Assembly (NCBI GenBank): GCA_035559335.1 | Contig: DATMBH010000332.1 | Coordinates: 1-56,111 of the forward strand | DNA length: 56,111 nt | From: Gemmatimonadales bacterium | GTDB lineage: Bacteria > Gemmatimonadota > Gemmatimonadetes > Gemmatimonadales > JACORV01 | Direction of reading: 5' to 3' | Shown here: piece after piece, positions 1-56,111 of the stretch | Numbering within the stretch: the stretch's first letter is position 1 | Layout of the letters: every line of letters begins with the position of its first letter | Made by a program: the position numbers and the translations under genes | The notes under the pieces: model-generated | Told to the model about the DNA's origin: nothing | Seen by the model: only the letters and a program-made list of their open reading frames with translations | The model's database searches: none

Positions 1-1
1 C

Positions 2-835
2 CCCGCCTACATCTTCCCAGAATCGGCCGTCAGGGCGCTGGCCGCGCTCAACCGCTACCGGGAGTTCCTGGCGCGGCCTGAGGGCGTGGTCAACAGCTAC
101 CCGGTGAATCGGGAAGCGGCCGAACGCATCATATCCGCCGCGGCACGGGACGGTCGGGCGAAGCTGTCGGAGCCCGAGGCGCTCGCTCTGCTGGATGCCT
201 ACGGAGTCCCGACGGCGCCGTGGGCCCTGGCCCGGACCGAGGGCGAAGCCGTCGCCGCAGCGCAGCGGATCGGCTACCCGGTGGTGCTGAAGGTCGTGAG
301 CCGTAAAGTGATCCACAAATCCGACATCGGCGGCGTGATCGTCGGAGTCCAGGACGAGCAGTCGCTGCGCGAGGCACACTCCCGGCTCCGGCAAAGGGTG
401 CAGGAACGCGTGGGCGAAGCTCCCGAGGGCGTCCTGGTCCAGAAGATGATCGCCGGAGGTCGCGAGACCATCGTCGGTTCAACTCGCGACCCCAAGACTG
501 GTCCGCTGCTGATGTTCGGCCTGGGCGGACTGTTCGTGGAGGTGCTCAAGGACGTGGTGTTCAGGGTCCACCCGGTTACCGATGTCGATGCCCGGGAGAT
601 GGTCCGCGGCATCCGCGGCGTGAAGCTGCTGGAGGGCGTCAGGGGCGATACCAGCGTGGACTTCGTGGGGCTGGAGGAAGTGATTCAGCGCATCTCGCAG
701 CTGGTGGGCGACTTCCCGCAGATCGTCGAGATGGATGTCAATCCGCTGACCGCGTTTCCGGACCGGGTCGTGGCAGTCGATGCGCGGTTCATGATAGGGG
801 ACAGCGAAGTGGGAACACGGGACAGGGAGGCCTGA
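2..835 (+). CDS. ADP-forming acetyl-CoA synthetase family protein, C-terminal ATP-grasp part (5' end outside window)
   Basis: The frame is open from nt 2 (PAYIFPESAVRALAALNRYREF...) into ORF 86-835. EPEALALLDAYGVP, IGYPVVLKVVS..IHKSDIGGV and DVNPL are typical of the ATP-grasp domain of acetate--CoA ligase (ADP-forming) proteins. Confidence 0.8.
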   Translation, partial: PAYIFPESAVRALAALNRYREFLARPEGVVNSYPVNREAAERIISAAARDGRAKLSEPEALALLDAYGVPTAPWALARTEGEAVAAAQRIGYPVVLKVVSRKVIHKSDIGGVIVGVQDEQSLREAHSRLRQRVQERVGEAPEGVLVQKMIAGGRETIVGSTRDPKTGPLLMFGLGGLFVEVLKDVVFRVHPVTDVDAREMVRGIRGVKLLEGVRGDTSVDFVGLEEVIQRISQLVGDFPQIVEMDVNPLTAFPDRVVAVDARFMIGDSEVGTRDREA

Positions 836-858
836 GTGCCATGTCCCCCTTCCCTGCC

Positions 859-1356
859 TCAGAACATACTCATCGCCAGGAAGCTTCTCAGATTGTCGTT
901 CGTTACGCGCAGCCGGCTGGAGAGCAGTCGCACTACCGCCCACAGCACCTTGTAGGCGATGTCGCGGTTGAAGTCCATGAGCAGCTCGAAATCGGAGCGC
1001 GTTATGGTAATGAGGACGCAATCAGAGTTGGCGATCGCGTCGGTGGAGCGCTCGGACTGGTCGAAAATGGCCATCTCGCCGAAGATGGTGCCCTTCTTGA
1101 GTACGGCCAGCGCCTCTTCGCCCGAGCCCGGTATCTGCCGGCTGATCCGTACCTCGCCGTCCGCGATGATGTACAGCCGGTTGCCGGGTTCACCTTCCTT
1201 GAAGATCGTCTTGCCGGAAATGAACTTCTGTTCCTGGCACACTTCGGCGACGCGCGCCAGTTCCCCCTCATCGAGGTCGGCGAAGATCGCGGCTGACTTG
1301 AGGATCTGAAGATCCACGGCAACCGGGAAGGTACGACTCCCGCGCAGGGGCGGCAA
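859..1356 (-). CDS. cyclic nucleotide-binding domain protein (stand-alone, no DNA-binding output)
   Basis: FADLDEGELARVAEVCQEQKFISGKTIFKEGEPGNRLYIIADGEVRIS...GEMAIFD..RSTDAIA is a canonical cNMP-binding beta-roll. At about 150-165 aa there is no room for an HTH. The start may be the GTG at 1317 (VDLQILKS...). Confidence 0.8.
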   Translation of the reverse strand: MPPLRGSRTFPVAVDLQILKSAAIFADLDEGELARVAEVCQEQKFISGKTIFKEGEPGNRLYIIADGEVRISRQIPGSGEEALAVLKKGTIFGEMAIFDQSERSTDAIANSDCVLITITRSDFELLMDFNRDIAYKVLWAVVRLLSSRLRVTNDNLRSFLAMSMF

Positions 1357-1389
1357 GGCGAGCCGGGCCTGCTCTCGGCGGCCAACCTC

Positions 1390-1884
1390 GTGTCGCTGGC
1401 CCGGATACCACTGGCGGCGGCGTTCGTTCTGGTACCCGATCCGAGGGTCAGAATACCGGTCCTTGCCACCGCTGCCGCCTCCGACCTGCTGGACGGGCTT
1501 CTGGCTAGGCGCTTCGGCCCCTCGCGGCTTGGGGCGGTTCTGGATCCCATAACGGACAAGGTCTTCATGCTGGCGGCCTTCGCCGCCGTCGGGCTTTCGG
1601 GCGCGCTGACGTGGCTGGAGATCCTGGGCGTGCTGTTGCGGGACATACTCACCCCGCTGGGGTATCTGGCTGGCGTAGTGGTTAAGCGCCCGTTTACCGT
1701 TCCGGCACGCGCCGGGGGGAAGATGGTCACTACCGGTCAGTCGCTGACGCTGTTCGCGTGGCTGGTGGGATCACGGTACCTGGAGCCGCTGGCGTGGGCG
1801 ACGGCGGCGATGGCGCTGTATGCGCTGGCTGACTACGGCCGGCTCGCGGTTCGCGCGGCCGGACACGACTCAAGGAGGAAGTGA
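1390..1884 (+). CDS. CDP-alcohol phosphatidyltransferase family protein
   Basis: The D-x2-DG-x2-AR-x8-G-x3-D-x3-D signature reads DLLDGLLARRFGPSRLGAVLDPITDK, and the protein is multi-TM and hydrophobic. The conserved N-terminal helix (AANLVSLARIPL) begins upstream of the first canonical start codon, so the 5' end is uncertain. Confidence 0.8.
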   Translation: MSLARIPLAAAFVLVPDPRVRIPVLATAAASDLLDGLLARRFGPSRLGAVLDPITDKVFMLAAFAAVGLSGALTWLEILGVLLRDILTPLGYLAGVVVKRPFTVPARAGGKMVTTGQSLTLFAWLVGSRYLEPLAWATAAMALYALADYGRLAVRAAGHDSRRK

Positions 1885-2417
1885 TGCTCCGAGCCCGACG
1901 GCTCGCACTACCGCTGCTGATCACGCTCGCCACCCCGCTCGCGGCGCAGGAATTCACTCCACCCGATCAGCGCACACCGCAGCCGGCTGCTACAGCCGGT
2001 GGTGGTGTGCGTTTCGGACTGCTGGGTTTCTCCACCAGAGGCGGCGGCCAGATCAATTCCGACGAGCAGGGAGTGGTAGGCTCCACGGTGGACATCGCGA
2101 CACTGGGCCATCCTCAGGTACGGCTCCGGCCGTCGTTCGAGGCGGGTGTCGGCGGCGGAGGCGCTCAGTCGCTGCACATCTCGCTCGAAGTCGTCTACCG
2201 GTTTCAACCGGAAGGCGCCGCGGCCATCCCGTACGTGGGCGCTGGCCTGGGCTGGTACGACACCAGCGCGCGCACCACTACCTGGCCTAACCTGGTGATG
2301 GGCTTCGAGCTGGCGTTCCGGCCCCAGTTCAACTGGCTAGTGGAGTATCACTCCCTCGACCGAATGGGCCGTCACCGGTTCCTGATCGGCCTCGCGACGC
2401 GATCGGGCGAACGCTGA
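1881..2417 (+). CDS. hypothetical secreted protein, possibly a small outer-membrane beta-barrel
   Basis: An AAGGAGGA RBS lies just upstream and the start overlaps the previous stop (GTGATG). Signal peptide MMLRARRLALPLLITLATPLAA|QEF. Gly-rich alternating pattern (GAGLGWYD). No recognisable family. Confidence 0.5.
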   Translation: MMLRARRLALPLLITLATPLAAQEFTPPDQRTPQPAATAGGGVRFGLLGFSTRGGGQINSDEQGVVGSTVDIATLGHPQVRLRPSFEAGVGGGGAQSLHISLEVVYRFQPEGAAAIPYVGAGLGWYDTSARTTTWPNLVMGFELAFRPQFNWLVEYHSLDRMGRHRFLIGLATRSGER

Positions 2418-2833
2418 TGGCGGCGCCGTTCAAGCAGGTGAGCGCCTCGTGGCTGGGGCGCTCGATGGTGTTTCGCGGCGAGGTGGCGGGTCGGCCGCCT
2501 GTCGTGATCGACGGCGAGACGGACGAGGGCCCCTCGCCGATGGACACGCTGTTGCTGGCCCTGGCCACGTGCTCAGGAAGTGACGTGGTGTTGATTCTGA
2601 AGAAGAAGCGGCTCGAGCTGCGGGACCTGCGCATCGAGGTTCGCGGCGAGCGACGCGAGGAAGAGCCGCGTCGCTTCCTCAGGATTAACCTTGTCTATCA
2701 CGTAGCAGCGCCTGGCGCCACAGAATCGGCCGTCAGGCAGGCCATTGACCTGTCGCTGGAGAAATACTGCTCGGTCGCCCACTCGCTGCAGCCGGACATC
2801 CGCCTGACTTATGAGCTTCATCTCCGGACCTAG
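2417..2833 (+). CDS. osmC: OsmC family peroxiredoxin-like protein
   Basis: Contains PSPMDTLLLALATCSGSDVVLILKK and LSLEKYCSVAHSL, the two conserved Cys motifs of OsmC/Ohr. The start overlaps the upstream stop (TGATG). Confidence 0.85.
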   Translation: MAAPFKQVSASWLGRSMVFRGEVAGRPPVVIDGETDEGPSPMDTLLLALATCSGSDVVLILKKKRLELRDLRIEVRGERREEEPRRFLRINLVYHVAAPGATESAVRQAIDLSLEKYCSVAHSLQPDIRLTYELHLRT

Positions 2834-3293
2834 GGTCCGGAGTTTGGCGCTGGTGGTCGCACTGATCGTCACTGCGACGCCGGCGCACTCCCAGGGCTGG
2901 CGCGAGTTCCAGGCCGGCGCCCTGGCCGTCGCTTCGCGGCCGGCATTCGGCGGCTTGGCGATTGGGCTCGGACTCCGGGACCGCGGCCGAACCAGGCTCT
3001 CGCTGCAGGTTGCGGGCGGCGCGTTCGACGAGGGCACTGCTGCCGGCCGAATCGAAGCCGTGTGGAACTTCCTTCTGGATCCGCAGCGCACCACTGGCGT
3101 GGCGATCTACGGTGGCGGTGGTGCGGCGCTGTCAACTCTGCGCGGCGGCAGGCTGCGTGGCTCGGTACTAGTCCTGCTAGGTCTGGAGAACCGGCCGGGC
3201 TCCCGCTCGAGCCGTTTCGTAGAAATCGGCGTCGGCGGAGGAGCCCGAATCGCCGCAGGCTTCAGATCACGGGTGCGACTGCCCCTCCGCTGA
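2811..3293 (+). CDS. hypothetical secreted Gly/Ala-rich protein
   Basis: Signal peptide ...LALVVALIVTATPAHS|QGW followed by Gly-rich beta-like repeats. It is followed by a clean hairpin terminator. No family recognised. Confidence 0.45.
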   Translation: MSFISGPRVRSLALVVALIVTATPAHSQGWREFQAGALAVASRPAFGGLAIGLGLRDRGRTRLSLQVAGGAFDEGTAAGRIEAVWNFLLDPQRTTGVAIYGGGGAALSTLRGGRLRGSVLVLLGLENRPGSRSSRFVEIGVGGGARIAAGFRSRVRLPLR

Positions 3294-3301
3294 GAAACGA
3301 A

Positions 3302-3324
3302 AAGCCCCGGACCAGCCGGGGCTT
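3302..3324. terminator. bidirectional intrinsic terminator between convergent genes
   Basis: A 9-bp stem, aagccccgg / ccggggctt, with loop accag. It is A-rich upstream (gaaacgaaa) and T-rich downstream (cattcttgtt). Confidence 0.65.
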
Positions 3325-3351
3325 CATTCTTGTTCCGCGCGAATCAGCCGC

Positions 3352-3642
3352 CTACACGTTTGCGGTGACCTGCGCTTCGGCGCGCTGCACCGGGCGGCAG
3401 TAGCGCTCGCCCAGCGTGCGCAGCTCCCTGACTTGTGCATCCGTCAGGGTCTCATAGCGCTCGGCCAAGTAGTCCATCGTGTCGTCGAACCAGTCCTTGC
3501 GGTGCTCCTCGGCTGCTTCCAGCACTCCACACCGAAGGATATGACTGAACAGCTCGTCACGGGCCTGCTCAAACGTGGTGGGGATGTACTGCTTACGCGG
3601 CTTCTTCGATTTTGACAATTCGGACCTCCTGAGGTTGGTCAA
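3352..3642 (-). CDS. hypothetical small protein (96 aa)
   Basis: The ORF has ordinary charged, helical composition (KKPRKQYIPTTFEQARDELFSHILRCGVLEAAEEHRKDWFDD...), unlike the Arg/Pro-rich antisense artefacts. It ends at the shared terminator. Confidence 0.5.
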   Translation of the reverse strand: MTNLRRSELSKSKKPRKQYIPTTFEQARDELFSHILRCGVLEAAEEHRKDWFDDTMDYLAERYETLTDAQVRELRTLGERYCRPVQRAEAQVTANV

Positions 3643-3725
3643 AGATAGCGGCGAGCTCCCCGAAGTTCAAGCGCGACAGAACCTAAGTCGTTGAGCTGGT
3701 TTCGGTTTGAAGCTTGTGCCGGGTT

Positions 3726-4922
3726 TCACAAGTACCACGAGAACAGCGCTGCCGCCCGCTCGGCCAGACGGTGCAGCAGCGGCCTCGCCTTCCATTCCTC
3801 CAGGCTGATCGGGTGTGCGTGTTCGAGATCGGAGGCGAACAGCTGCTCCATCTCCGTCCCGGTCTTGGTAGATGCGACCAGCACATTGAGTTCGTAGTTC
3901 CGGTGCAGTGACAGCGGGTCGAGGTTGGAGGACCCAATCATGGAGATGGCGCCGTCCACCACGGCGGTCTTGGCATGGAGCATGACGCCGCTCCATTCCC
4001 AGATCTCCGCTCCCGCCTCCAGTAGCGGCTGGTAGATGCGCCGCGCCGCCAACCCCGCCACCGGGTGGTTGTTTCGACCCGGCACCAGCAACCGCACGCG
4101 TACTCCGCGCCTTGCCGCGCGAATGAGAGCCTCCGTGACGCGACCGGGCGCCACGGGGTAGGCGTCGGACAGCTCCATTGAGCGTTCGGCGTTGTCGGCC
4201 AGCCACTCGTAGAGGGCGGCGACCCTGCCTTTGCCGGGCCGGTCGCCCACCACCACCACGGTGGCCTCGCCGCGGCGCGGGGGCAGGTTGCCCACCGCCA
4301 TCTCGATCGTCGCAACCGAGTCGAGTGCGGGACCCCGCGCCCTACGCCACATGCGCTCGAATGCCAGCTGCAGGTCTGCCACCGCCGGACCGCGCACCAG
4401 GACGGCGGTGTCGCGCCAGCCTCCGCCGCCCTTTTCGGCTGGGGCCCAGTGGTCGGAGATGCACAACCCGCCCACCACCGCCGCGTGGTCGTCGCCGATC
4501 AGCAGTTTGCGGTGGTCGCGGTGGCGCAGGTGCCACCAGCTCCACGGTGCGGTGAACCCAACCGGCCGGAATGCTCGGACACGGACCCGCGCGCGCTTGA
4601 GCCGCCGCGCGATCGAGCCGCCGCGCACCAGCAGCGTCCCAACGGGGTCGTACAGCACCCGGACTTCCGCGCCCCGCTCGCGCGCCCGCTGCAGGGCCTG
4701 GGCGAAGCGTTCACCCGTCGCGTCGTGGGCGAAGATGAAGTTCTCGAAGCAGACGCTGCGCCGCGCGGCACGGATCACGGCCAGCATGGCAGGAAAGGTG
4801 AGCGCCCCGTCGCGCAGGATACGAACGTCGTGGCCCTCGCGCAGCGGAGCCTCGGCGATGGCGGCCATCCGCTCGAGCGCGTCACGTTCGAGCAGTCGCG
4901 GCGTGTTGGAAGTGAGGACCAC
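3726..4922 (-). CDS. phospholipase D / cardiolipin synthase-like protein (two HKD motifs)
   Basis: HKD motifs are HRKLLIGDDHAAVVGG and HAKTAVVDGAISMIGSSNLD. The 534-aa track ORF (to 5330) has a low-complexity Ser/Arg N-terminus antisense to a real + strand gene. I place the start at in-frame GTG 4922 or ATG 4868. Confidence 0.8.
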   Translation of the reverse strand: MVLTSNTPRLLERDALERMAAIAEAPLREGHDVRILRDGALTFPAMLAVIRAARRSVCFENFIFAHDATGERFAQALQRARERGAEVRVLYDPVGTLLVRGGSIARRLKRARVRVRAFRPVGFTAPWSWWHLRHRDHRKLLIGDDHAAVVGGLCISDHWAPAEKGGGGWRDTAVLVRGPAVADLQLAFERMWRRARGPALDSVATIEMAVGNLPPRRGEATVVVVGDRPGKGRVAALYEWLADNAERSMELSDAYPVAPGRVTEALIRAARRGVRVRLLVPGRNNHPVAGLAARRIYQPLLEAGAEIWEWSGVMLHAKTAVVDGAISMIGSSNLDPLSLHRNYELNVLVASTKTGTEMEQLFASDLEHAHPISLEEWKARPLLHRLAERAAALFSWYL

Positions 4923-4980
4923 CGTGGCTAAGATGATAACATGCAGTGAGCGGCGTCGGGGCGGCGCCACGGAGTCGGCA

Positions 4981-5250
4981 ATGGCTGACGATGTATACGA
5001 ACCTGAACGGGTCGAGCGATTGAAGGAGATGCTGCGCGAACTGGCCCAGCGCCTAATCGTGCTCGATGCCGAAGGGCGACTGCTGGAAGACCCTGCTTCG
5101 CTGCTAAAGGCCCTCGGCGACGTGCGTGCCGAGCTGTTCCGGTTCGAGGTGCGCGCGACGTTCGACTCGCCTGACATCGCCCGGCACCGCCGCATTGTGG
5201 AGGAGGCGGAGGGCTGGGTACCTGAAGACAACGATGAGGAGGATGGATGA
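4981..5250 (+). CDS. hypothetical small acidic protein (89 aa)
   Basis: ATG at 4981 inside track ORF 4231-5250. MADDVYEPERVERLKEMLRELAQRLIVLDAEGRLL...VPEDNDEEDG is helical with an acidic tail. Its stop overlaps the DsbA-like start (ATGA). Confidence 0.5.
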   Translation: MADDVYEPERVERLKEMLRELAQRLIVLDAEGRLLEDPASLLKALGDVRAELFRFEVRATFDSPDIARHRRIVEEAEGWVPEDNDEEDG

Positions 5251-5942
5251 GTGGCAGTCGTTCCCTGACCCCGTTCTACATCGTGTTGGCGACTGTGGCG
5301 GTGGCGGGCGGTGTGTTCATCGCGCTCCAACTAGGGAAGGGGCCGCAGCGCCTAGCGCTGAGCACAGTGGGGATGCCGCCGGTGGCTGGCGAGCGGGGAG
5401 TTGTGATGGGCAGCGACAGCGCTCCGGTAGAGGTGCTGGAATTCAGCGATTTCGAGTGCCCGTACTGCGCCCGCTTCGCGGTGCTCACGCTTCCGGACGT
5501 AAAGAACCGGATGGTCGCCTCCGGCCAGGTGCGACTGCGGTTCGTGCACTTCCCGCTCGACATCCATGCCCAGGGACCCCACGCCCACTTGGCGGCGGCG
5601 TGCGCGAACGAGCAGGGGCGGTTCTGGGCGATGCACGACCTGCTGTTCGAGAACCAGGACGAGTGGGTGCGCTCAAGACGGCCGGACCGGGTGGCGGAGG
5701 GCTACGCCGAACGGCTCGGGCTGGACATGGGCCGGTTCCGCTCGTGCGTGCGCGAACAACGCGGCTGGTCGCAGGTGTTGGCGGACAGAGCGCTGGGTGA
5801 ATCGTTGCGCGTCGGGGGCACGCCCACGGTGTTCGTCAACGGGCGCCAGCTTTCCGATCCACCGTCGTTTGATCAACTGCGCCGGATCGTGGATTCGCTG
5901 GCGCAGCTCGCGCCCGCAGCGCCGGCCCCGGCGCGCCGCTGA
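5247..5942 (+). CDS. DsbA-family thiol:disulfide oxidoreductase, membrane anchored
   Basis: N-terminal TM helix followed by a thioredoxin fold with active site FECPYCARF. GTPTVFVNG is the cis-Pro loop region. Confidence 0.85.
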   Translation: MSGSRSLTPFYIVLATVAVAGGVFIALQLGKGPQRLALSTVGMPPVAGERGVVMGSDSAPVEVLEFSDFECPYCARFAVLTLPDVKNRMVASGQVRLRFVHFPLDIHAQGPHAHLAAACANEQGRFWAMHDLLFENQDEWVRSRRPDRVAEGYAERLGLDMGRFRSCVREQRGWSQVLADRALGESLRVGGTPTVFVNGRQLSDPPSFDQLRRIVDSLAQLAPAAPAPARR

Positions 5943-6391
5943 TGCGTCACCGCATGGCCGTGGCGGTTCTGGCACTGGCGGGGCTGCTGCTGTCGCTGTA
6001 CCTGACGCTGCACCGCCTGGGCCTCACCGGCCCGCTCACCTGCGGGGCCGACAACTCGTGCGACAAGGTGCAGTCGTCGGTGTACGCGGATTTTCTGGGG
6101 CTTCCGGTGGCGGCGTTCGGGGTTGGCGGTTACCTGGCGCTGCTGGTGGTGGCCCTGGTCGGACTCCAGCCCCGTTATGTGCAGCGCCGTGCACCAACCC
6201 TGCTGCTGGTGGGACTGAGTGCCCTGGGCGTCGGGTTCACGGCATACCTCAAGTACCTCGAGATCTTCAAGATCGGGGCGATCTGTAGGTGGTGCCTGGT
6301 GAGCGCCATACTGATCACGGCCATACTGATCGTGAGTGGAGCGGGGATGAGAGGGCAGAGCGCAGAGGGCGGAGGGCAAAGTGGTGGCTAG
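5942..6391 (+). CDS. vitamin K epoxide reductase (VKOR) family protein
   Basis: Four-TM protein with a loop Cys pair (TCGADNSC) and a CRWC redox motif in the last helix. Its start abuts the DsbA stop (TGATG). Confidence 0.85.
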   Translation: MRHRMAVAVLALAGLLLSLYLTLHRLGLTGPLTCGADNSCDKVQSSVYADFLGLPVAAFGVGGYLALLVVALVGLQPRYVQRRAPTLLLVGLSALGVGFTAYLKYLEIFKIGAICRWCLVSAILITAILIVSGAGMRGQSAEGGGQSGG

Positions 6392-6470
6392 GGCGGAAGT
6401 CGGAGCGCAGAGGGCAGAGTTTGCAGCCGGATGACCCCGCCCTCCGCCCTCCGCTCTCCGCCTTCCGCCC
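6391..6470. repeat. imperfect low-complexity palindrome (terminator-like) between convergent VKOR and acs
   Basis: Left arm gggcggaagtcggagcgcagagggcagag pairs with right arm ...ccctccgccctccgctctccgccttccgccc. The outer 9 bp are perfect, then 5 bp, then about 8/10. The motif gcagagggc also recurs at about 6355-6375 inside the VKOR 3' end. Confidence 0.5.
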
Positions 6471-8443
6471 TACTGTTCCTTGTCTTCATATTCATCCCTC
6501 AGCTTTGCGACTATCGCCGGGTCCGCCAGGGTCGTGGTATCGCCTAACGCGCGCCCTTCGGCGATGTCGCGCAGCAGTCGGCGCATGATCTTCCCTGAAC
6601 GGGTCTTGGGCAGGTCGGCGGCGAACAGGATGTCGTCGGGACGAGCCAGTGCGCCGATCTTCTGCACCACGTGGGCCTTCAGCTCATCCTTCAACTCGTC
6701 TCCCGGCCGCTGCCCCGCCTTCAGGATGACGAACGCGGCCAGGGCCTGACCCTTGAGCTCATGGTGCTTGCCTACAACCGCGGCCTCCGCCACCGCCGGA
6801 TGGTCCACCAAGGCGCTTTCGACCTCCATGGTGCCGATGCGGTGCCCGGAGACGTTCAGCACGTCGTCCACACGGCCCAGCAGCCAGAAGTACCCGTCCG
6901 CATCCCGCTTGGCGCCGTCACCCGGGAAATAGACGTCCTTCCACTTCGACCAGTAGGTCTGCCGATAGCGCTCGTCGTCGCCCCAGATGGTGCGCAGCAT
7001 CCCGGGCCAGGGGGCCGTTATGGCGAGCAGGCCGCCACCGATCTCGACGCGGTTCCCCTCGGCGTCCAGCACCTCGGCGCGGATGCCGGGGAAAGGGCGA
7101 GTGGCCGATCCGGGCTTGGTGGCCACGATCCCGGGCAGCGGCGTGATCATGATCCCGCCGGTCTCGGTCTGCCACCAGGTGTCCACGATCGGACAGCGGC
7201 CGCCGCCGATGTGGGTGTGATACCACATCCACGCTTCCGGATTGATCGGCTCGCCCACCGTTCCGAGCAGCCGCAGGCTGCGCAGGTCATGGCGCGCGGG
7301 GTACTCAGGCCCCCACTTCATGAACGCGCGTATCGCCGTAGGGGCCGTGTAGAAGATCGTCACTGCCTGACGCTCGACGATTTCCCACAGCCGGTTCCGG
7401 TCGGGCCAGTCGGGTGCGCCTTCGTAGAGCACCACGGTTGCGCCCAGTGACAAAGGGCCGTACACCACGTAAGAGTGACCGGTTATCCAGCCCACGTCCG
7501 CAGTGCACCAGTACACGTCCTCGTCCTTCAAATCGAACACCAGGCGCGTGGTGGCGAGGGCCTGCGTCAGGTAGCCACCGGTGGTGTGGACGATGCCCTT
7601 CGGCTTTCCCGTGGTGCCGCTGGTGTAGAGAATGAACAGCGGGTCCTCGGCATCCATGTGCTCGGGCTCGCTGGCGGCAGGCACGTCGGAGACTAGCTCG
7701 TGCCACCAGTGGTCACGGCCCTGACGCATGTGCACGAAGCTCTCATCGCCGCCACTGGCCGCCAGCTGGCGTCGGAACACCACTACGTGTCGAATGGTGG
7801 GACAACCCCCCAGCGCCTCGTCGGCGGCCCGCTTGAGCGGCAGTACCTGGCCGCGCCGGTAGCCGCCGTCCGCAGTCACCAGCAGCACCGCGCCGGCGTC
7901 GTTGATGCGATCACGCAAGCTTTCGGCGGAGAATCCGCCGAACACCACGGAGTGCACTGCGCCGATCCGCGCACACGCCAGCATCGCGATCACCACTTCG
8001 GGAACCAGCGGCATGTAGATCGCCACCCGGTCGCCGCGCGCAACCCCGAGACTCTTCAAGACGTTGGCAAAGCGGCAGACTTCCTGATGCAGTTCCCGAT
8101 AGGTGAGGGTGCGACGCTCTCCCGGCTCGCCCTCCCACAACAGGGCAGCCTTGTTGCGACGCCAGGACCTCAGGTGGCGATCCAGGCAGTTGAAGCTGGC
8201 GTTGAGCTTCCCGCCCACGAACCACTGCGCATGGGGCGGCTTCCAGTCCAGCACCCGGCTCCACGGCGCATACCACTCGAGTTCCGAGGCCCAGTGCTCC
8301 CAGAAGGCCTGCGAATCTTGCTCAGCCTGCTCGTAGATCAGCGAAGACGCGGCGTGGGCTGCGGCCCGAAACTGCTCGGGTGGCGGGAAAACGCGGGTCT
8401 CTTCGAGCAGAGTATCAAGGCGCTGCAGGTCCTGCACTGGCAT
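6470..8443 (-). CDS. acs: acetyl-CoA synthetase (AMP-forming)
   Basis: Full-length Acs signatures are present: [33 protein letters not shown] and [15 protein letters not shown] 8443 is preceded by GGGGGGAGA, and the longer track ORF (to 8530) adds a non-conserved leader. Confidence 0.95.
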
Positions 8444-8489
8444 TCCTGTCTCCCCCCCAGAGTGCGATCCCGGAAGTCGGCACACCGTA

Positions 8490-8518
8490 TTGATTTTGGC
8501 AGACCCGTGCCTTATCTG
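8490..8518 (+). promoter_or_regulatory. candidate sigma-70-type promoter for the cold-shock gene
   Basis: TTGATT-N17-TATCTG sits in the 161-bp acs/csp divergent spacer. It would give a 5' UTR of about 80 nt, as is usual for csp genes. Sequence match only. Confidence 0.3.
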
Positions 8519-8604
8519 TTGGGGGCTCATGACGGGGCTTGGGCCGTCGCAACAGGGCCGCCCGGGTTGCCGTCCGAAAGTTCCACCTGTTGAGGGAGTC
8601 AGGT

Positions 8605-8811
8605 ATGTCGCGCATCACCGGTCGGGTCAAGTGGTTCAATGACGCCAAGGGCTTCGGCTTCATTGAGAGAGAGGGCGGTCCGGACGTCTTCGTTCACTAC
8701 TCGGCCATCCAGGCAGAAGGGTTCAAGTCGCTCAAGGAGAACGACAAGGTGGAGTTCGAGGTGCGTGAGGGCCCCAAGGGCCTCCAGGCGGCGAACGTCA
8801 CCAAGATCTGA
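8605..8811 (+). CDS. cspA: cold-shock protein (CspA family)
   Basis: [15 protein letters not shown] (RNP1) and DVFVHYS (RNP2). 68 aa with a GAGGGAG RBS. Confidence 0.95.
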
Positions 8812-8829
8812 CGCCCTCGAGCAGGACTG

Positions 8830-8862
8830 CGCGGGGCCCGGGCCGGTAACCCGGGCCCCGCG
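8830..8862 (+). terminator. intrinsic terminator after csp
   Basis: A 12-bp GC stem, cgcggggcccgg / ccgggccccgcg, with a 9-nt loop, followed by tgctttct. Confidence 0.7.
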
Positions 8863-9017
8863 TGCTTTCTAATGCCTTCAGGTGTCCTGCAAGCCAGCTT
8901 GCATTGTGCGTCAAACGGCAGTTGCAATATGCTACAGTGTGGAGCCGTAAGTTCATTGCCTCCAACTACTTCCATGCTTCCCTGCCTTGTGGCACCAATC
9001 CTTCGACTGATGTGGTC

Positions 9018-9338
9018 ATGACGACCCAAACGGAGACCACGGGAATGGAAGTCATGGTTCAGGCGCCGGCAGTGCTGGGAGCACAGAGCCGAGCCGGCTT
9101 CAGGGAGGAGGCGATCGCCGCGCTGGAGAAGCTCGGTGATGCCCAGCCCGGTGGTCGTCTGGTTGTGGATCTGTCGCATACCCAGCGGATCGACAGCGCC
9201 GGGCTCGGGACGCTGGTGATGGTGCAGTTGAGGGCGGCCGAGCGGCGGCAAACCCTGGTGCTGCGCGGGGCCAGTGAGGAGATTCGGTTTCTGTTGTTGA
9301 TGACGCGGCTGGAGGACCGCTTCGTTATCGAACCGTAG
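9018..9338 (+). CDS. STAS domain protein (anti-sigma-factor-antagonist-like)
   Basis: VVDLSHTQRIDSAGLGTLVMVQLRAAERRQTLVLRGASEEIRFLLLMTRL is the STAS/SpoIIAA pattern. I place the start at ATG 9018 because the region upstream to 8862 is AT-richer and looks non-coding. Confidence 0.7.
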   Translation: MTTQTETTGMEVMVQAPAVLGAQSRAGFREEAIAALEKLGDAQPGGRLVVDLSHTQRIDSAGLGTLVMVQLRAAERRQTLVLRGASEEIRFLLLMTRLEDRFVIEP

Positions 9339-9356
9339 TCGTATATTTCGCGCCGC

Positions 9357-10100
9357 ATGAGCGCGGCGCCGCAACTGTCCCCAGCCGTGGCCGCCGGCCC
9401 GGCCCTAGAAGTATCAGACCTCGCCCGCGGGTTCGGCCCGGTGCGGGCGCTCCGAGGCGTCAGCTTCGCGCTGGAGCGCGGTGAGGCGCTGGCGGTTTTC
9501 GGGCCCAACGGGGCCGGGAAGTCCACTCTGCTGCGGCTGCTCGCTGGCCTGCTCAGGCCGGAGCGCGGTTCGATCCGGTTGTTCGGCCACCCGTTCAACC
9601 GCTCCGACGCCGCACAGCGGGTGCGAATCGGACTCATCTCGCACGCTTCGCTGCTGTACGACGGCCTGACCGGCCGCGAGAACCTCGAGTTCACTGCACG
9701 TTGCTACCGGCTGAGCTCGCCTCGCGAGGCGGCCCAGCGCGCGCTGGAGTCCATGGGCCTGGTGGATGCGGCCGACCGGGCTGCCGGCACCTACAGTCGC
9801 GGTATGACGCAGCGGCTGGCGATCGCCCGGGCGCTGCTCCACGATCCGGAGATCGTGCTGCTGGATGAGCCGTTTACCGGGCTCGACACCCGCGCCGCAG
9901 GCGTGCTGCGCTCGCTGCTGGAGCGACTGCGGGCCGACCGGCGCACGCTGGTCCTGGTGACGCACAACCTCGAGGAGGGCCTCGAGCTGGCGACGCAGGT
10001 CGCCCTCCAGGTCTCGGGCCGGTTCGTTATGCTCGACCGTCGCGGCGACGACCCTTCGCTGTGGCGTGCACGTTATGCGGAGGCGGTCGCCGGTGCGTGA
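9357..10100 (+). CDS. ccmA: heme exporter ATP-binding protein CcmA-like (ABC ATPase)
   Basis: Walker A GPNGAGKSTLL, signature YSRGMTQRL and Walker B IVLLDEP. It is followed directly by CcmB- and CcmC-type permeases. Confidence 0.8.
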   Translation: MSAAPQLSPAVAAGPALEVSDLARGFGPVRALRGVSFALERGEALAVFGPNGAGKSTLLRLLAGLLRPERGSIRLFGHPFNRSDAAQRVRIGLISHASLLYDGLTGRENLEFTARCYRLSSPREAAQRALESMGLVDAADRAAGTYSRGMTQRLAIARALLHDPEIVLLDEPFTGLDTRAAGVLRSLLERLRADRRTLVLVTHNLEEGLELATQVALQVSGRFVMLDRRGDDPSLWRARYAEAVAGA

Positions 10101-10773
10101 CGTTCTGGCCCAGGCGCTCGCCGTCGCGGCCAAGGACCTGAAGCTGGAGTTCCGGCGCCGCACCGCGATCTTCTCGGCCCTGGTGTTCACCGCGCTCGTG
10201 CTGGCGATCTTCAATTTCGCGCGTGACCCCACGGCCGTTTCCGCTACAGCGCTGGCGCCCGGGGTGTTGTGGATCACGTTCACGTTCGCCGGGCTGCTCG
10301 GGCTCAACCGCGCCTTCGCCATCGAGCGCGAGAACCGGGCGTTGGACGGCCTGCTGCTCGCGCCCGTGAGCCGCAGCGGTCTGTATCTTGGCAAGCTGAT
10401 CGGGAACCTGGTGTTCGTGGGACTGGTGGAAGCCATCGCGCTGCCCCTGTTCGCGATCTTCTTCAACGTTCCCGTCTGGGGCGTGATCGGCCCGCTTGTC
10501 GGGGTGATCGCGCTGGCCACCGTCGGCTTTGTGGCGGTCGGTACGATTATGAGCGCTATCGCGGTCGGCACCCGGTTCGCCGACTTGATGCTGCCGGTGC
10601 TGATGCTGCCGTTCCTGATGCCGCCGGTGACTGGCGCCGTACAGGTAACGGCGCGGCTGTTTGCGGCGCGTCCTTTTGCTGAAGTAGTGGGCTGGCTTAA
10701 GTTGCTCGTCGCCTACGACATCGTGTTCGTGGTGATCTGTCTCCTGGTATTCGAGGCGGTGCTCGACGAATGA
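10066..10773 (+). CDS. ccmB: heme exporter protein CcmB-like permease
   Basis: Six-TM protein. LAPGVLWITFTFAGLLGLNRAFAIERENRALDGLLLAPVSR matches the CcmB family pattern. An alternative GTG start at 10093 overlaps the ccmA stop. Confidence 0.8.
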   Translation: MHVMRRRSPVRDVLAQALAVAAKDLKLEFRRRTAIFSALVFTALVLAIFNFARDPTAVSATALAPGVLWITFTFAGLLGLNRAFAIERENRALDGLLLAPVSRSGLYLGKLIGNLVFVGLVEAIALPLFAIFFNVPVWGVIGPLVGVIALATVGFVAVGTIMSAIAVGTRFADLMLPVLMLPFLMPPVTGAVQVTARLFAARPFAEVVGWLKLLVAYDIVFVVICLLVFEAVLDE

Positions 10774-11471
10774 CCGGAACTGCGGAGGTACTGGCGAGTA
10801 GGCTGCGCCTGACGAGGTGGGGAGTTGTGGCGGCGTTGGCGCTGCTTGCGGCGGTGTACGTGCGGGCCCTCGAGTTCACTCCCCTCGAAGCGACCCAGGG
10901 CGCAGCACAGAAGATCTTCTACATCCACGTGCCGAGCGCGTGGACGGCGTTCCTGGCCTACGGGGTCGTGGGCGTGTGCTCGGTGCTGTACCTGTTCCTG
11001 AAAGACCTGAGGCTGGACCGGTTTGCCGCTTGCTCAGCCGAGGTGGGCACGGTGTTTTGCACCGGCGTGCTGATCTCGGGCCCCATCTGGGGCAAGCCCA
11101 TCTGGGGCACCTGGTGGACCTGGGACTTCCGGCTGTCCAGCACGCTGTTCCTGTGGTTCCTGTTCGTCGGCTACATAGTGTTGCGTGGTGCCGTGACCGA
11201 GCCGCGCCAGCGGGCGAGGTTCAGCGCGGTGCTCGGAATCTTGGGGATGCTACTGGTGCCATTCATCCATGTGAGTGTGACGCTGTTCCGCACCCTGCAT
11301 CCGCAGCCGGTGGTGCTCAAGCCCGAGGGTCCGAGCCTGCCGGGCTCGATGCTTGTCACGCTGTTGTTCTCGTTCCTGGCGTTCACGCTGATGTACGTCG
11401 GGTTCGTGGTGCATCGTTACACGCTCGCGAAACTCGCCGAAGTGCGCGAGGCGGAGGCTGGCGATGCCTGA
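10770..11471 (+). CDS. ccmC: heme exporter protein CcmC
   Basis: The Trp-rich heme-handling motif reads WGKPIWGTWWTWDFRL, with flanking His residues (YIHVP, FIHVS). Its start overlaps the ccmB stop (ATGA). Confidence 0.9.
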   Translation: MTGTAEVLASRLRLTRWGVVAALALLAAVYVRALEFTPLEATQGAAQKIFYIHVPSAWTAFLAYGVVGVCSVLYLFLKDLRLDRFAACSAEVGTVFCTGVLISGPIWGKPIWGTWWTWDFRLSSTLFLWFLFVGYIVLRGAVTEPRQRARFSAVLGILGMLLVPFIHVSVTLFRTLHPQPVVLKPEGPSLPGSMLVTLLFSFLAFTLMYVGFVVHRYTLAKLAEVREAEAGDA

Positions 11472-11559
11472 CAATGCCGGTTACATGTGGGCCGCGTATA
11501 TCGCGTTAGGGGTGCTCTACGCGGGATACGCGTTATACCTGTTCCGCAGGAAGGCGTGA
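11464..11559 (+). CDS. ccmD: CcmD-like small membrane protein (31 aa, below the ORF-track cut-off)
   Basis: Hand translation gives MPDNAGYMWAAYIALGVLYAGYALYLFRRKA*. The ATG overlaps the ccmC stop by 8 nt. It has a single TM helix plus a basic tail, and the GY.W.AY start is typical of CcmD. Confidence 0.6.
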   Translation: MPDNAGYMWAAYIALGVLYAGYALYLFRRKA

Positions 11560-11578
11560 TGCGCAGCGGGCGTTGAGC

Positions 11579-11639
11579 GATGGGTGGGTGGCGATGGGCG
11601 ATGCTGTCGCCGCCGGCTCCGCATCGCCTCCCACCCATC
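11579..11639. repeat. imperfect palindrome (terminator-like) between convergent ccmD and the aquaporin
   Basis: gatgggtgggtggcgatg pairs with catcgcctcccacccatc (17/18) around a loop of about 25 nt. The motif cccatcac is repeated again just downstream. Confidence 0.5.
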
Positions 11640-11651
11640 ACCTCCCGTCCA

Positions 11652-12344
11652 TTACCCATCACGCTTCAAGAGCAGTCTCTCGTACACCTGAAACGCCGCC
11701 ACTGCGCCCAGAATCGGTCCGATCCAGTAGGCGGCGTGTCCCGCCCAGGCGGCGTTGCCGGACAGCTGGGTGACCAGCGCCGGTCCGAAGGCGCGCGCCG
11801 GGTTCACGGCCGCGCCAGTCATCTGCCCGCCGGCGAGAATATCGAACCACATCACCAGACCGATGCCGAAGCCGGCGATCTTCGGCGCAGCGGGGTCCAC
11901 GGCTGTCCCCATGACCGCCAGCCCCAGCAGGAAGGTGAGGATCGCCTCGATCAGGATGCCCCGGGCCAGGTCAACGTGGATCGCCAGCTGTGGAGTGCCC
12001 AGCACTGCTACGCTAGTGGCGCCACCCGGGTACAGCAGCTTGACGGCCGTGGCTGCGAGTATGGCCCCGACCAGCTGTGCGCCGATGTATGAGGCGGCGT
12101 CCTTCAGCCCGATGCGTCCGACCGACCAGGCGCCGATCGTGACGGCGGGGTTCAGGTGACCGCCCGAGATGTTCATGGTCATGCTCACCGCCACCGCCAG
12201 CGCGAGCCCTTGGGCCGCCGCGATACCGAGCAGGCCGATGCTGCCGTTGCGATAGGTGTCCGAGACGATCGCGCCGACGGCGGCGAACACCAGGAAGAAG
12301 GTGCCGAGGCACTCGGCGAGCAGGGGACGGATCTTGGTGTGCAT
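11652..12344 (-). CDS. aqpZ: aquaporin (MIP family, AqpZ-like)
   Basis: Two NPA boxes (SGGHLNPAVT and GAAVNPARAFGP) and six TM helices. ATG 12344 is preceded by GAGG, and ATG 12359 is an alternative. The 407-aa track ORF is an artefactual extension. Confidence 0.9.
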   Translation of the reverse strand: MHTKIRPLLAECLGTFFLVFAAVGAIVSDTYRNGSIGLLGIAAAQGLALAVAVSMTMNISGGHLNPAVTIGAWSVGRIGLKDAASYIGAQLVGAILAATAVKLLYPGGATSVAVLGTPQLAIHVDLARGILIEAILTFLLGLAVMGTAVDPAAPKIAGFGIGLVMWFDILAGGQMTGAAVNPARAFGPALVTQLSGNAAWAGHAAYWIGPILGAVAAFQVYERLLLKRDG

Positions 12345-12484
12345 CTGCAGAGACCTCATGGTTGGGTGAACTCGGCGGGGAAAGATGCACTGGTGCTTGA
12401 GGCGTGAGAAGTGATGGGGGAGAGATGCTGAGGCTGGGTTAGTTGCGGGGGGGGTGAGAAGCAAGGCGGGGTGACGCGGGCCGC

Positions 12485-13720
12485 TCACGCTCTGCGCATC
12501 ACCACCGCAGCGTTGATTCCCCCGAAGCCGAACGAGTTCGACAGCGCAATCTCGGCCCCGTGCTCCGCCCCCTCGGGGAGGTAATTCAGATCGCACGCCG
12601 GGTCGGGGTGCGTGAGGTTGAGCGTGGGCGGCAGCCACCCATCCTTTAGAACCAGCGCTGTCAGCGCCGCCTCGATCGCGCCTGAGGCGCCGAGCGCGTG
12701 ACCGTAGTAGCCCTTGGTGCCGCTGATCCGCAGTCGGTAGGCGTGCTCGCCGAACACCAGCTTGAAAGCCTGGGTTTCGGTGCTGTCGTTCAGCGGTGTC
12801 GAGGAGCCGTGAGCGTTCACGTACTCGACCTCGCCGGGCGCTATCCCGGCGTCCGCGAGCGCCAGCGCCAGGCACCGCGCCGCCTGGCTGCCGTCGGGCC
12901 GGGGCGCCGTCATGTGCCAGGCGTCGTTGGTGGTCGCCGCTCCCAGCACCTCTGCGAGGATCGGGGCCCCGCGCGCCACAGCCCGAGACATTTCTTCGAG
13001 CACCAGCACTGCGGCGCCTTCCCCCATCACGAATCCGTCCCGGTCAGCGTCGAACGGACGCGATGCCGTGGCCGGATCGTCGTTCCTGGTGCTCATCGCC
13101 CGGATCAGGGCGAAGGCGCCGAAGCACAGCGGGGCCAGCGGAGCCTCCGCGCCCCCGGCCAGCATGACATCGGCGCGTCCGTCGCGGATCGCATGAAAAG
13201 CGTCGCCTACGGCGATCGTTCCCGATGCGCAACTCATGGCGTTGGTGCTGTTGGGGCCGGTGATCCCGAATTCGATGGCGATGTTGCAGCTCGAGGCCCC
13301 GGGGAAGACGGACAGGGCGAGCGCGGCATCAACCGCGCGCAATCCGGCCTGAGCGAACCGACCCGCCTGCTCCTCGGCGTAGGCGACGCCGCCTAACGCC
13401 GAGCCCATCATGGCCCCGACGCGGCCGGGATCCAGGCGGCGCAGGTCCAGCTCTGCGTGCTCCAGCGCCAGCCTCGCAGCCACCACGGCGAACTGGGAGA
13501 AGCGATCGTAGCGCCGCGCCCGCTTCGATTCCAGGAAGTCCAGCGGCCGGAAATCGGGCACCTCCGCCGCCACACGCGAGCGAAACGGGGTCGGGTCGAA
13601 GCGGGTGATCTCACGGACCGCCGAGCGCCGCGACCGCAGTCCGGCGATGAACTGCTGCGCCCCGATGCCTATCGGAGTGACGAACCCGACGCCCGTCACC
13701 GCGACGCGGCGGCGGTTCAC
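12485..13720 (-). CDS. beta-ketoacyl-ACP synthase II-like condensing enzyme (Cys-His-His type)
   Basis: VAVTGVGFVTPIG, active-site NAMSCASG, VNAHGSSTPLND, GYYGHALGASG and FGFGGINAA. GTG 13720 overlaps the upstream stop (GTGA). Confidence 0.9.
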   Translation of the reverse strand: MNRRRVAVTGVGFVTPIGIGAQQFIAGLRSRRSAVREITRFDPTPFRSRVAAEVPDFRPLDFLESKRARRYDRFSQFAVVAARLALEHAELDLRRLDPGRVGAMMGSALGGVAYAEEQAGRFAQAGLRAVDAALALSVFPGASSCNIAIEFGITGPNSTNAMSCASGTIAVGDAFHAIRDGRADVMLAGGAEAPLAPLCFGAFALIRAMSTRNDDPATASRPFDADRDGFVMGEGAAVLVLEEMSRAVARGAPILAEVLGAATTNDAWHMTAPRPDGSQAARCLALALADAGIAPGEVEYVNAHGSSTPLNDSTETQAFKLVFGEHAYRLRISGTKGYYGHALGASGAIEAALTALVLKDGWLPPTLNLTHPDPACDLNYLPEGAEHGAEIALSNSFGFGGINAAVVMRRA

Positions 13721-14202
13721 ACCGACTCTCCGCGCCGGGCGCCGGCGGCGCGGCCGATTCCTGCCAGCGTGCGACTGGCAATGCCGTGGATGAACACGGG
13801 GCCGATGATCAGATTGGCGGCGAGCGCTCCGATCAGAGGCCACCGGGGTCCGTCCCACCAGTGCGTTATCGTCACCTCCGTGCCCCCATCCCGCTCCGCG
13901 AACTCCCAGGCCACGTCCATTCCACGCGTGATACCCCGCACATGGCGATAGCGCACGCGGGGCACCTGTGGCTCAATGGTCATTTCCGAAATCCACCAGG
14001 TCGGCCAGCGCAGCGGTCCGAATGGCCGCCACGCCGCCATCTCCACCGTGGCCGTGCGCTCCGCCGCACCTGCCGAGTGTCCACTCAGTATGCGCACCCA
14101 GCGGTAGTGCGGCAGCCACTGCGGCCAGCGCTCGACGTCGCTGGCGCACGCGAACACGTCGGCCAGCGGCGCCGCTACCACAAGCCGGTCAACGGTTATC
14201 AC
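13717..14202 (-). CDS. SRPBCC (polyketide cyclase/dehydrase, START-like) family protein
   Basis: VDRLVVAAPLADVFACASDVERWPQWLPHYRWVRIL... is the typical SRPBCC N-terminal pattern. GTG 14202 overlaps the methyltransferase stop (GTGA). The rest of track ORF 13717-14697 is an Arg-rich artefact. Confidence 0.75.
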   Translation of the reverse strand: MITVDRLVVAAPLADVFACASDVERWPQWLPHYRWVRILSGHSAGAAERTATVEMAAWRPFGPLRWPTWWISEMTIEPQVPRVRYRHVRGITRGMDVAWEFAERDGGTEVTITHWWDGPRWPLIGALAANLIIGPVFIHGIASRTLAGIGRAAGARRGESV

Positions 14203-14909
14203 GGCGCGGCGTGTTGCGGCGTCCAGGCCGCAGTGAGTGTCCAGCCCGGATGGCTGCGCACCGCGGCGCGCACTCCGGCGCGCGCGCAGGCGTTTCCCAG
14301 CTCGTCCGCCGTGAACCCGCGCAGCACGCTGATGACGCTGTCGCGCCGGGTCGCGGGGTGAAATCGCATCGGAAACGACGCAAGGAATATCCCGGCGGCC
14401 GCGATCAGGCTGCGGCGGATGTCCACGAGTACTACGCCCACCCGCGCCACGCGGTTCAGTTCGCGCAGCAGCGCGGCGCCGGCCTCGCCTGGAAGGTGAT
14501 GCAGCAGTTTGGAGCACAGCACTAGGTCCGCCGATCCGGAACGAAGCGGCAGCTCGGCGCCGCGGGCCAGGATCGCCGAGACGCCGGCGTCGCGGGCGCT
14601 TCGCGCGGCGGCGAGATGCGTGTCGATTCCGGTCAGGCGCAGCGTTATGCCACGGCGAGCCGCCGCGCGGGCGGCGGCGGCCGGTATGTCCCCGCAACCC
14701 GTGCCCACATCGAGCAGAACCAGCGTGGAGCCTCGCGGCAAGTCCTGCCAGTACTCGGCCAGCCGCTGAACCGCGGCGGCTGCGCCGCCAAAGGCGCGGT
14801 TGATCAGCGCGATGTCGCGCAACGATGCGGTCACGACCCGCGCGTCCGCCCGCGGGTCATCTAGCGTTTCGGTGGCCGCCACTGCCCAGCTGCGCAGCCG
14901 CGCGATCAT
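14199..14909 (-). CDS. class I SAM-dependent methyltransferase
   Basis: Motif I LVLLDVGTGCGDI and post-I LTGIDT, with LVLCSKLLHHL. ATG 14909 overlaps the flavin reductase stop (ATGA). Confidence 0.8.
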   Translation of the reverse strand: MIARLRSWAVAATETLDDPRADARVVTASLRDIALINRAFGGAAAAVQRLAEYWQDLPRGSTLVLLDVGTGCGDIPAAAARAAARRGITLRLTGIDTHLAAARSARDAGVSAILARGAELPLRSGSADLVLCSKLLHHLPGEAGAALLRELNRVARVGVVLVDIRRSLIAAAGIFLASFPMRFHPATRRDSVISVLRGFTADELGNACARAGVRAAVRSHPGWTLTAAWTPQHAAP

Positions 14910-15373
14910 GCGAAGCCGCCGTAGCGGCGCCTGAAGTAGATCAGCGCCGCGCCTTCGCGGGTTTCGCTCCATTCGGGCGAGGCCACGACAATGCGATGAT
15001 CCCCGGCCTCGAACACGTCGGTGCGCCGGCAATCAAGGTGCGCCAGGGCGCCGGGAATGACAGGCAGCCCGGCAGGACTGAGCTTCGGCTGCGAGTCGAA
15101 CCGCGCCCGCTCTCGATCGGCGAACCGCCGCGCGATATCCTCCTGGTCGGCGGCCAGGAAGCTGACCGCGAACAGATCCGATGACGTAATCGCGTCTGCG
15201 ATGATCGCGCCGCGATCCACGCACACCAGAAGCAGTGGTGGTTCGAGCGACAGCGAGGTGACGGTGTTGGCGGTCATGCCCAGGAACGCGGCTCCGTCAC
15301 GAACGATCACCACCGAGACCGCCCCGGCCAGGTGGCTCATCGTGTCTCTGAACTCCCGCGAATCGAGCGGCAT
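14906..15373 (-). CDS. flavin reductase family protein (HpaC/NADH:FMN oxidoreductase-like)
   Basis: FRDTMSHLAGAVSVV...GMTANTVTSLSLEPPLLLVCV is the flavin_reduct domain pattern. ATG 15373 is preceded by AGGAAAGGGA. Confidence 0.85.
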   Translation of the reverse strand: MPLDSREFRDTMSHLAGAVSVVIVRDGAAFLGMTANTVTSLSLEPPLLLVCVDRGAIIADAITSSDLFAVSFLAADQEDIARRFADRERARFDSQPKLSPAGLPVIPGALAHLDCRRTDVFEAGDHRIVVASPEWSETREGAALIYFRRRYGGFA

Positions 15374-15392
15374 CAGGCTGGCGGTCCCTTTC

Positions 15393-16604
15393 CTATATAA
15401 GTACGGCTGCCAGCCGCGCCGGTGTGAACAGGGAGGAAACCGGCGCGCAGTCCCCCGCAGCTGCAACCCACAGGTCGGCAAGACCCGGCCTGCGGGCCAG
15501 GTTGTGGGTGAACCGCCGCATTAGCGCCGGCTGAGTCGCGGCGTGGGCAACCACCCGCTCCAACACCCACTTGCCGGCAAACGCCTTGCGGCGCGCGCGC
15601 GCGTAGCGTCGCAACGATCGCCGCTCGGCTGGCCCGCTTGCCAGCGCCGCAGCGATTGACTCCCCTGCCAGTCGCCCGCCTCGCAGCGCGGCAAAGATGC
15701 CCTCGCCGGTGAACGGGTCGTAGAAGTCAGCTGCGTCTCCCACGAGCAGAGCCCCGTCCGCGATCGCGCTCACACTGCGGCTGGCGAACGGGCCGGTGAC
15801 CAGCACCCGCCTGACGAGCGAGGCGCTGGCGGTGCGCCGCGCCAGCTCCGGCCAACGCGCCAGTTCGGTGCGCAGCGCCGCAACAGGATCGAACCCAGCA
15901 CCCGCGTCGCCGGCAGGAATTACCGCGGCGACGTTGACCAGGTCCGTTCCGATCGGAGCAAGGCCGAGGTACCGGCCGCGGGCGACGAACATCTCTCCCA
16001 CGTCCGCGCAGTCGGATACGCCGCGCAAGTGAGCCACTAGTGCCAGCCGCCTCAGCCGTCCGCGCCGCGCCAGCCGCAGCACCCGGGCGACGCGGGAGTT
16101 GAGCCCGTCGGCGCCCACGACTACTCGGGCGCGTACGGTCTGCCGCTCGGCACCGAACCGGAGCGTGGCGCTGCGGACGCCTTCGCTCCATGGGCCGATG
16201 TCCTCGAGCGAGCATTCCTCACGCACCTCCGCGCCAGCCGTGCGCGCTGCCTCGAGAAGCAGCGAGTCCAACACCGTTCGGGGAAGCGCGTAGCCGAATG
16301 GTCGGTACGGGCTGACACCTGGGGCCGCCGCGAACCGGCCGGTCACGTGCGCGCCGTCGTCGCTCACCAGGCGAAAGCCGTACAGCCGGAGTGCACCTGC
16401 TGACTCCAGTTCCGCGGTGATACCCAGCGCGTCGAGGTCGCGGGTGGCTTCGGGCGACAGGTACTCGGCGCATGCCTTGTCGCGGGGAAACCGGGCCCGG
16501 TCGACCACCAGCACGTCCAGACCGGCACGCGCGCACCAGGCAGCCGTGGCGGATCCCGCGGGCCCGCCACCGACGACCAGGACATCCAGCGCGCGCTGCT
16601 TCAT
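15393..16604 (-). CDS. FAD-dependent oxidoreductase, geranylgeranyl-reductase family
   Basis: Dinucleotide fold LDVLVVGGGPAGSATA, FPRDKACAEYLSP and VVGADGLNSRVAR. Length 403 aa. The start overlaps the DUF92 stop (ATGA). Confidence 0.85.
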   Translation of the reverse strand: MKQRALDVLVVGGGPAGSATAAWCARAGLDVLVVDRARFPRDKACAEYLSPEATRDLDALGITAELESAGALRLYGFRLVSDDGAHVTGRFAAAPGVSPYRPFGYALPRTVLDSLLLEAARTAGAEVREECSLEDIGPWSEGVRSATLRFGAERQTVRARVVVGADGLNSRVARVLRLARRGRLRRLALVAHLRGVSDCADVGEMFVARGRYLGLAPIGTDLVNVAAVIPAGDAGAGFDPVAALRTELARWPELARRTASASLVRRVLVTGPFASRSVSAIADGALLVGDAADFYDPFTGEGIFAALRGGRLAGESIAAALASGPAERRSLRRYARARRKAFAGKWVLERVVAHAATQPALMRRFTHNLARRPGLADLWVAAAGDCAPVSSLFTPARLAAVLI

Positions 16605-17446
16605 CCGGCTATACCCGCCGGTACGGCTGTGCCCGAGGTCATGAGGGACGGTAGCGCCGCCACGGCAGCCCCGACCAGCGTCGCCATGAAATTCACACTG
16701 TCATTGGTAACTATCCTGAACCCGCTGGACAGCGAGGAAGTTCCTCCGCAGCCGTGGGTGCCGGTCTCGATCAGCGCTCCACAACTGCACCGCCAGCGCG
16801 CCTGAATGACCGCACCGGCGAGCGAGTCGGTCAGGGATCCGGCCAAGCCGGCGACGACGATCCACAATGCTGATCGCAGCTCCGCGATCCCCAACGCCGT
16901 CGCGACGGCGGCAATCACGACCGCGCCGGCCAGTCCGGCGGCAGTGCCGAGTGCGCTTATTCCTCCGGATACTCCGGGGCTCACCGGCTTGAGCGTAGTG
17001 ATAAGCACGGTGGTTCCGCTGGTGCGTGCGCCGATCTCGGTGGACCAGGTGTCGGCGGTGGCGGCGGCCACCGCTCCGGCGAACGCGAGAGCGAAGCCGG
17101 GATCGGATCTCGCCAATACTGCGCACAGCGCCGGGACGCCTCCATTCGCGAGCACCTGAAGTGGGGAGCGCCGGCCTCCGCCGGGAGTCAGCAGCGAACC
17201 GGTTACCAGGAACGCCGCGAGCACCGCCAGGCCCGGCCACGAGAGGCCGAGCCAAACGATGCCGCCGACCAGCGCGGCCGCCGCCGCGCCGGGAGGGCTC
17301 AACCAGGTGCGCACCGAGCGAAGTTCGCCGCGCCGGTCGTGGCGGCGCAACCCGCGCGCCGCTATTTTCGGCTGCTCCGTGACGCGCAGCGGCCCCAGGT
17401 CAGCCCACTCGATTCTTCCCCTCGCGGTCCTCGAGGCGATGCGCAA
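16601..17446 (-). CDS. DUF92 (TMEM19/VTE6-like) integral membrane protein
   Basis: Polytopic membrane protein with NGGVPALCAVL, ATADTWSTEIG and GISALGTAAG, typical of DUF92/COG1836. The likelier start is GTG 17314 (238 aa), because ATG 17446 would overlap the divergent gene's start. Confidence 0.7.
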   Translation of the reverse strand: MRIASRTARGRIEWADLGPLRVTEQPKIAARGLRRHDRRGELRSVRTWLSPPGAAAAALVGGIVWLGLSWPGLAVLAAFLVTGSLLTPGGGRRSPLQVLANGGVPALCAVLARSDPGFALAFAGAVAAATADTWSTEIGARTSGTTVLITTLKPVSPGVSGGISALGTAAGLAGAVVIAAVATALGIAELRSALWIVVAGLAGSLTDSLAGAVIQARWRCSCGALIETGTHGCGGTSSLSSGFRIVTNDSVNFMATLVGAAVAALPSLMTSGTAVPAGIAG

Positions 17447-17996
17447 GCTCGATTCCCCGAGCGACGAGGAAGTCGCCGAGTACGTTGACGAACTCCTGAA
17501 GAAGCGACTCGGCCTGTCGGCGACGGTGGCGGCGCAGATCGGGCGCTACGAATCGGTAGTGCGGCGCGACGGCGTGGTGAGCGGAGAGGAACTCGAGCAG
17601 GTGCTACGCCTCGCGAGTCGCCGCACCGACGCCGCTCTGGTTTTCTCGGAAAGCGGGCGCGGCGCGGCGCGGCGCGCCATGCTGCGACTGTCGCCGTTCA
17701 CGCGCTGGTCCGCGAGGCATCTGCCGCGGCCCATCGGCCGCGCTATAGGATTCCGGGCGGTACGCAGTGCGGCGGCATCGGTGTTCGACGTGGAGCTGAC
17801 GCGCGAGTCGGGCGCGGTGGTGGGGGTTGCCGCCGATGCGCTTCTGGTGCGGGCGACGCCGGATGGGACGGCCTGCGGGTTCGTTGGCGCGGGCATCGCC
17901 GAGTTGATGCGCCAGCTGGTGGACTTCGACGGCATCGTGGTCCACGCGCGGTGCGCCGCGCGCGGTGACGAGCGGTGCGAGTGGAGAGCGGAATGA
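17439..17996 (+). CDS. V4R-domain (hydrocarbon/small-molecule binding) protein
   Basis: The C-terminus CGFVGAGIAELMRQLVDFDGIVVHARCAARGDERCEW fits the V4R Cys pattern. ATG 17439 was chosen; the track ORF from 17259 is antisense to DUF92. Confidence 0.55.
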   Translation: MRKLDSPSDEEVAEYVDELLKKRLGLSATVAAQIGRYESVVRRDGVVSGEELEQVLRLASRRTDAALVFSESGRGAARRAMLRLSPFTRWSARHLPRPIGRAIGFRAVRSAAASVFDVELTRESGAVVGVAADALLVRATPDGTACGFVGAGIAELMRQLVDFDGIVVHARCAARGDERCEWRAE

Positions 17997-19192
17997 GCGA
18001 TGTTGCCAGGGCATTGACTCCGGAGCGACTGGAGGAAATCCGCGCCTCGCTGGTGCGGCTGCAGCTGGACGGCTGGCTGCTGTTCGACTTCCATGGCCTT
18101 AACCCGGCGGCCACGCGGGTGCTGGGACTAGGCGGCCTGGCGACCCGCCGGCTGTTCGTCCTGATCCCGGCGGTAGGCAAGCCGCTCGCCATAGCGCACC
18201 GCATCGAGCTGCACCGCGTGAGCGGTTTCCCGGGCGAGGTGAAGCCGTACGCCGCCTGGCGCGAGCTGGAGAATGAACTGCGCGCTGCGCTGTCGGGCCG
18301 CAAGGTGGCGATGGAGATCTCGCCGCGCGATGCGGTACCCTACCTGGATCGCGTGCCCGCCGGCGTGGTGGAGTTGGTGCGCAGCGTCGGGGCCGAGGTG
18401 GTCTCGTCCGGCGAGCTGGTAACTACGATTGCGGCGCGGTGGACCGCGGAGGAACTGGCCGGGCACCGCCATGCAGCCGAGGCGCTGCGGGAAATAGCGT
18501 TAGGCGCTTTCCAGCAGGTCGGCCGGTGGCTCGCACAGGGTGAGGAATGCACCGAACAGCGCCTGCAGCGCTGGGTGCTGGATGCCTTCGACCAGGGCGG
18601 CCTGGTGACCACCGACCCGCCCATCGTGGCGGTGGGCGCCAACGCCGCCAACCCGCACCACGAGGTGGCCCAGGGCGCGAGCACGCCGATTGCCCGGGAC
18701 CAGGTGCTGCTGCTGGATCTGTGGGCCGGCCCCGGCCGCGAGTCGGTGTTCGCCGACCAGACCTGGATGTGCTTCACCGGCGCCGCTCCACCGACCGAAG
18801 TAGTGCGGGTATTCGAAACGGTGCGCGATGCGCGCGACACGGCGGTCCACCTGTTGCGCGACCGGTGGCGGGAGGGCTGGTCCGTCACCGGCGCCGACCT
18901 TGACGACGCCGCGCGCCGGATAATCCGCACGGCGGGCTACGGTGACTACTTCCCGCATCGCACGGGTCACTCCATTGACAGGGACCTGCACGGCTCAGGT
19001 CCGCATCTCGACAACTACGAGACCCACGACGACCGCAGGTTGGTGCCGGGAGTAGGGTTTTCGGTCGAGCCGGGCATCTACCTGCCGGGGAGGTTCGGGG
19101 TGAGACTCGAGATCAACGTGGCTCTGCACGAGGACGGTCCGGAAGTGACGCCGCAGGAGCCGCAGCAGGCACTGGTGACCCTAGCGGGCTGA
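17993..19192 (+). CDS. M24 family metallopeptidase (Xaa-Pro aminopeptidase-like)
   Basis: The pita-bread metal ligand context is present: LLLDLWAG, HRTGHSID, GFSVEPGIY, VRLEINV. ATG 17993 overlaps the upstream stop (ATGA). Confidence 0.85.
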   Translation: MSDVARALTPERLEEIRASLVRLQLDGWLLFDFHGLNPAATRVLGLGGLATRRLFVLIPAVGKPLAIAHRIELHRVSGFPGEVKPYAAWRELENELRAALSGRKVAMEISPRDAVPYLDRVPAGVVELVRSVGAEVVSSGELVTTIAARWTAEELAGHRHAAEALREIALGAFQQVGRWLAQGEECTEQRLQRWVLDAFDQGGLVTTDPPIVAVGANAANPHHEVAQGASTPIARDQVLLLDLWAGPGRESVFADQTWMCFTGAAPPTEVVRVFETVRDARDTAVHLLRDRWREGWSVTGADLDDAARRIIRTAGYGDYFPHRTGHSIDRDLHGSGPHLDNYETHDDRRLVPGVGFSVEPGIYLPGRFGVRLEINVALHEDGPEVTPQEPQQALVTLAG

Positions 19193-19241
19193 TTGACGTC
19201 GGGATAACATTGGGCGCCCGTTTGAACCTTTCGGAGCACTC

Positions 19242-19706
19242 GTGACGGTTCCACCCAACAGCAACGACCTGGACACGATCAGGCGGATCCTCTTCGGCGC
19301 TGATGTTGCCCGCATCGAGCAGGCGCTGGCCGACCAGCGCTCGGCGCTGGGAGGGAGAGTCGCGGACCTCGAGCAGAAGCTGGAGCGCGCGGTGGGCGAG
19401 CTGGATCAGCGGGTCGAGCGGCGACTCGACGAGCTGTCGCAGCGCGTTACCACGCAGCTGGATGACCTCTCGCGCCGCCAGCAGGCGCACGCCGAGCGCG
19501 TGACGCAGTTGCTCGACCAGGTAATGGTTGAACTGTCGCGCCGCACCGAGCAGTTGACTGCCGAGACGCGGTCCGCCGTGGACGAATTGAAGTCCCGGGC
19601 CGCCGACCTGGAGAAACGGAAGCTGAACGTGGCGGATTTCGGCTCGGCACTGGCGATGCTGGGCCAGAGGTTGGCGGGCATGTCGGACGAGGGAGGACAG
19701 CGCTGA
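19242..19706 (+). CDS. hypothetical coiled-coil protein
   Basis: Heptad-like, Glu/Arg/Leu-rich sequence (DLEQKLERAVGELDQRVERRLDELSQRVTTQLDDLSRRQQAH...). No family recognised. Confidence 0.5.
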   Translation: MTVPPNSNDLDTIRRILFGADVARIEQALADQRSALGGRVADLEQKLERAVGELDQRVERRLDELSQRVTTQLDDLSRRQQAHAERVTQLLDQVMVELSRRTEQLTAETRSAVDELKSRAADLEKRKLNVADFGSALAMLGQRLAGMSDEGGQR

Positions 19707-19754
19707 GGTGTCCCTTGTGGTGGACACCCCCGGAATCGGCCTGTAACGCGTTGC

Positions 19755-19784
19755 TTGACAGGGCTTGAGGGCCGCGGTCATATT
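19755..19784 (+). promoter_or_regulatory. candidate sigma-70-type promoter ahead of the outer-membrane island
   Basis: Consensus -35 TTGACA, 18-nt spacer, CATATT. It would give a leader of about 200 nt before ATG 19993. Confidence 0.3.
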
Positions 19785-19992
19785 CGCCGGGCCCGATGCC
19801 ATGATTCGGGAAATGTCCTCTCCGGACGACGCCGGCTGCTCACGGGGTCGTCGTGAATCAAGAACGCAGTAGCGTGTTGCGCTGTAGCTGCTGGTCGGTT
19901 GGCCAAGGCGATCCATCGGAAGGAGGTGGCGTGTCGCTGCTGCCTTGTCGGTTCTTCGTGTCGTCTCGAGTACACGCATTTGGAGGCATTCA

Positions 19993-22900
19993 ATGATTCG
20001 TCCGAGTCGCTGGGCCTTGCTCGCCCGCGTCGCGGCGGTGTTTGGCGTTGCCGTGTCGTTCGGCGCCGGCGCCGCGTTGGCGCAGACGGGGGGCAAGATC
20101 GAAGGCACAGTCCGCGATCAGTCCGGCGCGCCGATAGCTGGTGCGCAGGTCTTCGTCGTGGGATCCGCCTTCTCCGCCACCACGAATGATCAGGGCTATT
20201 ACTTCATCAACAACGTCCCGGCCGGCGTGATGTCGGTACGGGCCCAGTTCATCGGCTACCAGCCCAGCGAGGTGCGGAACGTCCGCGTTCTCGCCGGTCA
20301 GACCCACACTGTCGATCACACGCTGGAGCAGCGCGCGATCGAGGTCGAGGGCATCACGGTGCGGGAGCAGCTGAACCCGATCGTGCCGCGCGACCAGGTG
20401 ACGTCCATCGGCCGCGTGGTTGGCGACCTGGTTGACAACCTTCCGGTGGACAACATCGGCACGGTGCTGCGGCTCCAGCCGGGCGTCGTGGACGGTCGCG
20501 ACGGCCTGACGATTCGCGGCGGCCGGCCGGGCGAGTCCATCACGTACATTGACGGCGTGCCGGTCCGCTCGGTGTCGGGCAACACCGGAACCGTTAGCGT
20601 GGGCACCAACGCCATCGAGGAAGCATCGGTGGTGACCGGTGCGATCGGCGCCGAGTTCGGTGACGCTCAGTCGGGCGTGATCTCGCTGGTTACGCGCGCA
20701 GGCGGCTCGTCGTTCAGCGGCAACCTCACGTATTCGACCGACGAAATCAGCGGCGAGACCTACGGCGCGGGAACGCACCGCATCGAGGCCTCCCTCGGTG
20801 GCCCGCTGGCGCGCAACCTGACGTTCTTCCTCTCCGCCACGATCCAGGGCGAGCAGAGCCCGCGCCGCGGCCTCGGCGCCGAGAACGTGCCGATCTATGT
20901 GATGAACGGCATCGACACCACGGTGACGATCGCCCTTTCACCGGGAAGCCCCACGTCGGACTCCCAGGTTGTCGCCCTCCCGGCCTTCACGCGCTATTCG
21001 CAGGGTCAGCGCCGCCCGGATGACTGGAGCGACGACTTCAACTTCGACGCCAAGCTGCGCTACTCCTATGGGACCGGTTCCGCGTTCAGCGTGACCTATC
21101 ACCAGACCCGGTCGCAAGACCTGTTCTGGCGCGGCAACAGTCTCTACAACCCGATGTCGCAGCGTGGCTCCCGCTCCAACAGCAGCGCGCTGATTTTCAA
21201 CTGGAACCAGAACATCGCCCGGTCGGCCGAGCAGGCGCTGACGCTGATGGCGAACTTCTCGATCCAGCATGACGAGTTCGTGTCCGGTCTCGTGGACCAG
21301 ACCTGGTTCAACGATCACCGCACGCCGTTCATGTGGTTCTCGCCGAGCAGCATGCAGTTCGTCTGGGATCTCGACAATTTCCCGATCGACGACCATCTCA
21401 TCCAGAACATCCGGAACAACTACTGCCTGCCGTCGGCGGGCGGCCTGTGCATTCCGGCGCTGGGTCGGAACGACCTGAACGCCTCCGCGCCGTTCCGGAT
21501 CAACCCCTATGGTGTCTCCCCCGGAGCTTCGTTCTTCCCGACCCAGGGTGTTGGCGTGGGCGGCCTGAACCTCAACGAGGAGACGCGCGTTACCGGTTCG
21601 GCGCAGATTGACTGGCAGGCGAATCGCTACAACCGCATCAAGATCGGCGGTGAGTTCGTAAGCGCCGACGCTTCGGTGTTCTTCGCCGGCAACCTGACCA
21701 ACCAGATCTTCATGGATGCGAACCGCTACAGCCCGAGCCGCATGGCCCTGTACGCGCAGGACCGCATCGACCTCGGCGACGTGGTGGTGGACCTCGGTTT
21801 GCGCTACGACCGCCTCGACGCGGGCGTGCTGTATCCGCGGACTCCGGGTCGGGTGTTCAGCGATCCGCTGCGCACCGGAGATCTCAGCCGTGCCCGCACC
21901 GCCGAGGACACGGCGGTAGCGAACCGCTGCGCGGCGCTGCTTGCCGCGGCCGACTCGGCCGGCTGGTCCACCTGCAACATGTTCGAGTCCGCTCCCAGGA
22001 GTGCGTTGTCGCCCAGCATCCGGGTTTCGTTCCCGATCACGGACCGCACGGGCTTCCGGCTCTCCTACGCTCATCAGCCTCAGGCGCCGGATTTCAACCT
22101 GCTGGCTACCGGTGTCAACGCGGATCTTGCGTTCACCAACACCAATGACGTGTTCGGGCGGGACCTGGACTACGGCAAGACGATCCTGTTCGAGTTCGGC
22201 ATCAGGCACGCCTTCAACGACGACCTGGTGCTCGACATCTCAGCCTACAACAAGGACAAGGTCTCGGACATCACCGCGCGCATCCTTCCGATCTACGATC
22301 CGCAGCGGAACGAGGTCCAGAACCTCAACGTGATGACCAACGCCGACTTCGGAAACGTGCGCGGCGTGGACATCAGGCTGGATCGCCGCATCGGCTCGCT
22401 GTTCCAGGGCTCGGTGTCCTACACCTACCAGTCGGCGCGCAGCACGGGTTCGGACCCGTTCGAGTACCTGAACACGTTGTCGCGCCAGATCAGCAACGTC
22501 ACCGGAGATCGGGTTCCTCCGCCGCAGGCGCTGCTGACCACGCGCAACGATCGGACCCACACGATCGCCGGCTCGCTGGCGCTCAACTTCCCGAACGGCT
22601 GGCGCTCCGGAACCCTCGCCGGATCGCTGCTCCAGAACACTGGGATGTTTGCGACCTTCCGGTTCGCGAGCGGTTTGCCTTACACGCGGATCGAGAACGC
22701 CGGCGCTGGATCGAGGGGGCCGGGCAACGGGTTCGGCCTGGTGGCCACCGGGACGGAGACGCTGAACAGCTCCCGGATGCCATGGTTCCGCAACGTGGAC
22801 CTGCGCGTCACGCGCGGGTTCCGCCTTGGGTCGCGTGACCTCACGCTGTTCGCGGACTTCCGCAACCTGTTCAACTGGGAGAACCTCACCGCGATCTTCG

Positions 22901-23250
22901 CCGAGACCGGCGACGTGGTGAACGAGAAGTTTGCCGAGCAGACTATCAGTCCGGTCCGCGTCACTCTTCAGCAGGACGCCGGAAACCTGTGGCAAACCCG
23001 CACGGTCAACGGCGTCACCGAGACCGGCGCGAACCTCAACTGCTCGCAGTGGTTGACTGGCGCCTCGCGGGGCCTGCCGGACTGCATCATGCTGCGGCGC
23101 GCCGAGGCCCGGTTTGGCAACGGGGACGGGTTCTTCTCGGAGGCCGAGCAGGACCGTGCTTTCCGTGAGTGGTTCAACCTGTTCCAGGGCCCACACACAC
23201 TGCGCGGCCCCGGATTCAACATGCGGATCGGGTTCGAGCTCAACTTCTAA
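19993..23250 (+). CDS. TonB-dependent-receptor-like outer-membrane barrel with N-terminal carboxypeptidase-regulatory domain
   Basis: GGAGG RBS. Signal peptide ...GAGAALA|QTGG. CarboxypepD_reg-like GKIEGTVRDQSGAPIAGAQVFVVG...YYFINNVPAGVMSVRAQFIGY. Plug-like LRLQPGVV..GLTIRGGRPGESITYIDGVPV. The C-terminus is ...RIGFELNF, with a terminal aromatic residue. Confidence 0.9.
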   Translation: MIRPSRWALLARVAAVFGVAVSFGAGAALAQTGGKIEGTVRDQSGAPIAGAQVFVVGSAFSATTNDQGYYFINNVPAGVMSVRAQFIGYQPSEVRNVRVLAGQTHTVDHTLEQRAIEVEGITVREQLNPIVPRDQVTSIGRVVGDLVDNLPVDNIGTVLRLQPGVVDGRDGLTIRGGRPGESITYIDGVPVRSVSGNTGTVSVGTNAIEEASVVTGAIGAEFGDAQSGVISLVTRAGGSSFSGNLTYSTDEISGETYGAGTHRIEASLGGPLARNLTFFLSATIQGEQSPRRGLGAENVPIYVMNGIDTTVTIALSPGSPTSDSQVVALPAFTRYSQGQRRPDDWSDDFNFDAKLRYSYGTGSAFSVTYHQTRSQDLFWRGNSLYNPMSQRGSRSNSSALIFNWNQNIARSAEQALTLMANFSIQHDEFVSGLVDQTWFNDHRTPFMWFSPSSMQFVWDLDNFPIDDHLIQNIRNNYCLPSAGGLCIPALGRNDLNASAPFRINPYGVSPGASFFPTQGVGVGGLNLNEETRVTGSAQIDWQANRYNRIKIGGEFVSADASVFFAGNLTNQIFMDANRYSPSRMALYAQDRIDLGDVVVDLGLRYDRLDAGVLYPRTPGRVFSDPLRTGDLSRARTAEDTAVANRCAALLAAADSAGWSTCNMFESAPRSALSPSIRVSFPITDRTGFRLSYAHQPQAPDFNLLATGVNADLAFTNTNDVFGRDLDYGKTILFEFGIRHAFNDDLVLDISAYNKDKVSDITARILPIYDPQRNEVQNLNVMTNADFGNVRGVDIRLDRRIGSLFQGSVSYTYQSARSTGSDPFEYLNTLSRQISNVTGDRVPPPQALLTTRNDRTHTIAGSLALNFPNGWRSGTLAGSLLQNTGMFATFRFASGLPYTRIENAGAGSRGPGNGFGLVATGTETLNSSRMPWFRNVDLRVTRGFRLGSRDLTLFADFRNLFNWENLTAIFAETGDVVNEKFAEQTISPVRVTLQQDAGNLWQTRTVNGVTETGANLNCSQWLTGASRGLPDCIMLRRAEARFGNGDGFFSEAEQDRAFREWFNLFQGPHTLRGPGFNMRIGFELNF

Positions 23251-23262
23251 CGCGTCACTGGT

Positions 23263-23292
23263 GCCGGAGGCGCCTGACCAGGTGCCTCCGGC
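23263..23292 (+). other. GC-rich intercistronic hairpin (no U-tract)
   Basis: gccggaggcgcctg / caggtgcctccggc, 13/14 bp, in the 63-nt gap between the barrel and the 1282-aa gene. Confidence 0.45.
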
Positions 23293-23313
23293 CAAAACGG
23301 TCAAGGAGTTCGC

Positions 23314-26300
23314 ATGGCATCGAAGCTCTTCCGGCGAATGGCTCGGGCGGTGTTCCTGCTCGGCGGCGTGGCCCTGATTGCCGCGTCGTCGGCGGAGGCC
23401 GCGCGGCCAGTGCGGCGGACCACGCGGCCGGCTGCGGCGCGTGGCTTCAACCTGTTCGCTGGCGCGGTGAACGTTCTGATGAACGTGAACCGGGTCCAGT
23501 GCAACGTGAACAACATCGGCGAAAGCTGCGTGGACCCGACCAACAGCCCGGTCGTGGGCGGCGGCTTCTGGCCGAAGGGCAGCCCGAACCAGTACATCTT
23601 CAACTCCGGCCTCCAGGTCGCAGCCATCATCCCTGGTAGCGACCAACCGGGCTTCACGTGGCCGGGGGACACGGTTGGAGCGTTCTTCTTCGACCCCCGC
23701 GGCGACCAGGCGCACGGCGAAGGCCGCACCAACGTGTTCAACGGCCTCTCGGCCGCGGACCTGGCCGAGTGGCCCAGCGCCGCGTATGTCCGGGACACGA
23801 CCCTGTTCAACGCCGCGCTGATCGGGCGGCGCACCGTGTCGCAGCAGGACCTGTGGACCAGGTTCTGGGACGGCAACCCGAACCTTTCGGCCGGCCGCCA
23901 GCACTCGATGGGAATCCTGGTCGAGCAGCGCGCTCTGGCGTGGAACTTCCCCTCGGGCAACCAGGACATCGTGTACTTCCTGTACCGGTTCATCAACATC
24001 ACGGCGCGTGATGCCTCCCGGTACGCGAACCTGGCCAACTACGGCTATACGCAGGCTGATATTAACGAGATCGTCGCGATCGCCAACGAGTGGCAGGACC
24101 GCGCCGAGGCAGCCTACAACGTCCAGATCCCGGACACCGGCTTCGCGTGGACCAACATGTACGCGGCCTTCGCGCAGGACCCGGACGTCGGGCAGGCGGG
24201 GCAGAACTACTCCAATGCGATTCTGCCGTTCAACATCGCCATGGCCTACAAGTCGGACTTTCGCGAGCCGACCTGGCAGTTCCCGCCTGACATCAACGGC
24301 GCCCCGTTCGCGCCGGCCCCGGGCTTCGAGGGCGTGAAGTACCTCGCCAGCCCGAACAACATCGGCATCGCCATGTCGGGCAACACCACCAACGGCGCGC
24401 CGTTCCCGGACGCGGTTGGTGTGCAGCGGCTGTGGCGCAACCTGTCGGGAAACCTGCTTCCAGCCGACGGCACCTGCTCGGTCTCTAACCCGCAGGCTCG
24501 CAGGTTCTGCTTCTGGGCGCAGGTGCCGGCTGACACCCGGTTCTTCGAGTCTTCCGGCCCGTTCAGCCTGGGTCCGGGAGAGTCCGCCGTGATCGTGGTG
24601 GCGTACGTCCACGCCGCGCCGGTGCAGAGCTACCCCGGCATGGGTACCTACAGCCTAACGCCGTTCATCGGCGGCAACATGGTTCCCGGCTTCGCCATCG
24701 AGGGTTCACGTTTGGTGGCGGGCACGGACACGCTGCGGGCGGTGGACCGCGCCGCCGGCTGGATCAACCATAGCGACGTCAACGGCGACGGCACCATCAC
24801 GCAGGATGAAGTGACGACCGTGCCGCGTTCGCTGCTCAACAAGTCGCTGGTGGCGCAGGCCGTGTTCGATGCGCGGTTCCTGCTGCCGTTCGCGCCCGAG
24901 GTGCCGGAGTTCTACCTCGTGGCGGGCGATAACGAGGTGACCATCGCGTGGACCCGTAGCGTCACCGAGACCGTCGGCGATCCGTTCTTCGCGGTGGCCT
25001 CGGATGTGACCAACGCGCTATACGATCCGAACTTCCGCGAGTTCGACGTGGAAGGCTACCGGATCTGGCGCGGCCGGAGCCAGGCGCAGATGGAGATGAT
25101 CGCCTCGTTCGACTACAGCGGCACGACCATCACGGACTACACGGGCCAGTTCTGGACCAGCGACTACGGCAACCAGTGCGCGCCCGAGCTTGGCATCACT
25201 ACAACCTGCCCGGTCGCGTTCAACCCGAACGGCTCGGGTCCAACCTGGGACATCCCGCTTTCGGGTGACATCATTCAGATCCCGCCCGGCGGCAGGGTGC
25301 AGCTGGCTAACGGGACGATCTACCACGTAACGGCCGATACGGTGTCGGGACTCAATGACACCGGCGTGCCGTTCGCGTTCACCGATCGCAGCGTCCGCAA
25401 CGGGTTCCGCTACTTCTACGCGGTCACGGCGGTTGACGTGAACAGCGTTAAGTCGGGCCCCAGCTCGCTCGAGTCGCCGCTGGTCACCAAGACGGTGACG
25501 CCGCGGGCGCCCAGCTCGAACAACCAGCCGGCGGTGTTCATCACCGGCATGTTCGGCGACAACGGCGCCACCCAGCTCGATCCCTCGGCGGAGTTCCCGA
25601 GGATAGACCCGGACAACGGCACGTTCAGCGGCCCGATTCCGCCGGTCAACAACGTTGACTACGGGTTCCTGTCGTTCGTGGCGGAGGCGTTGCCCACCGG
25701 CGACTTCATCGCGCGGATTGACTCGCTGGTCGCCGGCTTTACGGGCGGCATCGGCACCCACCCGCAGCTGTACGTGTCGTTCATCGCGGGCGCCGACACG
25801 TTCCGGACCAGCTTCGACATAAACCCGCCGGACTTCAACGCGCAGCCGACTGTCGTGAATGAGTTCGAGGGCGGTTTGGCGCTGGTGCCGTTCGACGTTC
25901 AGCGTGCTCAGGCCGTGGGCATCTCGGCGGCCTTTGCTCAGTCCTCGCGAATGCCGGTGCTGTTTACCGGACGCACCTCGGCACTCTCGAACACGCCTTC
26001 GGTGACGCTTACCCAGGGACGCTTCGGTATCGGCGGGCAGGCCAGCCGTTACCTGATGCGGTCCCGGTGGTTCGAGGGCAACTCGGAGCCGGCGGACCCG
26101 ACCATCAACTTCAACGCCTCTGCCGCAAACACCGCGGGTCAGCTTACCGGGGTGACGCGGATATGGGCACCGCAGTCGTATCGGCAGCCCACGGCTAACG
26201 TGAACCTGCTGTTCCGCGGCTACGGCTACGCGCTAGCTAGCTGGTATCCGGCCGACTTCGTGGTCACGTGGGGGGCGGGCGGTACCGTTACGGTGCGAGA

Positions 26301-27162
26301 CTCGACCCACCGTGTGAACCTGCCGTTCCGTCGCGATCTCGGCGCCGGCTATGGGTTCCTGAACATGTCCGCTCTGGCGGCGGCTGGAGTAACGGCCGGC
26401 GAACTAGCTGACGGCACGGGTAGCCCGAACATGACGACAGCTAGCTATCACGCGCTGTACGCAATCGCGCCGGTCTGCACCCCGGACTGGTGGGATATCA
26501 CCTGTGCTCCGCTACAGAGCAGCGCAGCAATCCAGCCGCTCGATGTGACCGGCGACGGCGTTGCTGATGGTAACGGCATCGTGTTCGTGATCAACGGCGA
26601 AGCGTGGTGGATGGAGATGAGTTCGCTTCCGGCCGCGGGCACGGTGTGGCGCCTGAGGGCAGTTGGCGGCGCAGGTCTGACGGCCACCTGCACTCCAGCG
26701 CTACCGGCGGGCACTGGTTTCTACAGCACGCCTCCGACCGACTGCTCCAACTACAACTACGTTCCGGCCACCAGCACCCGGACCGGCTACCCACCGGGGC
26801 TGCAGTATGTGATCCGCGTGACTCAGGGCTTCCAGATCGCTTCCAATTCGGGCGACCTGAGCCGGATTCACACGGTACCGGATCCGTACTACGTGACCAA
26901 CCAGCTGGAGATCACGGCGAACACCAAGGTGCTCCGGTTCGTAAACCTGCCGGACCGCGCGGTGATCCGTATCTACAGTACCAGCGGAATCCTGGTGAAC
27001 GTCCTGAATCACAATGATCCGGCGGGCGGCGGTGAGCTGGTGTGGAACCTCCGCAACCGCAACAACCAGTTCGTGGCGAGCGGCGTGTACTTCTATCACG
27101 TCGAGACGCCTGACGGCCGGGAGAAAATCGGCCGGTTCACGGTGGTCAACTTCGCCCAGTAA
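23314..27162 (+). CDS. 1282-aa secreted orphan protein with T9SS-type (Por_Secre_tail / FlgD-Ig-like) C-terminal sorting domain
   Basis: Signal peptide MASKLFRRMARAVFLLGGVALIAASSAEA. Internal FN3-like segment (EFYLVAGDNEVTIAWTR...EGYRIWRGRS...FRYFYAVTAVDVNS). Ca-binding-like DVNGDGTITQDE. The last ~90 aa, VPDPYYVTNQ...AVIRIYSTSGILVNVL...LVWNLRNRNNQFVASGVYFYHVETPDGREKIGRFTVV, match the T9SS CTD pattern. No catalytic motif seen. Confidence 0.85.
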   Translation: MASKLFRRMARAVFLLGGVALIAASSAEAARPVRRTTRPAAARGFNLFAGAVNVLMNVNRVQCNVNNIGESCVDPTNSPVVGGGFWPKGSPNQYIFNSGLQVAAIIPGSDQPGFTWPGDTVGAFFFDPRGDQAHGEGRTNVFNGLSAADLAEWPSAAYVRDTTLFNAALIGRRTVSQQDLWTRFWDGNPNLSAGRQHSMGILVEQRALAWNFPSGNQDIVYFLYRFINITARDASRYANLANYGYTQADINEIVAIANEWQDRAEAAYNVQIPDTGFAWTNMYAAFAQDPDVGQAGQNYSNAILPFNIAMAYKSDFREPTWQFPPDINGAPFAPAPGFEGVKYLASPNNIGIAMSGNTTNGAPFPDAVGVQRLWRNLSGNLLPADGTCSVSNPQARRFCFWAQVPADTRFFESSGPFSLGPGESAVIVVAYVHAAPVQSYPGMGTYSLTPFIGGNMVPGFAIEGSRLVAGTDTLRAVDRAAGWINHSDVNGDGTITQDEVTTVPRSLLNKSLVAQAVFDARFLLPFAPEVPEFYLVAGDNEVTIAWTRSVTETVGDPFFAVASDVTNALYDPNFREFDVEGYRIWRGRSQAQMEMIASFDYSGTTITDYTGQFWTSDYGNQCAPELGITTTCPVAFNPNGSGPTWDIPLSGDIIQIPPGGRVQLANGTIYHVTADTVSGLNDTGVPFAFTDRSVRNGFRYFYAVTAVDVNSVKSGPSSLESPLVTKTVTPRAPSSNNQPAVFITGMFGDNGATQLDPSAEFPRIDPDNGTFSGPIPPVNNVDYGFLSFVAEALPTGDFIARIDSLVAGFTGGIGTHPQLYVSFIAGADTFRTSFDINPPDFNAQPTVVNEFEGGLALVPFDVQRAQAVGISAAFAQSSRMPVLFTGRTSALSNTPSVTLTQGRFGIGGQASRYLMRSRWFEGNSEPADPTINFNASAANTAGQLTGVTRIWAPQSYRQPTANVNLLFRGYGYALASWYPADFVVTWGAGGTVTVRDSTHRVNLPFRRDLGAGYGFLNMSALAAAGVTAGELADGTGSPNMTTASYHALYAIAPVCTPDWWDITCAPLQSSAAIQPLDVTGDGVADGNGIVFVINGEAWWMEMSSLPAAGTVWRLRAVGGAGLTATCTPALPAGTGFYSTPPTDCSNYNYVPATSTRTGYPPGLQYVIRVTQGFQIASNSGDLSRIHTVPDPYYVTNQLEITANTKVLRFVNLPDRAVIRIYSTSGILVNVLNHNDPAGGGELVWNLRNRNNQFVASGVYFYHVETPDGREKIGRFTVVNFAQ

Positions 27163-27169
27163 CTGACCC

Positions 27170-27195
27170 GGGGGCCGGGCTCCGGCCCGGCCCCC
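27170..27195 (+). other. GC-rich intercistronic hairpin (no U-tract)
   Basis: gggggccggg / cccggccccc, a 10-bp stem with a 6-nt loop, immediately before the GGAGG RBS of the PorV-like gene. Confidence 0.45.
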
Positions 27196-27208
27196 ACGGA
27201 GGCCTGAC

Positions 27209-28354
27209 ATGCGCAACCGTTCAGTAATGATCGCCCTCGGCCTGCTGGTGGCCGGAACGAGCGCCGCCCGCGCGCAGGGGGTGATTCGCCAGATCGAGTC
27301 CGACAACACCGCCTACGGCACCACGGCGGCGGAATTCCTGCTGGTGCCCGCCTCGGCACGAGGCGCAGCGCTGGGTGGCGGGTTCGCCGCCATCGTGACC
27401 GACGTCTCGTCGGTGCACTACAACCCCGCCGGACTGGCGCTGATGCCGCGGCCCGGACTGCTGGCCTCGCAGATGAACTACGTGGCCGACACCAGGTATA
27501 GCTGGCTCGCGATCGGCATGCCGTTCAGTGGTGGCTCGAGAGCCATAGGACTCTCGGTCACCAACTTCGGCTTCAGCGACCAGCCGGTGTACACGGTCGA
27601 GGACCCGCAGGGTGAGCTGGGCGAGGTGTACTCGGTCTCCCAGACCGCGCTTGGGTTCACTTACTCGCAGCAGTTCTCGGACCGCTTCTCGGCGGGCATG
27701 ACTTTTAAGTTCATCAACGACCGGCTGGGCGATGTGGTTGGTCGCGCCTTCGCGGTCGACTTCGGTACTAGCTTCCGCGCCTCGGTGGGTGGGAGGCCGA
27801 TCCGGGCGGCGTTCGTGATCCAGAACCTCGGTTCCAGCCTTCGTCACGAGGGCTCGGCGCTCGATGTGCTGGTGAACCGCGAGCCCCCGCTGGATCAGCA
27901 GGACGTCCCGCAGGAGCCGGCGCGGGCGCGGCTAAGCACGAAGGAGTGGTCGCTCCCGGTGATCTTCCGGGTGTCGATGGCATACGACCTGTTCGCCACC
28001 CAGTCGAGCCGGTTCTCCGTGCTGGGCGAGTTCACGCAGCCCAACAACACCGAGCCGGCCGTAAACTTCGCCGGGGAGTACTCCATGAACCTCGGCGGTT
28101 CCGGGTTCCAGCTGGCGGGCCGTCTGGGCTGGACTACGCAGCCTGACAACAACCTGGATCCGGCCGGTCCCAGCAGTCCCAATTACGCGGGATTCGAGTC
28201 CACCGTGAGTGACGGTTCCGACGGCCTGTCGGCCGGCGGCGGGCTGAGGTGGCAACGCGACCCGCGTGGCATCGGCATCTCGTTCGACTATGCCTACCGG
28301 CACCTGGGTGTACTGGGGTCGGTCAACATGATCACTGTCGGGCTGAACTGGTAG
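27209..28354 (+). CDS. porV: PorV/PorQ-family outer-membrane protein
   Basis: Signal peptide ...GTSAARA|QGV. GTTAAEFLLVPASARGAALGGGFAAIVTDVSSVHYNPAGLA is the conserved N-terminal PorV/PorQ signature. The sequence has beta-strand periodicity and ends ...ITVGLNW. Confidence 0.75.
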   Translation: MRNRSVMIALGLLVAGTSAARAQGVIRQIESDNTAYGTTAAEFLLVPASARGAALGGGFAAIVTDVSSVHYNPAGLALMPRPGLLASQMNYVADTRYSWLAIGMPFSGGSRAIGLSVTNFGFSDQPVYTVEDPQGELGEVYSVSQTALGFTYSQQFSDRFSAGMTFKFINDRLGDVVGRAFAVDFGTSFRASVGGRPIRAAFVIQNLGSSLRHEGSALDVLVNREPPLDQQDVPQEPARARLSTKEWSLPVIFRVSMAYDLFATQSSRFSVLGEFTQPNNTEPAVNFAGEYSMNLGGSGFQLAGRLGWTTQPDNNLDPAGPSSPNYAGFESTVSDGSDGLSAGGGLRWQRDPRGIGISFDYAYRHLGVLGSVNMITVGLNW

Positions 28355-28371
28355 CCTGATATCTAAGCGGA

Positions 28372-28399
28372 GCGGGCCAGCCGCCGGCGGCTGGCCCGC
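28372..28399 (+). other. perfect 28-nt GC palindrome between the PorV-like and GWxTD genes
   Basis: gcgggccagccgcc|ggcggctggcccgc, with no U-tract. It ends 5 nt before ATG 28405. Confidence 0.45.
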
Positions 28400-28404
28400 C
28401 ACGA

Positions 28405-29829
28405 ATGAGACGACGTCGTTGGATGGGCTGGATGCTGGGCGCCGTGGCGGCCCTGGCATCGGCGGGGAAGGCGGGGGGTCAGGATGCCCCCCTAACTGTG
28501 GCGACGCTGCGGTTCTACAGCCCGGCTAGCGCCACGACGACAATCGAAGGGGTTTGTGAGCTGAGACCGGGCGAGCTGTTCGCTCACCGAGGTCGCAGCG
28601 GGCGGTACCGGTTCTCGGTCGCGGTGTTGGACAGCGCAGGCCTGGAGCTTCAGCGCGGCGAGTGGTCGCGGGAAGTGCCGGCCACGGTGTTGGCGACGCG
28701 TGGGGCAACTGTGGCGGAGTCATTCCGACTCCCGCCGATGGCGCCCGGACGCTACCGCGTTGTGGTCAGGGTGCAGCCCGACGGCGGCAATCCAATCGAG
28801 CGTGAGGCCGAGGTCAGGGCCTGGGCCCAGCGACCGGCCATCAGCGATTTGCTGGTGGCGACCGCGGTGCGGATGGCCGCGTCGGATTCGGATGCTGCGA
28901 CGGCGGGTGAAGTTCGCCGGGGAAGCATGTTGCTGCGCAGCGCCCCGGTGCCCAGCCTGACGCCGACAGACGCCGTGCTGTACTACTACGCGGAGTTGTA
29001 TCCGCGCGGCGTCGAGACGATGACCGGAGAGCTGCGGGCAGAGGTGATCTCGGGCACGCGTACGATAGTCGCCACGCCGCCGAGGCCCGTGCAGGTCGCG
29101 GCGCAGGGCGGCGTCACGCGAGGCCAGTTGGACCTGACCGGGCTGCCTGAAGGCAACTATGTGCTGCGGCTTCGGGTTCGCTTGGGCGACAGCACCGTTA
29201 CCGCGGAAGCCAGGTTCGCGATGGCTGGTGTGGCGGCGCTCGCTGCCGCAGCTCCGCCACCGAGCCGCAGGGCGGCTGAGGAGTTCTTCGCCGAAGCGGA
29301 CGAAGCGCGGCTCGACTCGCTCCAGGCGCCGATAGTGTACTTGGAGCAGGATCAGGAGCGAGGCGTCTATCAGAACCTGACGCTGGAGGGCAAGCGGCGC
29401 TTTCTGGTGGAGTTCTGGAACCGGCGCGATCCGACGCCGGAAACGCCTGACAACACGGCCCTGGTCGAGTTCTATCGCGCCGTGACGTATGTGAACGAGT
29501 CGTTTCGGGAGGGTGGTGCCGGGCAGGTGCCCGGCTGGCGGACCGACAGAGGGCGCATCTATTTGCGCAACGGCCGCCCCGACGAGGTCCACCGGCGTCC
29601 CGCCGCCTCTCCCCGGCCGTTCGAGGTGTGGAAATTCACGCGGGATAGAAACCGCTACTACGTGTTTGTGGATCAGTCGGGGTTCGGTCACTACGTGTTG
29701 TTGGGTACTAACGACCGGCAGGAAGTGACGCAGCAGGAGTGGGAAAGGGTGCTGGGGCCTGAGAGTGCGCAGGAGGTTTACCGCATCCTTGGGATCGAGA
29801 GCACTCGCCTGAGAGATCGCAATCGGTAG
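28405..29829 (+). CDS. GWxTD domain-containing secreted protein
   Basis: The C-terminal domain carries the eponymous motif (VPGWRTDRGRIYLRNGRPDEV...PFEVWKF...YYVFVDQSGFGHYVL). An N-terminal signal peptide is present. Confidence 0.85.
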   Translation: MRRRRWMGWMLGAVAALASAGKAGGQDAPLTVATLRFYSPASATTTIEGVCELRPGELFAHRGRSGRYRFSVAVLDSAGLELQRGEWSREVPATVLATRGATVAESFRLPPMAPGRYRVVVRVQPDGGNPIEREAEVRAWAQRPAISDLLVATAVRMAASDSDAATAGEVRRGSMLLRSAPVPSLTPTDAVLYYYAELYPRGVETMTGELRAEVISGTRTIVATPPRPVQVAAQGGVTRGQLDLTGLPEGNYVLRLRVRLGDSTVTAEARFAMAGVAALAAAAPPPSRRAAEEFFAEADEARLDSLQAPIVYLEQDQERGVYQNLTLEGKRRFLVEFWNRRDPTPETPDNTALVEFYRAVTYVNESFREGGAGQVPGWRTDRGRIYLRNGRPDEVHRRPAASPRPFEVWKFTRDRNRYYVFVDQSGFGHYVLLGTNDRQEVTQQEWERVLGPESAQEVYRILGIESTRLRDRNR

Positions 29830-29860
29830 GGATCACGCGTTTTACTGAGCGAGGGGGATC

Positions 29861-31561
29861 ATGAAGCGTCATCGTAAGTCTGGTCTGGCCGCGGCCGCAC
29901 TAATCGTGCTTGGGGCCGCCGCGTGCTTCGACGACCCGACGAGCTCGTTGCGGGAAGGGCCGGCTGCGCTGGCACTGAACCGTACTTCGGTTACTGTGCG
30001 GTATGGTGACAGCACCGCGGTCGAGGCAATCCTGCGCGACGCACAGGGCAACCCGCTGTCACCGACTGGGATCACCTGGTCCACGGCAGATCCCACCATC
30101 GCCGTGGTCAACGTAGACGAGGCGCGCCCCATTCCCGGTCAGGCGTACGCCCGCGCATTCGTGCGCGGCGTGTCCGCTATCGGCGGGATCACAACCGTCA
30201 CGGTGACCACTCAGGGGCAGAGCGCCAGCTTCCGGGTGCTGGTGCTGCCAGCCACGTTCACCGGGGCCACCTCGGTGGTCGGCACGGCCGTTGCTGACAC
30301 GATCGTGACCAACACACCCTCCGGTCCGGTGTCGTCGTTCATCACTGCGGGTGAGACGCTTACGGTTCAGGTACCGGCGACCTATGTGTTCGACCCGGCG
30401 GCCTCCGGCGTCTTTTTCGGCCCGAACAGCGCCTACATCATCTCCCGCGACAGTTTCACCATCAAGGCGATGGCGCGCTATCCATACGCGGGCAAGGCAC
30501 GGATCACCAACCTGCGCTTCCGCGGGAACTCCGAAACTGGAGTTGTAGACATCGCCAGTCTCGAAACGGACAGCATTGCCATAGCGAGGGCGAGGTTCCG
30601 GGGCACCGTCGCCGTGGCCGCGAGCGCGTTCGGTCCGAACACACAGATGACTGTGACGGCTCCAGCGGGTGTCAGTTTCAGTTCATCGTCGCAGGTCCGG
30701 CTTGGCTCCACGACTGCCATTCGTCTTTCGCAGAGCGCGACCCAGCTGGTGGTGATATCGGCCACGGCCTACACCGGCACGATCATGGTGACCAATGCGA
30801 CCGTTGGTACCGGGACGATTGACTCGCTTCGCTCGATGGCTAGCTCCACGATCAACGCCTCGTTCTTCCCCGGAACGGTGACTAACGGAGCGGGCAACTA
30901 CCTCGACACGATCGTGGTGCGGTGCAACGGATTGTGCACATTCCGCACGGCAACGACGGCGCCCGGACCTTCGCAGGTAACTGTGAACGGGGCGCAGGCT
31001 TTCTTGGTACAGCGCACCGCCGACAGCATGAAGGTGATCGCTTCGCGGCCCGGAACGGGACCCGTCACCGTGAGCAACGTAATAGTTTCGGGGACGACGA
31101 TCCCATCGCTCAGCACCTCGGGGACAATCACCGTGAGCACCACGCCTGGTGATCCCACCGAGCCGGCGAACAATACTCCGGGTGGCACCACTATCACGCT
31201 GACCGGCACGACATCAGCGAACCCGCTCGTGATATACGGGACGATTGACGACGGTACGGGCGCCGGCGATGTGGATGACTTCTACACGTTCAGCTCGGTA
31301 GCCGGCGACACGGTGGTGATCCAGCTGACGTTCGCGGGCACGGGTGCCGGCGGCGCGACCAACCCGGATATCGACCTGCTGGCGTGCAACGCCGCATGCA
31401 ACGCATTCGTCGGCGGCTTCGGCGGCGCGACTGCGGGCAACCCGGAGAACCTCACGCTCAACTTCCCGCCGCTTGCGGACGGGACGTATCACATCTACGT
31501 GAACGGCTGGGACACAGGTGGATTGACCTACTCGTATCGCCTGTCGGTGTACATACGCTAG
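29861..31561 (+). CDS. lipoprotein with bacterial Ig-like (Big_2) and C-terminal pre-peptidase (PPC)-like domains
   Basis: Lipobox-like LIVLGAAAC. Big_2-like LALNRTSVTVRYGDSTAVEAILRDAQGNPLSPTGITWSTADPTIAVV. PPC-like DVDDFYTFSSVAGDTVVIQL...DIDLL...GTYHIYVNGWD. Confidence 0.75.
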   Translation: MKRHRKSGLAAAALIVLGAAACFDDPTSSLREGPAALALNRTSVTVRYGDSTAVEAILRDAQGNPLSPTGITWSTADPTIAVVNVDEARPIPGQAYARAFVRGVSAIGGITTVTVTTQGQSASFRVLVLPATFTGATSVVGTAVADTIVTNTPSGPVSSFITAGETLTVQVPATYVFDPAASGVFFGPNSAYIISRDSFTIKAMARYPYAGKARITNLRFRGNSETGVVDIASLETDSIAIARARFRGTVAVAASAFGPNTQMTVTAPAGVSFSSSSQVRLGSTTAIRLSQSATQLVVISATAYTGTIMVTNATVGTGTIDSLRSMASSTINASFFPGTVTNGAGNYLDTIVVRCNGLCTFRTATTAPGPSQVTVNGAQAFLVQRTADSMKVIASRPGTGPVTVSNVIVSGTTIPSLSTSGTITVSTTPGDPTEPANNTPGGTTITLTGTTSANPLVIYGTIDDGTGAGDVDDFYTFSSVAGDTVVIQLTFAGTGAGGATNPDIDLLACNAACNAFVGGFGGATAGNPENLTLNFPPLADGTYHIYVNGWDTGGLTYSYRLSVYIR

Positions 31562-31584
31562 AGTAGATCTGACTTGAATGGTGC

Positions 31585-31614
31585 GGCCCCGGGTGTCCCA
31601 GGACACCCGGGGCC
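31585..31614. terminator. bidirectional intrinsic terminator closing the island
   Basis: Perfect 14-nt arms ggccccgggtgtcc / ggacacccggggcc, followed by tttgtttcg. It lies between convergent genes. Confidence 0.75.
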
Positions 31615-31635
31615 TTTGTTTCGTAGCCAAACGGG

Positions 31636-32004
31636 TCAGCCGCTCGCGGCGTTGATCAGCGCGTCCAGATCCATCGGCTTCGCCAGGAATAGGTTCGCCC
31701 CGGCACGGAGGAAGGCCTCCTCCACCGCCGCCGAAGCTACGCCACTGACCGCTATGATGCGGCAGCGGGGGTTCGAGCCACGGAGCTCCTTGACCACGTC
31801 GAGTCCCCCCGTGCCGGGCAGCACCAGATCTACAATGGCGGCGTCGATCGCGTCCCCGGACCTTGCCAGGGCAACCGCCTCCGCCCCGGTCCTCGCGGTG
31901 CGCACCAGCCAGCCGCGCTGTGCGAACGCCCGTACCAGGACCCGCGACAGGTCTTCGTCGTCGTCCGCTATCAGCAGGGTCCGTGTCGGCTCGGAAGCTG
32001 TCAT
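31636..32004 (-). CDS. stand-alone response-regulator receiver domain protein
   Basis: LLIADDDEDL, phospho-acceptor context AAIVDLVLPG, IIAVSG and LFLAKP. At 122 aa it has no output domain. ATG 32004 lies 14 nt after the DUF420 stop. Confidence 0.8.
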   Translation of the reverse strand: MTASEPTRTLLIADDDEDLSRVLVRAFAQRGWLVRTARTGAEAVALARSGDAIDAAIVDLVLPGTGGLDVVKELRGSNPRCRIIAVSGVASAAVEEAFLRAGANLFLAKPMDLDALINAASG

Positions 32005-32018
32005 CCCGAAGCCTAACC

Positions 32019-32441
32019 CTACCACTCTGTCCGGTACAGCATCCAGTACACTATCACGCCGGTCACGGACACGTACAGCCATAACGGGAGTGTCCACCGG
32101 GCTATCCGGCGATGCGCAGCCACCCGGAGCTTCAGGCCGCGCGCCAGCGTCACCAAGACCAGGGGCACGATGGCGGCGGCCAGCACCGTGTGCGAAATGA
32201 GGACGGAGAAATACAGTGTCCGCGGCCAGCCCTGGCCGGGAAACGGCCTGGAGCCGACCTGGACGTGATACACCAGGTACGAAATCAGGAACAGCGCCGA
32301 CGTGCCGACCGCCGCGAGCATCGTGCGGCGGTGGGCCGCGACGCGCTTGCGGCGAATCAGCCTCCAGGCCGTGATCAGCAGTGCGGCCGTGATTCCGTTG
32401 AGTGTCGCGTTTAGGTGCGGGAGTACGGCGGCGTCCATCAT
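32019..32441 (-). CDS. DUF420 membrane protein (heme-copper oxidase associated family)
   Basis: LPHLNATLNGITAALLITAWRLIRRKRVAAHRRTMLAAVGTSALFLISYLVYH matches the DUF420 pattern. The start overlaps the ctaB stop (ATGA-type). Confidence 0.75.
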   Translation of the reverse strand: MMDAAVLPHLNATLNGITAALLITAWRLIRRKRVAAHRRTMLAAVGTSALFLISYLVYHVQVGSRPFPGQGWPRTLYFSVLISHTVLAAAIVPLVLVTLARGLKLRVAAHRRIARWTLPLWLYVSVTGVIVYWMLYRTEW

Positions 32442-33349
32442 GCCGGTGTGAACAGCATCAGCACGAGCAGCAGCGGCAGATAGAGCAGCGAGAACCGGAA
32501 CAGCGCACGCGCGCGCGCGGTGCTCAAAGGGTCACCAAGCAGCCGCCACGCCGCCCCGAAGTACGTAAGACTGAGCGCCAGCGCCCCGAGCGCGTACCAC
32601 CTGCCGGCCACTCCCAGCGCGAACGGCAGCAGGGCTGCGAAGACCAGCGCTCCGGCGTGCACCACGGCCTGTCGGGCGGTGGACCGCCCTCCGGGCTCCA
32701 CGACCGGAAGGACCCGGAAGCCGGCGCTGGCGTAGTCGTCTCGACACAGCAAGGCGATCGCCAAGAAGTGCGGCATCTGCCAGAAAAACAGAATGAGAAA
32801 CAGGGAAAAAGGCTCAGCGCCCAGGGAGCCGGTCGCCGCCGACCAGCCCATCATCGGCGGAATCGCGCCCGGGACGGCACCGACTAGTGTGGCCAGGGGC
32901 GTAGTGCGCTTGAGCGGCGTGTAGAGCAGCACGTAGCTGGTGGTGGTGACGACTCCCAGCAGAGCCGTCAGCGGGTTGGATAACGCGGCCAGGTAAGCGG
33001 TTCCGCCCGTGAACAGCGCCACGGCGAACCCCAGCGCCGGCATGACCGTCATTCGCCCCGCAGGCAGCGGCCGCGAGCGGGTGCGGGACATCGCCGCGTC
33101 CTGGCGCCGCTCCAGCACCTGGTTGAACGCCGCGGCAGCTGCCGCGACCAGCCAGGTGCCCACCAAGGCATGCACGAGCCGCACGGGATCGTAGGGTCCA
33201 GGCGCCGCCAGGAAGCCGGCAACCGTGGTCATTACAACCAGCAGGGTGAGCCGCGGCTTGGTGAGCTGAAGGAAGTCGGAGGGGCGGCTCGCCGCTGCGA
33301 CCGGCTCCGCGTCGCCTGCCGCAGGCAGAGCGGTCGGCGCGCTGCTCAT
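32438..33349 (-). CDS. ctaB: protoheme IX farnesyltransferase (heme O synthase)
   Basis: UbiA-type protein: DFLQLTKPRLTLLVVMTTVAGF, FNQVLERRQDAAMSRTRSRPLPAGR, and WQMPHFLAIA. ATG 33349 lies just after the ctaA stop. Confidence 0.9.
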   Translation of the reverse strand: MSSAPTALPAAGDAEPVAAASRPSDFLQLTKPRLTLLVVMTTVAGFLAAPGPYDPVRLVHALVGTWLVAAAAAAFNQVLERRQDAAMSRTRSRPLPAGRMTVMPALGFAVALFTGGTAYLAALSNPLTALLGVVTTTSYVLLYTPLKRTTPLATLVGAVPGAIPPMMGWSAATGSLGAEPFSLFLILFFWQMPHFLAIALLCRDDYASAGFRVLPVVEPGGRSTARQAVVHAGALVFAALLPFALGVAGRWYALGALALSLTYFGAAWRLLGDPLSTARARALFRFSLLYLPLLLVLMLFTPA

Positions 33350-33353
33350 CAGC

Positions 33354-34274
33354 TCAGGCGGCTCCAACCGGCCGCAATGCATGGTGGACCCTGATCGCCA
33401 CCAGCGCCATGAGGGCGAGAACCAGTGCGCCAACCGACTGGTGGGCGGTGGTGGGCACCACGTCGCGGCGCAGCCAGATGGTCAGAGCGCCCAGCAGGAT
33501 CTGGGTGGCGGTCGCCGCCAGCAGCAGGTGGACTGGAAGCCTGAGCCAGGAATCGGCGCGGTGCAACCGCAGCACCCTCCAGGCTGGCCAGGCAATGCAG
33601 CCGGCGGCGACCACGGCGCCGAGGCGGTGAGCGAACTGCCACGCGATCGGCGCAGCATCGAAGGGCGGAATGATCCGGCCGTAGTTCAGCGGGAAATCCG
33701 GAATCGCAAGTCCGGCGCCGATGTGTCTCACTATTGCGCCGAGCACTATCTGGGCGAACGTCGCGGCGCAGGCGATCAACGCCGCAAGCCTGGTCAGCTC
33801 AGCGCCGCGCTCGCCTCGCGGCGCCACGAGTCGAAAGCCCGGAGCCGTCACTGCGGCCATCAGGACCGTCGCGGAGAACACCAGCTGCGCAAGACCGGCG
33901 TGGGCGACCGATACCGCATCTGGCAGCCGCATCAGTACCGTGAGACCGCCCAGAACGCCCTGGAGCACCACGGCACCGAGCAGGGCCCAACCGAGCTGTC
34001 GTACCCAACTCCGGGGCTCCACCAGGTGCGTCCAGGCGGCAAGAACGACGATCAGTAGGCCGACCACGGAGGCCACCATACGGTGGCCGTGCTCGAACAG
34101 CACGCCGCCTTCCATGCGCGGGAATACCTGGCCGAACGAGAGCGGCCAATCCGGTACTGCGAGCCCGCTGCCGGTGCTGGTGACCAGTCCTCCGGCAACT
34201 ATTAAGAGGAAAGTGCAACCCGCGACCAGCTGGGCGAACCGGTGGTGGCGCAGAAGGGCATCAGGCATAACCAC
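33354..34274 (-). CDS. ctaA: heme A synthase (COX15/CtaA family)
   Basis: LLIVAGGLVTSTGSGLAVPDWPLSFG and FEHGHRMVASVVGL, then a second half with QFAHRLGA and conserved His in TM helices. Confidence 0.85.
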   Translation of the reverse strand: MVMPDALLRHHRFAQLVAGCTFLLIVAGGLVTSTGSGLAVPDWPLSFGQVFPRMEGGVLFEHGHRMVASVVGLLIVVLAAWTHLVEPRSWVRQLGWALLGAVVLQGVLGGLTVLMRLPDAVSVAHAGLAQLVFSATVLMAAVTAPGFRLVAPRGERGAELTRLAALIACAATFAQIVLGAIVRHIGAGLAIPDFPLNYGRIIPPFDAAPIAWQFAHRLGAVVAAGCIAWPAWRVLRLHRADSWLRLPVHLLLAATATQILLGALTIWLRRDVVPTTAHQSVGALVLALMALVAIRVHHALRPVGAA

Positions 34275-34350
34275 TCAAGATACCGGGGTTCTGGCGCCGG
34301 TCGCCACGTCGCGGCTGTTCGACCCTACCGGGCCGTGTTACACTAGGCCG

Positions 34351-35709
34351 ATGCAACCACAGCAGGGAACCACGCCCGGGGAAGACCGGTGGGGTTCGAG
34401 GCTGCCTCGGAGCCTCGGCCTCTTCAGCGCCATCGCTCTGGTAATCGGCTCCACTATTGGCAGCGGCATCTTCAGGGTCCCGGCGCGGATTGCCGACCAG
34501 GTTCCCGCGGCGCTGCCCATGCTGTCGGTGTGGATAGTGGGTGGAGCGCTCGCGCTGTGCGGCGCCCTGACGTACGCGGAACTGGGAGGGCTGTTTCCCA
34601 ACTCCGGCGGCGTCTATCGCTGGGTGAAGGAGGGTCACGGCAACCTGGCCGGGTTTCTGTACGGTTGGTCTGAGCTGGTCGTGATCCGGGCGTCCTCGCT
34701 GGGCGCCATTTCGACGGTCTTTGCCGAGTACCTGCTGCGCGTGATCCACGGGCGGGCGCCGGCCGACGGGAGCCTGTCGGTGCACCTGGTAGCCGCGGGC
34801 GTGATAGCGGTCATGGCGGCTCTCAACTATGTCGGGGTGCGCTGGGCCTCGGTGGTGGTCAATCTGACCTCGGCGGGCAAGTTCGGCGCCCTGGTTCTGA
34901 TCTTCCTAGGGGCCTACCTCATAGGAGACGGCAGCTTCGCCAATTTCACCCAGGTGGAAGGTCCGGTGACCGCCGGCGCCTTCGGGCTGTCCCTCATTGC
35001 GGTAATGTGGGCGTACGACGGCTTCGCGGATCTGGCGCGTGTGGGAGGCGAGATCCGCGACCCGGAGCGCAACCTGCCGCGGGCCCTGGTGATCGGCACT
35101 GTGGCCATCATCGGCGTGTATCTCGCGGCCAACGCGGCATACCTCTACCTGATTCCGGTGGCGCAGATGAGGACGAGCACGCTGGTAGCAGCTGACGCGG
35201 CGCAGCTGCTGGTGGGCAGGGTGGGCGTGGGGTTGGTAAGCCTGGCGGTCATGGTTTCCACGCTGGGCGCTGTGGCGAGCGTGATGTTCACCAGTCCCCG
35301 GATTTTCTTCGCGATGGCGGACGACGGGCTGTTCTTCCGGTCGCTGGCCCGGGTGCACCCGCGGTTCCAGACCCCCTCGCGGTCGATCGTCCTGACGGCC
35401 GGGATGGCGGTCCTGTTCGTGCTGTTCCTGGACTTCGAGGCGCTCTCGGACACCTTTGTGCTGGCCACCTGGCCTTTTTACGCCCTGGCGGCGGCGAGCG
35501 TGTTCGTGCTGAGGGCCCGGGCCCCCGAGCTGCGGCGGCCGGTGCGGGTGGTCGGCTACCCGGTGGTGCCGGCGTTGTTCATCCTGGCGGCGACCGCCAT
35601 GATCGTCAACGCGCTGGCCAGGGACGCGGATCGGGCGCTGCTGGCCTTCGGGCTGATCGTCTCGGGCCTGCCGGCCTACGCGCTGTGGCGCCGGTTCGGC
35701 GGCCCCTGA
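34351..35709 (+). CDS. APC-family amino acid permease
   Basis: ATG 34351. LFSAIALVIGSTIGSGIFRVPA, LTYAELGGLFPNSGGVYRWV, about 12 TM helices. The N-terminal half of the 662-aa track ORF is antisense to ctaA and was discarded. Confidence 0.85.
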   Translation: MQPQQGTTPGEDRWGSRLPRSLGLFSAIALVIGSTIGSGIFRVPARIADQVPAALPMLSVWIVGGALALCGALTYAELGGLFPNSGGVYRWVKEGHGNLAGFLYGWSELVVIRASSLGAISTVFAEYLLRVIHGRAPADGSLSVHLVAAGVIAVMAALNYVGVRWASVVVNLTSAGKFGALVLIFLGAYLIGDGSFANFTQVEGPVTAGAFGLSLIAVMWAYDGFADLARVGGEIRDPERNLPRALVIGTVAIIGVYLAANAAYLYLIPVAQMRTSTLVAADAAQLLVGRVGVGLVSLAVMVSTLGAVASVMFTSPRIFFAMADDGLFFRSLARVHPRFQTPSRSIVLTAGMAVLFVLFLDFEALSDTFVLATWPFYALAAASVFVLRARAPELRRPVRVVGYPVVPALFILAATAMIVNALARDADRALLAFGLIVSGLPAYALWRRFGGP

Positions 35710-35714
35710 GGGCC

Positions 35715-35766
35715 GACCCCCGACCACCGTCCCCTGATTGCAGACCCCTGACCACCGTCCCCCCTG
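35715..35766 (+). repeat. C-rich, G-poor direct repeat (2 copies, about 22 nt)
   Basis: gacccccgaccaccgtcccctg, then 6 nt, then gacccctgaccaccgtcccccctg. It lies immediately after the permease stop. Confidence 0.6.
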
Positions 35767-35893
35767 TCTCTATGACGGGATCTTTAGGCTCGGATTCCTT
35801 GCTGGCCCCCCTGCCGGGAATTAACTTTGGCCGGCCCTGAAGGACCTGTGCTCGTTCGGTATAACCAAGCTGACAAAAACCCAGGAGCGTGCT

Positions 35894-38800
35894 ATGAGGC
35901 TTGATACGGCGCTCACCCGCGTCCAGCGCGGGCTGGCCGCGCTCGTCCTTGCCGCGATGGCTGTGTTCTTCCTTCCGGGGGAGTCGCTCGGACAGGGAGT
36001 GACCACTGCTGCCGTGCGGGGGACGGTAGTCGATCAGAACGGAGCTCCGATCGTCGGGGCGGCGGTGACGATGGTGAATGCCGCCAGCGGACTGCGGTTC
36101 GCCGGCCAGACGGTGGAGGGAGGAAGGTTCTTCATCGCGAACGTGATCGCGGGAACCTACTCCATCGAAGCACGGGCTGTCGGCTACCGGCCCTCGCGCC
36201 GCAGCGGGCTGGCCGTGAGCTTGGGGCAGGTGGCGGAAGTGGATCTGCGGCTTGAGGGCGCGGCGGTCGAGCTGACCGCAATCGAGGTGCAGGCGGCTCC
36301 CGAGAACGCGCTGCTCTCGCCTGGCAGGACCGGCCAGGTCTCCTACGTTACGGAAGGGCTGATTCGCAGCCTCCCGTCGCTCAACCGCAACTTCACTGAC
36401 TTCATCCAGACCGTGCCCGGCGTGGTCGGAACCTCGATCGGCGGGCAGAACAACCGATTCAACAACATCCAGATCGACGGCGGTGTTAACAATGACCTGT
36501 TCGGCCTTGCGGCCTCCGGCACGCCCGGTGGTCAGGCCAACGCGCGGCCGATCTCGGTCGAGGCGGTGCGCGAGTTCCAGGTGCTGCTAGCGCCGTTCGA
36601 CGTGCGGCAGGGAGGTTTCACCGGCGGTCTCGTCAATGCGATCACCCGGACCGGGACCAACGAGTTCCGGGGCTCGGTGTTCGGATACCATCAGAATGAG
36701 GGGCTGGTTGGAAACGACACTGCAGGGAACCCGGCCGCCGACTTTACGTTGTCGCAGTACGGCTTCACGTTGGGCGGACCGATCCAGCGCGACCGGATCC
36801 ACTTCTTCGGAGTGGTTGATTTGTCCCGTCGCAGCACGCCGTTCGCCGGCATCACGATCGGATCGGACACGACCGGCGGCGCTGACTCGGTCGGCGTCGG
36901 AATCCGCCGTGCAACGGCCGAGCGGGTGGCGCAGATCGCGCGCGACCAGCTCGGGTTCGATCCGGGTGACTTCCGGGCGCCGACGATCAAGAACCCGGAC
37001 ACCAACTTCTTCTTCAAGCTGACTGCGCAGCTGGGCGGCGCGAGCCAGCTGGAACTCTCGTGGAACCGGGTTGACGCCTCGGACTACAACCTGATTCGCG
37101 CTCCGACGGCGACGGGGTTCCGCGACGGTTACCAGTTATCCAACAGCGGCTACAACTTCGAGTCGGTCACCAACACGCTGCGTGCCCGGCTCAACACGCC
37201 GTTCGGGTCGCGGCTCACCAACGAACTCTTGCTGTCCTACACCACGGTGCGCGACCAGCGCGCGCTGCCCAATCGCCGTCCCCTGATCTTCGTCGGCGGC
37301 GACCGCGCCGGAACCAACATCGCGATCGGCGCCGACCGGTTCTCTCACGCTAATCGTCTCGATCAGGACATCGTCGAGATTACTGACAACCTGACGATCA
37401 ACATGGGTCGTCACACGTTGATCCTGGGCACGCACAACGAGCTGTTCGGGTTCTACAACGTGTTCTTCCCGGCCTCGCTCGGCGTGTGGTCGTTCAGGAA
37501 CGCGGACTCGCTGGCCGCCGGCAATCCCAACCGTTATGAGATTGCTCTTCCGGGACCGCAGCGTCCCGACGGCCCGGTCGCGAACTTCGACGTCACGCAG
37601 TATGGCTTGTATGTGATGGACCAGTGGCAGCCCAATCCGCGGCTGACGCTCACGTTCGGCTTGCGCGCCGACTTCCCGAACATGGACGCCCCTGCCTACA
37701 ACATCACGTTGGACACGGCGGTGGACGTGAGCACCAGCCGCCCGCTGGGCGTTCGGACCGACACCGAACCGACGAGCCAGATACTCTGGTCGCCGAGGAT
37801 CGGCTTCAACTATGACGCACGCGGCGACGGGTCGTTTTACATCCGTGGCGGAGTCGGTGTCTTCAGCGGCAGGCCGCCCTACGTGTGGACCTCGAACGCG
37901 TACGCGAACACCGGGCTGGAGCAGGTCAGCCTGATTTGCACTGGCGCCAACGTGCCGGCGTTCACCGCGGACGTGAACGCCCAGCCGACGACCTGCGGTA
38001 CCGGAGCGGTGGCGCCGATTCCCTCGGTCGTTTTCTACGACCCGGAGTTCAGGTTCCCGCAGACCATGCGCGCTACCGTGGGTTTCGACCGGCAGCTGCC
38101 GTGGGGAGTGGTCGGCACGTTCGATGCCGTGTACACGCGCACCTTGAATTCGTACTACATCGAGGACGTGAACCTGAGAGCTGGCGGCCACTCGATGGGT
38201 GAGGGCGGACGCTTGTTGTACGGCACGCTCTCGACCAGCTCCAGCTCGACGACCCCGCGTCGCCGTACCGCGCGGGCCCGTGACGTGCTGCTGCACCGCA
38301 ACGAGAATCAGGACTACTCGATATCGATTACGGGACAGCTCAACAAGCGGTTCTCGAACGGCCTGGAGTTCAACGCCTCCTACACCTGGTCTCGCACCAT
38401 GGACCTGATGTCCATGACATCGAGCATCGCCAGCTCGAACTTCAGGTTCGCCACGCTCGACGGCACGCTGGAGGATCGCAACCTGAGGCGGTCGGCGTTC
38501 GACATTCCGCATCAGGTGAAGGTGAGCGGCACGGCCCAACTCCCATACCGGTTCCAGTTCTCGCTCTACTATGTGGGCCGGTCGGGATCGCCGTACGCCT
38601 ACGTGGTGTCGAACGACGCCAACGGGGACAGCTGGGGAGGCAACGATCTGGTCTACGTCCCGGCGAATGCCTCGGACATCAGCCTCAACAACCCGGCGCA
38701 GTGGCCGCTGCTGGACGCATACATCCAGAGCGAGCCCTGCCTGCGCGAGCAGCGCGGCCGCATCATGGAGCGCAACAGCTGCCGCAACCCGTGGCAGAGC

Positions 38801-39073
38801 TTCGTGAATGCCCGGGTCACGAAGTCCATTCCGACCTTGCGGGGCCACGACCTCGAGCTGCACGCCGACATCTTCAACCTGCTGTCGTTCCTGGGAGTTG
38901 GCGGCAGGGTTCGTGAGACGTCGCAGTTCGAGGGGCAGAACCTGCTCAGCGTGGCGCGGTACAGCACCGGGCTGAGCCGTCCGATCTACAACCTGCAGCT
39001 CCCCACCAGGGAGCGCCTCAGCGTCAACGCTTCGCGCTGGCGGCTGCAGCTGGGTGCGAGGTATTCGTTCTAG
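35894..39073 (+). CDS. Oar-like TonB-dependent receptor with N-terminal carboxypeptidase-regulatory domain
   Basis: Signal peptide ...PGESLG|QGV. AAVRGTVVDQNGAPIVGAAVTMVN...RFFIANVIAGTYSIEARAVGY. GGQNNRFNNIQIDGGVNNDLFGL and FDVRQGGFTGGLVNAITRTGTNEF are typical of Oar-type barrels. It ends ...LGARYSF. Confidence 0.9.
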   Translation: MRLDTALTRVQRGLAALVLAAMAVFFLPGESLGQGVTTAAVRGTVVDQNGAPIVGAAVTMVNAASGLRFAGQTVEGGRFFIANVIAGTYSIEARAVGYRPSRRSGLAVSLGQVAEVDLRLEGAAVELTAIEVQAAPENALLSPGRTGQVSYVTEGLIRSLPSLNRNFTDFIQTVPGVVGTSIGGQNNRFNNIQIDGGVNNDLFGLAASGTPGGQANARPISVEAVREFQVLLAPFDVRQGGFTGGLVNAITRTGTNEFRGSVFGYHQNEGLVGNDTAGNPAADFTLSQYGFTLGGPIQRDRIHFFGVVDLSRRSTPFAGITIGSDTTGGADSVGVGIRRATAERVAQIARDQLGFDPGDFRAPTIKNPDTNFFFKLTAQLGGASQLELSWNRVDASDYNLIRAPTATGFRDGYQLSNSGYNFESVTNTLRARLNTPFGSRLTNELLLSYTTVRDQRALPNRRPLIFVGGDRAGTNIAIGADRFSHANRLDQDIVEITDNLTINMGRHTLILGTHNELFGFYNVFFPASLGVWSFRNADSLAAGNPNRYEIALPGPQRPDGPVANFDVTQYGLYVMDQWQPNPRLTLTFGLRADFPNMDAPAYNITLDTAVDVSTSRPLGVRTDTEPTSQILWSPRIGFNYDARGDGSFYIRGGVGVFSGRPPYVWTSNAYANTGLEQVSLICTGANVPAFTADVNAQPTTCGTGAVAPIPSVVFYDPEFRFPQTMRATVGFDRQLPWGVVGTFDAVYTRTLNSYYIEDVNLRAGGHSMGEGGRLLYGTLSTSSSSTTPRRRTARARDVLLHRNENQDYSISITGQLNKRFSNGLEFNASYTWSRTMDLMSMTSSIASSNFRFATLDGTLEDRNLRRSAFDIPHQVKVSGTAQLPYRFQFSLYYVGRSGSPYAYVVSNDANGDSWGGNDLVYVPANASDISLNNPAQWPLLDAYIQSEPCLREQRGRIMERNSCRNPWQSFVNARVTKSIPTLRGHDLELHADIFNLLSFLGVGGRVRETSQFEGQNLLSVARYSTGLSRPIYNLQLPTRERLSVNASRWRLQLGARYSF

Positions 39074-39093
39074 CGACAGGGACGAGGGAATAG

Positions 39094-39128
39094 CGAACAG
39101 GGAGCAGGGAAAACCTGCTCCCTGTTCG
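39094..39128. terminator. bidirectional intrinsic terminator
   Basis: Perfect 15-bp stem cgaacagggagcagg / cctgctccctgttcg, loop gaaaa, followed by tttcc. It lies between convergent genes. Confidence 0.8.
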
Positions 39129-39141
39129 TTTCCGGGTCCGC

Positions 39142-40224
39142 TCAGGTACGGGCGCGCAGAAACAGCGTCAGGCCGGCGATTCCAAACAGCCCGTTAGGTA
39201 ACCAGGCTGCCAGTGTGGGGTCGAGCGCGCCACCGGCGCCGACGGCCTTGGCGATCTGGATCAGCATCAGGAACACGATGGTGGTCGCCAGCGAGACCGC
39301 GACCCCGTACGCAGTGCCGCTGCGGGCCCCGCTCATGCCGAGCGGCGCGCCGAACAGCGCGATTATCAGGCAGGTCGCAGGGACGGCGAGCTTCAGCGCG
39401 CGCTGCACCTTCAGCTTGTTGGCGTTGTTGCCGGAGCGCTCCAGCGTGCGCACGTAGTGGCCCAGCTCTCGGTAGCTCATCTGGTCCGGGGCCTTGGGCT
39501 CGGTTAGCAGGTCGGCGGGCCGCTCCGTCATGGCCCGCTGGCGCAGCTCCCGGAACCCGAAGGCGATCTCGTGGTCGTTGCTCAGGAACAGGCGCAACGT
39601 ACCCTCGTACAGCCGCCAGCCGGTATCTTGGCTCCAGTTCCCGCGCGAGGCAGTTAGGAAATAGCCGGGGAATTCGGGGCCGGTGCCCTCGCGCTCGATC
39701 TGGATGTCGGTCATCTGGCTGTCTAGCACCGCCAGGCTGCGGATCGCGTAGGTCCGACCGCCGTCGGCGCGAAACACGAAGTTGTAGCGCGCGGTCTGGG
39801 AGCGGACTTCCCGGTCGCCGGTAAGCTCGTCCTTGCGCTCGTTGGCGCGCGGTACCACTTCACCGAGCGCGAAGGTCAGGCCCGCGGCCAGGACCGCCAG
39901 CAGGAAGATCGGCGCCACCAGCCGGTGAAACGACACTCCGCTGGCCTTAGCGGCCGTTATCTCCGAGTGTCGCGACAGGGCTCCGACGGAGAACACGGTG
40001 GCGAACAGCACCGCAGCCGGCGTGATGAAGAAGACCTGCTCAGGGGCGGTGTAGAGATAGGCGAGCGCGATCCGGCGCGCCGGAATACCGCGGGCCAGAT
40101 ACTTGTCGATGTTGTCCGTCAGGTGGATCAGGATCGTAAACAGCGGGAACCCGACGACGGTCATACCGAAGATGCGCAGGAATTCGCGCACCACATAACG
40201 GTCCAGTATGCGAGGCACGATCAT
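39142..40224 (-). CDS. LptF/LptG-family (YjgP/YjgQ) permease
   Basis: MIVPRILDRYVVREFLRIFGMTVV... is the canonical family N-terminus. Six-TM layout with a periplasmic insert. ATG 40224 overlaps the upstream stop (ATGA). Confidence 0.85.
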   Translation of the reverse strand: MIVPRILDRYVVREFLRIFGMTVVGFPLFTILIHLTDNIDKYLARGIPARRIALAYLYTAPEQVFFITPAAVLFATVFSVGALSRHSEITAAKASGVSFHRLVAPIFLLAVLAAGLTFALGEVVPRANERKDELTGDREVRSQTARYNFVFRADGGRTYAIRSLAVLDSQMTDIQIEREGTGPEFPGYFLTASRGNWSQDTGWRLYEGTLRLFLSNDHEIAFGFRELRQRAMTERPADLLTEPKAPDQMSYRELGHYVRTLERSGNNANKLKVQRALKLAVPATCLIIALFGAPLGMSGARSGTAYGVAVSLATTIVFLMLIQIAKAVGAGGALDPTLAAWLPNGLFGIAGLTLFLRART

Positions 40225-41759
40225 GCCGGCCCCAGCAGCCGCAGCTTGAGGCGGGTGCGCAGGTAGCGCAGCAGCTCGTCCCACGCCCCGCCACGCGTGG
40301 TGGCGCGCTCACGGCCCAGGCGTGTGAACAGCCAGGCGCCGATGGCGACCATCAGCAGGTTCGGCGCCCACATCGCCCAAAACGGAGGGATGATCAGCCG
40401 GTCGGCCAGGGTTTCGCCGCCGATCAGCCCTATGTAGTACACGCCGAAGATCGCGACCGATGCTCCGATCGTCAGGCCGATGCCGCCGCGGGGGAAATGC
40501 AGCGCTACCGGCACGCCAATCAACACGAACACGATGCACGAGACCGCGATCGACCACTTCTTGTGGATCTCCACCTGGTACGTGGCCGCATGCTGCAGCG
40601 CCGCGCGGCGCCGGGCCTCGAAGATCGCGAGCTGGCTCCTGAGGTCGGTGCCCTCAGGGTCGCCAGCCACTGGCGCGCGCACCGGGGCCACCGGTCGCTC
40701 GGGCAGCTGCACCGGGCCCTGGCGCAGCGAGCCCGAGGCTGGCGCGGGAGGTTCACTCGCTCCGCCGCTCCGCCGCGCCAGCCACGAGCCGATCAGACCC
40801 TGCAGGGCGCAATACAGTCCAGTGGCTCCCCTGGCGTGCGCCGGCGGCGGGGTCGTGTCGGCCGGAACCGGTGGCGCGCCCGCGAGCGAGAGCGCGTCCT
40901 GCAGCACGACCCGTCTGCGATCGCGCTCGATGCCGGACACGGAGCGGAAGTCGCCACGTACTATGGCGTCCATCTCGCACACGGTCATCTCGCGGTCGCC
41001 CTTGTAGTTGTCTTCCTCAGTGCGCTGCAGCGTGTTTGAGACTCCGGCCACCCTCACGAGGTCAGTACGGAAGAAGACGCGCCGGAATCCGGCCGCGTCG
41101 GCGCGGTCATAGTCGTGCGCGTAGCCGTCGAACAGCGTGAGGTACAGATCGGTGCGATCGGCGTTGTAGCGGATGTAGCCCGAGTCGGCATAGATGGTGC
41201 GGCGCCTCTGATCGTTGGCAAGGTCGTACAGCACCACGTCGGTCATGCGATCGGCCGCCTGGTCTATCCGCCCGGCCCGAAGGAACAGCTGCCCCGGCAC
41301 CACCTCGTTGACCATCTGTTCCTTCAATTCGAAGGTCGGTTTCTTGCGGGCGATGTCCACCAGCAGCGTCTTCAGCTTGTGATTGGAGCGCGGCAGCACC
41401 TGGTCGACGAACAGGAACGTGCCGATCGCCAGGACGGTCGAAGCGACGAGGACCGGGGCTACGAACCGCCCCATGTGGACCCCGGTGGCCTTGAGCGCGA
41501 CGATCTCGCTGTCCGCGCCAAGCCGGCTGAAGGCATGCAGCACCGCCACCAGCACCGCCATCGGGATGGTCATCGCCAGCATGAACGGGAACGAGAGCGC
41601 GAACACCTCGGCTATCACGCCCCAGGGCAGCCCCTTGCCAATCAGGTTGGCGAACTGCTTGGCGATCTGGTTGAGCAGCATGAGCCCCGTCAGGGCCCCC
41701 AGCGCGAAACAGAAGGGGGCGACGTGCTCCTTGAGGAGGTAGCGTGAGAGGATTCGCAT
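40221..41759 (-). CDS. LptF/LptG-family permease with an extended Pro/Ala-rich insert
   Basis: MRILSRYLLKEHVAPFCFALGALTGLMLLNQI... is the family N-terminus. In-frame ATG at 41759; the track ORF to 42338 is antisense to sprA. At 512 aa it is longer than its 360-aa partner. Confidence 0.8.
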   Translation of the reverse strand: MRILSRYLLKEHVAPFCFALGALTGLMLLNQIAKQFANLIGKGLPWGVIAEVFALSFPFMLAMTIPMAVLVAVLHAFSRLGADSEIVALKATGVHMGRFVAPVLVASTVLAIGTFLFVDQVLPRSNHKLKTLLVDIARKKPTFELKEQMVNEVVPGQLFLRAGRIDQAADRMTDVVLYDLANDQRRRTIYADSGYIRYNADRTDLYLTLFDGYAHDYDRADAAGFRRVFFRTDLVRVAGVSNTLQRTEEDNYKGDREMTVCEMDAIVRGDFRSVSGIERDRRRVVLQDALSLAGAPPVPADTTPPPAHARGATGLYCALQGLIGSWLARRSGGASEPPAPASGSLRQGPVQLPERPVAPVRAPVAGDPEGTDLRSQLAIFEARRRAALQHAATYQVEIHKKWSIAVSCIVFVLIGVPVALHFPRGGIGLTIGASVAIFGVYYIGLIGGETLADRLIIPPFWAMWAPNLLMVAIGAWLFTRLGRERATTRGGAWDELLRYLRTRLKLRLLGPA

Positions 41760-41811
41760 CCGTATCGTACGCCTCAGTGCCGGCCAAGATAATACCCCGA
41801 ACCCGCGGAAC

Positions 41812-44800
41812 GTGACGCGCAGGCTCGCTGTAACCTTCCTCCTGGCCGGTCTGACGGCCTCGCGTGCCCTGGCCCAGGGCCCTGAGGAGCCATTCGGCAT
41901 CCGCGTCGCCCGGCTTCGCGCTGACAGCCTGGTTCTGGAGGTCCCTGCGGCCTTCGAGGGCTCCGGACGGCTGGCCTGGCCCCGCCGTCCAGCCGCTGTG
42001 CTGGCGGATGAGTGGATGCGCAGGCTCACCGCGAGACTGGAGGCGCGGGCGGCCCGGCGCTGGAGCGCGCTGCTGCTCGGCGACTCGTCGCTGCTGGTGG
42101 CTCCACCCCGTGCGGATCTGGCGGGTGTTCCGGCACTCATCGCTCCGGCCCTGGAACCCGACCGGCAGCCGCTCAGCCTGATCGCGGAGTACGCGCAGCT
42201 GGGGATGCAGGTGAACTCGCGACTGGAACTCAGAATGGAACGGTTCCGCAACGAGCGCTGCACCTCGGCAGACGCGACGCGCCTGTCCCAAGGCTGCCGC
42301 GGCGGGTTCAACGCGCCGCGTCTGGAGCCGCAGTTCACCGTGCGGGCGGGCGGCCTGGTTGGCCAGCGACTGCACGTGAACGTGGACTACGACTCGGAAC
42401 GCGAGTTCCAGACTTCGAACAACGTTAACGTGTACTACCAGGGTCTCGAGGACGAGATCCTGCGTCGGGTCGAAGTCGGAAACGTGACGTTCGCCCCGCC
42501 GGCCTCGCGCTTCATCACTGCTGGCATTCCATCCAACAACTTCGGTGTCCGGGTCGAGGCCCAGTTGGGCGCGCTCGAGCTGTCCGGAATCTTCGCTCAG
42601 CAGCAGGGGAATGTGGTGCGGGGGCGTACGTTTACCATCGGTGACCGCACCGTGCTGCCGGTCGAGCGGGAACTCCAGGACCGCGACTTCGAGCCGTTGC
42701 GCTTCTTCTTCGTGATCGACCCCGCCCTGCTGCCCGGATATCCTGCGGTGGACCCGCTGGGCCTGTCGGCCACAGCCCTCCCGGCGAGCCAGCAGCTGGT
42801 GCAGGTGCGGGCCTACCGGCGGCGCAGCACGGCCAATCGCCCGCAGGCCGAGCAGGCGTTGACAGGCATCGAGGCAGTGGCGGTGCGCGACGACTCGCCG
42901 CAGCGGGCGGGCCCCTTCACGTGGGAAGCGCTGATCGAGGGCCGCGACTTCTATCTCGATCCGTCGGGCCTATGGCTCGCCCTGGTGGCGCGGCTGGATC
43001 CGGAGGATTTCCTGGCGGTGTCGTACGTCACAGCGGCAGGGGATACCGTCGGCACGTTCCCCGCGGTCGGCACCGCCGGGCGCGTGGACACCCTGGTGTT
43101 GATCCACGAACCACGCCGAGGCACTGAAGTCCCGACGTTCCGTCACGAGATGCGGAACGCATACCGCGTGGGGGCCACGGATGATGTGGTGCGCGAGTCG
43201 GCCACGCTGCGGATCACGGTTGCAGAAGCCGAGCGCCCCACCGGCAGCAATGTGACCTTTCTGCAGTTGACCGGCGTTGCCCTTTCGAGCGACGGGACTC
43301 GGTTCGACCAGTACAACCGGATGTTCCCGCGGGAGCGCGACCCGGGCGGCGGCCAGCCGCTGCGCGACATGTTCGTGGTGTTTCCCCACCTGACGCCGTT
43401 CGCCGACGCCGCTCTGGCGCCGGAGTTCCGCAACGACTCGCTGTACCGCACACCCACCTACCTGCTGCGGACGCAGGGGCCCACGCCGTTGTATTCGCTG
43501 CGGATGGGCTACGACTCGCGGGGCGGCGATGACCGGCGGATCCTGTCGCTAGGGGGCTTCCAGATTCGGGCGGGGAGCGAGCGCATAACGGCGGGGGGCC
43601 GCGCGCTGACGCGCGGAGTGGACTACACCATGAACTACGAGGTCGGGCAGGTAACGTTTCTGAACCCCGACTCGTTGTTTCCGCAGCCGACCACGGTAGT
43701 CGTGCAGTACGAGGAGAACCCGGCCTTCGCGATCGCGCCCACGTCGCTGTACGGACTGCAAGCGCGCTACGACCTGGGCGACCACGGCGCCATCACCGCG
43801 ACCGGACTGTTGCAACGAGAGCGCACACTGTTCACCCGCCCGCCGCTCGGCTTCGAGCCGTCGTCCAACGCGGTCGGGGGCGTCAGTGCCGCGCTGGTGT
43901 TCGAGCCGACACGCCTGACGCGGCTGCTGGACGCGTTGCCGCTGGTGACGGCCAGCGCTCCCTCCCGGATCAACCTCGACGCGGAGCTAGCGGTGTCGCG
44001 GCCGTCTCCCAACCAGCTGGGTGTGGCGTACGTCGAAACCTTTGAATCCGAGGGTGGCCTGTTTCTGCCGTTAGGCGAGGACCTGTGGGAGTACGGGAGC
44101 AGGCCGTCCTCCGGCCGCGGCGCCGCGGCTGCCGGCATTGACCCGGTGCTCGGTTTCAGCGACGCCGACGCGGTGCTGCTGACGTGGCAGAACCTGATCC
44201 CCAGCGCCGACGGCAACGTGTTTACGCTGGTCCCCAGGGAGATCGACCCCGCGATCGTCACGCAGGGTACCGGCGATCAGGCTGAAACGGTGATGTGGAT
44301 GGCGCTCCACCCGGACACGGTGGGCGGCAACCTGGACCCGGTGAGCTTCCGGCAGCGGTGGCTGCTGCCCCACACTCCAGGGCCGCGCTGGCGGTCCATC
44401 ACGCTGCCGCTCAATGCCACTGGCCTCGACCTGTCCCGGGTCGAATTCCTGGAGTTCTGGGTGCTCGAAGACGACGAGCGGCGGGCCCGCAACGCTGGGC
44501 TGACGATGGTGCTCGATTTCGGCACCGTGTACGAGGACGCGGTGGACTTCCTGCCCACAGGATTCCGGGTCAGCGGCCGGGACACGACTTACAGCGGCCG
44601 CCGCCGGGCGGGCGAGGGCCGGCTCGACACCGAGCGTGATACCCTCACCAACGCGTTCAACGCGCTCACCAGCGACGTGGGGATCCTCGGCGACGTTGCG
44701 GACTCGATAGTCAATCTGGACACCGGCCAACGTGTCGACAGTCTTGCCCTGTGTCGCTCCGAGCTGTCGCGGGCACTGGTGGTGTACTCGTGGGGTTCGC

Positions 44801-47800
44801 CTTCGCCGCACTGCACCCGCCGCAACGGAAGGGCCGACACCGAGGACCTCAACAACGATCAGCGGCTCGACTCGCTCGTGACCGGCCAGGGCGAGAACTT
44901 TTTCCGGTACGTGTTCCCGGTGGGAGACCAGCGCTTCTTTGTGCGCGAGGGCGGTCAGATTCCGGGACTCGGCCGCTGGCGCCTGTACCGGATCCCGTTC
45001 CGCACGGACACGATCCAAGTAGGATTGCCTAACGTGAGGCAGATCCAGGCGCTGCGGCTTACCATCGCAGTCCCACAGGCAGCGGCTGAGTCGACTCTGT
45101 TCTTCGCTCTGGCGCGCATGAAGCTGGTGGGCGCTCCGTGGGTCAAGCGGAGCGGGACGCCGATCGCTGGCCTGTCGGGCTCGCGCGGCCAGGGCCACGG
45201 CGAGGTGATCGCAAGCGTGGTGTCCACCGAGAACCGCGCTGATCTGGGCTACGAGCCGCCGCCCGGCGTGACGGACCAGGGCTCGCAGGCGGGCGGCGGA
45301 TTCAACGTGGGCGCGGTGCAGATCAACGAGCGCTCGCTGCGGCTCATCGCATCCGACGTGCGGGTGGGCGAGCGCGCCGAGGCGTTTTACCGGTTCCCCG
45401 AAGGCGAGCGCAACTTCCTCGGCTACCGCCAGCTCAGGGTGTGGGCCCGCGGGCGCGGCGCCGGGTGGAACGAGCGTCACCTCGCCTTCTACGTGAAGGT
45501 GGCCCAGGACGAGAACAACTTCTACCTCTACCGCGCCCACGCCTCGACCGTGACCTGGGAGCCGGAGGCGGTGGTGGATATCGGCACGTGGCTGCGGCTG
45601 CGCGCCGAGGTCGAAACGCGGTGGCTGCGCGGCGAGGGGCCGTCGGGCGCCGCGCTGTGCGGCGGCGACAGCCTGGCGTACGTGGCCTGCTCTGGCCCAT
45701 ATCTCGTGCACGTGCGGAACCCGGGCGTGGCCCCTCCCAATCTGGCGCGCGTCCAGGAACTGGCCGTGGGCTTCGTGCGCGACAGTGGCGCCGCCACCGA
45801 CAGCGCCGAGTTGTGGGTCAACGATGTGCGCCTTACGGGCGTGGTGGACGATGCTGGGTATGCGGGAGCTGTCAGCCTGCGGGTTGCCGCCTCGGACATC
45901 GCGGACCTGCAGCTGCAGCTGTCCCGGCGCGACCCGAACTTCCGGCAACTGGGCGACGAACCCAGCTACATCGGCCAGAACCAGTTCGCGGTCGCGTCGG
46001 CCATAAGGTTGGAGCGCTTCGGTCTGGAGCGACTGGGGCTGGCGGCGCCGCTGTCGCTGCGGTTCGAGCGCGCCGGCGAGGACCCCTTCTACCTCAACCG
46101 CAGCGACGTGCTCGCAGAGGGGCTGCAGGGGCTGCGCCGCCCCAGGACGGATGCGTCCAGCGTGCTGCTGACTTTGCGCCGGACCCGGCGCGGCAACGCC
46201 TGGTGGCAGCGCGCGCTGGTTGACAACGTAACGCTGTCGGCAAGCTGGCAGTCGGCTGACGCTACCACCACGCTGAGCCAGTCGAGTACTCGGCTGTCGG
46301 ACTACCGCGCCGACTACAACCTCACGCTCGGCAATCGCTCGTTCACGCTGCTGCCCGGTTTCGTCCGGGACCTGCTAGGATCTCTCCCCGGGTTCATGCG
46401 TCGCAGTCAGCTGGTGCGCGGTCTGATGGACAGCCGGCTGCGCTGGACTCCGGTTCAGGTGCAGCTGGTTTCCGGACTTACCCGCGGCGAGGTGGAGCGT
46501 TCAACGTACCGGGTGCCGGTTGAAACCGAAGCGGACACCGCGCGCCTGATCAACACCACTACTGCAGCTCTCCGGACGTCAGCGAGAATCGACACCCGGC
46601 CGTTTCAGTCGCTGCAGCTGGGCGCCGAGTTGAGTTCAGAGCGTGACCTACGCGACTACGGTGACACGACGACCGTGGCTGCCGTCGCATCGCAGAGTCG
46701 GCAACGGTTTCTCGGTGCCGACGTCGGGTTCGAGCGCGCCCGCACCCTGTCAACGCGCATGAGCTATGCGCCGGATGTTTCATCGTGGCTCAGGCCGCGC
46801 TTCGGCTACACCTCGACGTTTGGCTTGGCGCGGGATCCCAACGCTGCCACGCCGGAGCGAACCGAGGGCGACAGCGCCGGCGCGTTCCGGTTGCCCACGG
46901 CCTTCAGCACCGCGCGTTCCACCGACGTGACTCTGAGCGCCGACCCGTCGCGGCTGCTGCGGCTACTGTTTGGAGACTCGGGCGCCGTACGGAGGCTCCT
47001 GGACCGCCTGGGTCAGGTTGACGCCGGACGCCGCGTGGACACTCGTGCCCAGTTCAACCGCGCCGGTTCCGATCCTGGAGTGGCCTTCCAGACCGGCCTG
47101 GTGGGTCTGGGAGCTCTGCTGGTTCACAATGGCCAGCTGGCCTCCGCGGCGACGGAAGTGACGCAGGACAGGATCTCGGGTTCGCTGCGCCTGCCGCTGA
47201 ACGTCCAGGTGACGTCGGCGTACGCGGAGCGCCGGGCGCGGGCCTGGAACGCGCGGCAGGGGGTGCAGCTCGGCCAGGTCGCAACGGAAACGGACTGGCC
47301 CAACGTCAGCATCCGGTGGAACTACAGTCCCTCGCGCGGTGCAATACGCAGCGTGCTGAGCAATATCAGCGCCTCCGCGGGAACGCGGCTGCGGGAGTCG
47401 GTTTCCGAGGTGCAGGCGCCGGGTGGCGGCGCGCCGCTGCGCAGCGCCACCGAATCGCGGGCCGTACCGCTGTCGCTGTCCGTGACCTGGGCCCTCAGGA
47501 TCACGACCAGTGTGACTCTGAGCGGCGAGCGCGCCCGGACGGAGCGGTCCGGGTCGCTGACGCTGAGCGACCGCGACCAACTGACGGCCACGGCTTCCTT
47601 CGCGTTCCGGTTCCCGCAGGAATACGTTCCATTGCGGTCCGACGTGCGCACCTCGCTGCGTTACTCGCACAGCGCCAACACCGGCTGTGTGGCCCGGGCG
47701 GGGACGCCCGGCTGCGTTCCCATCTCGGATTCGCGCCGAACCGAGTACGTTCTCATCATGGATACCGACATGCCACCTAACGTCACAGCCGGTCTGTCGA

Positions 47801-47904
47801 TCAGCAACGTGGTCACCGAGGACCGCCACATCAACCGCAAGTTCTCGCAGTTCGTGATCACGGGCTCGGTGCGGATCGCGATCTCGGCCGGGGAGCTACG
47901 ATGA
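41812..47904 (+). CDS. sprA: SprA/Sov-like type IX secretion translocon (2030 aa)
   Basis: Signal peptide MTRRLAVTFLLAGLTASRALA|QGP. The N-terminal block VNVYYQGLEDEILRRVEVGNVTFAPPASRFITAGIPSNNFGVRVEAQLGALELSGIFAQQQGN matches the conserved SprA N-terminal motif. Giant beta-rich protein. Confidence 0.8.
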   Translation: MTRRLAVTFLLAGLTASRALAQGPEEPFGIRVARLRADSLVLEVPAAFEGSGRLAWPRRPAAVLADEWMRRLTARLEARAARRWSALLLGDSSLLVAPPRADLAGVPALIAPALEPDRQPLSLIAEYAQLGMQVNSRLELRMERFRNERCTSADATRLSQGCRGGFNAPRLEPQFTVRAGGLVGQRLHVNVDYDSEREFQTSNNVNVYYQGLEDEILRRVEVGNVTFAPPASRFITAGIPSNNFGVRVEAQLGALELSGIFAQQQGNVVRGRTFTIGDRTVLPVERELQDRDFEPLRFFFVIDPALLPGYPAVDPLGLSATALPASQQLVQVRAYRRRSTANRPQAEQALTGIEAVAVRDDSPQRAGPFTWEALIEGRDFYLDPSGLWLALVARLDPEDFLAVSYVTAAGDTVGTFPAVGTAGRVDTLVLIHEPRRGTEVPTFRHEMRNAYRVGATDDVVRESATLRITVAEAERPTGSNVTFLQLTGVALSSDGTRFDQYNRMFPRERDPGGGQPLRDMFVVFPHLTPFADAALAPEFRNDSLYRTPTYLLRTQGPTPLYSLRMGYDSRGGDDRRILSLGGFQIRAGSERITAGGRALTRGVDYTMNYEVGQVTFLNPDSLFPQPTTVVVQYEENPAFAIAPTSLYGLQARYDLGDHGAITATGLLQRERTLFTRPPLGFEPSSNAVGGVSAALVFEPTRLTRLLDALPLVTASAPSRINLDAELAVSRPSPNQLGVAYVETFESEGGLFLPLGEDLWEYGSRPSSGRGAAAAGIDPVLGFSDADAVLLTWQNLIPSADGNVFTLVPREIDPAIVTQGTGDQAETVMWMALHPDTVGGNLDPVSFRQRWLLPHTPGPRWRSITLPLNATGLDLSRVEFLEFWVLEDDERRARNAGLTMVLDFGTVYEDAVDFLPTGFRVSGRDTTYSGRRRAGEGRLDTERDTLTNAFNALTSDVGILGDVADSIVNLDTGQRVDSLALCRSELSRALVVYSWGSPSPHCTRRNGRADTEDLNNDQRLDSLVTGQGENFFRYVFPVGDQRFFVREGGQIPGLGRWRLYRIPFRTDTIQVGLPNVRQIQALRLTIAVPQAAAESTLFFALARMKLVGAPWVKRSGTPIAGLSGSRGQGHGEVIASVVSTENRADLGYEPPPGVTDQGSQAGGGFNVGAVQINERSLRLIASDVRVGERAEAFYRFPEGERNFLGYRQLRVWARGRGAGWNERHLAFYVKVAQDENNFYLYRAHASTVTWEPEAVVDIGTWLRLRAEVETRWLRGEGPSGAALCGGDSLAYVACSGPYLVHVRNPGVAPPNLARVQELAVGFVRDSGAATDSAELWVNDVRLTGVVDDAGYAGAVSLRVAASDIADLQLQLSRRDPNFRQLGDEPSYIGQNQFAVASAIRLERFGLERLGLAAPLSLRFERAGEDPFYLNRSDVLAEGLQGLRRPRTDASSVLLTLRRTRRGNAWWQRALVDNVTLSASWQSADATTTLSQSSTRLSDYRADYNLTLGNRSFTLLPGFVRDLLGSLPGFMRRSQLVRGLMDSRLRWTPVQVQLVSGLTRGEVERSTYRVPVETEADTARLINTTTAALRTSARIDTRPFQSLQLGAELSSERDLRDYGDTTTVAAVASQSRQRFLGADVGFERARTLSTRMSYAPDVSSWLRPRFGYTSTFGLARDPNAATPERTEGDSAGAFRLPTAFSTARSTDVTLSADPSRLLRLLFGDSGAVRRLLDRLGQVDAGRRVDTRAQFNRAGSDPGVAFQTGLVGLGALLVHNGQLASAATEVTQDRISGSLRLPLNVQVTSAYAERRARAWNARQGVQLGQVATETDWPNVSIRWNYSPSRGAIRSVLSNISASAGTRLRESVSEVQAPGGGAPLRSATESRAVPLSLSVTWALRITTSVTLSGERARTERSGSLTLSDRDQLTATASFAFRFPQEYVPLRSDVRTSLRYSHSANTGCVARAGTPGCVPISDSRRTEYVLIMDTDMPPNVTAGLSISNVVTEDRHINRKFSQFVITGSVRIAISAGELR

Positions 47905-48797
47905 GATTCGCGCTCCGGCTCACGGCGGCGGCCGTGGCGGCAGCGGCGTGTCGGCACGGCTCCTCCGCCGCCCAGCAGTTCGACGGGCGCCAGGCGCTGA
48001 GCTGGGTGGAGCACCAGGTGGCCGCCGGTCCGCGAGTGCCTAACACCGAGGCTCACCGGGTTATCGGCGACTGGCTGGTCGCTGAACTGCGCTCGCGGGC
48101 CGACACCGTCGAGGTGCAGGAATTCACGCACGTGACACTCGACGGCGACACGCTCCGGCTGCGCAACATCATCGCCCGGTTCCGGCCCTCGGACCCGACG
48201 CGGATCCTGTACGTGTCGCATTGGGACAGCCGCCCGATGGCTGAGCACGACCCCAATCCGGCCAACCGCAACCGGGCGATTCCTGGCGCCAACGACGGGG
48301 CCTCCAGCACGGCGCTGCTGCTGGGCGTGGCGGACGCGTTGCGCAGGCGACCTCCACCTGTGGGTGTGGACCTGCTGTTCACCGACGGTGAGGACTACGG
48401 GTCGGATTTCAGCGGCCCCGACGTACTGCTCGGAGCGCGCCACTTCGCGCGCAACCTCCCGCCCGGCTACCAGCCCGCGTTCGGAGTGGTCTGGGACATG
48501 GTGGGAGCGCCGGAGCAGCGCTTCAGCCAGGAAGGCTACTCGTTGGAGCGTGCGCCTGAGGTTGTAGATCGCGTCTGGTCGCGCGCCCGGGAACTGGGCC
48601 TTGCTCGCTGGTTCCCAGCCACCAACGGCGGGGCGATCACCGATGACCACGTGCCGCTGCTGGAGGCCGGCCTGCGGGTGATCGACGTGATAGGCTATCC
48701 CTACGAACACCATCACACCCTGGCCGACACTCCAGACAAGGTTTCGGCCGAGGCGCTGGCCAGGGTGGGAAGGTTGGCGTTGGCGCTGATCTACTAG
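47901..48797 (+). CDS. M28-family metallopeptidase-fold lipoprotein (glutaminyl-cyclase-like or aminopeptidase)
   Basis: Lipobox-like AAVAAAAC. M28 core YVSHWDSRP, GANDGASSTALLLGVA, FTDGEDYG. The ATG overlaps the sprA stop (ATGA). Confidence 0.75.
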   Translation: MRFALRLTAAAVAAAACRHGSSAAQQFDGRQALSWVEHQVAAGPRVPNTEAHRVIGDWLVAELRSRADTVEVQEFTHVTLDGDTLRLRNIIARFRPSDPTRILYVSHWDSRPMAEHDPNPANRNRAIPGANDGASSTALLLGVADALRRRPPPVGVDLLFTDGEDYGSDFSGPDVLLGARHFARNLPPGYQPAFGVVWDMVGAPEQRFSQEGYSLERAPEVVDRVWSRARELGLARWFPATNGGAITDDHVPLLEAGLRVIDVIGYPYEHHHTLADTPDKVSAEALARVGRLALALIY

Positions 48798-48805
48798 GAG
48801 TCGGT

Positions 48806-48906
48806 GATCAGGGGTCAGGGGTCAGGGGAATGGTCGCGGGAGAGGCTGCGTAGTTATGCGCTATGATCGCATAACCCCGATCCCTGACTCCCGACCTCTG
48901 ACCTCT
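48806..48906. repeat. nested structured element: 3x tcagggg tandem arm, degenerate complementary arm and an apical AT-richer hairpin
   Basis: tcagggg x3 at 48808-48828. A complementary tccctgac/tcccgac/ctctgac arm at about 48881-48903. A perfect 8-bp hairpin, gttatgcg / cgcataac, at 48853-48875. Confidence 0.55.
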
Positions 48907-48918
48907 ACCTTCTCCCTC

Positions 48919-49593
48919 ATGCTCACGCGTGACGAACGCCGGGCGGTCGTGTTCCTCGCGGTGGTAGCCGCGGCTGGCGCAGTGGTGCGCGTCCTTGGCG
49001 GTGGTGAGGGGCCCCCGGGAGCGGGCGTGGTGGCGCCGCATCTGGCCGCCGGTGATCTGGAGCGGCAGAGGCGACTGGTGCGCGAGGCGGAGGCCCGGGC
49101 CCGGCCCCTGGGACCGGGAGAGCGCATCGACGCCGACCGCGCTGGCGCCCTCGAACTGGAGCGGCTGCCGCGCATCGGTCCGGCGCTGGCCCAGCGCATC
49201 GTGGCGTGGCGCGATTCCCACGGTCCCTTCGGCTCACTCGAGGAACTGGGAAGGGTGCCGGGCATCGGCGAGGGAATGCTGGAGCTGCTGCGAGGCCACC
49301 TGAGCTTCAGCGGCACCCGCTGGAGGCAACCGGACGGCACGGTGCCCCTGTCCGCCCCGCGCCGGCCGGTGGCGGAGTCCGGCTGCGACGACCTCCGCAT
49401 ACCGCTGGCGCTCAATCGGGCCACCGCACGTGAGCTTGCGTGCCTGCCTGGGATCGGAGGCACGCTGGCTCAGCGCATCGTAACCGATCGAGCGGCGCGA
49501 GGACCGTATCCCGAAGTGCCTGCGCTGGCGAGAGTTCAGGGACTGAGCCGGAGACGAATCGAGCGACTTCAGTCGCTGCTGACCGCTCCTTGA
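48919..49593 (+). CDS. comEA: ComEA-like helix-hairpin-helix DNA-binding protein (two HhH modules)
   Basis: TM anchor RRAVVFLAVVAAAGAVV. Two HhH repeats: LELERLPRIGPALAQRIVAWRDSHGPFGSLEELGRVPGIG and ARELACLPGIGGTLAQRIVTDRAARGPY. ATG 48919 was chosen because it lies downstream of the structured element. Confidence 0.75.
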   Translation: MLTRDERRAVVFLAVVAAAGAVVRVLGGGEGPPGAGVVAPHLAAGDLERQRRLVREAEARARPLGPGERIDADRAGALELERLPRIGPALAQRIVAWRDSHGPFGSLEELGRVPGIGEGMLELLRGHLSFSGTRWRQPDGTVPLSAPRRPVAESGCDDLRIPLALNRATARELACLPGIGGTLAQRIVTDRAARGPYPEVPALARVQGLSRRRIERLQSLLTAP

Positions 49594-49676
49594 CAGGGGG
49601 GTGCTCGCCGGTAGTTTCCACAGGACGCCCCCGTCACGAAGGGCCAACTCCTTTTCCTGAGAGTGCTTAGCTTGTC

Positions 49677-51395
49677 ATGACGGCACCTGCCTCGGCTTCC
49701 GGTGATAGACTCGGCGATCTGCTGATTCGCGAAGGTCTGATCACCAAGGAACAGCTCGAAAAGGCTTTACAGGAACAGAAGACGCAGGGTGTACGCCTCG
49801 GCTATGCCCTGGTGAAGCTCGGCTTCGTCCAGGAGACCGAGATCACCAAGATGCTGGCCCGGCAGTACCGCATGCCGGCGGTGGATCTGTCGCGGTTCGA
49901 GGTGGACCCGAAGATCGTCAAGATGATTCCGGCCGACCTCGCCACCAAGAACTTGGTGCTTCCGCTCAAGCGCGACGGGCGCACGCTCACCGTGGCGATG
50001 GCCGATCCGACCAACCTTGGGGTTATCGACGATCTCAAGTTCATCACCCGATGCGACATCTTCCCGGTGATCGCGGGCGAGTACACGCTGAAGAACGCGA
50101 TCGACAAGCATTACGAGCAGGTTGATCAGCAGCTCGACAAGCTGATTGCGGAGATCGGGGAGGAAGAGAGCGCCGAGCTGGAGGTGGTGCAGGAGAAGGA
50201 GGACGAGGCCACCGATCAGGCGCAGCTGGTGGACGATGCGCCGGTTGTGAAGCTGATCAACGCGATCCTCACCGACGCGGTCAAGCGCGGCGCCTCGGAC
50301 ATCCACATCGAGCCGTTCGAGCACGAGATGCGGGTGCGTTACCGCATCGACGGCGCGCTTCAGGAGGTGATGAAGCCTCCGCTCAAGCTCAAGGCGGCGC
50401 TCACTTCGCGCATCAAGATCATGTCGTCGCTGAACATCGCCGAGCGCCGGGTGCCGCAGGACGGCCGCATCAAGCTGAAGATGGGCAAGCGGGTGATCGA
50501 CTATCGCGTTTCGACTCTGCCGGTGCTGTTCGGCGAGAAGATCGTGATGCGGATCCTCGACAAGGGGAATCTGGCCCTCGACCTGTCCAAGTTCGGCTTC
50601 GAGCCCAAGGCCGAGGCGGACCTGATGAAGGCCATTTTGAACCCGTACGGCATGGTGCTGGTAACGGGGCCCACGGGTTCCGGGAAGACCACGACGCTGT
50701 ATTCGGCGCTGTCGCGGGTCAACACGATTGAAGTGAATATCATGACGGCGGAGGACCCGGTCGAGTACAACCTCATGGGCATCAACCAGGTGCTCGTGCG
50801 CAACGAGATCGGGATGACGTTCGCGGCGGCGCTGAAGGCGTTCCTACGTCAGGATCCGAACATCATCATGGTGGGTGAGATCCGTGACATCGAGACCGGC
50901 GGCATCGCCATCAAGGCGGCGCTCACGGGCCACCTGGTGCTTTCGACGCTGCACACGAACGACGCTCCGTCGACGATCACGCGCATGATCGACATGGGCA
51001 TCGAGCCGTTCAACGTTTCCAGCGCGGTGAACCTCATCGTAGCGCAGCGGCTGGTGCGTCGTATCTGCTCGAACTGCAAGGCGGAACACAAGTACACGAC
51101 AGAAGAGCTCAAGGCGCTCGCGGTGGACCCCAAGGAATTCGAGGGCGTTACTTTCTTCAAGGGGAAAGGCTGCGACGCCTGCGGTGGGAGCGGCTACAAG
51201 GGTCGCGCCGGCCTGTACGAGGTCATGGCGCTGTCGCCTGAGCTGCGACGTATGATCCTCAAAGGAGCTTCGACCGCCGAGCTCCAGGAGCAGGCCATAG
51301 CCGAGGGCATGCTTACGTTGCGGATGGATGGCATCGTGAAGATCAAGAAGGGAATCACCACACTCGAGGAAGTGGTCAAGGAGACCGCCGGATGA
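49677..51395 (+). CDS. pilB: type IV pilus assembly ATPase PilB (GspE family)
   Basis: N-terminal T2SSE_N domain (LGDLLIREGLITKEQLEKAL...), Walker A GPTGSGKTTT, Asp/His boxes and the tetracysteine CSNC...CDAC. Confidence 0.95.
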   Translation: MTAPASASGDRLGDLLIREGLITKEQLEKALQEQKTQGVRLGYALVKLGFVQETEITKMLARQYRMPAVDLSRFEVDPKIVKMIPADLATKNLVLPLKRDGRTLTVAMADPTNLGVIDDLKFITRCDIFPVIAGEYTLKNAIDKHYEQVDQQLDKLIAEIGEEESAELEVVQEKEDEATDQAQLVDDAPVVKLINAILTDAVKRGASDIHIEPFEHEMRVRYRIDGALQEVMKPPLKLKAALTSRIKIMSSLNIAERRVPQDGRIKLKMGKRVIDYRVSTLPVLFGEKIVMRILDKGNLALDLSKFGFEPKAEADLMKAILNPYGMVLVTGPTGSGKTTTLYSALSRVNTIEVNIMTAEDPVEYNLMGINQVLVRNEIGMTFAAALKAFLRQDPNIIMVGEIRDIETGGIAIKAALTGHLVLSTLHTNDAPSTITRMIDMGIEPFNVSSAVNLIVAQRLVRRICSNCKAEHKYTTEELKALAVDPKEFEGVTFFKGKGCDACGGSGYKGRAGLYEVMALSPELRRMILKGASTAELQEQAIAEGMLTLRMDGIVKIKKGITTLEEVVKETAG

Positions 51396-52564
51396 CAGCA
51401 CCACAGGCGCAGCCGTCACAGGCGGCTCCCCAGCAGCTCAACCTGCGCGTCTTGCTCGAGGAGATGATCGAGCGGGAGGCCTCCGACCTGCACATCACGG
51501 CTGGCGAGCGACCGAAGTTGCGGATCGACGGCGATATCACGAACAGCCGGATCGACTATGTGTTGAGCCCCAAGGACACGCTGCAGCTTGCCTATTCGGT
51601 GCTCACCGAGCAGCAGAAGAAGCGCTTCGAGATGGAGGACGAGCTGGACTTCAGCTTCGGCATCCAGAATCTGGCGCGGTTCCGTGGCAACGCCTTCAAG
51701 CAGCGCGGCTGCGTCTCCCTGGTGGTGCGGCAGATCCCGTTCCAGGTGAAGACATTCGAGCAGCTGCAGTTGCCGCCGATCGTGGCGAAGCTGGCCGAGA
51801 AGCCGCGTGGCTTGGTGCTGGTGACCGGCCCCACGGGCTCGGGCAAGTCCACCACGCTGGCTGCCATGATCGACAAGATCAACCGGGAGTGGAAGGGCCA
51901 CATTATCACGGTTGAAGACCCGATCGAGTTCATCCACCGGCACCAGAACTGCATTGTAAATCAGCGCGAGGTGGGCACCGACACCAAGTCGTTCGCCGCC
52001 GCCCTCAAGTACGCACTGCGGCAGGACCCCGACGTGGTGCTGGTGGGCGAGATGCGGGACCTGGAGACGATCCAAGCTGGCCTGACGATAGCCGAGACCG
52101 GCCACCTGGCGTTCGCGACGCTCCACACCAACTCCGCGGCCGAGACCATCAACCGCGTCATCGACGTGTTCCCATCGCACCAGCAGTCGCAGGTGCGCGC
52201 CCAGCTGGCGTTCGTGCTCGAGGGTGTCATCACCCAGACGCTGCTGCCGCGGGCCAAGGGCAAGGGGCGCGTCATGGCGTGCGAGATCATGGTGTGCACG
52301 CCGGCGATCCGAGCGCTGATTCGCGACGACAAGGTGCACCAGATTACCTCGTCGATGCAGGCGGGAAAGAAGTTCGGCATGCAGACCATGAACGACTCGC
52401 TGTACCAGCTGTACATGGCGCGCGAGGTGACCCTGGAGGACTGCCTGCGCGCCACGAGCGAGCCTAACGAATTCCTGAGGATGATCGGCGAGCCGGTGCC
52501 GGGCGAGGAGGACAAGCCGATGATGCCGAAGGATCGGCCTCTTACCGGCGGGCTGAAGCGCTGA
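51392..52564 (+). CDS. pilT: twitching motility ATPase PilT
   Basis: ASDLHITAGERP, GPTGSGKSTTLAAMID, ITVEDPIEF, and the AIRALIRDDKVHQI motif. The start overlaps the pilB stop (ATGA). Confidence 0.95.
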   Translation: MTAPQAQPSQAAPQQLNLRVLLEEMIEREASDLHITAGERPKLRIDGDITNSRIDYVLSPKDTLQLAYSVLTEQQKKRFEMEDELDFSFGIQNLARFRGNAFKQRGCVSLVVRQIPFQVKTFEQLQLPPIVAKLAEKPRGLVLVTGPTGSGKSTTLAAMIDKINREWKGHIITVEDPIEFIHRHQNCIVNQREVGTDTKSFAAALKYALRQDPDVVLVGEMRDLETIQAGLTIAETGHLAFATLHTNSAAETINRVIDVFPSHQQSQVRAQLAFVLEGVITQTLLPRAKGKGRVMACEIMVCTPAIRALIRDDKVHQITSSMQAGKKFGMQTMNDSLYQLYMAREVTLEDCLRATSEPNEFLRMIGEPVPGEEDKPMMPKDRPLTGGLKR

Positions 52565-52587
52565 TTGCGATCCGAGGAGACTGAGCG

Positions 52588-53787
52588 ATGCCGGTCTGGA
52601 ACTACACCGCGCGGACCCTGACGGGAGAGCTGCAGTCCGGGTCCATAGACCTGCCGACCCACGACGATGTCGTAAACCACCTCCGGAAGAACCGGATGAT
52701 CGTGGTGAAGGTCCAGCAGGCGCCCAAGGAGATCAAGCTCTCCTTCGGCAAGGGCATCAGCACGCGCGACATCGTGATCTTCACGCGGCAGTTCGCCACC
52801 ATGATCAACTCGGGACTGCCGCTGGTGCAGGCTCTGGACATCCTGGCCGAGCAGAGCGAGAACCCATCACTCAAGGAAGTCACCAAGCAGGTGGTGTACG
52901 ACGTCGAGTCCGGGCACACGCTGGCCGACGCGCTCCGCAAACACCCCAAGGCCTTCACCGAGCTGTACGTGAACATGGTGGCGGCGGGCGAGGCGGGCGG
53001 TATTCTCGACACCATCCTGCTGCGCCTGGCGACGTTCATGGAGAAGAACGATGCGCTGGTCCGCAAGGTGAAGGGCGCGATGATCTACCCCGGAGTGATC
53101 TTCTCCGTGGCGGGCATGGCCATCGTGATCTTGCTGGTGTTCGTGATCCCGGTCTTCCAGGACATGTTCGCTGGTATCGGCCAGCAGCTGCCGCTGCCCA
53201 CCCGCGTGGTGATCGGGGCTTCCAACCTGCTGAAAGGTTTCTGGTGGGCGATCGGCGGCGGCCTGACCGCGCTGTTCTTCGGCATCCGGAAGTACTACAG
53301 CACGCCGCAGGGCAAGCTGAACCTCGACAAGCTTATGCTGCAGGCGCCGGTGCTCGGCGATCTGATCCGCAAGTCCGCCGTGTCGCGGTTCACCCGCACC
53401 CTCGGCACCTTGATCGCATCCGGCGTCAGCATCCTGGACGGTCTCGAAATCACCGCCAAGACGGCCGGCAACCGGGTGATCCACGATGCCGTGATGGAGA
53501 GCCGGTCGTCCATCGCCGGCGGCGAGACTATTGCCGCTCCGCTCCAGAAATCGAAAGTGTTCCCGCCGATGGTGATCTCGATGATCGCCGTCGGAGAACA
53601 GACCGGCGGCCTGGACGAGATGCTCACCAAGATCGCCGACTTTTACGACGAAGAGGTCGATGCCGCGGTCGAGGCGCTGCTGTCGCTGATGGAACCGGTG
53701 ATGATCGTGGTGCTCGGCGTGGTGGTCGGCGGAATGATCATTGCGATGTATCTGCCGATATTCAACATGATCAATACGGTGCAGTAG
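52588..53787 (+). CDS. pilC: type IV pilus platform protein PilC (GspF family)
   Basis: Two T2SSF repeats (FTRQFATMINSGLPLVQAL and FTRTLGTLIASGVSILDGL), ending ...MYLPIFNMINTVQ. Confidence 0.95.
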   Translation: MPVWNYTARTLTGELQSGSIDLPTHDDVVNHLRKNRMIVVKVQQAPKEIKLSFGKGISTRDIVIFTRQFATMINSGLPLVQALDILAEQSENPSLKEVTKQVVYDVESGHTLADALRKHPKAFTELYVNMVAAGEAGGILDTILLRLATFMEKNDALVRKVKGAMIYPGVIFSVAGMAIVILLVFVIPVFQDMFAGIGQQLPLPTRVVIGASNLLKGFWWAIGGGLTALFFGIRKYYSTPQGKLNLDKLMLQAPVLGDLIRKSAVSRFTRTLGTLIASGVSILDGLEITAKTAGNRVIHDAVMESRSSIAGGETIAAPLQKSKVFPPMVISMIAVGEQTGGLDEMLTKIADFYDEEVDAAVEALLSLMEPVMIVVLGVVVGGMIIAMYLPIFNMINTVQ

Positions 53788-53824
53788 TTGGCGAGGTGAT
53801 AGAGGCGATAAGGAAGGTGTGAGG

Positions 53825-53852
53825 GAGGGGCCCGGCGGGAGTCGGGCCCCTC
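53825..53852 (+). terminator. terminator-like GC hairpin after pilC (no U-tract)
   Basis: gaggggcccg / cgggcccctc, a 10-bp stem with an 8-nt loop, followed by a C-rich, G-poor stretch. Confidence 0.4.
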
Positions 53853-53984
53853 TGGCATCGGCGCCCGTCTCCAGCCCCCATCCCGGGCCCGTCCCCTACT
53901 CCCAGCCCCCCTCTTGCATTGTGCAATACCGCCTTCGTTCCTTATTGTTCGCTTCTGGTGACCGTTCCAGCCGCACCTGCCACT

Positions 53985-55664
53985 GTGGCCAGTGAGCGCA
54001 GGCTGCTCCCGTGGCGCCGCCTCCCGGTACCGGGGGCGGTCCCGCCGGCGCGCACCCTGCTGCGCTACGTGTATATCGGCCGGCTGGCAGTCGCGTTCGG
54101 CGTGTTCGTGGGCGCGGCGCTGGCCTGGTTCACGGCTGACATCACGCAGCTGTTCGTCGCCTCGCTCTCAATCACGCTCGCGTTGGTCATGACGGCGTGG
54201 GCCGCGTGGTACACCTTCCTGCGCAGTGGCGGCATAGGCCCGACCTTCCTGTACCTGCAGGCGATGTTCGACGTGGCCCTCACCACAGCCGTGGTCAACG
54301 TGATGGGGCCCTACTCGCCGATGTCGGCCCTGTACATCCTGGTTATTGCGGTCTACGCGGTGCTGATGCCATTTGCCAACGGGCTGCTCATCGCCCTGTT
54401 CGCCGGCATTCTGTACGCGGCCATGGTCGTTGTCGGTCCCACCGAACCATCGTTCGCCCTGGTGCTTCAGCTCGGAGTGTTCTGGCTGGTGGCGGTGTTT
54501 ACCGGTTATCTCGCCAGTCGGGTCCGGGTGGCAGGGCAGGCGCAGGAGGCGCTGTCGGCGGAACTGACGCGCGTGCGGCTGGAAGCTGGCGACATCCTGC
54601 GCAACATCCGCACTGGGATCCTGACCGTGAGCGGCGACGGGAGGCTGGTTTACGCCAACCCGACGGCGGAGCAGCTGCTCGGAATAGACGTGCAGGTGAT
54701 GCGCGAGAAGCCGGTGCTTTCCTACCTGGAGTCGGTCGCGCCGGTGCTCGCGGACGCCGTGCGCCTGACCTCGTGGGAGGGACGCCGCGTGATCCGCCGC
54801 GAGGGCGAGGCGCGAATCGGCGACCGCACCTTTCCGCTGGGCGTGTCCACCACGGCCGTTAGTCTGGAGGACGGGCAGCGTCCATCGGTGACCGCGATAT
54901 TCAAGGATATCTCCGACGAGAAGCGTTATGAGGCGCTGCACCTCAGGGCCGAACGGCTTGCAGCGGTGGCCGAGATCGCGGCGTCTCTCGCTCACGAGAT
55001 CAAGAACCCGCTGGCCTCGATCCGCAGCGCGGTGGAAATGTTGTCGCGCTCGGCGCCTCCCGGCGCCGACGAGAAGATCCTGGGCGCGCTGGTGCTGCGC
55101 GAGAGCGACCGGCTATCGCGGCTGCTCACGGAGTTCATGGACTTCTCGCGAGTCCGCGTGACGAAGTCGGCCGAGTTCGACCTCGTGGCCGTGGCCGAGG
55201 CCGGCGTCCGGATCGCGCGCCAGCATCCCGACTGCCCGGCGACGGCGCGGGTCGAGCTGGTGGCTCCGCAGCGACCACTGCTCATCGAGGGCGACGAGGA
55301 CCTGATGCACCGGGTGGTGTTCAACCTGGTGCTTAATGCCATCCAGGCCGCCCCGGAGGCGGCGCACGTGACCGTGGAGGTGGCGACGCCCGATCCAGAC
55401 ACTTTCCCCGCCAATGTGGCGATCGACCAGCCGCGCATGCTTCGGGTGCGGGATCGGGGGCCGGGCGTGAACCCGGACATACTGCCCCGGCTGTTCGAGC
55501 CGTTCGTCACGGCGCGTCCAGGCGGGACCGGACTGGGACTGGCGATCGTGCAGCGCGCGGTGCTCTCGCATCGCGGCGTCATCTTCTGTGACTCGGTGCC
55601 GGGCGAAGGCACCACGTTCACCGTTTACGTGCCGGCGCGGTTCAGCGCCGAGGAGGGAGTTTGA
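53985..55664 (+). CDS. pilS: PilS-like sensor histidine kinase (multi-TM, PAS, HisKA, HATPase_c)
   Basis: Six hydrophobic helices starting RYVYIGRLAVAFGVF, a PAS-like segment, H-box LAHEIKNPLASI, N-box FNLVLNAIQA and G-boxes DRGPGV / GTGLGLAIV. The start is uncertain (GTG 53985 chosen; track TTG 53919 lies in an AT-richer, promoter-like region). Confidence 0.8.
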   Translation: MASERRLLPWRRLPVPGAVPPARTLLRYVYIGRLAVAFGVFVGAALAWFTADITQLFVASLSITLALVMTAWAAWYTFLRSGGIGPTFLYLQAMFDVALTTAVVNVMGPYSPMSALYILVIAVYAVLMPFANGLLIALFAGILYAAMVVVGPTEPSFALVLQLGVFWLVAVFTGYLASRVRVAGQAQEALSAELTRVRLEAGDILRNIRTGILTVSGDGRLVYANPTAEQLLGIDVQVMREKPVLSYLESVAPVLADAVRLTSWEGRRVIRREGEARIGDRTFPLGVSTTAVSLEDGQRPSVTAIFKDISDEKRYEALHLRAERLAAVAEIAASLAHEIKNPLASIRSAVEMLSRSAPPGADEKILGALVLRESDRLSRLLTEFMDFSRVRVTKSAEFDLVAVAEAGVRIARQHPDCPATARVELVAPQRPLLIEGDEDLMHRVVFNLVLNAIQAAPEAAHVTVEVATPDPDTFPANVAIDQPRMLRVRDRGPGVNPDILPRLFEPFVTARPGGTGLGLAIVQRAVLSHRGVIFCDSVPGEGTTFTVYVPARFSAEEGV

Positions 55665-56111
55665 GCCGCCCCAGCGTCCTCGTCATTGACGATGAGTCGG
55701 CGATCCTGGACACGGTCCGGATCCTGCTTCGCTCCGAAGGCTTCGATGTGGAGATCGCGCAGGGAGGCAGGGCCGGCCTCGATGCGCTATCGAGGATGCG
55801 GCCGCAGATCGTCCTCTCCGATATCCGGATGCCTGGTGTCGGGGGGATCGAGATTCTGAAGGCGGCGCGCGAACAGGATGCCGACACGCCGGTGATTTTG
55901 ATGACCGCACAGGCTGAACTGCGGACGGCGATCGAGGCCGTTAACCAGGGCGCGTTCCACTACATCCAGAAGCCGTTCTCCAACGACGAACTGGTCGCGA
56001 TCGTCAGGCGCGCGGCGGAAACCCGCCAACTGAAGATCGAGAACCGGTCGCTGAGGCAGGAGATCCGGCGCCGCGACCGGTCGGCGTTCGTCAAGCCGCT
56101 GGGCAGCAGCA
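55661..56111 (+). CDS. pilR: NtrC/PilR-family sigma-54-dependent response regulator, receiver domain (3' end outside window)
   Basis: Hand translation from TTG 55661 (AGGAGGGA RBS, TTGA overlap with the kinase stop) gives SRPSVLVIDDESAILDTVRILLRSEGFDVEIAQGG...IVLSDIRMPGVGGIEILK...PVILMTAQAEL...GAFHYIQKPF, then the linker RQLKIENRSLRQE. Open to the window edge. Confidence 0.85.
   Translation, partial: MSRPSVLVIDDESAILDTVRILLRSEGFDVEIAQGGRAGLDALSRMRPQIVLSDIRMPGVGGIEILKAAREQDADTPVILMTAQAELRTAIEAVNQGAFHYIQKPFSNDELVAIVRRAAETRQLKIENRSLRQEIRRRDRSAFVKPLGSS

Follow-up and report, generated by a model that had tools for sequence, protein, structure and literature searches.

We propose that the source of the window, i.e., the whole 56,111-nucleotide stretch of DNA analyzed here, probably runs the same Q-rule pathway as Bacteroidetes, with Gln at the +1 position of most signal peptidase I (SPase I) substrates and a dedicated glutaminyl cyclase (QC). 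Sequence-level support comes from enrichment of Gln at +1, orthology of the putative cyclase, its apparently intact active site and lipobox, and an operon-like overlap of its gene with sprA. The organism belongs to the phylum Gemmatimonadota (order Gemmatimonadales), part of the FCB group; it stands apart from Bacteroidota, as the earlier note on this DNA had held. This is evident by the names of the closest QC homologues found in a homologue search (Gemmatimonadetes or Gemmatimonadales) and by the assignment of 77 of 80 genome loci to Gemmatimonadota. The system itself is known, and what is added is a phylum with no earlier report of it. The Q-rule has been stated to be exclusive to Bacteroidetes (Szczesniak 2023, PMC10653852), with high Q-values already seen in a few non-Bacteroidetes FCB species, e.g., Ignavibacterium album and Chloroherpeton (Bochtler 2018, PMC5837995); the novelty of the case stems from the fact that a member of Gemmatimonadota falls outside the restriction to Bacteroidetes. 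In the literature on Gemmatimonadota, we found no proteomic or enzymatic data on N-terminal pyroglutamate.

Seven SPase I sites in the window had previously been described as carrying Gln at +1. Translation placed 7/7 Gln residues as described, all encoded by CAG, with a canonical small-x-small site before the Gln in five; in the other two, 2811 and 28405 (proteins are designated by their first coordinate), the cleavage site is ambiguous. Predicted sites were ranked by a scorer that weighed the -3/-1 residues and the distance from the hydrophobic core and banned Pro at +1, with +1 otherwise unscored. The Gln site ranked first in four proteins (1881, 19993, 27209, and 41812). In the 2811 protein, AHS/Q and VTA/T(PA) were nearly tied (4.2 versus 4.4), and in the 28405 protein AGG/QDA came third, behind ASA/GK; in the closest orthologues of the latter (L107-L109), a Gln lies 5-7 residues upstream of PLTV/PLAV, preceded by noncanonical residues at -1 (R, W/Q). 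For the 35894 barrel, version 1 of the scorer chose an internal start and the protein is missing from the version 2 list, while direct scoring at the 35894 start put SLG/QG second, after a site within the hydrophobic core; orthologues with ATA/QGV (L054, L077), VEA/QVT (L006), and IRA/QGV (L059) support SLG/Q.

Table 1. Features of the window that bear on N-terminal Gln (slash, predicted cleavage site)
Coordinates	Strand	Product	Predicted cleavage site	Codon at +1	Other evidence
1881..2417	+	178-aa exported protein	LAA/QEF	Gln, 1947-1949	No Pfam family
2811..3293	+	160-aa exported protein	AHS/QGW	Gln, 2892-2894	No Pfam family
19993..23250	+	1085-aa TonB-dependent-receptor (TBDR)-like outer-membrane barrel	ALA/QTG	Gln, 20083-20085	Pfam CarboxypepD_reg and Plug; C-terminal Phe
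23314..27162	+	1282-aa protein with weak type IX secretion system (T9SS) C-terminal sorting domain	AEA/ARP	Ala, 23401-23403	
27209..28354	+	PorV/PorQ-family outer-membrane protein	ARA/QGV	Gln, 27275-27277	NF033709, 140 bits (cut-off 90); C-terminal W
28405..29829	+	GWxTD-domain protein	AGG/QDA	Gln, 28480-28482	TIGR04514, 2.3e-24
29861..31561	+	Lipoprotein with C-terminal PPC domain	AAA/C	Cys, 29924-29926	
35894..39073	+	1059-aa outer-membrane beta-barrel	SLG/QGV	Gln, 35993-35995	Pfam CarboxypepD_reg and OMP_b-brl_4, 1.8e-61; C-terminal Phe
41812..47904	+	SprA/Sov, T9SS outer-membrane translocon, 2030 aa	ALA/QGP	Gln, 41875-41877	TIGR04189, 3.8e-165, 552 bits (cut-off 200)
47901..48797	+	Type II (M28-fold) glutaminyl cyclase, predicted lipoprotein, 298 aa	AAA/C17	Cys, 47949-47951	

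Translation also confirmed the one clear exception noted earlier, the 23314 protein. In L110 and L109, its close orthologues, Thr occupies the matching position, ahead of a conserved RPVRR, indicating that the exception is conserved; the L109 orthologue has an extra upstream DA/Q option. The T9SS cargo C-terminal domain of this protein scored below the cut-off (20.1 versus 23 bits). Both lipoproteins have Cys at +1, as had been noted, and the lipobox of the 29861 protein is kept in L108 and L109; being an SPase II substrate, this protein stands outside the Q-rule. No further convincing SPase I substrates were found in the window, where the DsbA-like (5247) and ComEA-like (48856) proteins resemble uncleaved membrane anchors. 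For this sample of eight substrates, two of them with ambiguous sites, Gln at +1 by chance is unlikely: with a background Gln frequency of 3.5%, P(≥4 of 8) is 9e-5, and with the negative-control rate described below, the probability that ≥6 of 8 have Gln after an acceptable site is 0.003. Gln at the boundary between Sec signal and mature protein is kept in orthologues of PorV, the TBDR-like barrel, and the 35894 barrel, the signal peptides of which are very different. Small-x-small/Q was present in 15/18 PorV orthologues (those with a complete N terminus), and an acceptable site followed by Gln in 25/28 SprA proteins despite divergent signal peptides; in orthologues of the 19993 barrel (L109, L112, L114, L115, L117, L118, and L121), the Gln lies at constant spacing from a GKI.G motif.

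Two T9SS markers are present in the window, the translocon SprA/Sov and a shuttle protein of the PorV family; PorK/L/M/N are not encoded there. The cyclase gene had been described as translationally coupled to sprA, and this is literally so, since its ATG and the sprA TGA share the sequence ATGA (47901-47904); the two genes are adjacent in 63/73 loci. This arrangement, together with the occurrence of Gln sites in the window chiefly on outer-membrane barrels, PorV, and SprA, would fit a specialized cyclase that is cotranscribed with sprA and serves the T9SS/outer-membrane machinery, with pyroglutamate signaling sorting or assembly instead of protecting proteins in general. We consider such a role unlikely. 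The LptF/G-QC-ComEA-PilBTC neighborhood is unchanged in loci without sprA beside the cyclase, so the adjacency may be inherited synteny; the single T9SS cargo candidate that the window offers is the 23314 protein, which lacks Gln at +1, whereas Gln at +1 is found on diverse small proteins of a Gemmatirosa plasmid; and experiments in Porphyromonas gingivalis spoke against a T9SS-targeting role (PMC5837995).

Judged by its sequence, the M28 lipoprotein (298 aa) is orthologous to the characterized type II glutaminyl cyclases of Bacteroidota. It matches PF04389 (Peptidase_M28) at 1.8e-28, and a phmmer search against the PDB returned 6QRO (TfQC; 7e-59), 3TC8 (4e-58), and 6QQL (PgQC; 3e-55), with animal QCs at ~1e-12 and the best aminopeptidase, YwaD, at 9e-6. 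The AF2 model had a pLDDT of 91; its top 50 Foldseek matches were all QCs, and those from Bacteroidota (3TC8, 6QRO, 7D1E, and 6QQL) gave TM scores of 0.85-0.89 with rmsd values of 1.8-2.4 Å. The suggestion that this lipoprotein is the candidate cyclase is well supported, as it is closest in both sequence and fold to the experimentally characterized PgQC, TfQC, and BtQC, not to aminopeptidases. The predicted zinc ligands are D132, D165, and H272 and the predicted catalytic residues E164 and D199, along with a D248-D249-H250 motif. D132-G133, E164-D165, and D199 align to D149-G150, E182-D183, and D218 of PgQC, and the counterpart of H272 in TfQC and PdQC is the WHT-motif His, taken as the zinc-ligand His (H299 in PgQC). 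No substitution of D132, G133, E164, D165, D199, H272, or C17 occurs among 40 homologues; the AAA/C signal peptide and invariant Cys17 predict a periplasm-facing lipoprotein.

If the protein were instead a conventional di-zinc aminopeptidase of the periplasm, or had another role, Gln at +1 would be down to the specificity of signal peptidase, with pyroglutamate arising spontaneously. Several features could be read this way: the Pfam assignment is only to Peptidase_M28; homologues are named "M28 family peptidase" at NCBI; some aromatic residues of the PgQC pocket are lost; and none of the five di-zinc ligand positions is missing (H107, D132, D165, D199, and H272). In the pocket, the W193 position of PgQC is a gap or aliphatic, the region of F294 falls within a 7-residue deletion before the zinc-ligand His, and the W298 position, Trp in PgQC and in ≥90% of Gemmatimonadota homologues, is His271 in the window protein. 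However, genuine type II QCs also retain all five di-zinc residues (PMC11312887), and conservation of the second metal site, put forward earlier as a discriminator, therefore fails in that capacity. The discriminating position is instead the residue after the bridging Asp, a position associated with the loss of the second zinc and occupied by Gly in PgQC and Ser in human QC; in the window protein it is the invariant G133, and the Asp/Asn of aminopeptidases is absent. In addition, the E-D pair is a Bacteroidota-specific QC signature, matches to characterized QCs are better by ~50 orders of magnitude in E-value, and IMG lists several of the homologues as "glutaminyl-peptide cyclotransferase". 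An aminopeptidase is thus quite improbable, and a cyclase remains the preferred assignment.

To look beyond the window, ~1.8 Mb of Gemmatimonadota DNA was scored, consisting of the window, 77 related loci, and 700 kb of a Gemmatirosa megaplasmid; the additional sequence is largely syntenic with the window, and the plasmid is independent of it. Hymenobacter (Bacteroidota) was used as a positive control and the high-GC proteobacteria Ralstonia and Sinorhizobium as negative controls. Sites were picked blind to +1, and counts were made per protein family (per protein for Hymenobacter); many proteins had two to four acceptable sites. With the signal-peptide score threshold raised from ≥6 to ≥8.5, Gln at the top-ranked site rose from 33% to 69% of Gemmatimonadota families, and an acceptable site followed by Gln from 52% to 81%; since the home-made signal-peptide scorer is noisy, with many false positives, these absolute Q-values are rough and gain meaning against the controls. 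The corresponding figures were 35% to 67% and 50% to 83% for Hymenobacter, from which the Gemmatimonadota share is indistinguishable, and 16% to 10% and 23% to 20% for Ralstonia/Sinorhizobium (Fisher p = 0.0006-0.005 for Gemmatimonadota versus negative controls by the acceptable-site measure). In positional profiles, Gln peaked sharply at +1, reaching 0.48-0.51 in Gemmatimonadota and 0.47 in Hymenobacter versus 0.20 in the negative controls, i.e., the proteobacteria themselves have ~20% Gln at +1; at most flanking positions the value was ≤0.12, although Gemmatirosa and Hymenobacter reached as much as 0.16 at +2/+3/+5. For comparison, published SignalP Q-values for the Bacteroidetes Q-rule are above 48%, with a mean of 71%. 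Relative to the controls, the crude scorer thus finds the Gln majority at SPase I +1 that characterizes the Q-rule.

A selection artifact, whereby an Ala-rich c-region contains multiple small-x-small sites, of which the one preceding Gln is picked with no true preference, might be read from this multiplicity of sites, the top-ranked sites without Gln in 2811 and 28405, and the scoring of the 35894 barrel, but it is largely refuted and very improbable, because Gln was the commonest residue at the unscored +1 position, its share growing with signal-peptide confidence, the peak is restricted to +1, identically processed controls reached only 10-20%, and Gln is kept in orthologues while signal peptides diverge. 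Altogether, Gln at +1, tabulated against background, is enriched over the negative controls, and independent Gemmatimonadota sequence matches Hymenobacter in strength, well above proteobacteria, in agreement with the earlier suggestion that the rule operates outside Bacteroidota.

In the pathway we propose, signal peptidase I would cut Sec-exported proteins after a small-x-small motif, at exact positions that are predicted here, making Gln the new N terminus of most substrates. The zinc-dependent type II cyclase, presumably anchored via lipid-modified Cys17 to the inner membrane on its periplasmic side, would then convert N-terminal Gln into pyroglutamate with release of ammonia. We infer that the blocked N terminus would keep aminopeptidases from attacking periplasmic, outer-membrane, and secreted proteins, as in P. 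gingivalis, in which such protection of exported proteins has been demonstrated.

The closest known system is the Bacteroidetes Q-rule, with PgQC (PG2157) of P. gingivalis, TfQC, PiQC, BtQC, and PdQC as reference enzymes (Bochtler 2018, PMC5837995; Taudte 2021, PMC7948796; Szczesniak 2023, PMC10653852). Common to both are Gln at the N terminus of most cleaved SPase I substrates, apparently as often as in the Bacteroidota control, the co-occurrence of T9SS genes, and a single-domain M28-fold enzyme of ~300 aa. This enzyme carries a lipobox Cys, zinc ligands of the Asp/Asp/His type, the E-D pair, and a Gly following the bridging Asp, with 37-38% identity to the solved structures. The system of the window differs in the host phylum, in the overlap with the sprA stop codon, found in most Gemmatimonadales loci but absent from the three Bacteroidota/Chlorobiaceae loci compared, and in the pocket positions in which the window protein departs from PgQC. 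Animal type II QCs (human QPCT/QPCTL, Drosophila, and Ixodes) have the same fold (TM 0.71-0.76) and catalytic arrangement, Glu and Asp with a single Zn, but they have Glu as the third ligand, where the window protein has Asp, and Ser rather than Gly after the bridging Asp; they are soluble or Golgi resident and target hormones and chemokines, not a whole secretome. The M28 di-zinc aminopeptidases (Aeromonas/Vibrio AAP, Streptomyces griseus SgAP, and Bacillus YwaD) share the fold and, nominally, all five ligand positions, whereas the window protein has E-D in place of their E-E, and its nearest relatives are cyclases. M28-type cyclases also exist elsewhere outside Bacteroidota, in Fimbriiglobus ruber (7D1B; TM 0.84) and an Acidobacteriales bacterium (7D18; TM 0.79), for which we found no report of a Q-rule in the literature; both are farther from the window protein than are the Bacteroidota enzymes.

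The earlier note had read Gln at position +1 of nearly every predicted signal peptidase I (SPase I) substrate in the window, and all of the contexts it claimed are present, each Gln being encoded by CAG at the expected place. Cleavage sites were ranked with a scorer based on the -3/-1 rule and the distance to the hydrophobic core. A first version, which took the best-scoring alternative start, was dropped because of many false positives, i.e., ComEA-like anchors (Tyr at +1), an MFS transporter (Pro), LepB, and Rossmann folds; the second version took the first passing start, applied Rossmann and transmembrane filters, and banned Pro at +1, being otherwise blind to that residue. The Gln site ranked first in the window proteins 1881, 19993, 27209, and 41812 (named by start coordinate); in 2811 it was in a near-tie (AHS↓Q, 4.2; VTA↓T, 4.4), and in 28405, the GWxTD protein, it came only third. 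Protein 35894 was given an internal start by the first version and was missing from the list of the second; when its start was scored directly, SLG↓QG came second, beaten by a site within the hydrophobic core, and four orthologues carry ATA↓QGV, VEA↓QVT, or IRA↓QGV at an equal distance to the conserved domain. The 1282-aa protein, named earlier as the exception, is indeed the sole window SPase I substrate without Gln; Gln is also missing in its close orthologues (loci L109 and L110), in which Thr takes the place of the window's Ala ahead of a conserved RPVRR. No further convincing SPase I substrates were found in the window. The chance of at least four Gln in eight proteins at a 3.5% Gln background is P = 9e-5, and, at the rate of the negative controls described below, that of Gln following an acceptable site in at least six of the eight is P = 0.003. 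In the closest GWxTD orthologues, from three comparison loci (L107-L109), the Gln is kept 5-7 residues ahead of a conserved PLTV/PLAV motif; in these and the window protein, it is preceded by R, W/Q, or G, so that either cleavage would be non-canonical here, or this Gln may not be the mature N-terminus.

Enrichment over background and controls was examined in two Gemmatimonadota sets, i.e., 77 related loci (1.0 Mb) and fourteen 50-kb segments of the 1.1-Mb plasmid of cultured Gemmatirosa kalamazoonensis, the latter independent of window synteny. Ten 50-kb segments of high-GC proteobacterial replicons (Ralstonia GMI1000 megaplasmid, S. meliloti pSymB) served as negative controls; both groups were counted per protein family in strata of signal-peptide score from at least 6 to at least 8.5. 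As a positive control, a Hymenobacter canadensis plasmid (58-63% G+C), from a phylum in which the Q-rule (Gln at +1 of most SPase I substrates) is established, was counted per protein. The blind top site was Gln in 33% rising to 69% of Gemmatimonadota families, 16% falling to 10% in the negative controls, and 35% rising to 67% in Hymenobacter, and an acceptable site was followed by Gln in 52% to 81%, 23% to 20%, and 50% to 83%, respectively; with a crude scorer and with anchors and cytoplasmic proteins among the candidates, these absolute values are underestimates, and the inference therefore rests on the comparison with controls. By the acceptable-site measure, Gemmatimonadota differed from the negative controls (Fisher p 0.0006-0.005), while their percentages matched those of the positive control. 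At +1, the share of Gln was 0.48-0.51 for Gemmatimonadota and 0.47 for Hymenobacter, against 0.20 for the negative controls, the excess being limited to that position (flanking positions mostly at most 0.12, maximum 0.16). An EM re-estimate gave 0.39-0.43 for Gemmatimonadota and 0.18 for the controls, but false positives dilute both figures, so the score-stratified family counts are preferred; a measure counting any Gln within 14 residues past the hydrophobic core was dropped because it discriminated poorly (62% versus 51%). Furthermore, a small-x-small↓Q context was found in 25 of 28 SprA proteins with unrelated signal peptides (e.g., ARA↓QDP, ALA↓QQP, VTA↓QPP, and AGA↓QSP). Altogether, Gln at the predicted +1 position is enriched in Gemmatimonadota DNA beyond the window.

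Several observations were made on the comparison DNA itself. In the Ralstonia megaplasmid (L089-L092, L101-L104), predicted +1 Gln reached about 20% against a background of about 4%, which suggests a mild Gln preference beyond the FCB group and would fit the 'continuum' of Bochtler et al. In low-GC metagenome contigs with PorV-family/TBDR-like homologues (L116, L122, L127), Gly or Ser replaces Gln (LYA↓GDE, AWA↓SGA, LWA↓GTT), so certain lineages with PorV-like proteins seem not to follow the Q-rule. Gemmatirosa plasmid 1 encodes three products with identical N-terminal sequences that recur, with order and spacing unchanged, at a distance of about 53 kb (L081, 22599-24293; L082, 25659-27353), a pattern that points to a large megaplasmid duplication.

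For the candidate cyclase, a 298-aa M28-fold lipoprotein, 5332 relatives were found (E <= 1e-20); the top 120 share 62-86% identity with it, and those named are from Gemmatimonadetes or Gemmatimonadales. At one genome per species, 80 cyclase loci were obtained, comprising 77 from Gemmatimonadota (two of them Longimicrobiia), one from Chlorobiaceae, and two from Bacteroidota; Gemmatimonadota is a separate phylum within the FCB group, which bears out the claim that the system lies outside Bacteroidota. The candidate's closest solved relatives by sequence are glutaminyl cyclases (QCs) of Tannerella forsythia (6QRO, 7e-59), Parabacteroides (BDI_3547, 3TC8, 4e-58), and P. gingivalis (6QQL and 7CJE, about 3e-55), with that of B. 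thetaiotaomicron also among the best, ahead of animal QCs (about 1e-12); the top-scoring aminopeptidase is YwaD (9e-6). The top 50 PDB fold matches of the AlphaFold2 model (pLDDT 91.2) were cyclases only, i.e., QCs of Bacteroidota (TM 0.85-0.89, rmsd 1.8-2.4 Å), Fimbriiglobus (TM 0.84), Acidobacteriales (TM 0.79), and animals (TM 0.71-0.76). Sequence and modeled fold thus both favor a cyclase over an aminopeptidase, as had been proposed. Several homologues are named glutaminyl-peptide cyclotransferase in IMG and M28 family peptidase in NCBI.

Residues of the P. gingivalis enzyme (PgQC; PMC7948796) were transferred through pairwise alignments. D132-G133 corresponds to PgQC D149-G150 (bridging Asp and next residue), E164-D165 to E182-D183 (catalytic Glu; Asp ligand specific to Bacteroidota), and D199 to D218 (catalytic Asp). 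H272 aligns with the WHT-motif His of TfQC and PdQC (Bacteroidota QCs), which is taken as the equivalent of the Zn-ligand PgQC H299. Across 40 Gemmatimonadota homologues, none of these residues varies, nor do a DDH motif (248-250) and the lipobox Cys17. It had been suggested earlier that cyclase and aminopeptidase could be told apart by whether the second metal site is kept, but this proved uninformative because human QC binds a single zinc although its Zn2 residues are all there (PMC11312887). What differs is the position following the bridging Asp, with Asp in aminopeptidases, Ser in human QC, and Gly in PgQC (PMC11312887; PMC7948796); the window cyclase and all 40 homologues have Gly. Unlike PgQC, the window cyclase and the whole Gemmatimonadota family lack an equivalent of W193, and the window cyclase has a 7-residue deletion ahead of the His ligand. 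At the position of the PgQC substrate-pocket residue W298, it has His271, giving HHHT, whereas Trp, in a WHT motif, is found in at least 90% of Gemmatimonadota homologues; WHT is also the motif of TfQC and PdQC. After the lipobox Cys, the cyclase bears S-x-A-Q-x-F-D-G; in a homologous locus (L002), where this Cys falls inside the hydrophobic stretch, the scorer predicts SPase I cleavage at SAA↓QAPAFDG, so some homologues may themselves be soluble Q-rule substrates.

Genes of the window (56 kb, G+C 65-70%) were called with GC3 guidance and annotated with Pfam and NCBIfam. Those from the TBDR-like barrel to the two-component pair make up an envelope block; genes beyond those tabulated or discussed here are housekeeping, and neither an Rfam scan nor ARAGORN (tRNA) found RNA genes. 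The last residues of the three barrel-type proteins are F, W, and F, and a terminal F/W is the usual outer-membrane protein signature. No Pfam domain was found in the 1282-aa protein, whose sole matches are to a PorZ-like/Por_Secre_tail C-terminus, the latter under the cut-off (20.1 versus 23 bits). The T9SS-like cluster is syntenic in metagenome contigs (L108, L109, L112-L115). Elsewhere in the window, the thioredoxin-VKOR gene pair probably encodes a periplasmic disulfide-bond system of the VKOR type, not one with DsbB.

Features of the window and their coordinates
Feature	Coordinates	Remark
Membrane-anchored DsbA-like thioredoxin, then VKOR homologue	5247-6391	stop and start adjacent at 5942
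T9SS-like cluster	19993-31561	the five proteins that follow
TonB-dependent-receptor (TBDR)-like barrel	19993-23250	
1282-aa protein	23314-27162	weak T9SS C-terminal sorting domain
PorV/PorQ-family protein	27209-28354	
GWxTD protein	28405-29829	
PPC-domain lipoprotein	29861-31561	
Second large barrel	35894-39073	
LptG and LptF		divergent; envelope block
SprA	41812-47904	TIGR04189, 3.8e-165
SprA and cyclase within the conserved block	41812-48797	
sprA TGA/cyclase ATG overlap	47901-47904	ATGA
M28 protein (cyclase)	47901-48797	(+) strand
Cyclase N-terminal region	47901-47990	SSAA↓QQFDG
His271 codon of cyclase	48711-48713	
ComEA-like protein, PilB/PilT/PilC, two-component pair		envelope block

The translational coupling of the cyclase to sprA noted earlier was confirmed by the shared ATGA, with GGGAG a few bases upstream of the cyclase ATG. 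Among the 73 loci with enough upstream sequence, 63 have a sprA homologue ending at most 400 bp upstream of the cyclase, and the loci (L001-L080) revealed a conserved block of barrel, LptG/LptF (- strand), SprA, QC, ComEA, PilB, PilT, and PilC. In Gemmatimonadota loci without adjoining sprA (e.g., L006, L054, and L077), the cyclase directly follows divergent LptF/LptG with ComEA-PilB-PilT-PilC still downstream, and this neighborhood was not seen in the three Bacteroidota/Chlorobiaceae loci; the adjacency could thus reflect inherited synteny, a functional operon, or both. The conserved overlap links the cyclase to the T9SS translocon at the genomic level, which is new.

The best-supported reading is that the Bacteroidetes Q-rule pathway operates here in another phylum. 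Proteins would be exported by Sec and cut by SPase I, exposing Gln, which a zinc cyclase tethered to the inner membrane would convert to a pyroglutamate N-terminus predicted to withstand aminopeptidases, a resistance demonstrated in P. gingivalis (PMC5837995; PMC10653852). Of this pathway, the steps readable from sequence are present in this DNA, and we infer the cleavage positions, cyclization, and benefit of pyroglutamate. A broader proposal, which we regard as rather unlikely, is that Q-rule and cyclase are an older FCB-group trait instead of a Bacteroidetes invention, genetically wired to outer-membrane/type IX secretion biogenesis. In this reading, the translational coupling of cyclase and SprA in most Gemmatimonadales, inside the conserved LptF/G-SprA-QC-ComEA-PilBTC block, would hint that N-terminal pyroglutamate, besides shielding outer-membrane and secreted proteins from aminopeptidases, serves their assembly or quality control.

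Bochtler et al. (2018) covered Bacteroidetes, Chlorobi, Spirochaetes, Chlamydiae, and Cyanobacteria, with Ignavibacterium album (77%) and Chloroherpeton (55%) as outliers (PMC5837995); its text and accessible supplements do not mention Gemmatimonadetes. A 2023 follow-up placed the Q-rule 'exclusively in the Bacteroidetes phylum' and attributed it to the proteolytic way of life of Bacteroidetes in the mouth and gut (PMC10653852), a generalization that a Gemmatimonadota Q-rule contradicts. Searches of the accessible literature for glutaminyl cyclase with Gemmatimonad* found no paper, and those for pyroglutam* with Gemmatimon* nothing relevant. Most T9SS papers found label that system Bacteroidetes-specific, and in Abby et al. 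(2016) no T9SS was detected in other phyla. The presence of the Q-rule together with a lipoprotein cyclase orthologue in Gemmatimonadota of soil and freshwater widens the phyletic range, weakens the niche-specific explanation, and argues for an origin before the phyla split or for joint transfer of enzyme and rule. For annotation in Gemmatimonadota, cleavage is to be placed just before Gln, and 'M28 family peptidase' here read as glutaminyl cyclase. Gemmatimonas and Gemmatirosa offer a cultivable, non-pathogenic system for asking why a whole secretome is pyroglutamylated. Compared to known systems, the mechanism and the FCB outliers were already described, while the extension to this phylum and the coupling of sprA to the cyclase are new, and both can be tested directly in cultured Gemmatimonas; the window thus adds a phylum to a known system and does not reveal a system of a new kind.

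Follow-up and report, generated by a model that had tools for sequence, protein, structure and literature searches.

The hidABC-type system, known from the hierridins of Cyanobium, combines the methyltransferase HidA, the FAD oxidoreductase HidB and the type III polyketide synthase (PKS) HidC; HidA acts as a methyltransferase on 5-pentadecylresorcinol, and HidB has been proposed to hydroxylate the ring (PMC6836626, PMC10896814). The mtr-fdo-t3pks operon of Planctomycetota is a system of the same type. The srsABC genes of Streptomyces griseus and pkqABC of Mycobacterium smegmatis and Streptomyces MNU77 lead to phenolic or alkyl benzoquinone lipids that serve the cell physiologically, in respiration or in the envelope (PMC9927152), and there, too, the ring-forming enzyme is a type III PKS. 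Here we analysed an operon from a soil Gemmatimonadales bacterium whose condensing enzyme, methyltransferase and flavin oxidoreductase may, by analogy, follow the logic of srsABC and pkqABC (PMC9927152). The hidABC-type systems are among its closest known likenesses, from which it differs in having no type III PKS; a FabF-derived ketosynthase (KS) and an aromatase/cyclase-like SRPBCC protein would take that role.

The operon lies on the minus strand at 12485-17446 of the window, the whole 56,111-nt stretch of DNA that was analysed. Six minus-strand genes had been described here by a sequence-only reading, and the open reading frames, their Pfam and NCBIfam profile matches and the junction letters all agree with its coordinates, families and overlaps. 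The first gene encodes a DUF92 (VTE6/TMEM19-family) membrane protein (16601..17314; PF01940, 2e-51) and is followed by genes for a flavoprotein (FAD), an HpaC-like flavin reductase (FR; 14906..15373, 155 aa; Flavin_Reduct PF01613, 4e-34), a SAM-dependent methyltransferase (MT), the SRPBCC protein and the KS. The DUF92/FAD and FR/MT junctions are ATGA overlaps and the MT/SRPBCC and SRPBCC/KS junctions GTGA overlaps, while FAD and FR are separated by a 19-nt gap containing ggaaaggga. DUF92, present as a single copy in this genome, probably starts at GTG 17314 and not at TTG 17446, giving 237 aa, since the first 44 codons of the long reading frame are unconserved and homologues start at a (V/M)xxWL(S/T)P motif in an N-terminal alignment; the PF01940 match begins at residue 46 of the long frame. 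About 130 nt separate the end of the KS gene from a downstream backbone neighbour, a MIP-family channel gene (11652..12356, minus strand; PF00230, 9e-49). On the other side, a V4R-like gene (17352..17996, plus strand, start codon uncertain; weak V4R match, 0.0047), also a backbone neighbour, is divergent from DUF92 in all loci and is followed by an M24 peptidase gene.

Junctions and gene content were counted over 45 well-flanked Gemmatimonadota loci. Overlaps recur at the SRPBCC/KS (38 loci), MT/SRPBCC (28/36) and FR/MT (25/33) junctions, so that translational coupling of the operon exceeds chance. KS adjoins the SRPBCC gene in every locus, FR is present in 42 and DUF92 in 33, and MT is missing from nine. 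The operon had been called an orphan, which does not hold as to rarity: the identical six-gene order occurs in 27 of the 45 loci and the cyclase-like SRPBCC marker in 193 genomes from a sample of 301 Gemmatimonadota. Its description as a conserved and apparently co-transcribed biosynthetic operon is supported.

However, the idea that all six genes are co-translated stoichiometrically as one pathway has to be abandoned, because seven relatives keep DUF92 and FR adjacent at the same chromosomal site and jointly lack FAD, MT, SRPBCC and KS, whereas the counterparts in other phyla (Ignavibacteriales and Armatimonadota-like loci) have neither DUF92 nor FR. The operon is therefore composite. FAD, MT, SRPBCC and KS form a cassette, which in Gemmatimonadales is interleaved into a separable local backbone pair of DUF92 and FR. 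DUF92 is thus a backbone gene outside the cassette core, and FR could possibly supply reduced flavin. In the cassette-less loci L153, L155 and L160, the MIP channel gene directly follows FR, and the V4R-like gene keeps its position whether the cassette is present or absent. The cassette core is also found in Ignavibacteriales and on an Armatimonadota-like contig, where its genes are arranged differently; across at least three phyla, cassette families show the orders FAD-FR-MT-SRPBCC-KS, MT-SRPBCC-KS-FAD and MT-SRPBCC-KS. As 175 of the 199 genomes of one entire order carry it, the cassette is a near-core trait there, in contrast to the sporadic secondary-metabolite clusters of type II PKS systems.

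The KS (12485..13720, 411 aa; ketoacyl-synt N and C domains) retains Cys164, His304, His341, Lys336 and the NSFGFGG loop in the alignment, which bears out the Cys-His-His triad noted earlier. Its best solved relatives are FabF structures, and it is 48% identical over the full length to the genome's own FabF, which is encoded beside an ACP gene on contig C335. Nevertheless, it is not the housekeeping enzyme. On the fabF model the C335 protein scores 637 bits and the cassette KS 496, about 140 bits lower (475-516 for cassette KSs overall), and the cassette KS lies outside the acpP-fabF locus. In the tree, the cassette KSs, including those of the Armatimonadota-like locus L009 and the Ignavibacteriales-like locus L013, form a clade (SH-aLRT 99) apart from 28 Gemmatimonadota FabF genes. 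Moreover, 12 substitutions specific to this clade are concentrated near the active-site Cys and the two His motifs, pointing to remodelled pocket residues. By sequence, we regard the cassette KS as a distinct, FabF-derived orthologous group. It shares with type II PKS systems a discrete, FabF-like KS with the triad, alongside flavin-dependent tailoring, but its match to FabF (395 bits) is stronger than that to the actinorhodin KS (316 bits). The cassette also differs from these systems in having no chain-length factor, dedicated ACP or ketoreductase, and the genome adds just one KS to its housekeeping FabF. Profile searches of the six genes found no ACP, acyltransferase, KR or DH domain, as had been noted before.

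The SRPBCC protein (13717..14202, 161 aa; PF03364/PF10604, Polyketide_cyc) had been considered a cyclase or a lipid binder. In the profile search, its best matches among solved structures were BexL, WhiE-ORFVI, TcmN, StfQ and ZhuI, and the nearest folds to its AF2 model (pLDDT 88.7) were WhiE-ORFVI, TcmN and ZhuI. Lipid-transfer START proteins ranked below the aromatase/cyclases in both searches, and CC1736 was also among the fold matches. Sequence profile and predicted fold thus place the protein closest to the aromatase/cyclases of type II PKS, here of the mono-domain kind, narrowing the earlier assignment. The alignment has 27 invariant columns, including His32, Tyr33, Arg34, Arg59, Ser72, His87 and His114. 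Counterparts of TcmN Trp28, Tyr35, Trp65 and Ser67 are retained. The position of the catalytic TcmN Arg69, however, is Met in this protein and Arg in none of 10 aligned members. Natural MT-SRPBCC fusion proteins occur among cassette relatives; TcmN likewise joins a methyltransferase to a cyclase, in the opposite domain order.

The MT (14199..14909, 236 aa; Methyltransf_11/25) scores 115 bits on PRK06202, and the MT of a hid-type operon 204 bits on the same model; the label hid-type was assigned here by gene order and family and not by comparison with the Cyanobium proteins. The cassette MT is 31-36% identical to MTs beside type III PKS genes in genome G009, Deinococcus and Novosphingobium. The flavoprotein (15393..16604, 403 aa; FAD_binding_3/TIGR02032 GG-red-SF) reaches 155.7 bits on TIGR02032, just below the cut-off of 158.8. 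Its assignment to the GGR superfamily is fair with regard to the Cys motif and PFTGEGI, but in genome-wide comparison it is most closely related to the FAD enzymes from MT-FAD-type III PKS operons, with which it shares PRxKxC, YxG and GDAA..PFTGEGI. The halogenase WxWxIP motif and Lys are absent from it. In four of five Gemmatimonadota genomes of the hid type, the FAD enzyme of the operon is the best and sole genome-wide match to the cassette flavoprotein, and in hid-type genomes the operon's MT is the nearest genome-wide relative of the cassette MT. On sequence grounds, the cassette MT and flavoprotein are thus best regarded as paralogues of this tailoring pair. The likeness has its limits: cassette and hid-type proteins are about 30% identical, and FR and DUF92 are interleaved in the window's operon. 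In Deinococcus and Novosphingobium, the FAD enzymes encoded next to a type III PKS show only weak similarity to the cassette flavoprotein, including that of the one operon compared for the srsABC/pkqABC gene order, Deinococcus QL22 (T3PKS-MT-FAD).

A search of this genome (90.6% complete) found no type III PKS, and the same holds for 189 of 193 cassette-bearing genomes sampled. Conversely, the cassette is missing from all eight genomes that carry a hid-type operon, a complementary distribution that reflects a small number of independent events and is confounded with phylogeny. One genus shows both states, in different species.

We tentatively propose, at somewhat short of an even chance, that KS and cyclase do the work of the type III PKS in a pathway to phenolic or quinone lipids, every catalytic step of which we infer. 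The KS, as a homodimer without chain-length factor, would take a fatty acyl-ACP from primary metabolism and elongate it with malonyl-ACP without reduction. The SRPBCC protein would fold and aromatise the poly-beta-keto end to a resorcinol- or pyrone-type head group. The flavoenzyme might then hydroxylate the ring, possibly with flavin reduced by the adjacent FR, and the MT would methylate it, the same series of ring formation, hydroxylation and methylation as proposed for the hidABC-type system (PMC6836626, PMC10896814). Such a pathway would yield an alkyl-methoxy-phenol, hydroquinone or quinone lipid resembling hierridins or polyketide quinones. A difficulty is that the cassette offers neither a chain-length factor nor a dedicated ACP or thioesterase to account for the escape of the poly-beta-keto chain from FabG and for its release. 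Several further observations speak against this pathway: the replaced Arg69 position, the proximity of the KS to FabF, the GGR-type motifs of the flavoenzyme, which could make it a C=C reductase, the loci without MT, and a genome (G212) that keeps DUF92-FAD-FR-MT while lacking both SRPBCC-KS and a type III PKS.

A rather unlikely alternative is a fatty-acyl tailoring module for a branched or modified aliphatic membrane lipid without an aromatic ring. The KS would elongate or condense a particular acyl-ACP, the MT would C-methylate the chain, the flavoenzyme with reduced flavin would saturate a C=C bond, as in methylene-then-reduce branched fatty-acid synthesis, and the SRPBCC protein would be a lipid-binding or dehydratase-like helper. 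The FabF-like KS, the GGR motifs, the unconserved Arg69 position and the missing chain-length factor and ACP are consistent with it, and near-core occurrence fits a membrane-lipid role. It is opposed by the alkylresorcinol-type operons in which the nearest relatives of MT and flavoenzyme sit, by the ranking of aromatase/cyclases before START proteins with invariant His, Tyr, Arg and Ser, by a KS without accompanying KR or DH, and by the complementarity with hid-type operons.

The sequence-only reading had favoured a reduced-prenyl or alkyl lipid, quinone or meroterpenoid-like product. Spelled out, its prenyl version would be a six-gene pathway for a prenyl lipid or isoprenoid quinone, in which DUF92 would be a prenyl-phosphate kinase of the VTE6 kind, the GGR-like enzyme would saturate the prenyl chain, MT and SRPBCC would act on a quinone (Coq10-like binding) and the KS would give an acyl part. 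The quinone- or meroterpenoid-like side of that reading, with condensation, a flavin step, methylation and cyclisation, comes close to the ring-lipid pathway proposed here, but the prenyl logic is unsupported and the prenyl version very unlikely. Family memberships (VTE6 for DUF92, the GGR superfamily with a weak MenJ match of 106 bits under a cut-off of 700, and Coq10-type quinone binders within PF03364), CC1736 among the fold matches and the presence of DUF92 in 33 of the 45 loci would suit it, yet DUF92 persists with FR alone and is absent from 12 of the 45 loci and from the cassettes of other phyla. The operon has no prenyltransferase or prenyl synthase, the nearest UbiA gene being 15 kb away; the YxWxFP motif of GGR is degenerate (YLGLAP), and the nearest relatives of flavoprotein and MT belong to MT-FAD-type III PKS operons. 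It is also very unlikely that KS and SRPBCC only prepare an unusual starter, acyl or beta-ketoacyl, to be used by a ring-forming enzyme from another locus: Novosphingobium pLA3, where a divergent methyltransferase gene accompanies an ACP-KS-type III PKS-FAD cluster, and three additional ACP-like genes in this genome would fit, but candidate type III PKS genes are missing as described, the pLA3 KS is 36% identical to the cassette KS and more distant than FabF, and this genome has only two full-length KS genes.

We found no paper describing the cassette, and no described cluster matches it, in line with the earlier failure to map the operon onto a described pathway. Overall, the conserved four genes for KS, SRPBCC protein, MT and flavoenzyme constitute an uncharacterised set, whose products may be membrane lipids with a phenolic or quinone ring as head group, formed without the usual type III PKS.

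Four of the six genes between 12485 and 17446, encoding a flavoprotein, a methyltransferase (MT), an SRPBCC protein and a ketosynthase (KS), are tentatively read here, with somewhat less than even confidence, as a cassette for a tailored lipid of phenolic or quinone type. In it, the KS and the cyclase-like SRPBCC protein would replace a type III polyketide synthase (PKS), and the genes for DUF92 and a flavin reductase (FR) would be a separate local pair. All six minus-strand reading frames are present and stop-free on translation, with the junctions that the sequence-only reading had claimed (ATGA, a 19-nt gap after ggaaaggga, ATGA, GTGA and GTGA). That reading began DUF92 at 17446; however, the first 44 codons of this long frame are unconserved and the Pfam match starts at residue 46, so that GTG 17314 is the likely start (DUF92, 16601-17314). 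In a consensus promoter/terminator scan of 12200-17700, promoter-like sites were absent and a single terminator-like site turned up, fewer than expected by chance; the scan is weak evidence either way as to whether the operon is undivided by an internal promoter or other splitting signal.

The KS (P0006; N- and C-terminal ketoacyl-synt matches) keeps the Cys-His-His triad that had been noted (Cys164, His304, His341) as well as Lys336 and the NSFGFGG loop. It scores 495.9 bits with the fabF model TIGR03150 (cut-off 493.75), compared with 637.2 for the genome's own FabF and 475-516 for other cassette KSs. In a maximum-likelihood tree, the cassette KSs form a clade of 27 rows (SH-aLRT 99, stem length 0.81), including Armatimonadota-like and Ignavibacteriales-like members, apart from 28 Gemmatimonadota FabF rows; two FabF rows come from unpublished genomes (loci L114 in G312 and L121 in G107). 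Since this clade is separate, the objection that the KS might cluster tightly with housekeeping FabF falls away; the gene also lies outside the fab/acpP locus. The host assembly (2.9 Mb, 90.6% complete, Gemmatimonadales) holds only two full-length KS genes, that of the cassette and FabF, which immediately follows an ACP gene on contig C335 and shares 48% identity with the operon KS. Three further small ACP-like genes occur elsewhere in the genome.

Twelve positions are fixed differently in the KS clade and in FabF. In these, SACAS becomes MSCAS beside the active-site Cys, the GSGIGG loop becomes GSALGG, the PFFIP helix PALAL, HGTSTP becomes HGSSTP, and TKSMTGH, before the second His, becomes TKGYYGH. 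Judging by FabF structures, these segments would line the acyl pocket. Among solved structures, FabFs come closest (395 bits), ahead of the actinorhodin KS (316 bits). Type II PKSs employ a heterodimer of KS-alpha and chain-length factor together with a dedicated ACP, whereas the cassette has one KS and the operon no PP-binding gene. Carrier protein, acyltransferase, ketoreductase and dehydratase are indeed all missing from the six genes, as had been claimed.

The SRPBCC protein matches Polyketide_cyc and Polyketide_cyc2, and a profile of ten members finds the aromatase/cyclases (ARO/CYCs) of type II PKSs as top matches, namely BexL (1e-10), WhiE-ORFVI (1.5e-9), TcmN (4e-6), StfQ and ZhuI. The predicted model (pLDDT 88.7) has WhiE-ORFVI, TcmN and ZhuI as its best Foldseek matches, with TM scores of 0.75-0.81. 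In fold and homology alike, the protein belongs with the TcmN/WhiE-type aromatase/cyclases. There are 27 invariant columns, including His32, Tyr33, Arg34, Arg59, Ser72, His87 and His114, which is more in keeping with an enzyme than with a passive lipid binder. In TcmN, the catalytic Arg is Arg69, within the W-x-S-x-R motif. WVSER of WhiE is aligned to W-V-S-E-M in the cassette, where the position of the Arg is Met or Gln in all ten members and Trp and Ser are invariant. By this alignment, one defining catalytic residue of the ARO/CYC family has not been kept.

The flavoprotein (P0002, 15393-16604; FAD_binding_3) has TIGR02032 as its best NCBIfam model, with 155.7 bits against a cut-off of 158.8. 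The motifs of the geranylgeranyl reductase (GGR) superfamily, from archaeal GGR structures, are a Cys near the flavin, GDAA..P.TGEGI and YxWxFP. The GGR-type Cys (DKACAEY) and PFTGEGI are present, and YxWxFP is degenerate (YLGLAP). Among solved structures, it scores best against FADH2-dependent halogenases of the CndH, PltA and CmlS type (8zop, 1e-28; CndH, 1e-20); a search for literature on PDB entry 8ZOP found none. A halogenase was rejected despite the partner FR: GWLWYIP of the halogenases is aligned to RYLGLAP, Leu or Arg stands in place of the catalytic Lys and GDAA..SxGV is replaced by TGEGI, so that WxWxIP, Lys and SxGV are absent and the GGR-type motifs present. A search of plasmids with the flavoprotein gave only halogenase-like NRPS contexts. 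A role as MenJ or in menaquinone tailoring was also discarded (MenJ score 106, cut-off 700).

The KS-cyclase reading has several weak points. Chain-length factor, dedicated ACP and release enzyme are all missing, the Arg is gone from the cyclase-like protein and the flavoenzyme carries motifs of GGR type. Moreover, the MT is lost in 9 of 45 loci, and one genome, G212, keeps the FAD enzyme and the MT without the KS-SRPBCC pair. A module that tailors an aliphatic fatty-acyl chain is an alternative that we consider rather unlikely.

The operon had been called an orphan, which is not borne out. A profile of the SRPBCC protein, taken as marker, has matches in 193 of the 301 sampled genomes of Gemmatimonadota, each at least 80% complete, and in 175 of the 199 from the order Gemmatimonadales; in other families the marker is rare or was not found. 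The positives take in four unpublished genomes (G068, G165, G107 and G190) and one further search took in unpublished G312, G107 and G311, none being individually decisive for any conclusion. In a scan across species-representative genomes, 585 relatives were confirmed, and the best 80 loci from a search with the SRPBCC alignment are all from Gemmatimonadota. SRPBCC and KS are adjacent in 45 of 45 Gemmatimonadota loci with sufficient flank, which also contain the flavoprotein (44), FR (42), MT (36) and DUF92 (33). The six-gene order of the window recurs in 27 of them, and overlapping junctions are the rule (SRPBCC/KS in 38). Our literature search found no published description of the cassette.

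Contigs resembling Ignavibacteriales/Bacteroidota carry the order MT-SRPBCC-KS-FAD, an Armatimonadota-like contig (L009) aminotransferase-MT-SRPBCC-KS, and an unplaced NCBI contig (L010) FAD-MT-SRPBCC-KS, with a flavoprotein of 714 aa whose N-terminal extension of about 300-320 residues has no Pfam match. The stretch 1633-8004 of this distant locus takes in the flavoprotein and, divergently upstream, a TPP enzyme and a radical-SAM/methyltransferase fusion of 826 aa. At a locus of another Gemmatimonadota lineage (L011, 6417-7222), an ECF sigma factor and a zf-HC2 anti-sigma factor immediately precede the flavoprotein, a pair absent from the window. In two clusters of predicted proteins (metagenome P0157, 403 aa; P0209, 408 aa), MT and SRPBCC are fused, the SRPBCC half being 55% identical to the window protein; TcmN has the same domain pair in reverse order. 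Such fusions could be sequencing-error artefacts of the 4-base gene overlap, but their occurrence in two independent clusters makes this less likely.

We also searched for DUF92 in 20 genomes of the order that lack the cassette marker. It is retained in nine, in all nine at one syntenic site, flanked on one side by a V4R-like gene and an M24 peptidase gene, both divergent, and on the other by a MIP channel, ccmCBA or acs. In the window, the V4R-like gene (weak match) spans 17259-17996 (+), with candidate starts at 17352 or 17439, and is followed by the M24 peptidase gene (17975-19192, +); both are divergent from DUF92 with or without the cassette. FR (14906-15373 in the window; Flavin_Reduct 4e-34, HpaC-like) directly follows DUF92 in seven of the nine (L152, L153, L155-L158 and L160), which belong to five genera and two families, and flavoprotein, MT, SRPBCC and KS are all absent from these seven genomes. 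DUF92 of L160 (G137:C1:1619687-1620399) is split into two adjacent frames, which may reflect a frameshift or a pseudogene. G214 has DUF92 only. In G212 (L154, within the 308-kb contig G212:C14), DUF92-FAD-FR-MT is kept and SRPBCC-KS is gone. This genome yielded no type III PKS, and the locus may be a decaying cassette, or its FAD enzyme and MT may act on another substrate.

Hence, because seven genomes keep DUF92-FR without them, the four cassette genes go missing jointly while DUF92 and FR persist: the operon is a composite. Neither DUF92 nor FR accompanies the cassette in other phyla. This natural deletion series marks FAD, MT, SRPBCC and KS as one set, DUF92 and FR being probably separate. 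In the window the two parts are interleaved (DUF92 / FAD / FR / MT-SRPBCC-KS / MIP). With a tight FAD/FR junction in 35 of 42 loci, FR may still act for the flavoenzyme, although it is not tied to it.

By its PF01940 match (2e-51), DUF92 is a member of the VTE6 family of prenyl-phosphate kinases, with a putative CTP-dependent phytyl-phosphate kinase activity. The sequence-only reading had combined it with the GGR-like flavoprotein into a prenyl or quinone pathway; DUF92 can, however, be separated from the cassette, and no prenyltransferase belongs to the set, which makes this pathway improbable. A UbiA-family prenyltransferase gene, one of four in the genome, lies in the window about 15 kb off the operon (32486-33235, minus strand) and shows no link to the cassette.

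For the cassette as source of a phenolic or quinone-type lipid, the closest comparison is with operons in which MT, FAD enzyme and type III PKS follow each other as in hidABC of Cyanobium (hid-type). There, 5-pentadecylresorcinol is a substrate of the methyltransferase HidA, and HidB has been proposed as the enzyme that hydroxylates the ring (PMC6836626). Planctomycete homologues produce alkylresorcinols, the role of their FAD enzyme being still open (PMC10896814), and the srs and pkq operons lead to alkylquinones with a respiratory role (PMC9927152). A review of hierridins reports chlorination of hierridin C without a known halogenase, so how HidB-type enzymes relate to halogenases may merit attention.

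Homologues of the MT (P0004; Methyltransf_11/25), a member of the PRK06202-like group, lie beside a type III PKS on an Acidobacteriota contig, in the close relative G009, on a Deinococcus plasmid and on a Novosphingobium plasmid. Moreover, eight Gemmatimonadota genomes have hid-type operons, assigned by gene order and family rather than via the Cyanobium proteins. In four of five hid-type genomes, the operon MT is the sole genome-wide match to the window MT (E <= 1e-6), with 30-35% identity. The PRK06202 scores are 115 bits for P0004 and 204 for the hid-type MT of the genome G156 (cut-off 243). Because of these scores and the identity, the window MT appears to be a paralogue, not an orthologue, of the hid-type MT. 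The operon FAD gene is likewise the best, and only, genome-wide match to the window flavoprotein in four of the five. The hid-type flavoenzymes are 28-29% identical to it over the full length, have the invariant PRxKxC, YxG and GDAA..PFTGEGI in common with it and also find TIGR02032 as best model; those beside the type III PKS of Deinococcus and Novosphingobium are weakly similar. The hid-type operon includes a type III PKS (Chal_sti_synt), whereas the window genome, at 90.6% completeness, has no PF02797 match.

Plasmid pLA3 of Novosphingobium pentaromativorans (L098) carries DUF2147, an ACP, a FabF-like KS, a type III PKS and a FAD monooxygenase, with a divergent MT of the same family. Here, the type III PKS is not replaced but joined by a KS and a dedicated ACP, and with 36% identity this KS was ruled out as an orthologue of the cassette KS. 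A BioC-like 'disguised malonyl' route to pimelate, considered for MT and KS with the Aminotran_3 gene upstream in L009, was dismissed, as no BioC model matched and the aminotransferase occurs in one locus only.

Across the 301 genomes, the cassette is found in 193, a type III PKS above cut-off in 25, and both in four, none of which has a FAD partner for its type III PKS. None of the eight genomes with a hid-type operon has the cassette, and one genus is divided, with the hid-type operon in two species and the cassette in three. Fisher's test of hid-type operon against cassette gave p = 2e-4, and p = 0.02 within the order, for genomes that are related and represent few independent events. This complementary distribution is consistent with, and no proof of, a functional equivalence of cassette and hid-type operon.

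In a bolder reading, conceivable but in our view doubtful, a homodimer of the FabF-derived KS, the ARO/CYC-like SRPBCC protein and the ACP of fatty-acid synthesis would form a minimal type II PKS without a chain-length factor. Such a minimal PKS would make alkylresorcinol- or alkylquinone-type lipids and would be, instead of type III PKS, the route by which Gemmatimonadales, Ignavibacteriales and other poorly cultured phyla mainly obtain phenolic or quinone lipids. A KS that purely supplies a starter has little probability, as no ring-forming partner was found.

If KS and cyclase build the ring, they would add a third bacterial route to alkylresorcinol or alkylquinone lipids to those through type III PKS and DarAB, and would exemplify an aromatic PKS without a chain-length factor. 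Among the sampled genomes of a major soil order, the gene set is near-universal. In Actinobacteria, the products of related type III PKSs are alternative respiratory quinones or envelope lipids. By analogy with these roles, the product of the cassette could matter for the ability of these abundant soil bacteria to withstand low oxygen or stress.

Follow-up and report, generated by a model that had tools for sequence, protein, structure and literature searches.

What do five closely spaced genes for outer-membrane proteins, found in a member of the soil bacterial order Gemmatimonadales, build together? The window, that is, the whole stretch of 56,111 nucleotides analyzed here, carries these genes (g1 to g5, Table 1) as an uncharacterised outer-membrane gene set that is conserved across Gemmatimonadales. 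[quoted passage not shown] The full account, in which all five genes form one T9SS-dependent outer-membrane assembly with g2 docked on g3, is our preferred reading, held tentatively and a little short of probable. To our knowledge, T9SS has so far been studied almost only in Bacteroidota.

Table 1. Features of the five-gene locus and its surroundings in the window.
Feature	Position	Strand	Remarks
Short hairpin	19707..19728	+	7-bp stem, sequence read; immediately 3' of the stop codon of the small gene upstream
Sigma-70-type promoter-like site	19755..19784	+	TTGACA-N18-CATATT, 10/12 matches
Conserved leader	19920..19996	+	includes AAGGAGGTGGCGTGTC and a 21-codon upstream ORF
g1	19993 (alternative start 19945)-23250	+	ORF
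g1-g2 hairpin, GC-rich	23263..23292	+	13-bp stem, one G-U, no U tract
g2	23314-27162	+	ORF
g2 type-A T9SS CTD	26869..27159	+	aa 1186-1282; TIGR04183 and family CTD matches
g2-g3 hairpin, GC-rich	27170..27195	+	11-bp perfect stem, no U tract
g3, PorV/PorQ-family outer-membrane barrel	27209-28354	+	381 aa, signal peptide; NF033709 match
g3-g4 hairpin, GC-rich	28372..28399	+	12-bp perfect stem, no U tract
g4, secreted GWxTD-domain protein	28405-29829	+	474 aa; TIGR04514 85.9 bits (cut-off 28)
g5, predicted lipoprotein	29861-31561	+	566 aa; lipobox ...GAAAC then FDDPTSS
Intrinsic terminator	31585..31614	+	13-bp stem, 11 GC pairs, 4-nt loop, T-rich tail
SprA/Sov T9SS translocon gene	41812..47904	+	TIGR04189 551.7 bits (cut-off 200)

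Layout and conservation of the locus

The five open reading frames, separated by 63, 46, 50 and 31 nt, agree with the original prediction of five co-directional genes; the promoter-like site and the strong terminator that it had placed at either end, and the U-less GC-rich hairpins in three of the gaps, are likewise present. The upstream boundary of the unit is the short hairpin behind the small gene at 19242-19706, and an equivalent palindrome, GTGTCCCC...GGGGACAC, is aligned in related loci. Promoter hits of such quality number two against 1.3 expected, a single hit alone not being significant; both hexamers are retained in five of six close relatives, in which the surrounding DNA has diverged. 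The upstream ORF of the leader (19931-19996) has a stop that overlaps the g1 start codon (ATGA). The exact 16-mer of the leader is restricted to seven close loci, and neither covariation supporting an RNA structure nor an Rfam match was found for the leader. The terminator faces a convergent response-regulator gene.

The order g1-g2-g3-g4 followed by a variable lipoprotein gene is retained in ~70 related loci, essentially every one with enough flank, at g2 identities of 39-59%. The synteny that was to be checked thus exists in ~70 related genomes. It is intact even in L082, a relative at 36% identity with different neighboring genes, which argues for functional coupling rather than an inherited neighborhood. 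The label of orphan given earlier to g2 had to be dropped: 458 homologues were found, more than 450 of them full-length, nearly all from MAGs of Gemmatimonadales, as befits the earlier view that the lineage is not Bacteroidota.

Hairpins behind g1, g2 and g3 recur in related loci as conserved elements within the operon. Their z-scores range from -2.9 to -4.0, and the whole window holds only ~10 distinct perfect hairpins of at least 9 bp. Among the ~70 related loci, a stem of at least 10 bp lies at most 80 nt past the stops of g1, g2 and g3 in 75%, 50% and 48% of cases, respectively, versus 3% in control windows inside g2. Their positions are conserved among related loci but their sequences are not, which lends support to the idea that they tune expression within the operon. 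In bacteria with a high GC content, hairpins without U tracts can be genuine terminators; transcription of the five genes may therefore be partly independent.

A giant CTD-bearing protein next to a PorV/PorQ-family barrel

The product of g2 (1282 aa) is a predicted secreted, multidomain protein with a signal peptide, a domain at the N-terminus that is beta-supersandwich-like, an EF-hand-like loop, an FnIII region, more beta domains and, at the C-terminus, a CTD. Many polar residues are invariant among homologues, and the conserved cysteines form four pairs, each cysteine having a neighboring partner. Searching the PDB with the g2 sequence gave no match. In an AF2 model from which the CTD was left out (pLDDT 88.9), Foldseek likens the N-terminal domain to the supersandwich of glycoside phosphorylases and GH116, a weak resemblance (TM ~0.2, 8% identity). 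A PorU- or PorZ-like fold was considered and rejected, since gingipain-like, caspase-like and beta-propeller folds are absent according to the model and the Foldseek search.

The C-terminus of g2 scores against T9SS models, as had been claimed beforehand in refutable form. With Por_Secre_tail (TIGR04183, cut-off 23), the isolated CTD reaches 25.7 bits and full-length g2 20.1 bits; 12 of 12 CTDs of the g2 family match this model and the PorZ CTD, and six of the 12 match the PorU CTD. Among models, the g2 CTD matches those of the PorZ and PorU CTDs best; in the PDB, the C-terminus of PorZ (5m11) ranks first, at a sub-threshold E of 0.05 that counts as a rank only. By pairwise identity, no segment of g2 is as conserved as the CTD (77%, versus 38-60% for the other mature segments; aa 1-30, the signal-peptide region, 32%); against g2 of L082 the identity is 64% in the CTD versus 36%. 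PorZ and PorU, which are components of T9SS, keep their CTDs and remain bound to PorQ and PorV (PMC8545088, PMC10947112). A CTD that is the most conserved segment and resembles those of PorZ and PorU fits a permanent dock of g2 better than a cleaved signal.

The 381-aa g3 product, earlier called PorV-like, passes the PorV/PorQ family model NF033709 (PorV_fam; 140.4 bits, cut-off 90) and aligns to the solved PorV of F. johnsoniae (6h3i_F; E 1e-7 as a single sequence, 1e-13 as a profile). Its scores with the PorQ (76.9) and PorV (47.1) models are each under the equivalog cut-off, PorQ being the nearest equivalog model. Of the original picture of a cargo next to its shuttle, the adjacency of a CTD protein and a PorV/PorQ-family gene stands; the picture itself is probably too simple, given a CTD that is PorZ/PorU-like and the most conserved part of g2. 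Taken at its plainest, g3 would be the general PorV shuttle of this lineage, g2 an ordinary abundant cargo with a cleaved CTD, and g1, g4 and g5 unrelated, inherited neighbors. Extra g2 paralogues do occur without an adjacent barrel, TBDT or GWxTD gene (L015, L043 and, as a tandem pair, L084), so that g3 may serve several CTD proteins, like a general shuttle; moreover, g3 passes the broad family model only, and a general shuttle would constrain the CTD sequence too. We nevertheless consider this unlikely, because the core of four genes is still together at 36% identity, where the flanks differ, the gaps of 31-63 nt hold position-conserved hairpins, and one would not expect a signal that is cut off to surpass all other domains of so large a protein in conservation.

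The size of g2 (~1280 aa), its beta-rich multidomain build, its CTD and the tandem pair in L084 also recall TfsA and TfsB of Tannerella, which are T9SS-exported surface-layer proteins. By this analogy g2 would be a surface-layer or coat protein, with g3 as its anchor and the other genes assisting assembly. However, ~50% identity across the order and many invariant polar residues are unusual for S-layer proteins, the plugged TBDT would be left without a role, and S-layer models matched only via the generic CarboxypepD_reg domain of g1, which makes such a coat highly improbable.

A T9SS translocon gene near the operon

The original prediction missed the SprA translocon that the window carries ~10 kb downstream of the five-gene set and outside it (Pfam SprA_N, 38 bits), so that the set is not a module lacking a secretion system. 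SprA is the presumed export route of g2. In L077, SprA lies ~9 kb downstream of g2, and LptF/G is, like SprA, found near the five-gene locus. No PorK/L/M/N-like gene was found among most window ORFs of at least 200 aa and several smaller ones, which bears out the earlier statement for the ORFs scanned. At the sensitivity applied, canonical PorU, PorZ and other PorV-family genes were seen neither in the window nor in related loci totalling 1.4 Mb.

The genes flanking the pair

The g1 product (1085 aa) has a signal peptide, a CarboxypepD_reg extension (Pfam, 75 bits), a plug (30.2 bits, cut-off 23.9) and a large C-terminal barrel region ending in Phe; extension and plug confirm what had been predicted as a TonB-type barrel. 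The profile of its family matches PirA, PfeA, FepA and Cir at E 1e-15 to 1e-13. Unlike the second TBDT of the window (35894-39073), g1 has no match to the Pfam barrel models at E<=0.1; its orthologue in L082 does. Aligned to this second TBDT by hhalign, g1 gives 99.4% probability over the first ~400 columns only (N-terminal extension, plug and first strands). The SusC/RagA model covers only the first 60 aa at 28 bits (cut-off 368), and none of the models of PorF and other T9SS components scanned matched g1. We thus assign g1, as a predicted Oar-subclass TonB-dependent-transporter-like outer-membrane protein, to a divergent family of its own.

Oar of Myxococcus xanthus, a TonB-dependent exporter of PopC, shares with g1 the signal peptide, CarboxypepD_reg extension, plug and large barrel, at ~1000-1100 aa (PMC6434023). 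The g1 family is separate and divergent, its barrel stays under the Pfam barrel models and a PopC-like substrate is not apparent. On the strength of the shared Oar-subclass architecture, g1 could be imagined to move g2 or g4 outward independently of SprA, but we give this hardly any credence, as g2 bears a bona fide T9SS CTD, SprA is encoded nearby, and a folded protein of 140 kDa would be unlikely to pass through a 22-strand barrel.

The GWxTD assignment of g4 holds at the TIGR04514 score given in Table 1. In its AF2 model (pLDDT 85.5), an alpha/beta GWxTD domain comes after a tandem of two Ig/FnIII-like sandwiches. A PDB search gave no sequence match; Foldseek matched RbmA and transglutaminase C-terminal barrels over ~260-380 aligned columns, fitting the tandem sandwiches, and none of the matches listed points to the GWxTD part. 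As for g5, earlier described as a Big2/PPC lipoprotein, the lipoprotein stands, Big_2 gave no match at E<=0.1, and the C-terminus is PPC-like at a borderline, sub-threshold score (24.1 bits, cut-off 25.9). The position of g5 is conserved and its sequence fast-evolving, with weak tblastn conservation: in ~30 related loci a lipoprotein of 125-850 aa follows g4, with C-x-x-DP(T/L) after the lipobox. A fifth gene that is always a lipoprotein yet widely variable is as expected for an exposed subunit.

Comparison with known systems

Since the locus is conserved across the order, in essentially one copy per genome and among housekeeping genes, it resembles core machinery more than it does a locus for nutrients. 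Accordingly, the unit could correspond, in Gemmatimonadales, to the late-stage or attachment part of T9SS and serve many cargos rather than substrate uptake; g3 would then be the PorV/PorQ barrel, g2 would replace PorZ/PorU without being homologous to them, g1 would be a PorF-like plugged barrel and g4 a new accessory. The proximity of SprA and LptF/G, the nearness of the g2 CTD to those of PorZ/PorU and of g3 to the PorQ model, and the failure to see canonical counterparts in the window and related loci favor this view. So does PorF, a TBDT-like T9SS component, together with the TBDT that co-purifies with PorV in Cytophaga (PMC8564354); PorF has been proposed to be late-acting, possibly a glycan importer for A-LPS (PMC12704123). 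On the other side, g2 has none of the folds of PorU or PorZ and, with all conserved cysteines in neighboring pairs, no obvious free catalytic cysteine; PorF and other component models do not match g1; canonical PorU, PorZ and PorQ may lie elsewhere in the genomes, beyond the window and loci searched; and a variable lipoprotein and solo g2 paralogues are unexpected for core machinery. We regard this counterpart as possible but doubtful.

A close likeness is to the PorZ-PorQ and PorU-PorV pairs of Porphyromonas gingivalis, each of which joins a large surface protein bearing a CTD to a barrel of the PorV/PorQ family. In both cases a SprA translocon is present, and the g2 CTD matches the PorZ/PorU CTD models best. 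In Bacteroidota, porU and porV are adjacent genes. Beyond its CTD, however, g2 resembles neither the gingipain-like PorU nor PorZ with its two beta-propellers in sequence or fold, g3 stays under the equivalog cut-offs of both PorQ and PorV, the phylum differs, and the described attachment complex has no counterpart of the obligatory TBDT-like and GWxTD partners found here. In the type-B system of SprB and SprF, the gene of the exported surface protein also directly adjoins that of its dedicated anchor barrel (PMC9143113), whereas here the CTD is type A (TIGR04183) and the barrel is of the PorV/PorQ rather than the PorP/SprF family. SusC/SusD loci of Bacteroidota similarly combine a TBDT (CarboxypepD_reg extension and plug) with surface-exposed proteins that include a variable lipoprotein. 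They differ in that SusD-like protein is absent here, the main surface partner is T9SS-anchored rather than lipidated, and there is one conserved locus per genome instead of many variable ones. Finally, PorF (PG0534) and CHU_1606 are plugged or TBDT-like barrels linked to PorV/T9SS function (PMC8564354, PMC12704123), and connect to g1 by analogy and gene neighborhood only.

A proposed T9SS-dependent surface assembly

In our preferred reading of the five genes as one assembly, g2 would cross the inner membrane by Sec and then, directed by its type-A CTD, pass the outer membrane through the SprA translocon, whose gene lies 10 kb downstream. The CTD would be retained, docking g2 permanently onto g3, the barrel encoded directly downstream, after the model of PorZ on PorQ and PorU on PorV in Porphyromonas. 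Such pairs of a surface protein with its own barrel have precedents in PorQ-Z and PorU-V (PMC8545088, PMC10947112) and in cargo with a type-B CTD whose genes adjoin those of PorP-like proteins (PMC9143113). In the operon, the three U-less GC hairpins probably grade transcript abundance or stability. As suggested at the outset, the unit may serve display or, alternatively, the capture and import of a substrate. We infer a physical association with g1, g4 and g5, and likewise the kind of transport and its direction: the part of g2 exposed at the surface, with its carbohydrate-binding-like supersandwich, FnIII and further beta domains stabilised by disulfides, would work beside g1, the Oar-type plugged TonB-dependent barrel, and g5, the fast-evolving surface lipoprotein, and the GWxTD protein g4 would be an obligatory accessory subunit. 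Together, g1, g2 and g5 may thus constitute a capture-and-transport unit of Gemmatimonadales that follows a Sus-like logic with different parts.

Operon organization and synteny

[quoted passage not shown] All five ORFs lie where the original prediction had placed them, with the same intergenic gaps of 63, 46, 50 and 31 nt. In the case of g1, the longest ORF begins at 19945; the ATG at 19993 is preceded by GGAGG and aligned with the starts of the homologues. The order g1-g2-g3-g4 was recovered by tblastn in 81 fetched loci wherever the flank was long enough, with g2 identities of 39–59%, and the M24 peptidase gene upstream of the operon is usually retained too. Loci L082 and L083 carry distant relatives of the operon (36% identity). 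Their flanks are different, yet the core is the same: a TBDT-like protein, a g2-like protein with a passing CTD, a PorV-family barrel (141 bits) and a GWxTD protein (84.5 bits). This persistence despite different flanks is the strongest evidence that g1–g4 are functionally coupled. Under an alternative reading, g2 would be ordinary cargo served by a general shuttle, with unrelated neighbours, which we consider quite improbable. Extra g2 paralogues without partner genes do occur in three related loci, L015 (9968-13810), L043 (9890-13726) and L084 (10001-17328), the last being a tandem pair of 1219 and 1223 aa. All of these solo paralogues keep a PorZ-like CTD and are surrounded by housekeeping genes, without TBDT, PorV-like and GWxTD partners.

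Features of the operon and its surroundings
Feature	Position	Strand	Remarks
Small ORF, 154 aa	19242-19706	+	apolipoprotein-like helical repeats; between M24 peptidase and operon promoter
Hairpin	19707-19728		short; closes the small ORF
Promoter-like hexamers	19755-19784		TTGACA-18-CATATT
Leader upstream of g1	19920-19996	+	invariant AAGGAGGTGGCGTGTC, then 21-codon upstream ORF, GTG 19931
g1	19993-23250	+	ORF; TBDT-like
g2	23314-27162	+	ORF; CTD protein
g3	27209-28354	+	ORF; PorV/PorQ-family barrel
g4	28405-29829	+	ORF; GWxTD protein
g5	29861-31561	+	ORF; lipoprotein
Terminator	31585-31614		stem 13 bp, 11 GC pairs, T-rich tail
Second Oar-type TBDT	35894-39073	+	OMP_b-brl_4 209 bits
Hairpin	39094-39128		stem 14-15 bp + T tract
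LptG and LptF LPS-export permeases	39142-42338	-	divergent from sprA
SprA/Sov T9SS translocon, 2030 aa	41812-47904	+	TIGR04189 551.7 bits, cut-off 200
M28-family lipoprotein	47901-48797	+	ATG overlaps sprA stop (ATGA)
ComEA	48856-49593		precedes pilus set
Type IV pilus set PilB, PilT, PilC	49677-53787	+	
PAS histidine kinase	53919-55664		follows pilus set

The g2 family

Protein g2 had been described as an orphan, a claim that did not survive database searches, in which 458 homologues were found. The 120 listed are all long, mostly ~1200–1380 aa, and 48–97% identical to g2; a few are shorter (1112–1115 aa, 84–85% coverage). A species-level genome collection holds 496 relatives, the best 80 of which are nearly all from Gemmatimonadales MAGs, and a single-sequence search of 1.84 billion representative proteins returned 655 matches at E ≤ 1e-3. 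Full-length members reach down to 35% identity. By these searches the family is coherent and narrow, and the names of the homologues together with the genome scan assign the window to Gemmatimonadales.

The AF2 model, which spans residues 30–1190 up to the CTD, is confident (pLDDT 88.9). Foldseek picked up resemblances of three kinds only: the N-terminal ~450 residues weakly match the beta-supersandwich found in GH94 phosphorylases, dextran dextrinase and GH116; the YidC P1 domain and an amine oxidase match more weakly; and there are FnIII-like matches. Nothing gingipain-, caspase- or propeller-like was among the matches, and a sequence search against solved structures found no link. The conserved cysteines form four neighbouring pairs (63/72, 388/399, 622/632 and 1126/1144), which fit disulfides of an exported protein and argue against a cysteine protease. 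In Bacteroidota porU and porV are adjacent, which first suggested a PorU-type sortase as the identity of g2. We rejected this identity because of the missing fold and the paired cysteines; in the sortase model (NF033707, C25) only the CTD region matches, weakly, at 11 bits (cut-off 420). Similarly, the PorZ model (NF052228) gives 31.4 bits where 260 are needed, over the CTD only, and the beta-propellers are missing from the Foldseek matches. Outside its CTD, g2 belongs to no described family. A role as a surface-layer protein like TfsA/B is very unlikely.

The CTD is the sole recognisable domain of g2. Against Por_Secre_tail (TIGR04183, cut-off 23) the full-length protein scores 20.1 bits and the isolated last 105 aa 25.7 bits, which bears out the predicted CTD tag. 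The distant L082 orthologue reaches 26.0 bits at full length, and 12 of 12 CTDs from the family match the model at E ≤ 0.01. Among CTD models, those of PorZ and PorU give g2 its strongest matches; the best PDB match of the CTD profile is the PorZ C-terminus, at a sub-threshold E of 0.05. Across 38 members, the last 97 residues share 77% pairwise identity, versus 38–60% for every other mature segment and 32% for aa 1–30, the signal-peptide region. The same pattern is seen in L082, the most distant orthologue (64% in the CTD versus 36%), and between paralogues in one genome (72% versus 57%). The CTD is thus the most constrained part of this 140-kDa protein, as expected of a permanent interaction surface and not of a disposable export tag. 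PorZ and PorU are the T9SS proteins that, according to reports on Porphyromonas, stay attached to PorQ and PorV (PMC8545088, PMC10947112). An HMM of the g2 CTD, run over the window and 1.4 Mb of related loci, retrieved g2 family members only, although such a narrow model says little about other cargos.

Partner proteins

The PorV-like assignment of g3 is supported by the family model NF033709, which g3 passes with 140.4 bits (cut-off 90) and its L082 orthologue with 141 bits; residues 38–381 align with positions 1–326 of the 326 in the model. However, g3 stays below both equivalog cut-offs, PorV (NF033710, 47.1 versus 250) and PorQ (NF033711, 76.9 versus 220). The N-terminal half alone matches the solved Flavobacterium PorV, 6h3i_F, at E 1e-7 with the single sequence and 1.2e-13 with the family profile. 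These scores place g3 as a PorV/PorQ family member that is the orthologue of neither.

For g1, the proposed TonB-type barrel stands in part. The Plug domain (PF07715, 30.2 bits, cut-off 23.9) and the CarboxypepD_reg extension (PF13620, 75.2 bits, cut-off 32.3) pass, but the barrel itself matches neither PF00593 nor PF25183 at E ≤ 0.1, whereas the distant L082 orthologue matches both. Among solved transporters, PirA, PfeA, FepA and Cir are matched by a 32-orthologue profile (E 1e-15 to 1e-13). In hhalign, g1 and the second TBDT of the window, which models recognise better than g1, are homologous (probability 99.4%) over columns 19–399 only, that is, over the N-terminal extension, the plug and the first barrel strands. 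A candidate TonB box, IEVEGITV, lies between extension and plug and aligns in sequence with the corresponding segment of the second TBDT. Judged from its sequence, g1 has the architecture of Oar-subclass TBDTs (PMC6434023). Oar-like export by the operon we consider highly unlikely. A SusC/RagA identity of g1 was rejected, the TIGR04056 match (28 bits, cut-off 368) being confined to the first 60 aa, and no SusD family match was found in g2–g5.

The GWxTD assignment of g4 holds with both models, TIGR04514 (85.9 bits, cut-off 28) and PF20094 (41.5 bits, cut-off 26.9). Its AF2 model (pLDDT 85.5) consists of two tandem Ig/FnIII-like sandwiches followed by the alpha/beta GWxTD domain. The Foldseek aligned lengths fit the Ig-like tandem; no Foldseek match is attributable to the GWxTD domain, which also has no sequence match in the PDB. 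Searchable papers yielded no literature on GWxTD, TIGR04514 or PF20094.

The description of g5 as a Big2/PPC lipoprotein is supported for the lipoprotein N-terminus but not for the domains: PPC reaches 24.1 bits of the required 25.9, and Big_2 gives no match at E ≤ 0.1. By tblastn, g5 is barely detectable in relatives. In ~30 loci, the gene following g4 almost always encodes a lipoprotein, of 125–850 aa, with the motif C-x-x-D-P-(T/L) directly after the lipobox (within 29861–29950 for g5), and these proteins have little else in common. We take the motif to be reminiscent of the acidic signal that sends Bacteroidota lipoproteins to the cell surface.

T9SS genes and the wider neighbourhood

A clear SprA/Sov gene, overlooked in the original prediction, is encoded in the window, so that the organism possesses the core pore of a T9SS at the least. 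In another related locus, L077, SprA starts ~9 kb downstream of g2. As predicted, PorK/L/M/N-like genes were not detected among the scanned ORFs, which comprise most of those of at least 200 aa and several smaller ones. The gene overlapping the sprA stop codon encodes a close homologue of type II glutaminyl cyclases whose structures have been solved from oral Bacteroidota (6qro, E 7e-59; 6qql, E 3e-55). With signal-peptide cleavage sites judged by eye, an N-terminal Gln would remain in SprA, g1 and g3. These sequence features suggest that the 'Q-rule' of Bacteroidota extends to Gemmatimonadota, with the cyclase gene coupled to sprA.

In many related loci, homologues of the second TBDT recur at a distance of a few kb 3' of the operon; synteny thus extends to the wider neighbourhood. 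The hairpin following this gene is the strongest in the window. The longest LptF ORF overlaps the start of sprA by ~500 nt; the true LptF start is probably further downstream.

The linkage of the operon to sprA and lptFG, and its universal, essentially single-copy occurrence, would suit a module that is the Gemmatimonadales version of the T9SS attachment or late-stage machinery, with g1 being PorF-like. Among T9SS components, PorF resembles TBDTs, and co-purification of a TBDT with PorV has been reported (PMC8564354, PMC12704123). On the other hand, g2 has no PorU- or PorZ-like fold, some paralogues of g2 stand alone, and the lipoprotein is variable. Taken together, we find this explanation unlikely. 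A related reading, in which the Gemmatimonadales attachment stage is built from non-homologous parts, with g2 on g3 replacing PorU/PorZ and with g1 and g4 as obligatory partners, we regard as unlikely too.

Regulatory features

Upstream of g1, the promoter described as near-consensus is present as two hexamers, but alone it is not significant (2 such sites versus 1.3 expected). Both hexamers are kept in five of six close relatives, within intergenic DNA that is otherwise diverged, and are located directly 3' of the hairpin closing the upstream small gene. The 3' part of this gene aligns in several relatives with coding-like conservation. In the leader, the exact 16-mer is restricted to the seven closest loci. 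The stop codon (TGA) of the 21-codon upstream ORF overlaps the g1 ATG in the closest clade only; the peptide is poorly conserved, with a frame-shifting indel in one locus. RNAalifold gave only weak pairs for the leader, none covarying. No riboswitch or other known RNA was detected with Rfam, which returned nothing better than E 0.19 for the 200-nt leader and the intergenic gaps.

The terminator downstream of g5 and the three U-less intergenic hairpins are both as predicted, the latter with stems of 13, 11 and 12 bp and z-scores of −2.9 to −4.0. Distinct perfect hairpins of at least 9 bp number ~10 in the entire 56-kb window. We surveyed the 80 nt after each stop codon in ~70 related loci and found a stem of at least 10 bp downstream of g1, g2 and g3 in 75%, 50% and 48%, respectively, versus 3% of control windows inside g2; these controls are coding sequence, not other intergenic DNA, and the contrast may partly reflect intergenic hairpins generally. 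The hairpin sequences vary between loci while the stems recur after the stops. Thus, the position of the hairpins is conserved and their sequence is not.

Proposed mechanism and implications

The analysis establishes the domain identities, the presence of SprA, the synteny and the conservation of the CTD and the hairpins; we infer the export route, retention and docking by the CTD, the physical complex and the direction and nature of transport. In the mechanism that we propose, g2 would be exported via SprA and then held by its own CTD on g3, a dedicated PorV/Q-type barrel. At the surface, the exposed part of g2 would act together with g1, the plugged Oar-type barrel, and with g5, the variable lipoprotein, as a unit for capture and transport. 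The GWxTD protein g4 would be an accessory subunit, and the conserved U-less hairpins would grade expression along the operon. As a joint proposal this is tentative, and we put its chances at somewhat short of even. The g2/g3 unit resembles T9SS pairs of a surface protein and its own barrel, such as PorZ-PorQ and PorU-PorV, as well as type-B cargo paired with PorP (PMC9143113). An obligatory link of such a unit with an Oar-type transporter and a GWxTD protein was not found described in the literature that could be searched.

The biology of T9SS rests almost wholly on Bacteroidota. An early census found no T9SS outside Bacteroidetes (PMC4793230), and all that the searchable literature says about Gemmatimonadota is that T9SS 'may be present' (PMC11285876); a search combining T9SS and Gemmatimonadota gave nothing else relevant. 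In this abundant, little-studied soil phylum, the window unites a SprA gene with a CTD protein, a barrel of the PorV/Q family and a glutaminyl cyclase coupled to sprA. The operon itself joins four families of unknown role, namely, the g2 family, the TBDT subfamily of g1, GWxTD and the variable lipoprotein, and culturable Gemmatimonas makes the conserved g1–g5 unit testable. Depending on how such tests turn out, the unit would reveal either cooperation between T9SS-anchored proteins and TonB-dependent barrels in capture of a non-Sus type, or an attachment stage of T9SS that can be rebuilt from different proteins. If a non-homologous attachment stage were true, it would provide the first function for the GWxTD domain and for the TBDT family of g1, and the back-end of T9SS would be modular across the FCB superphylum.
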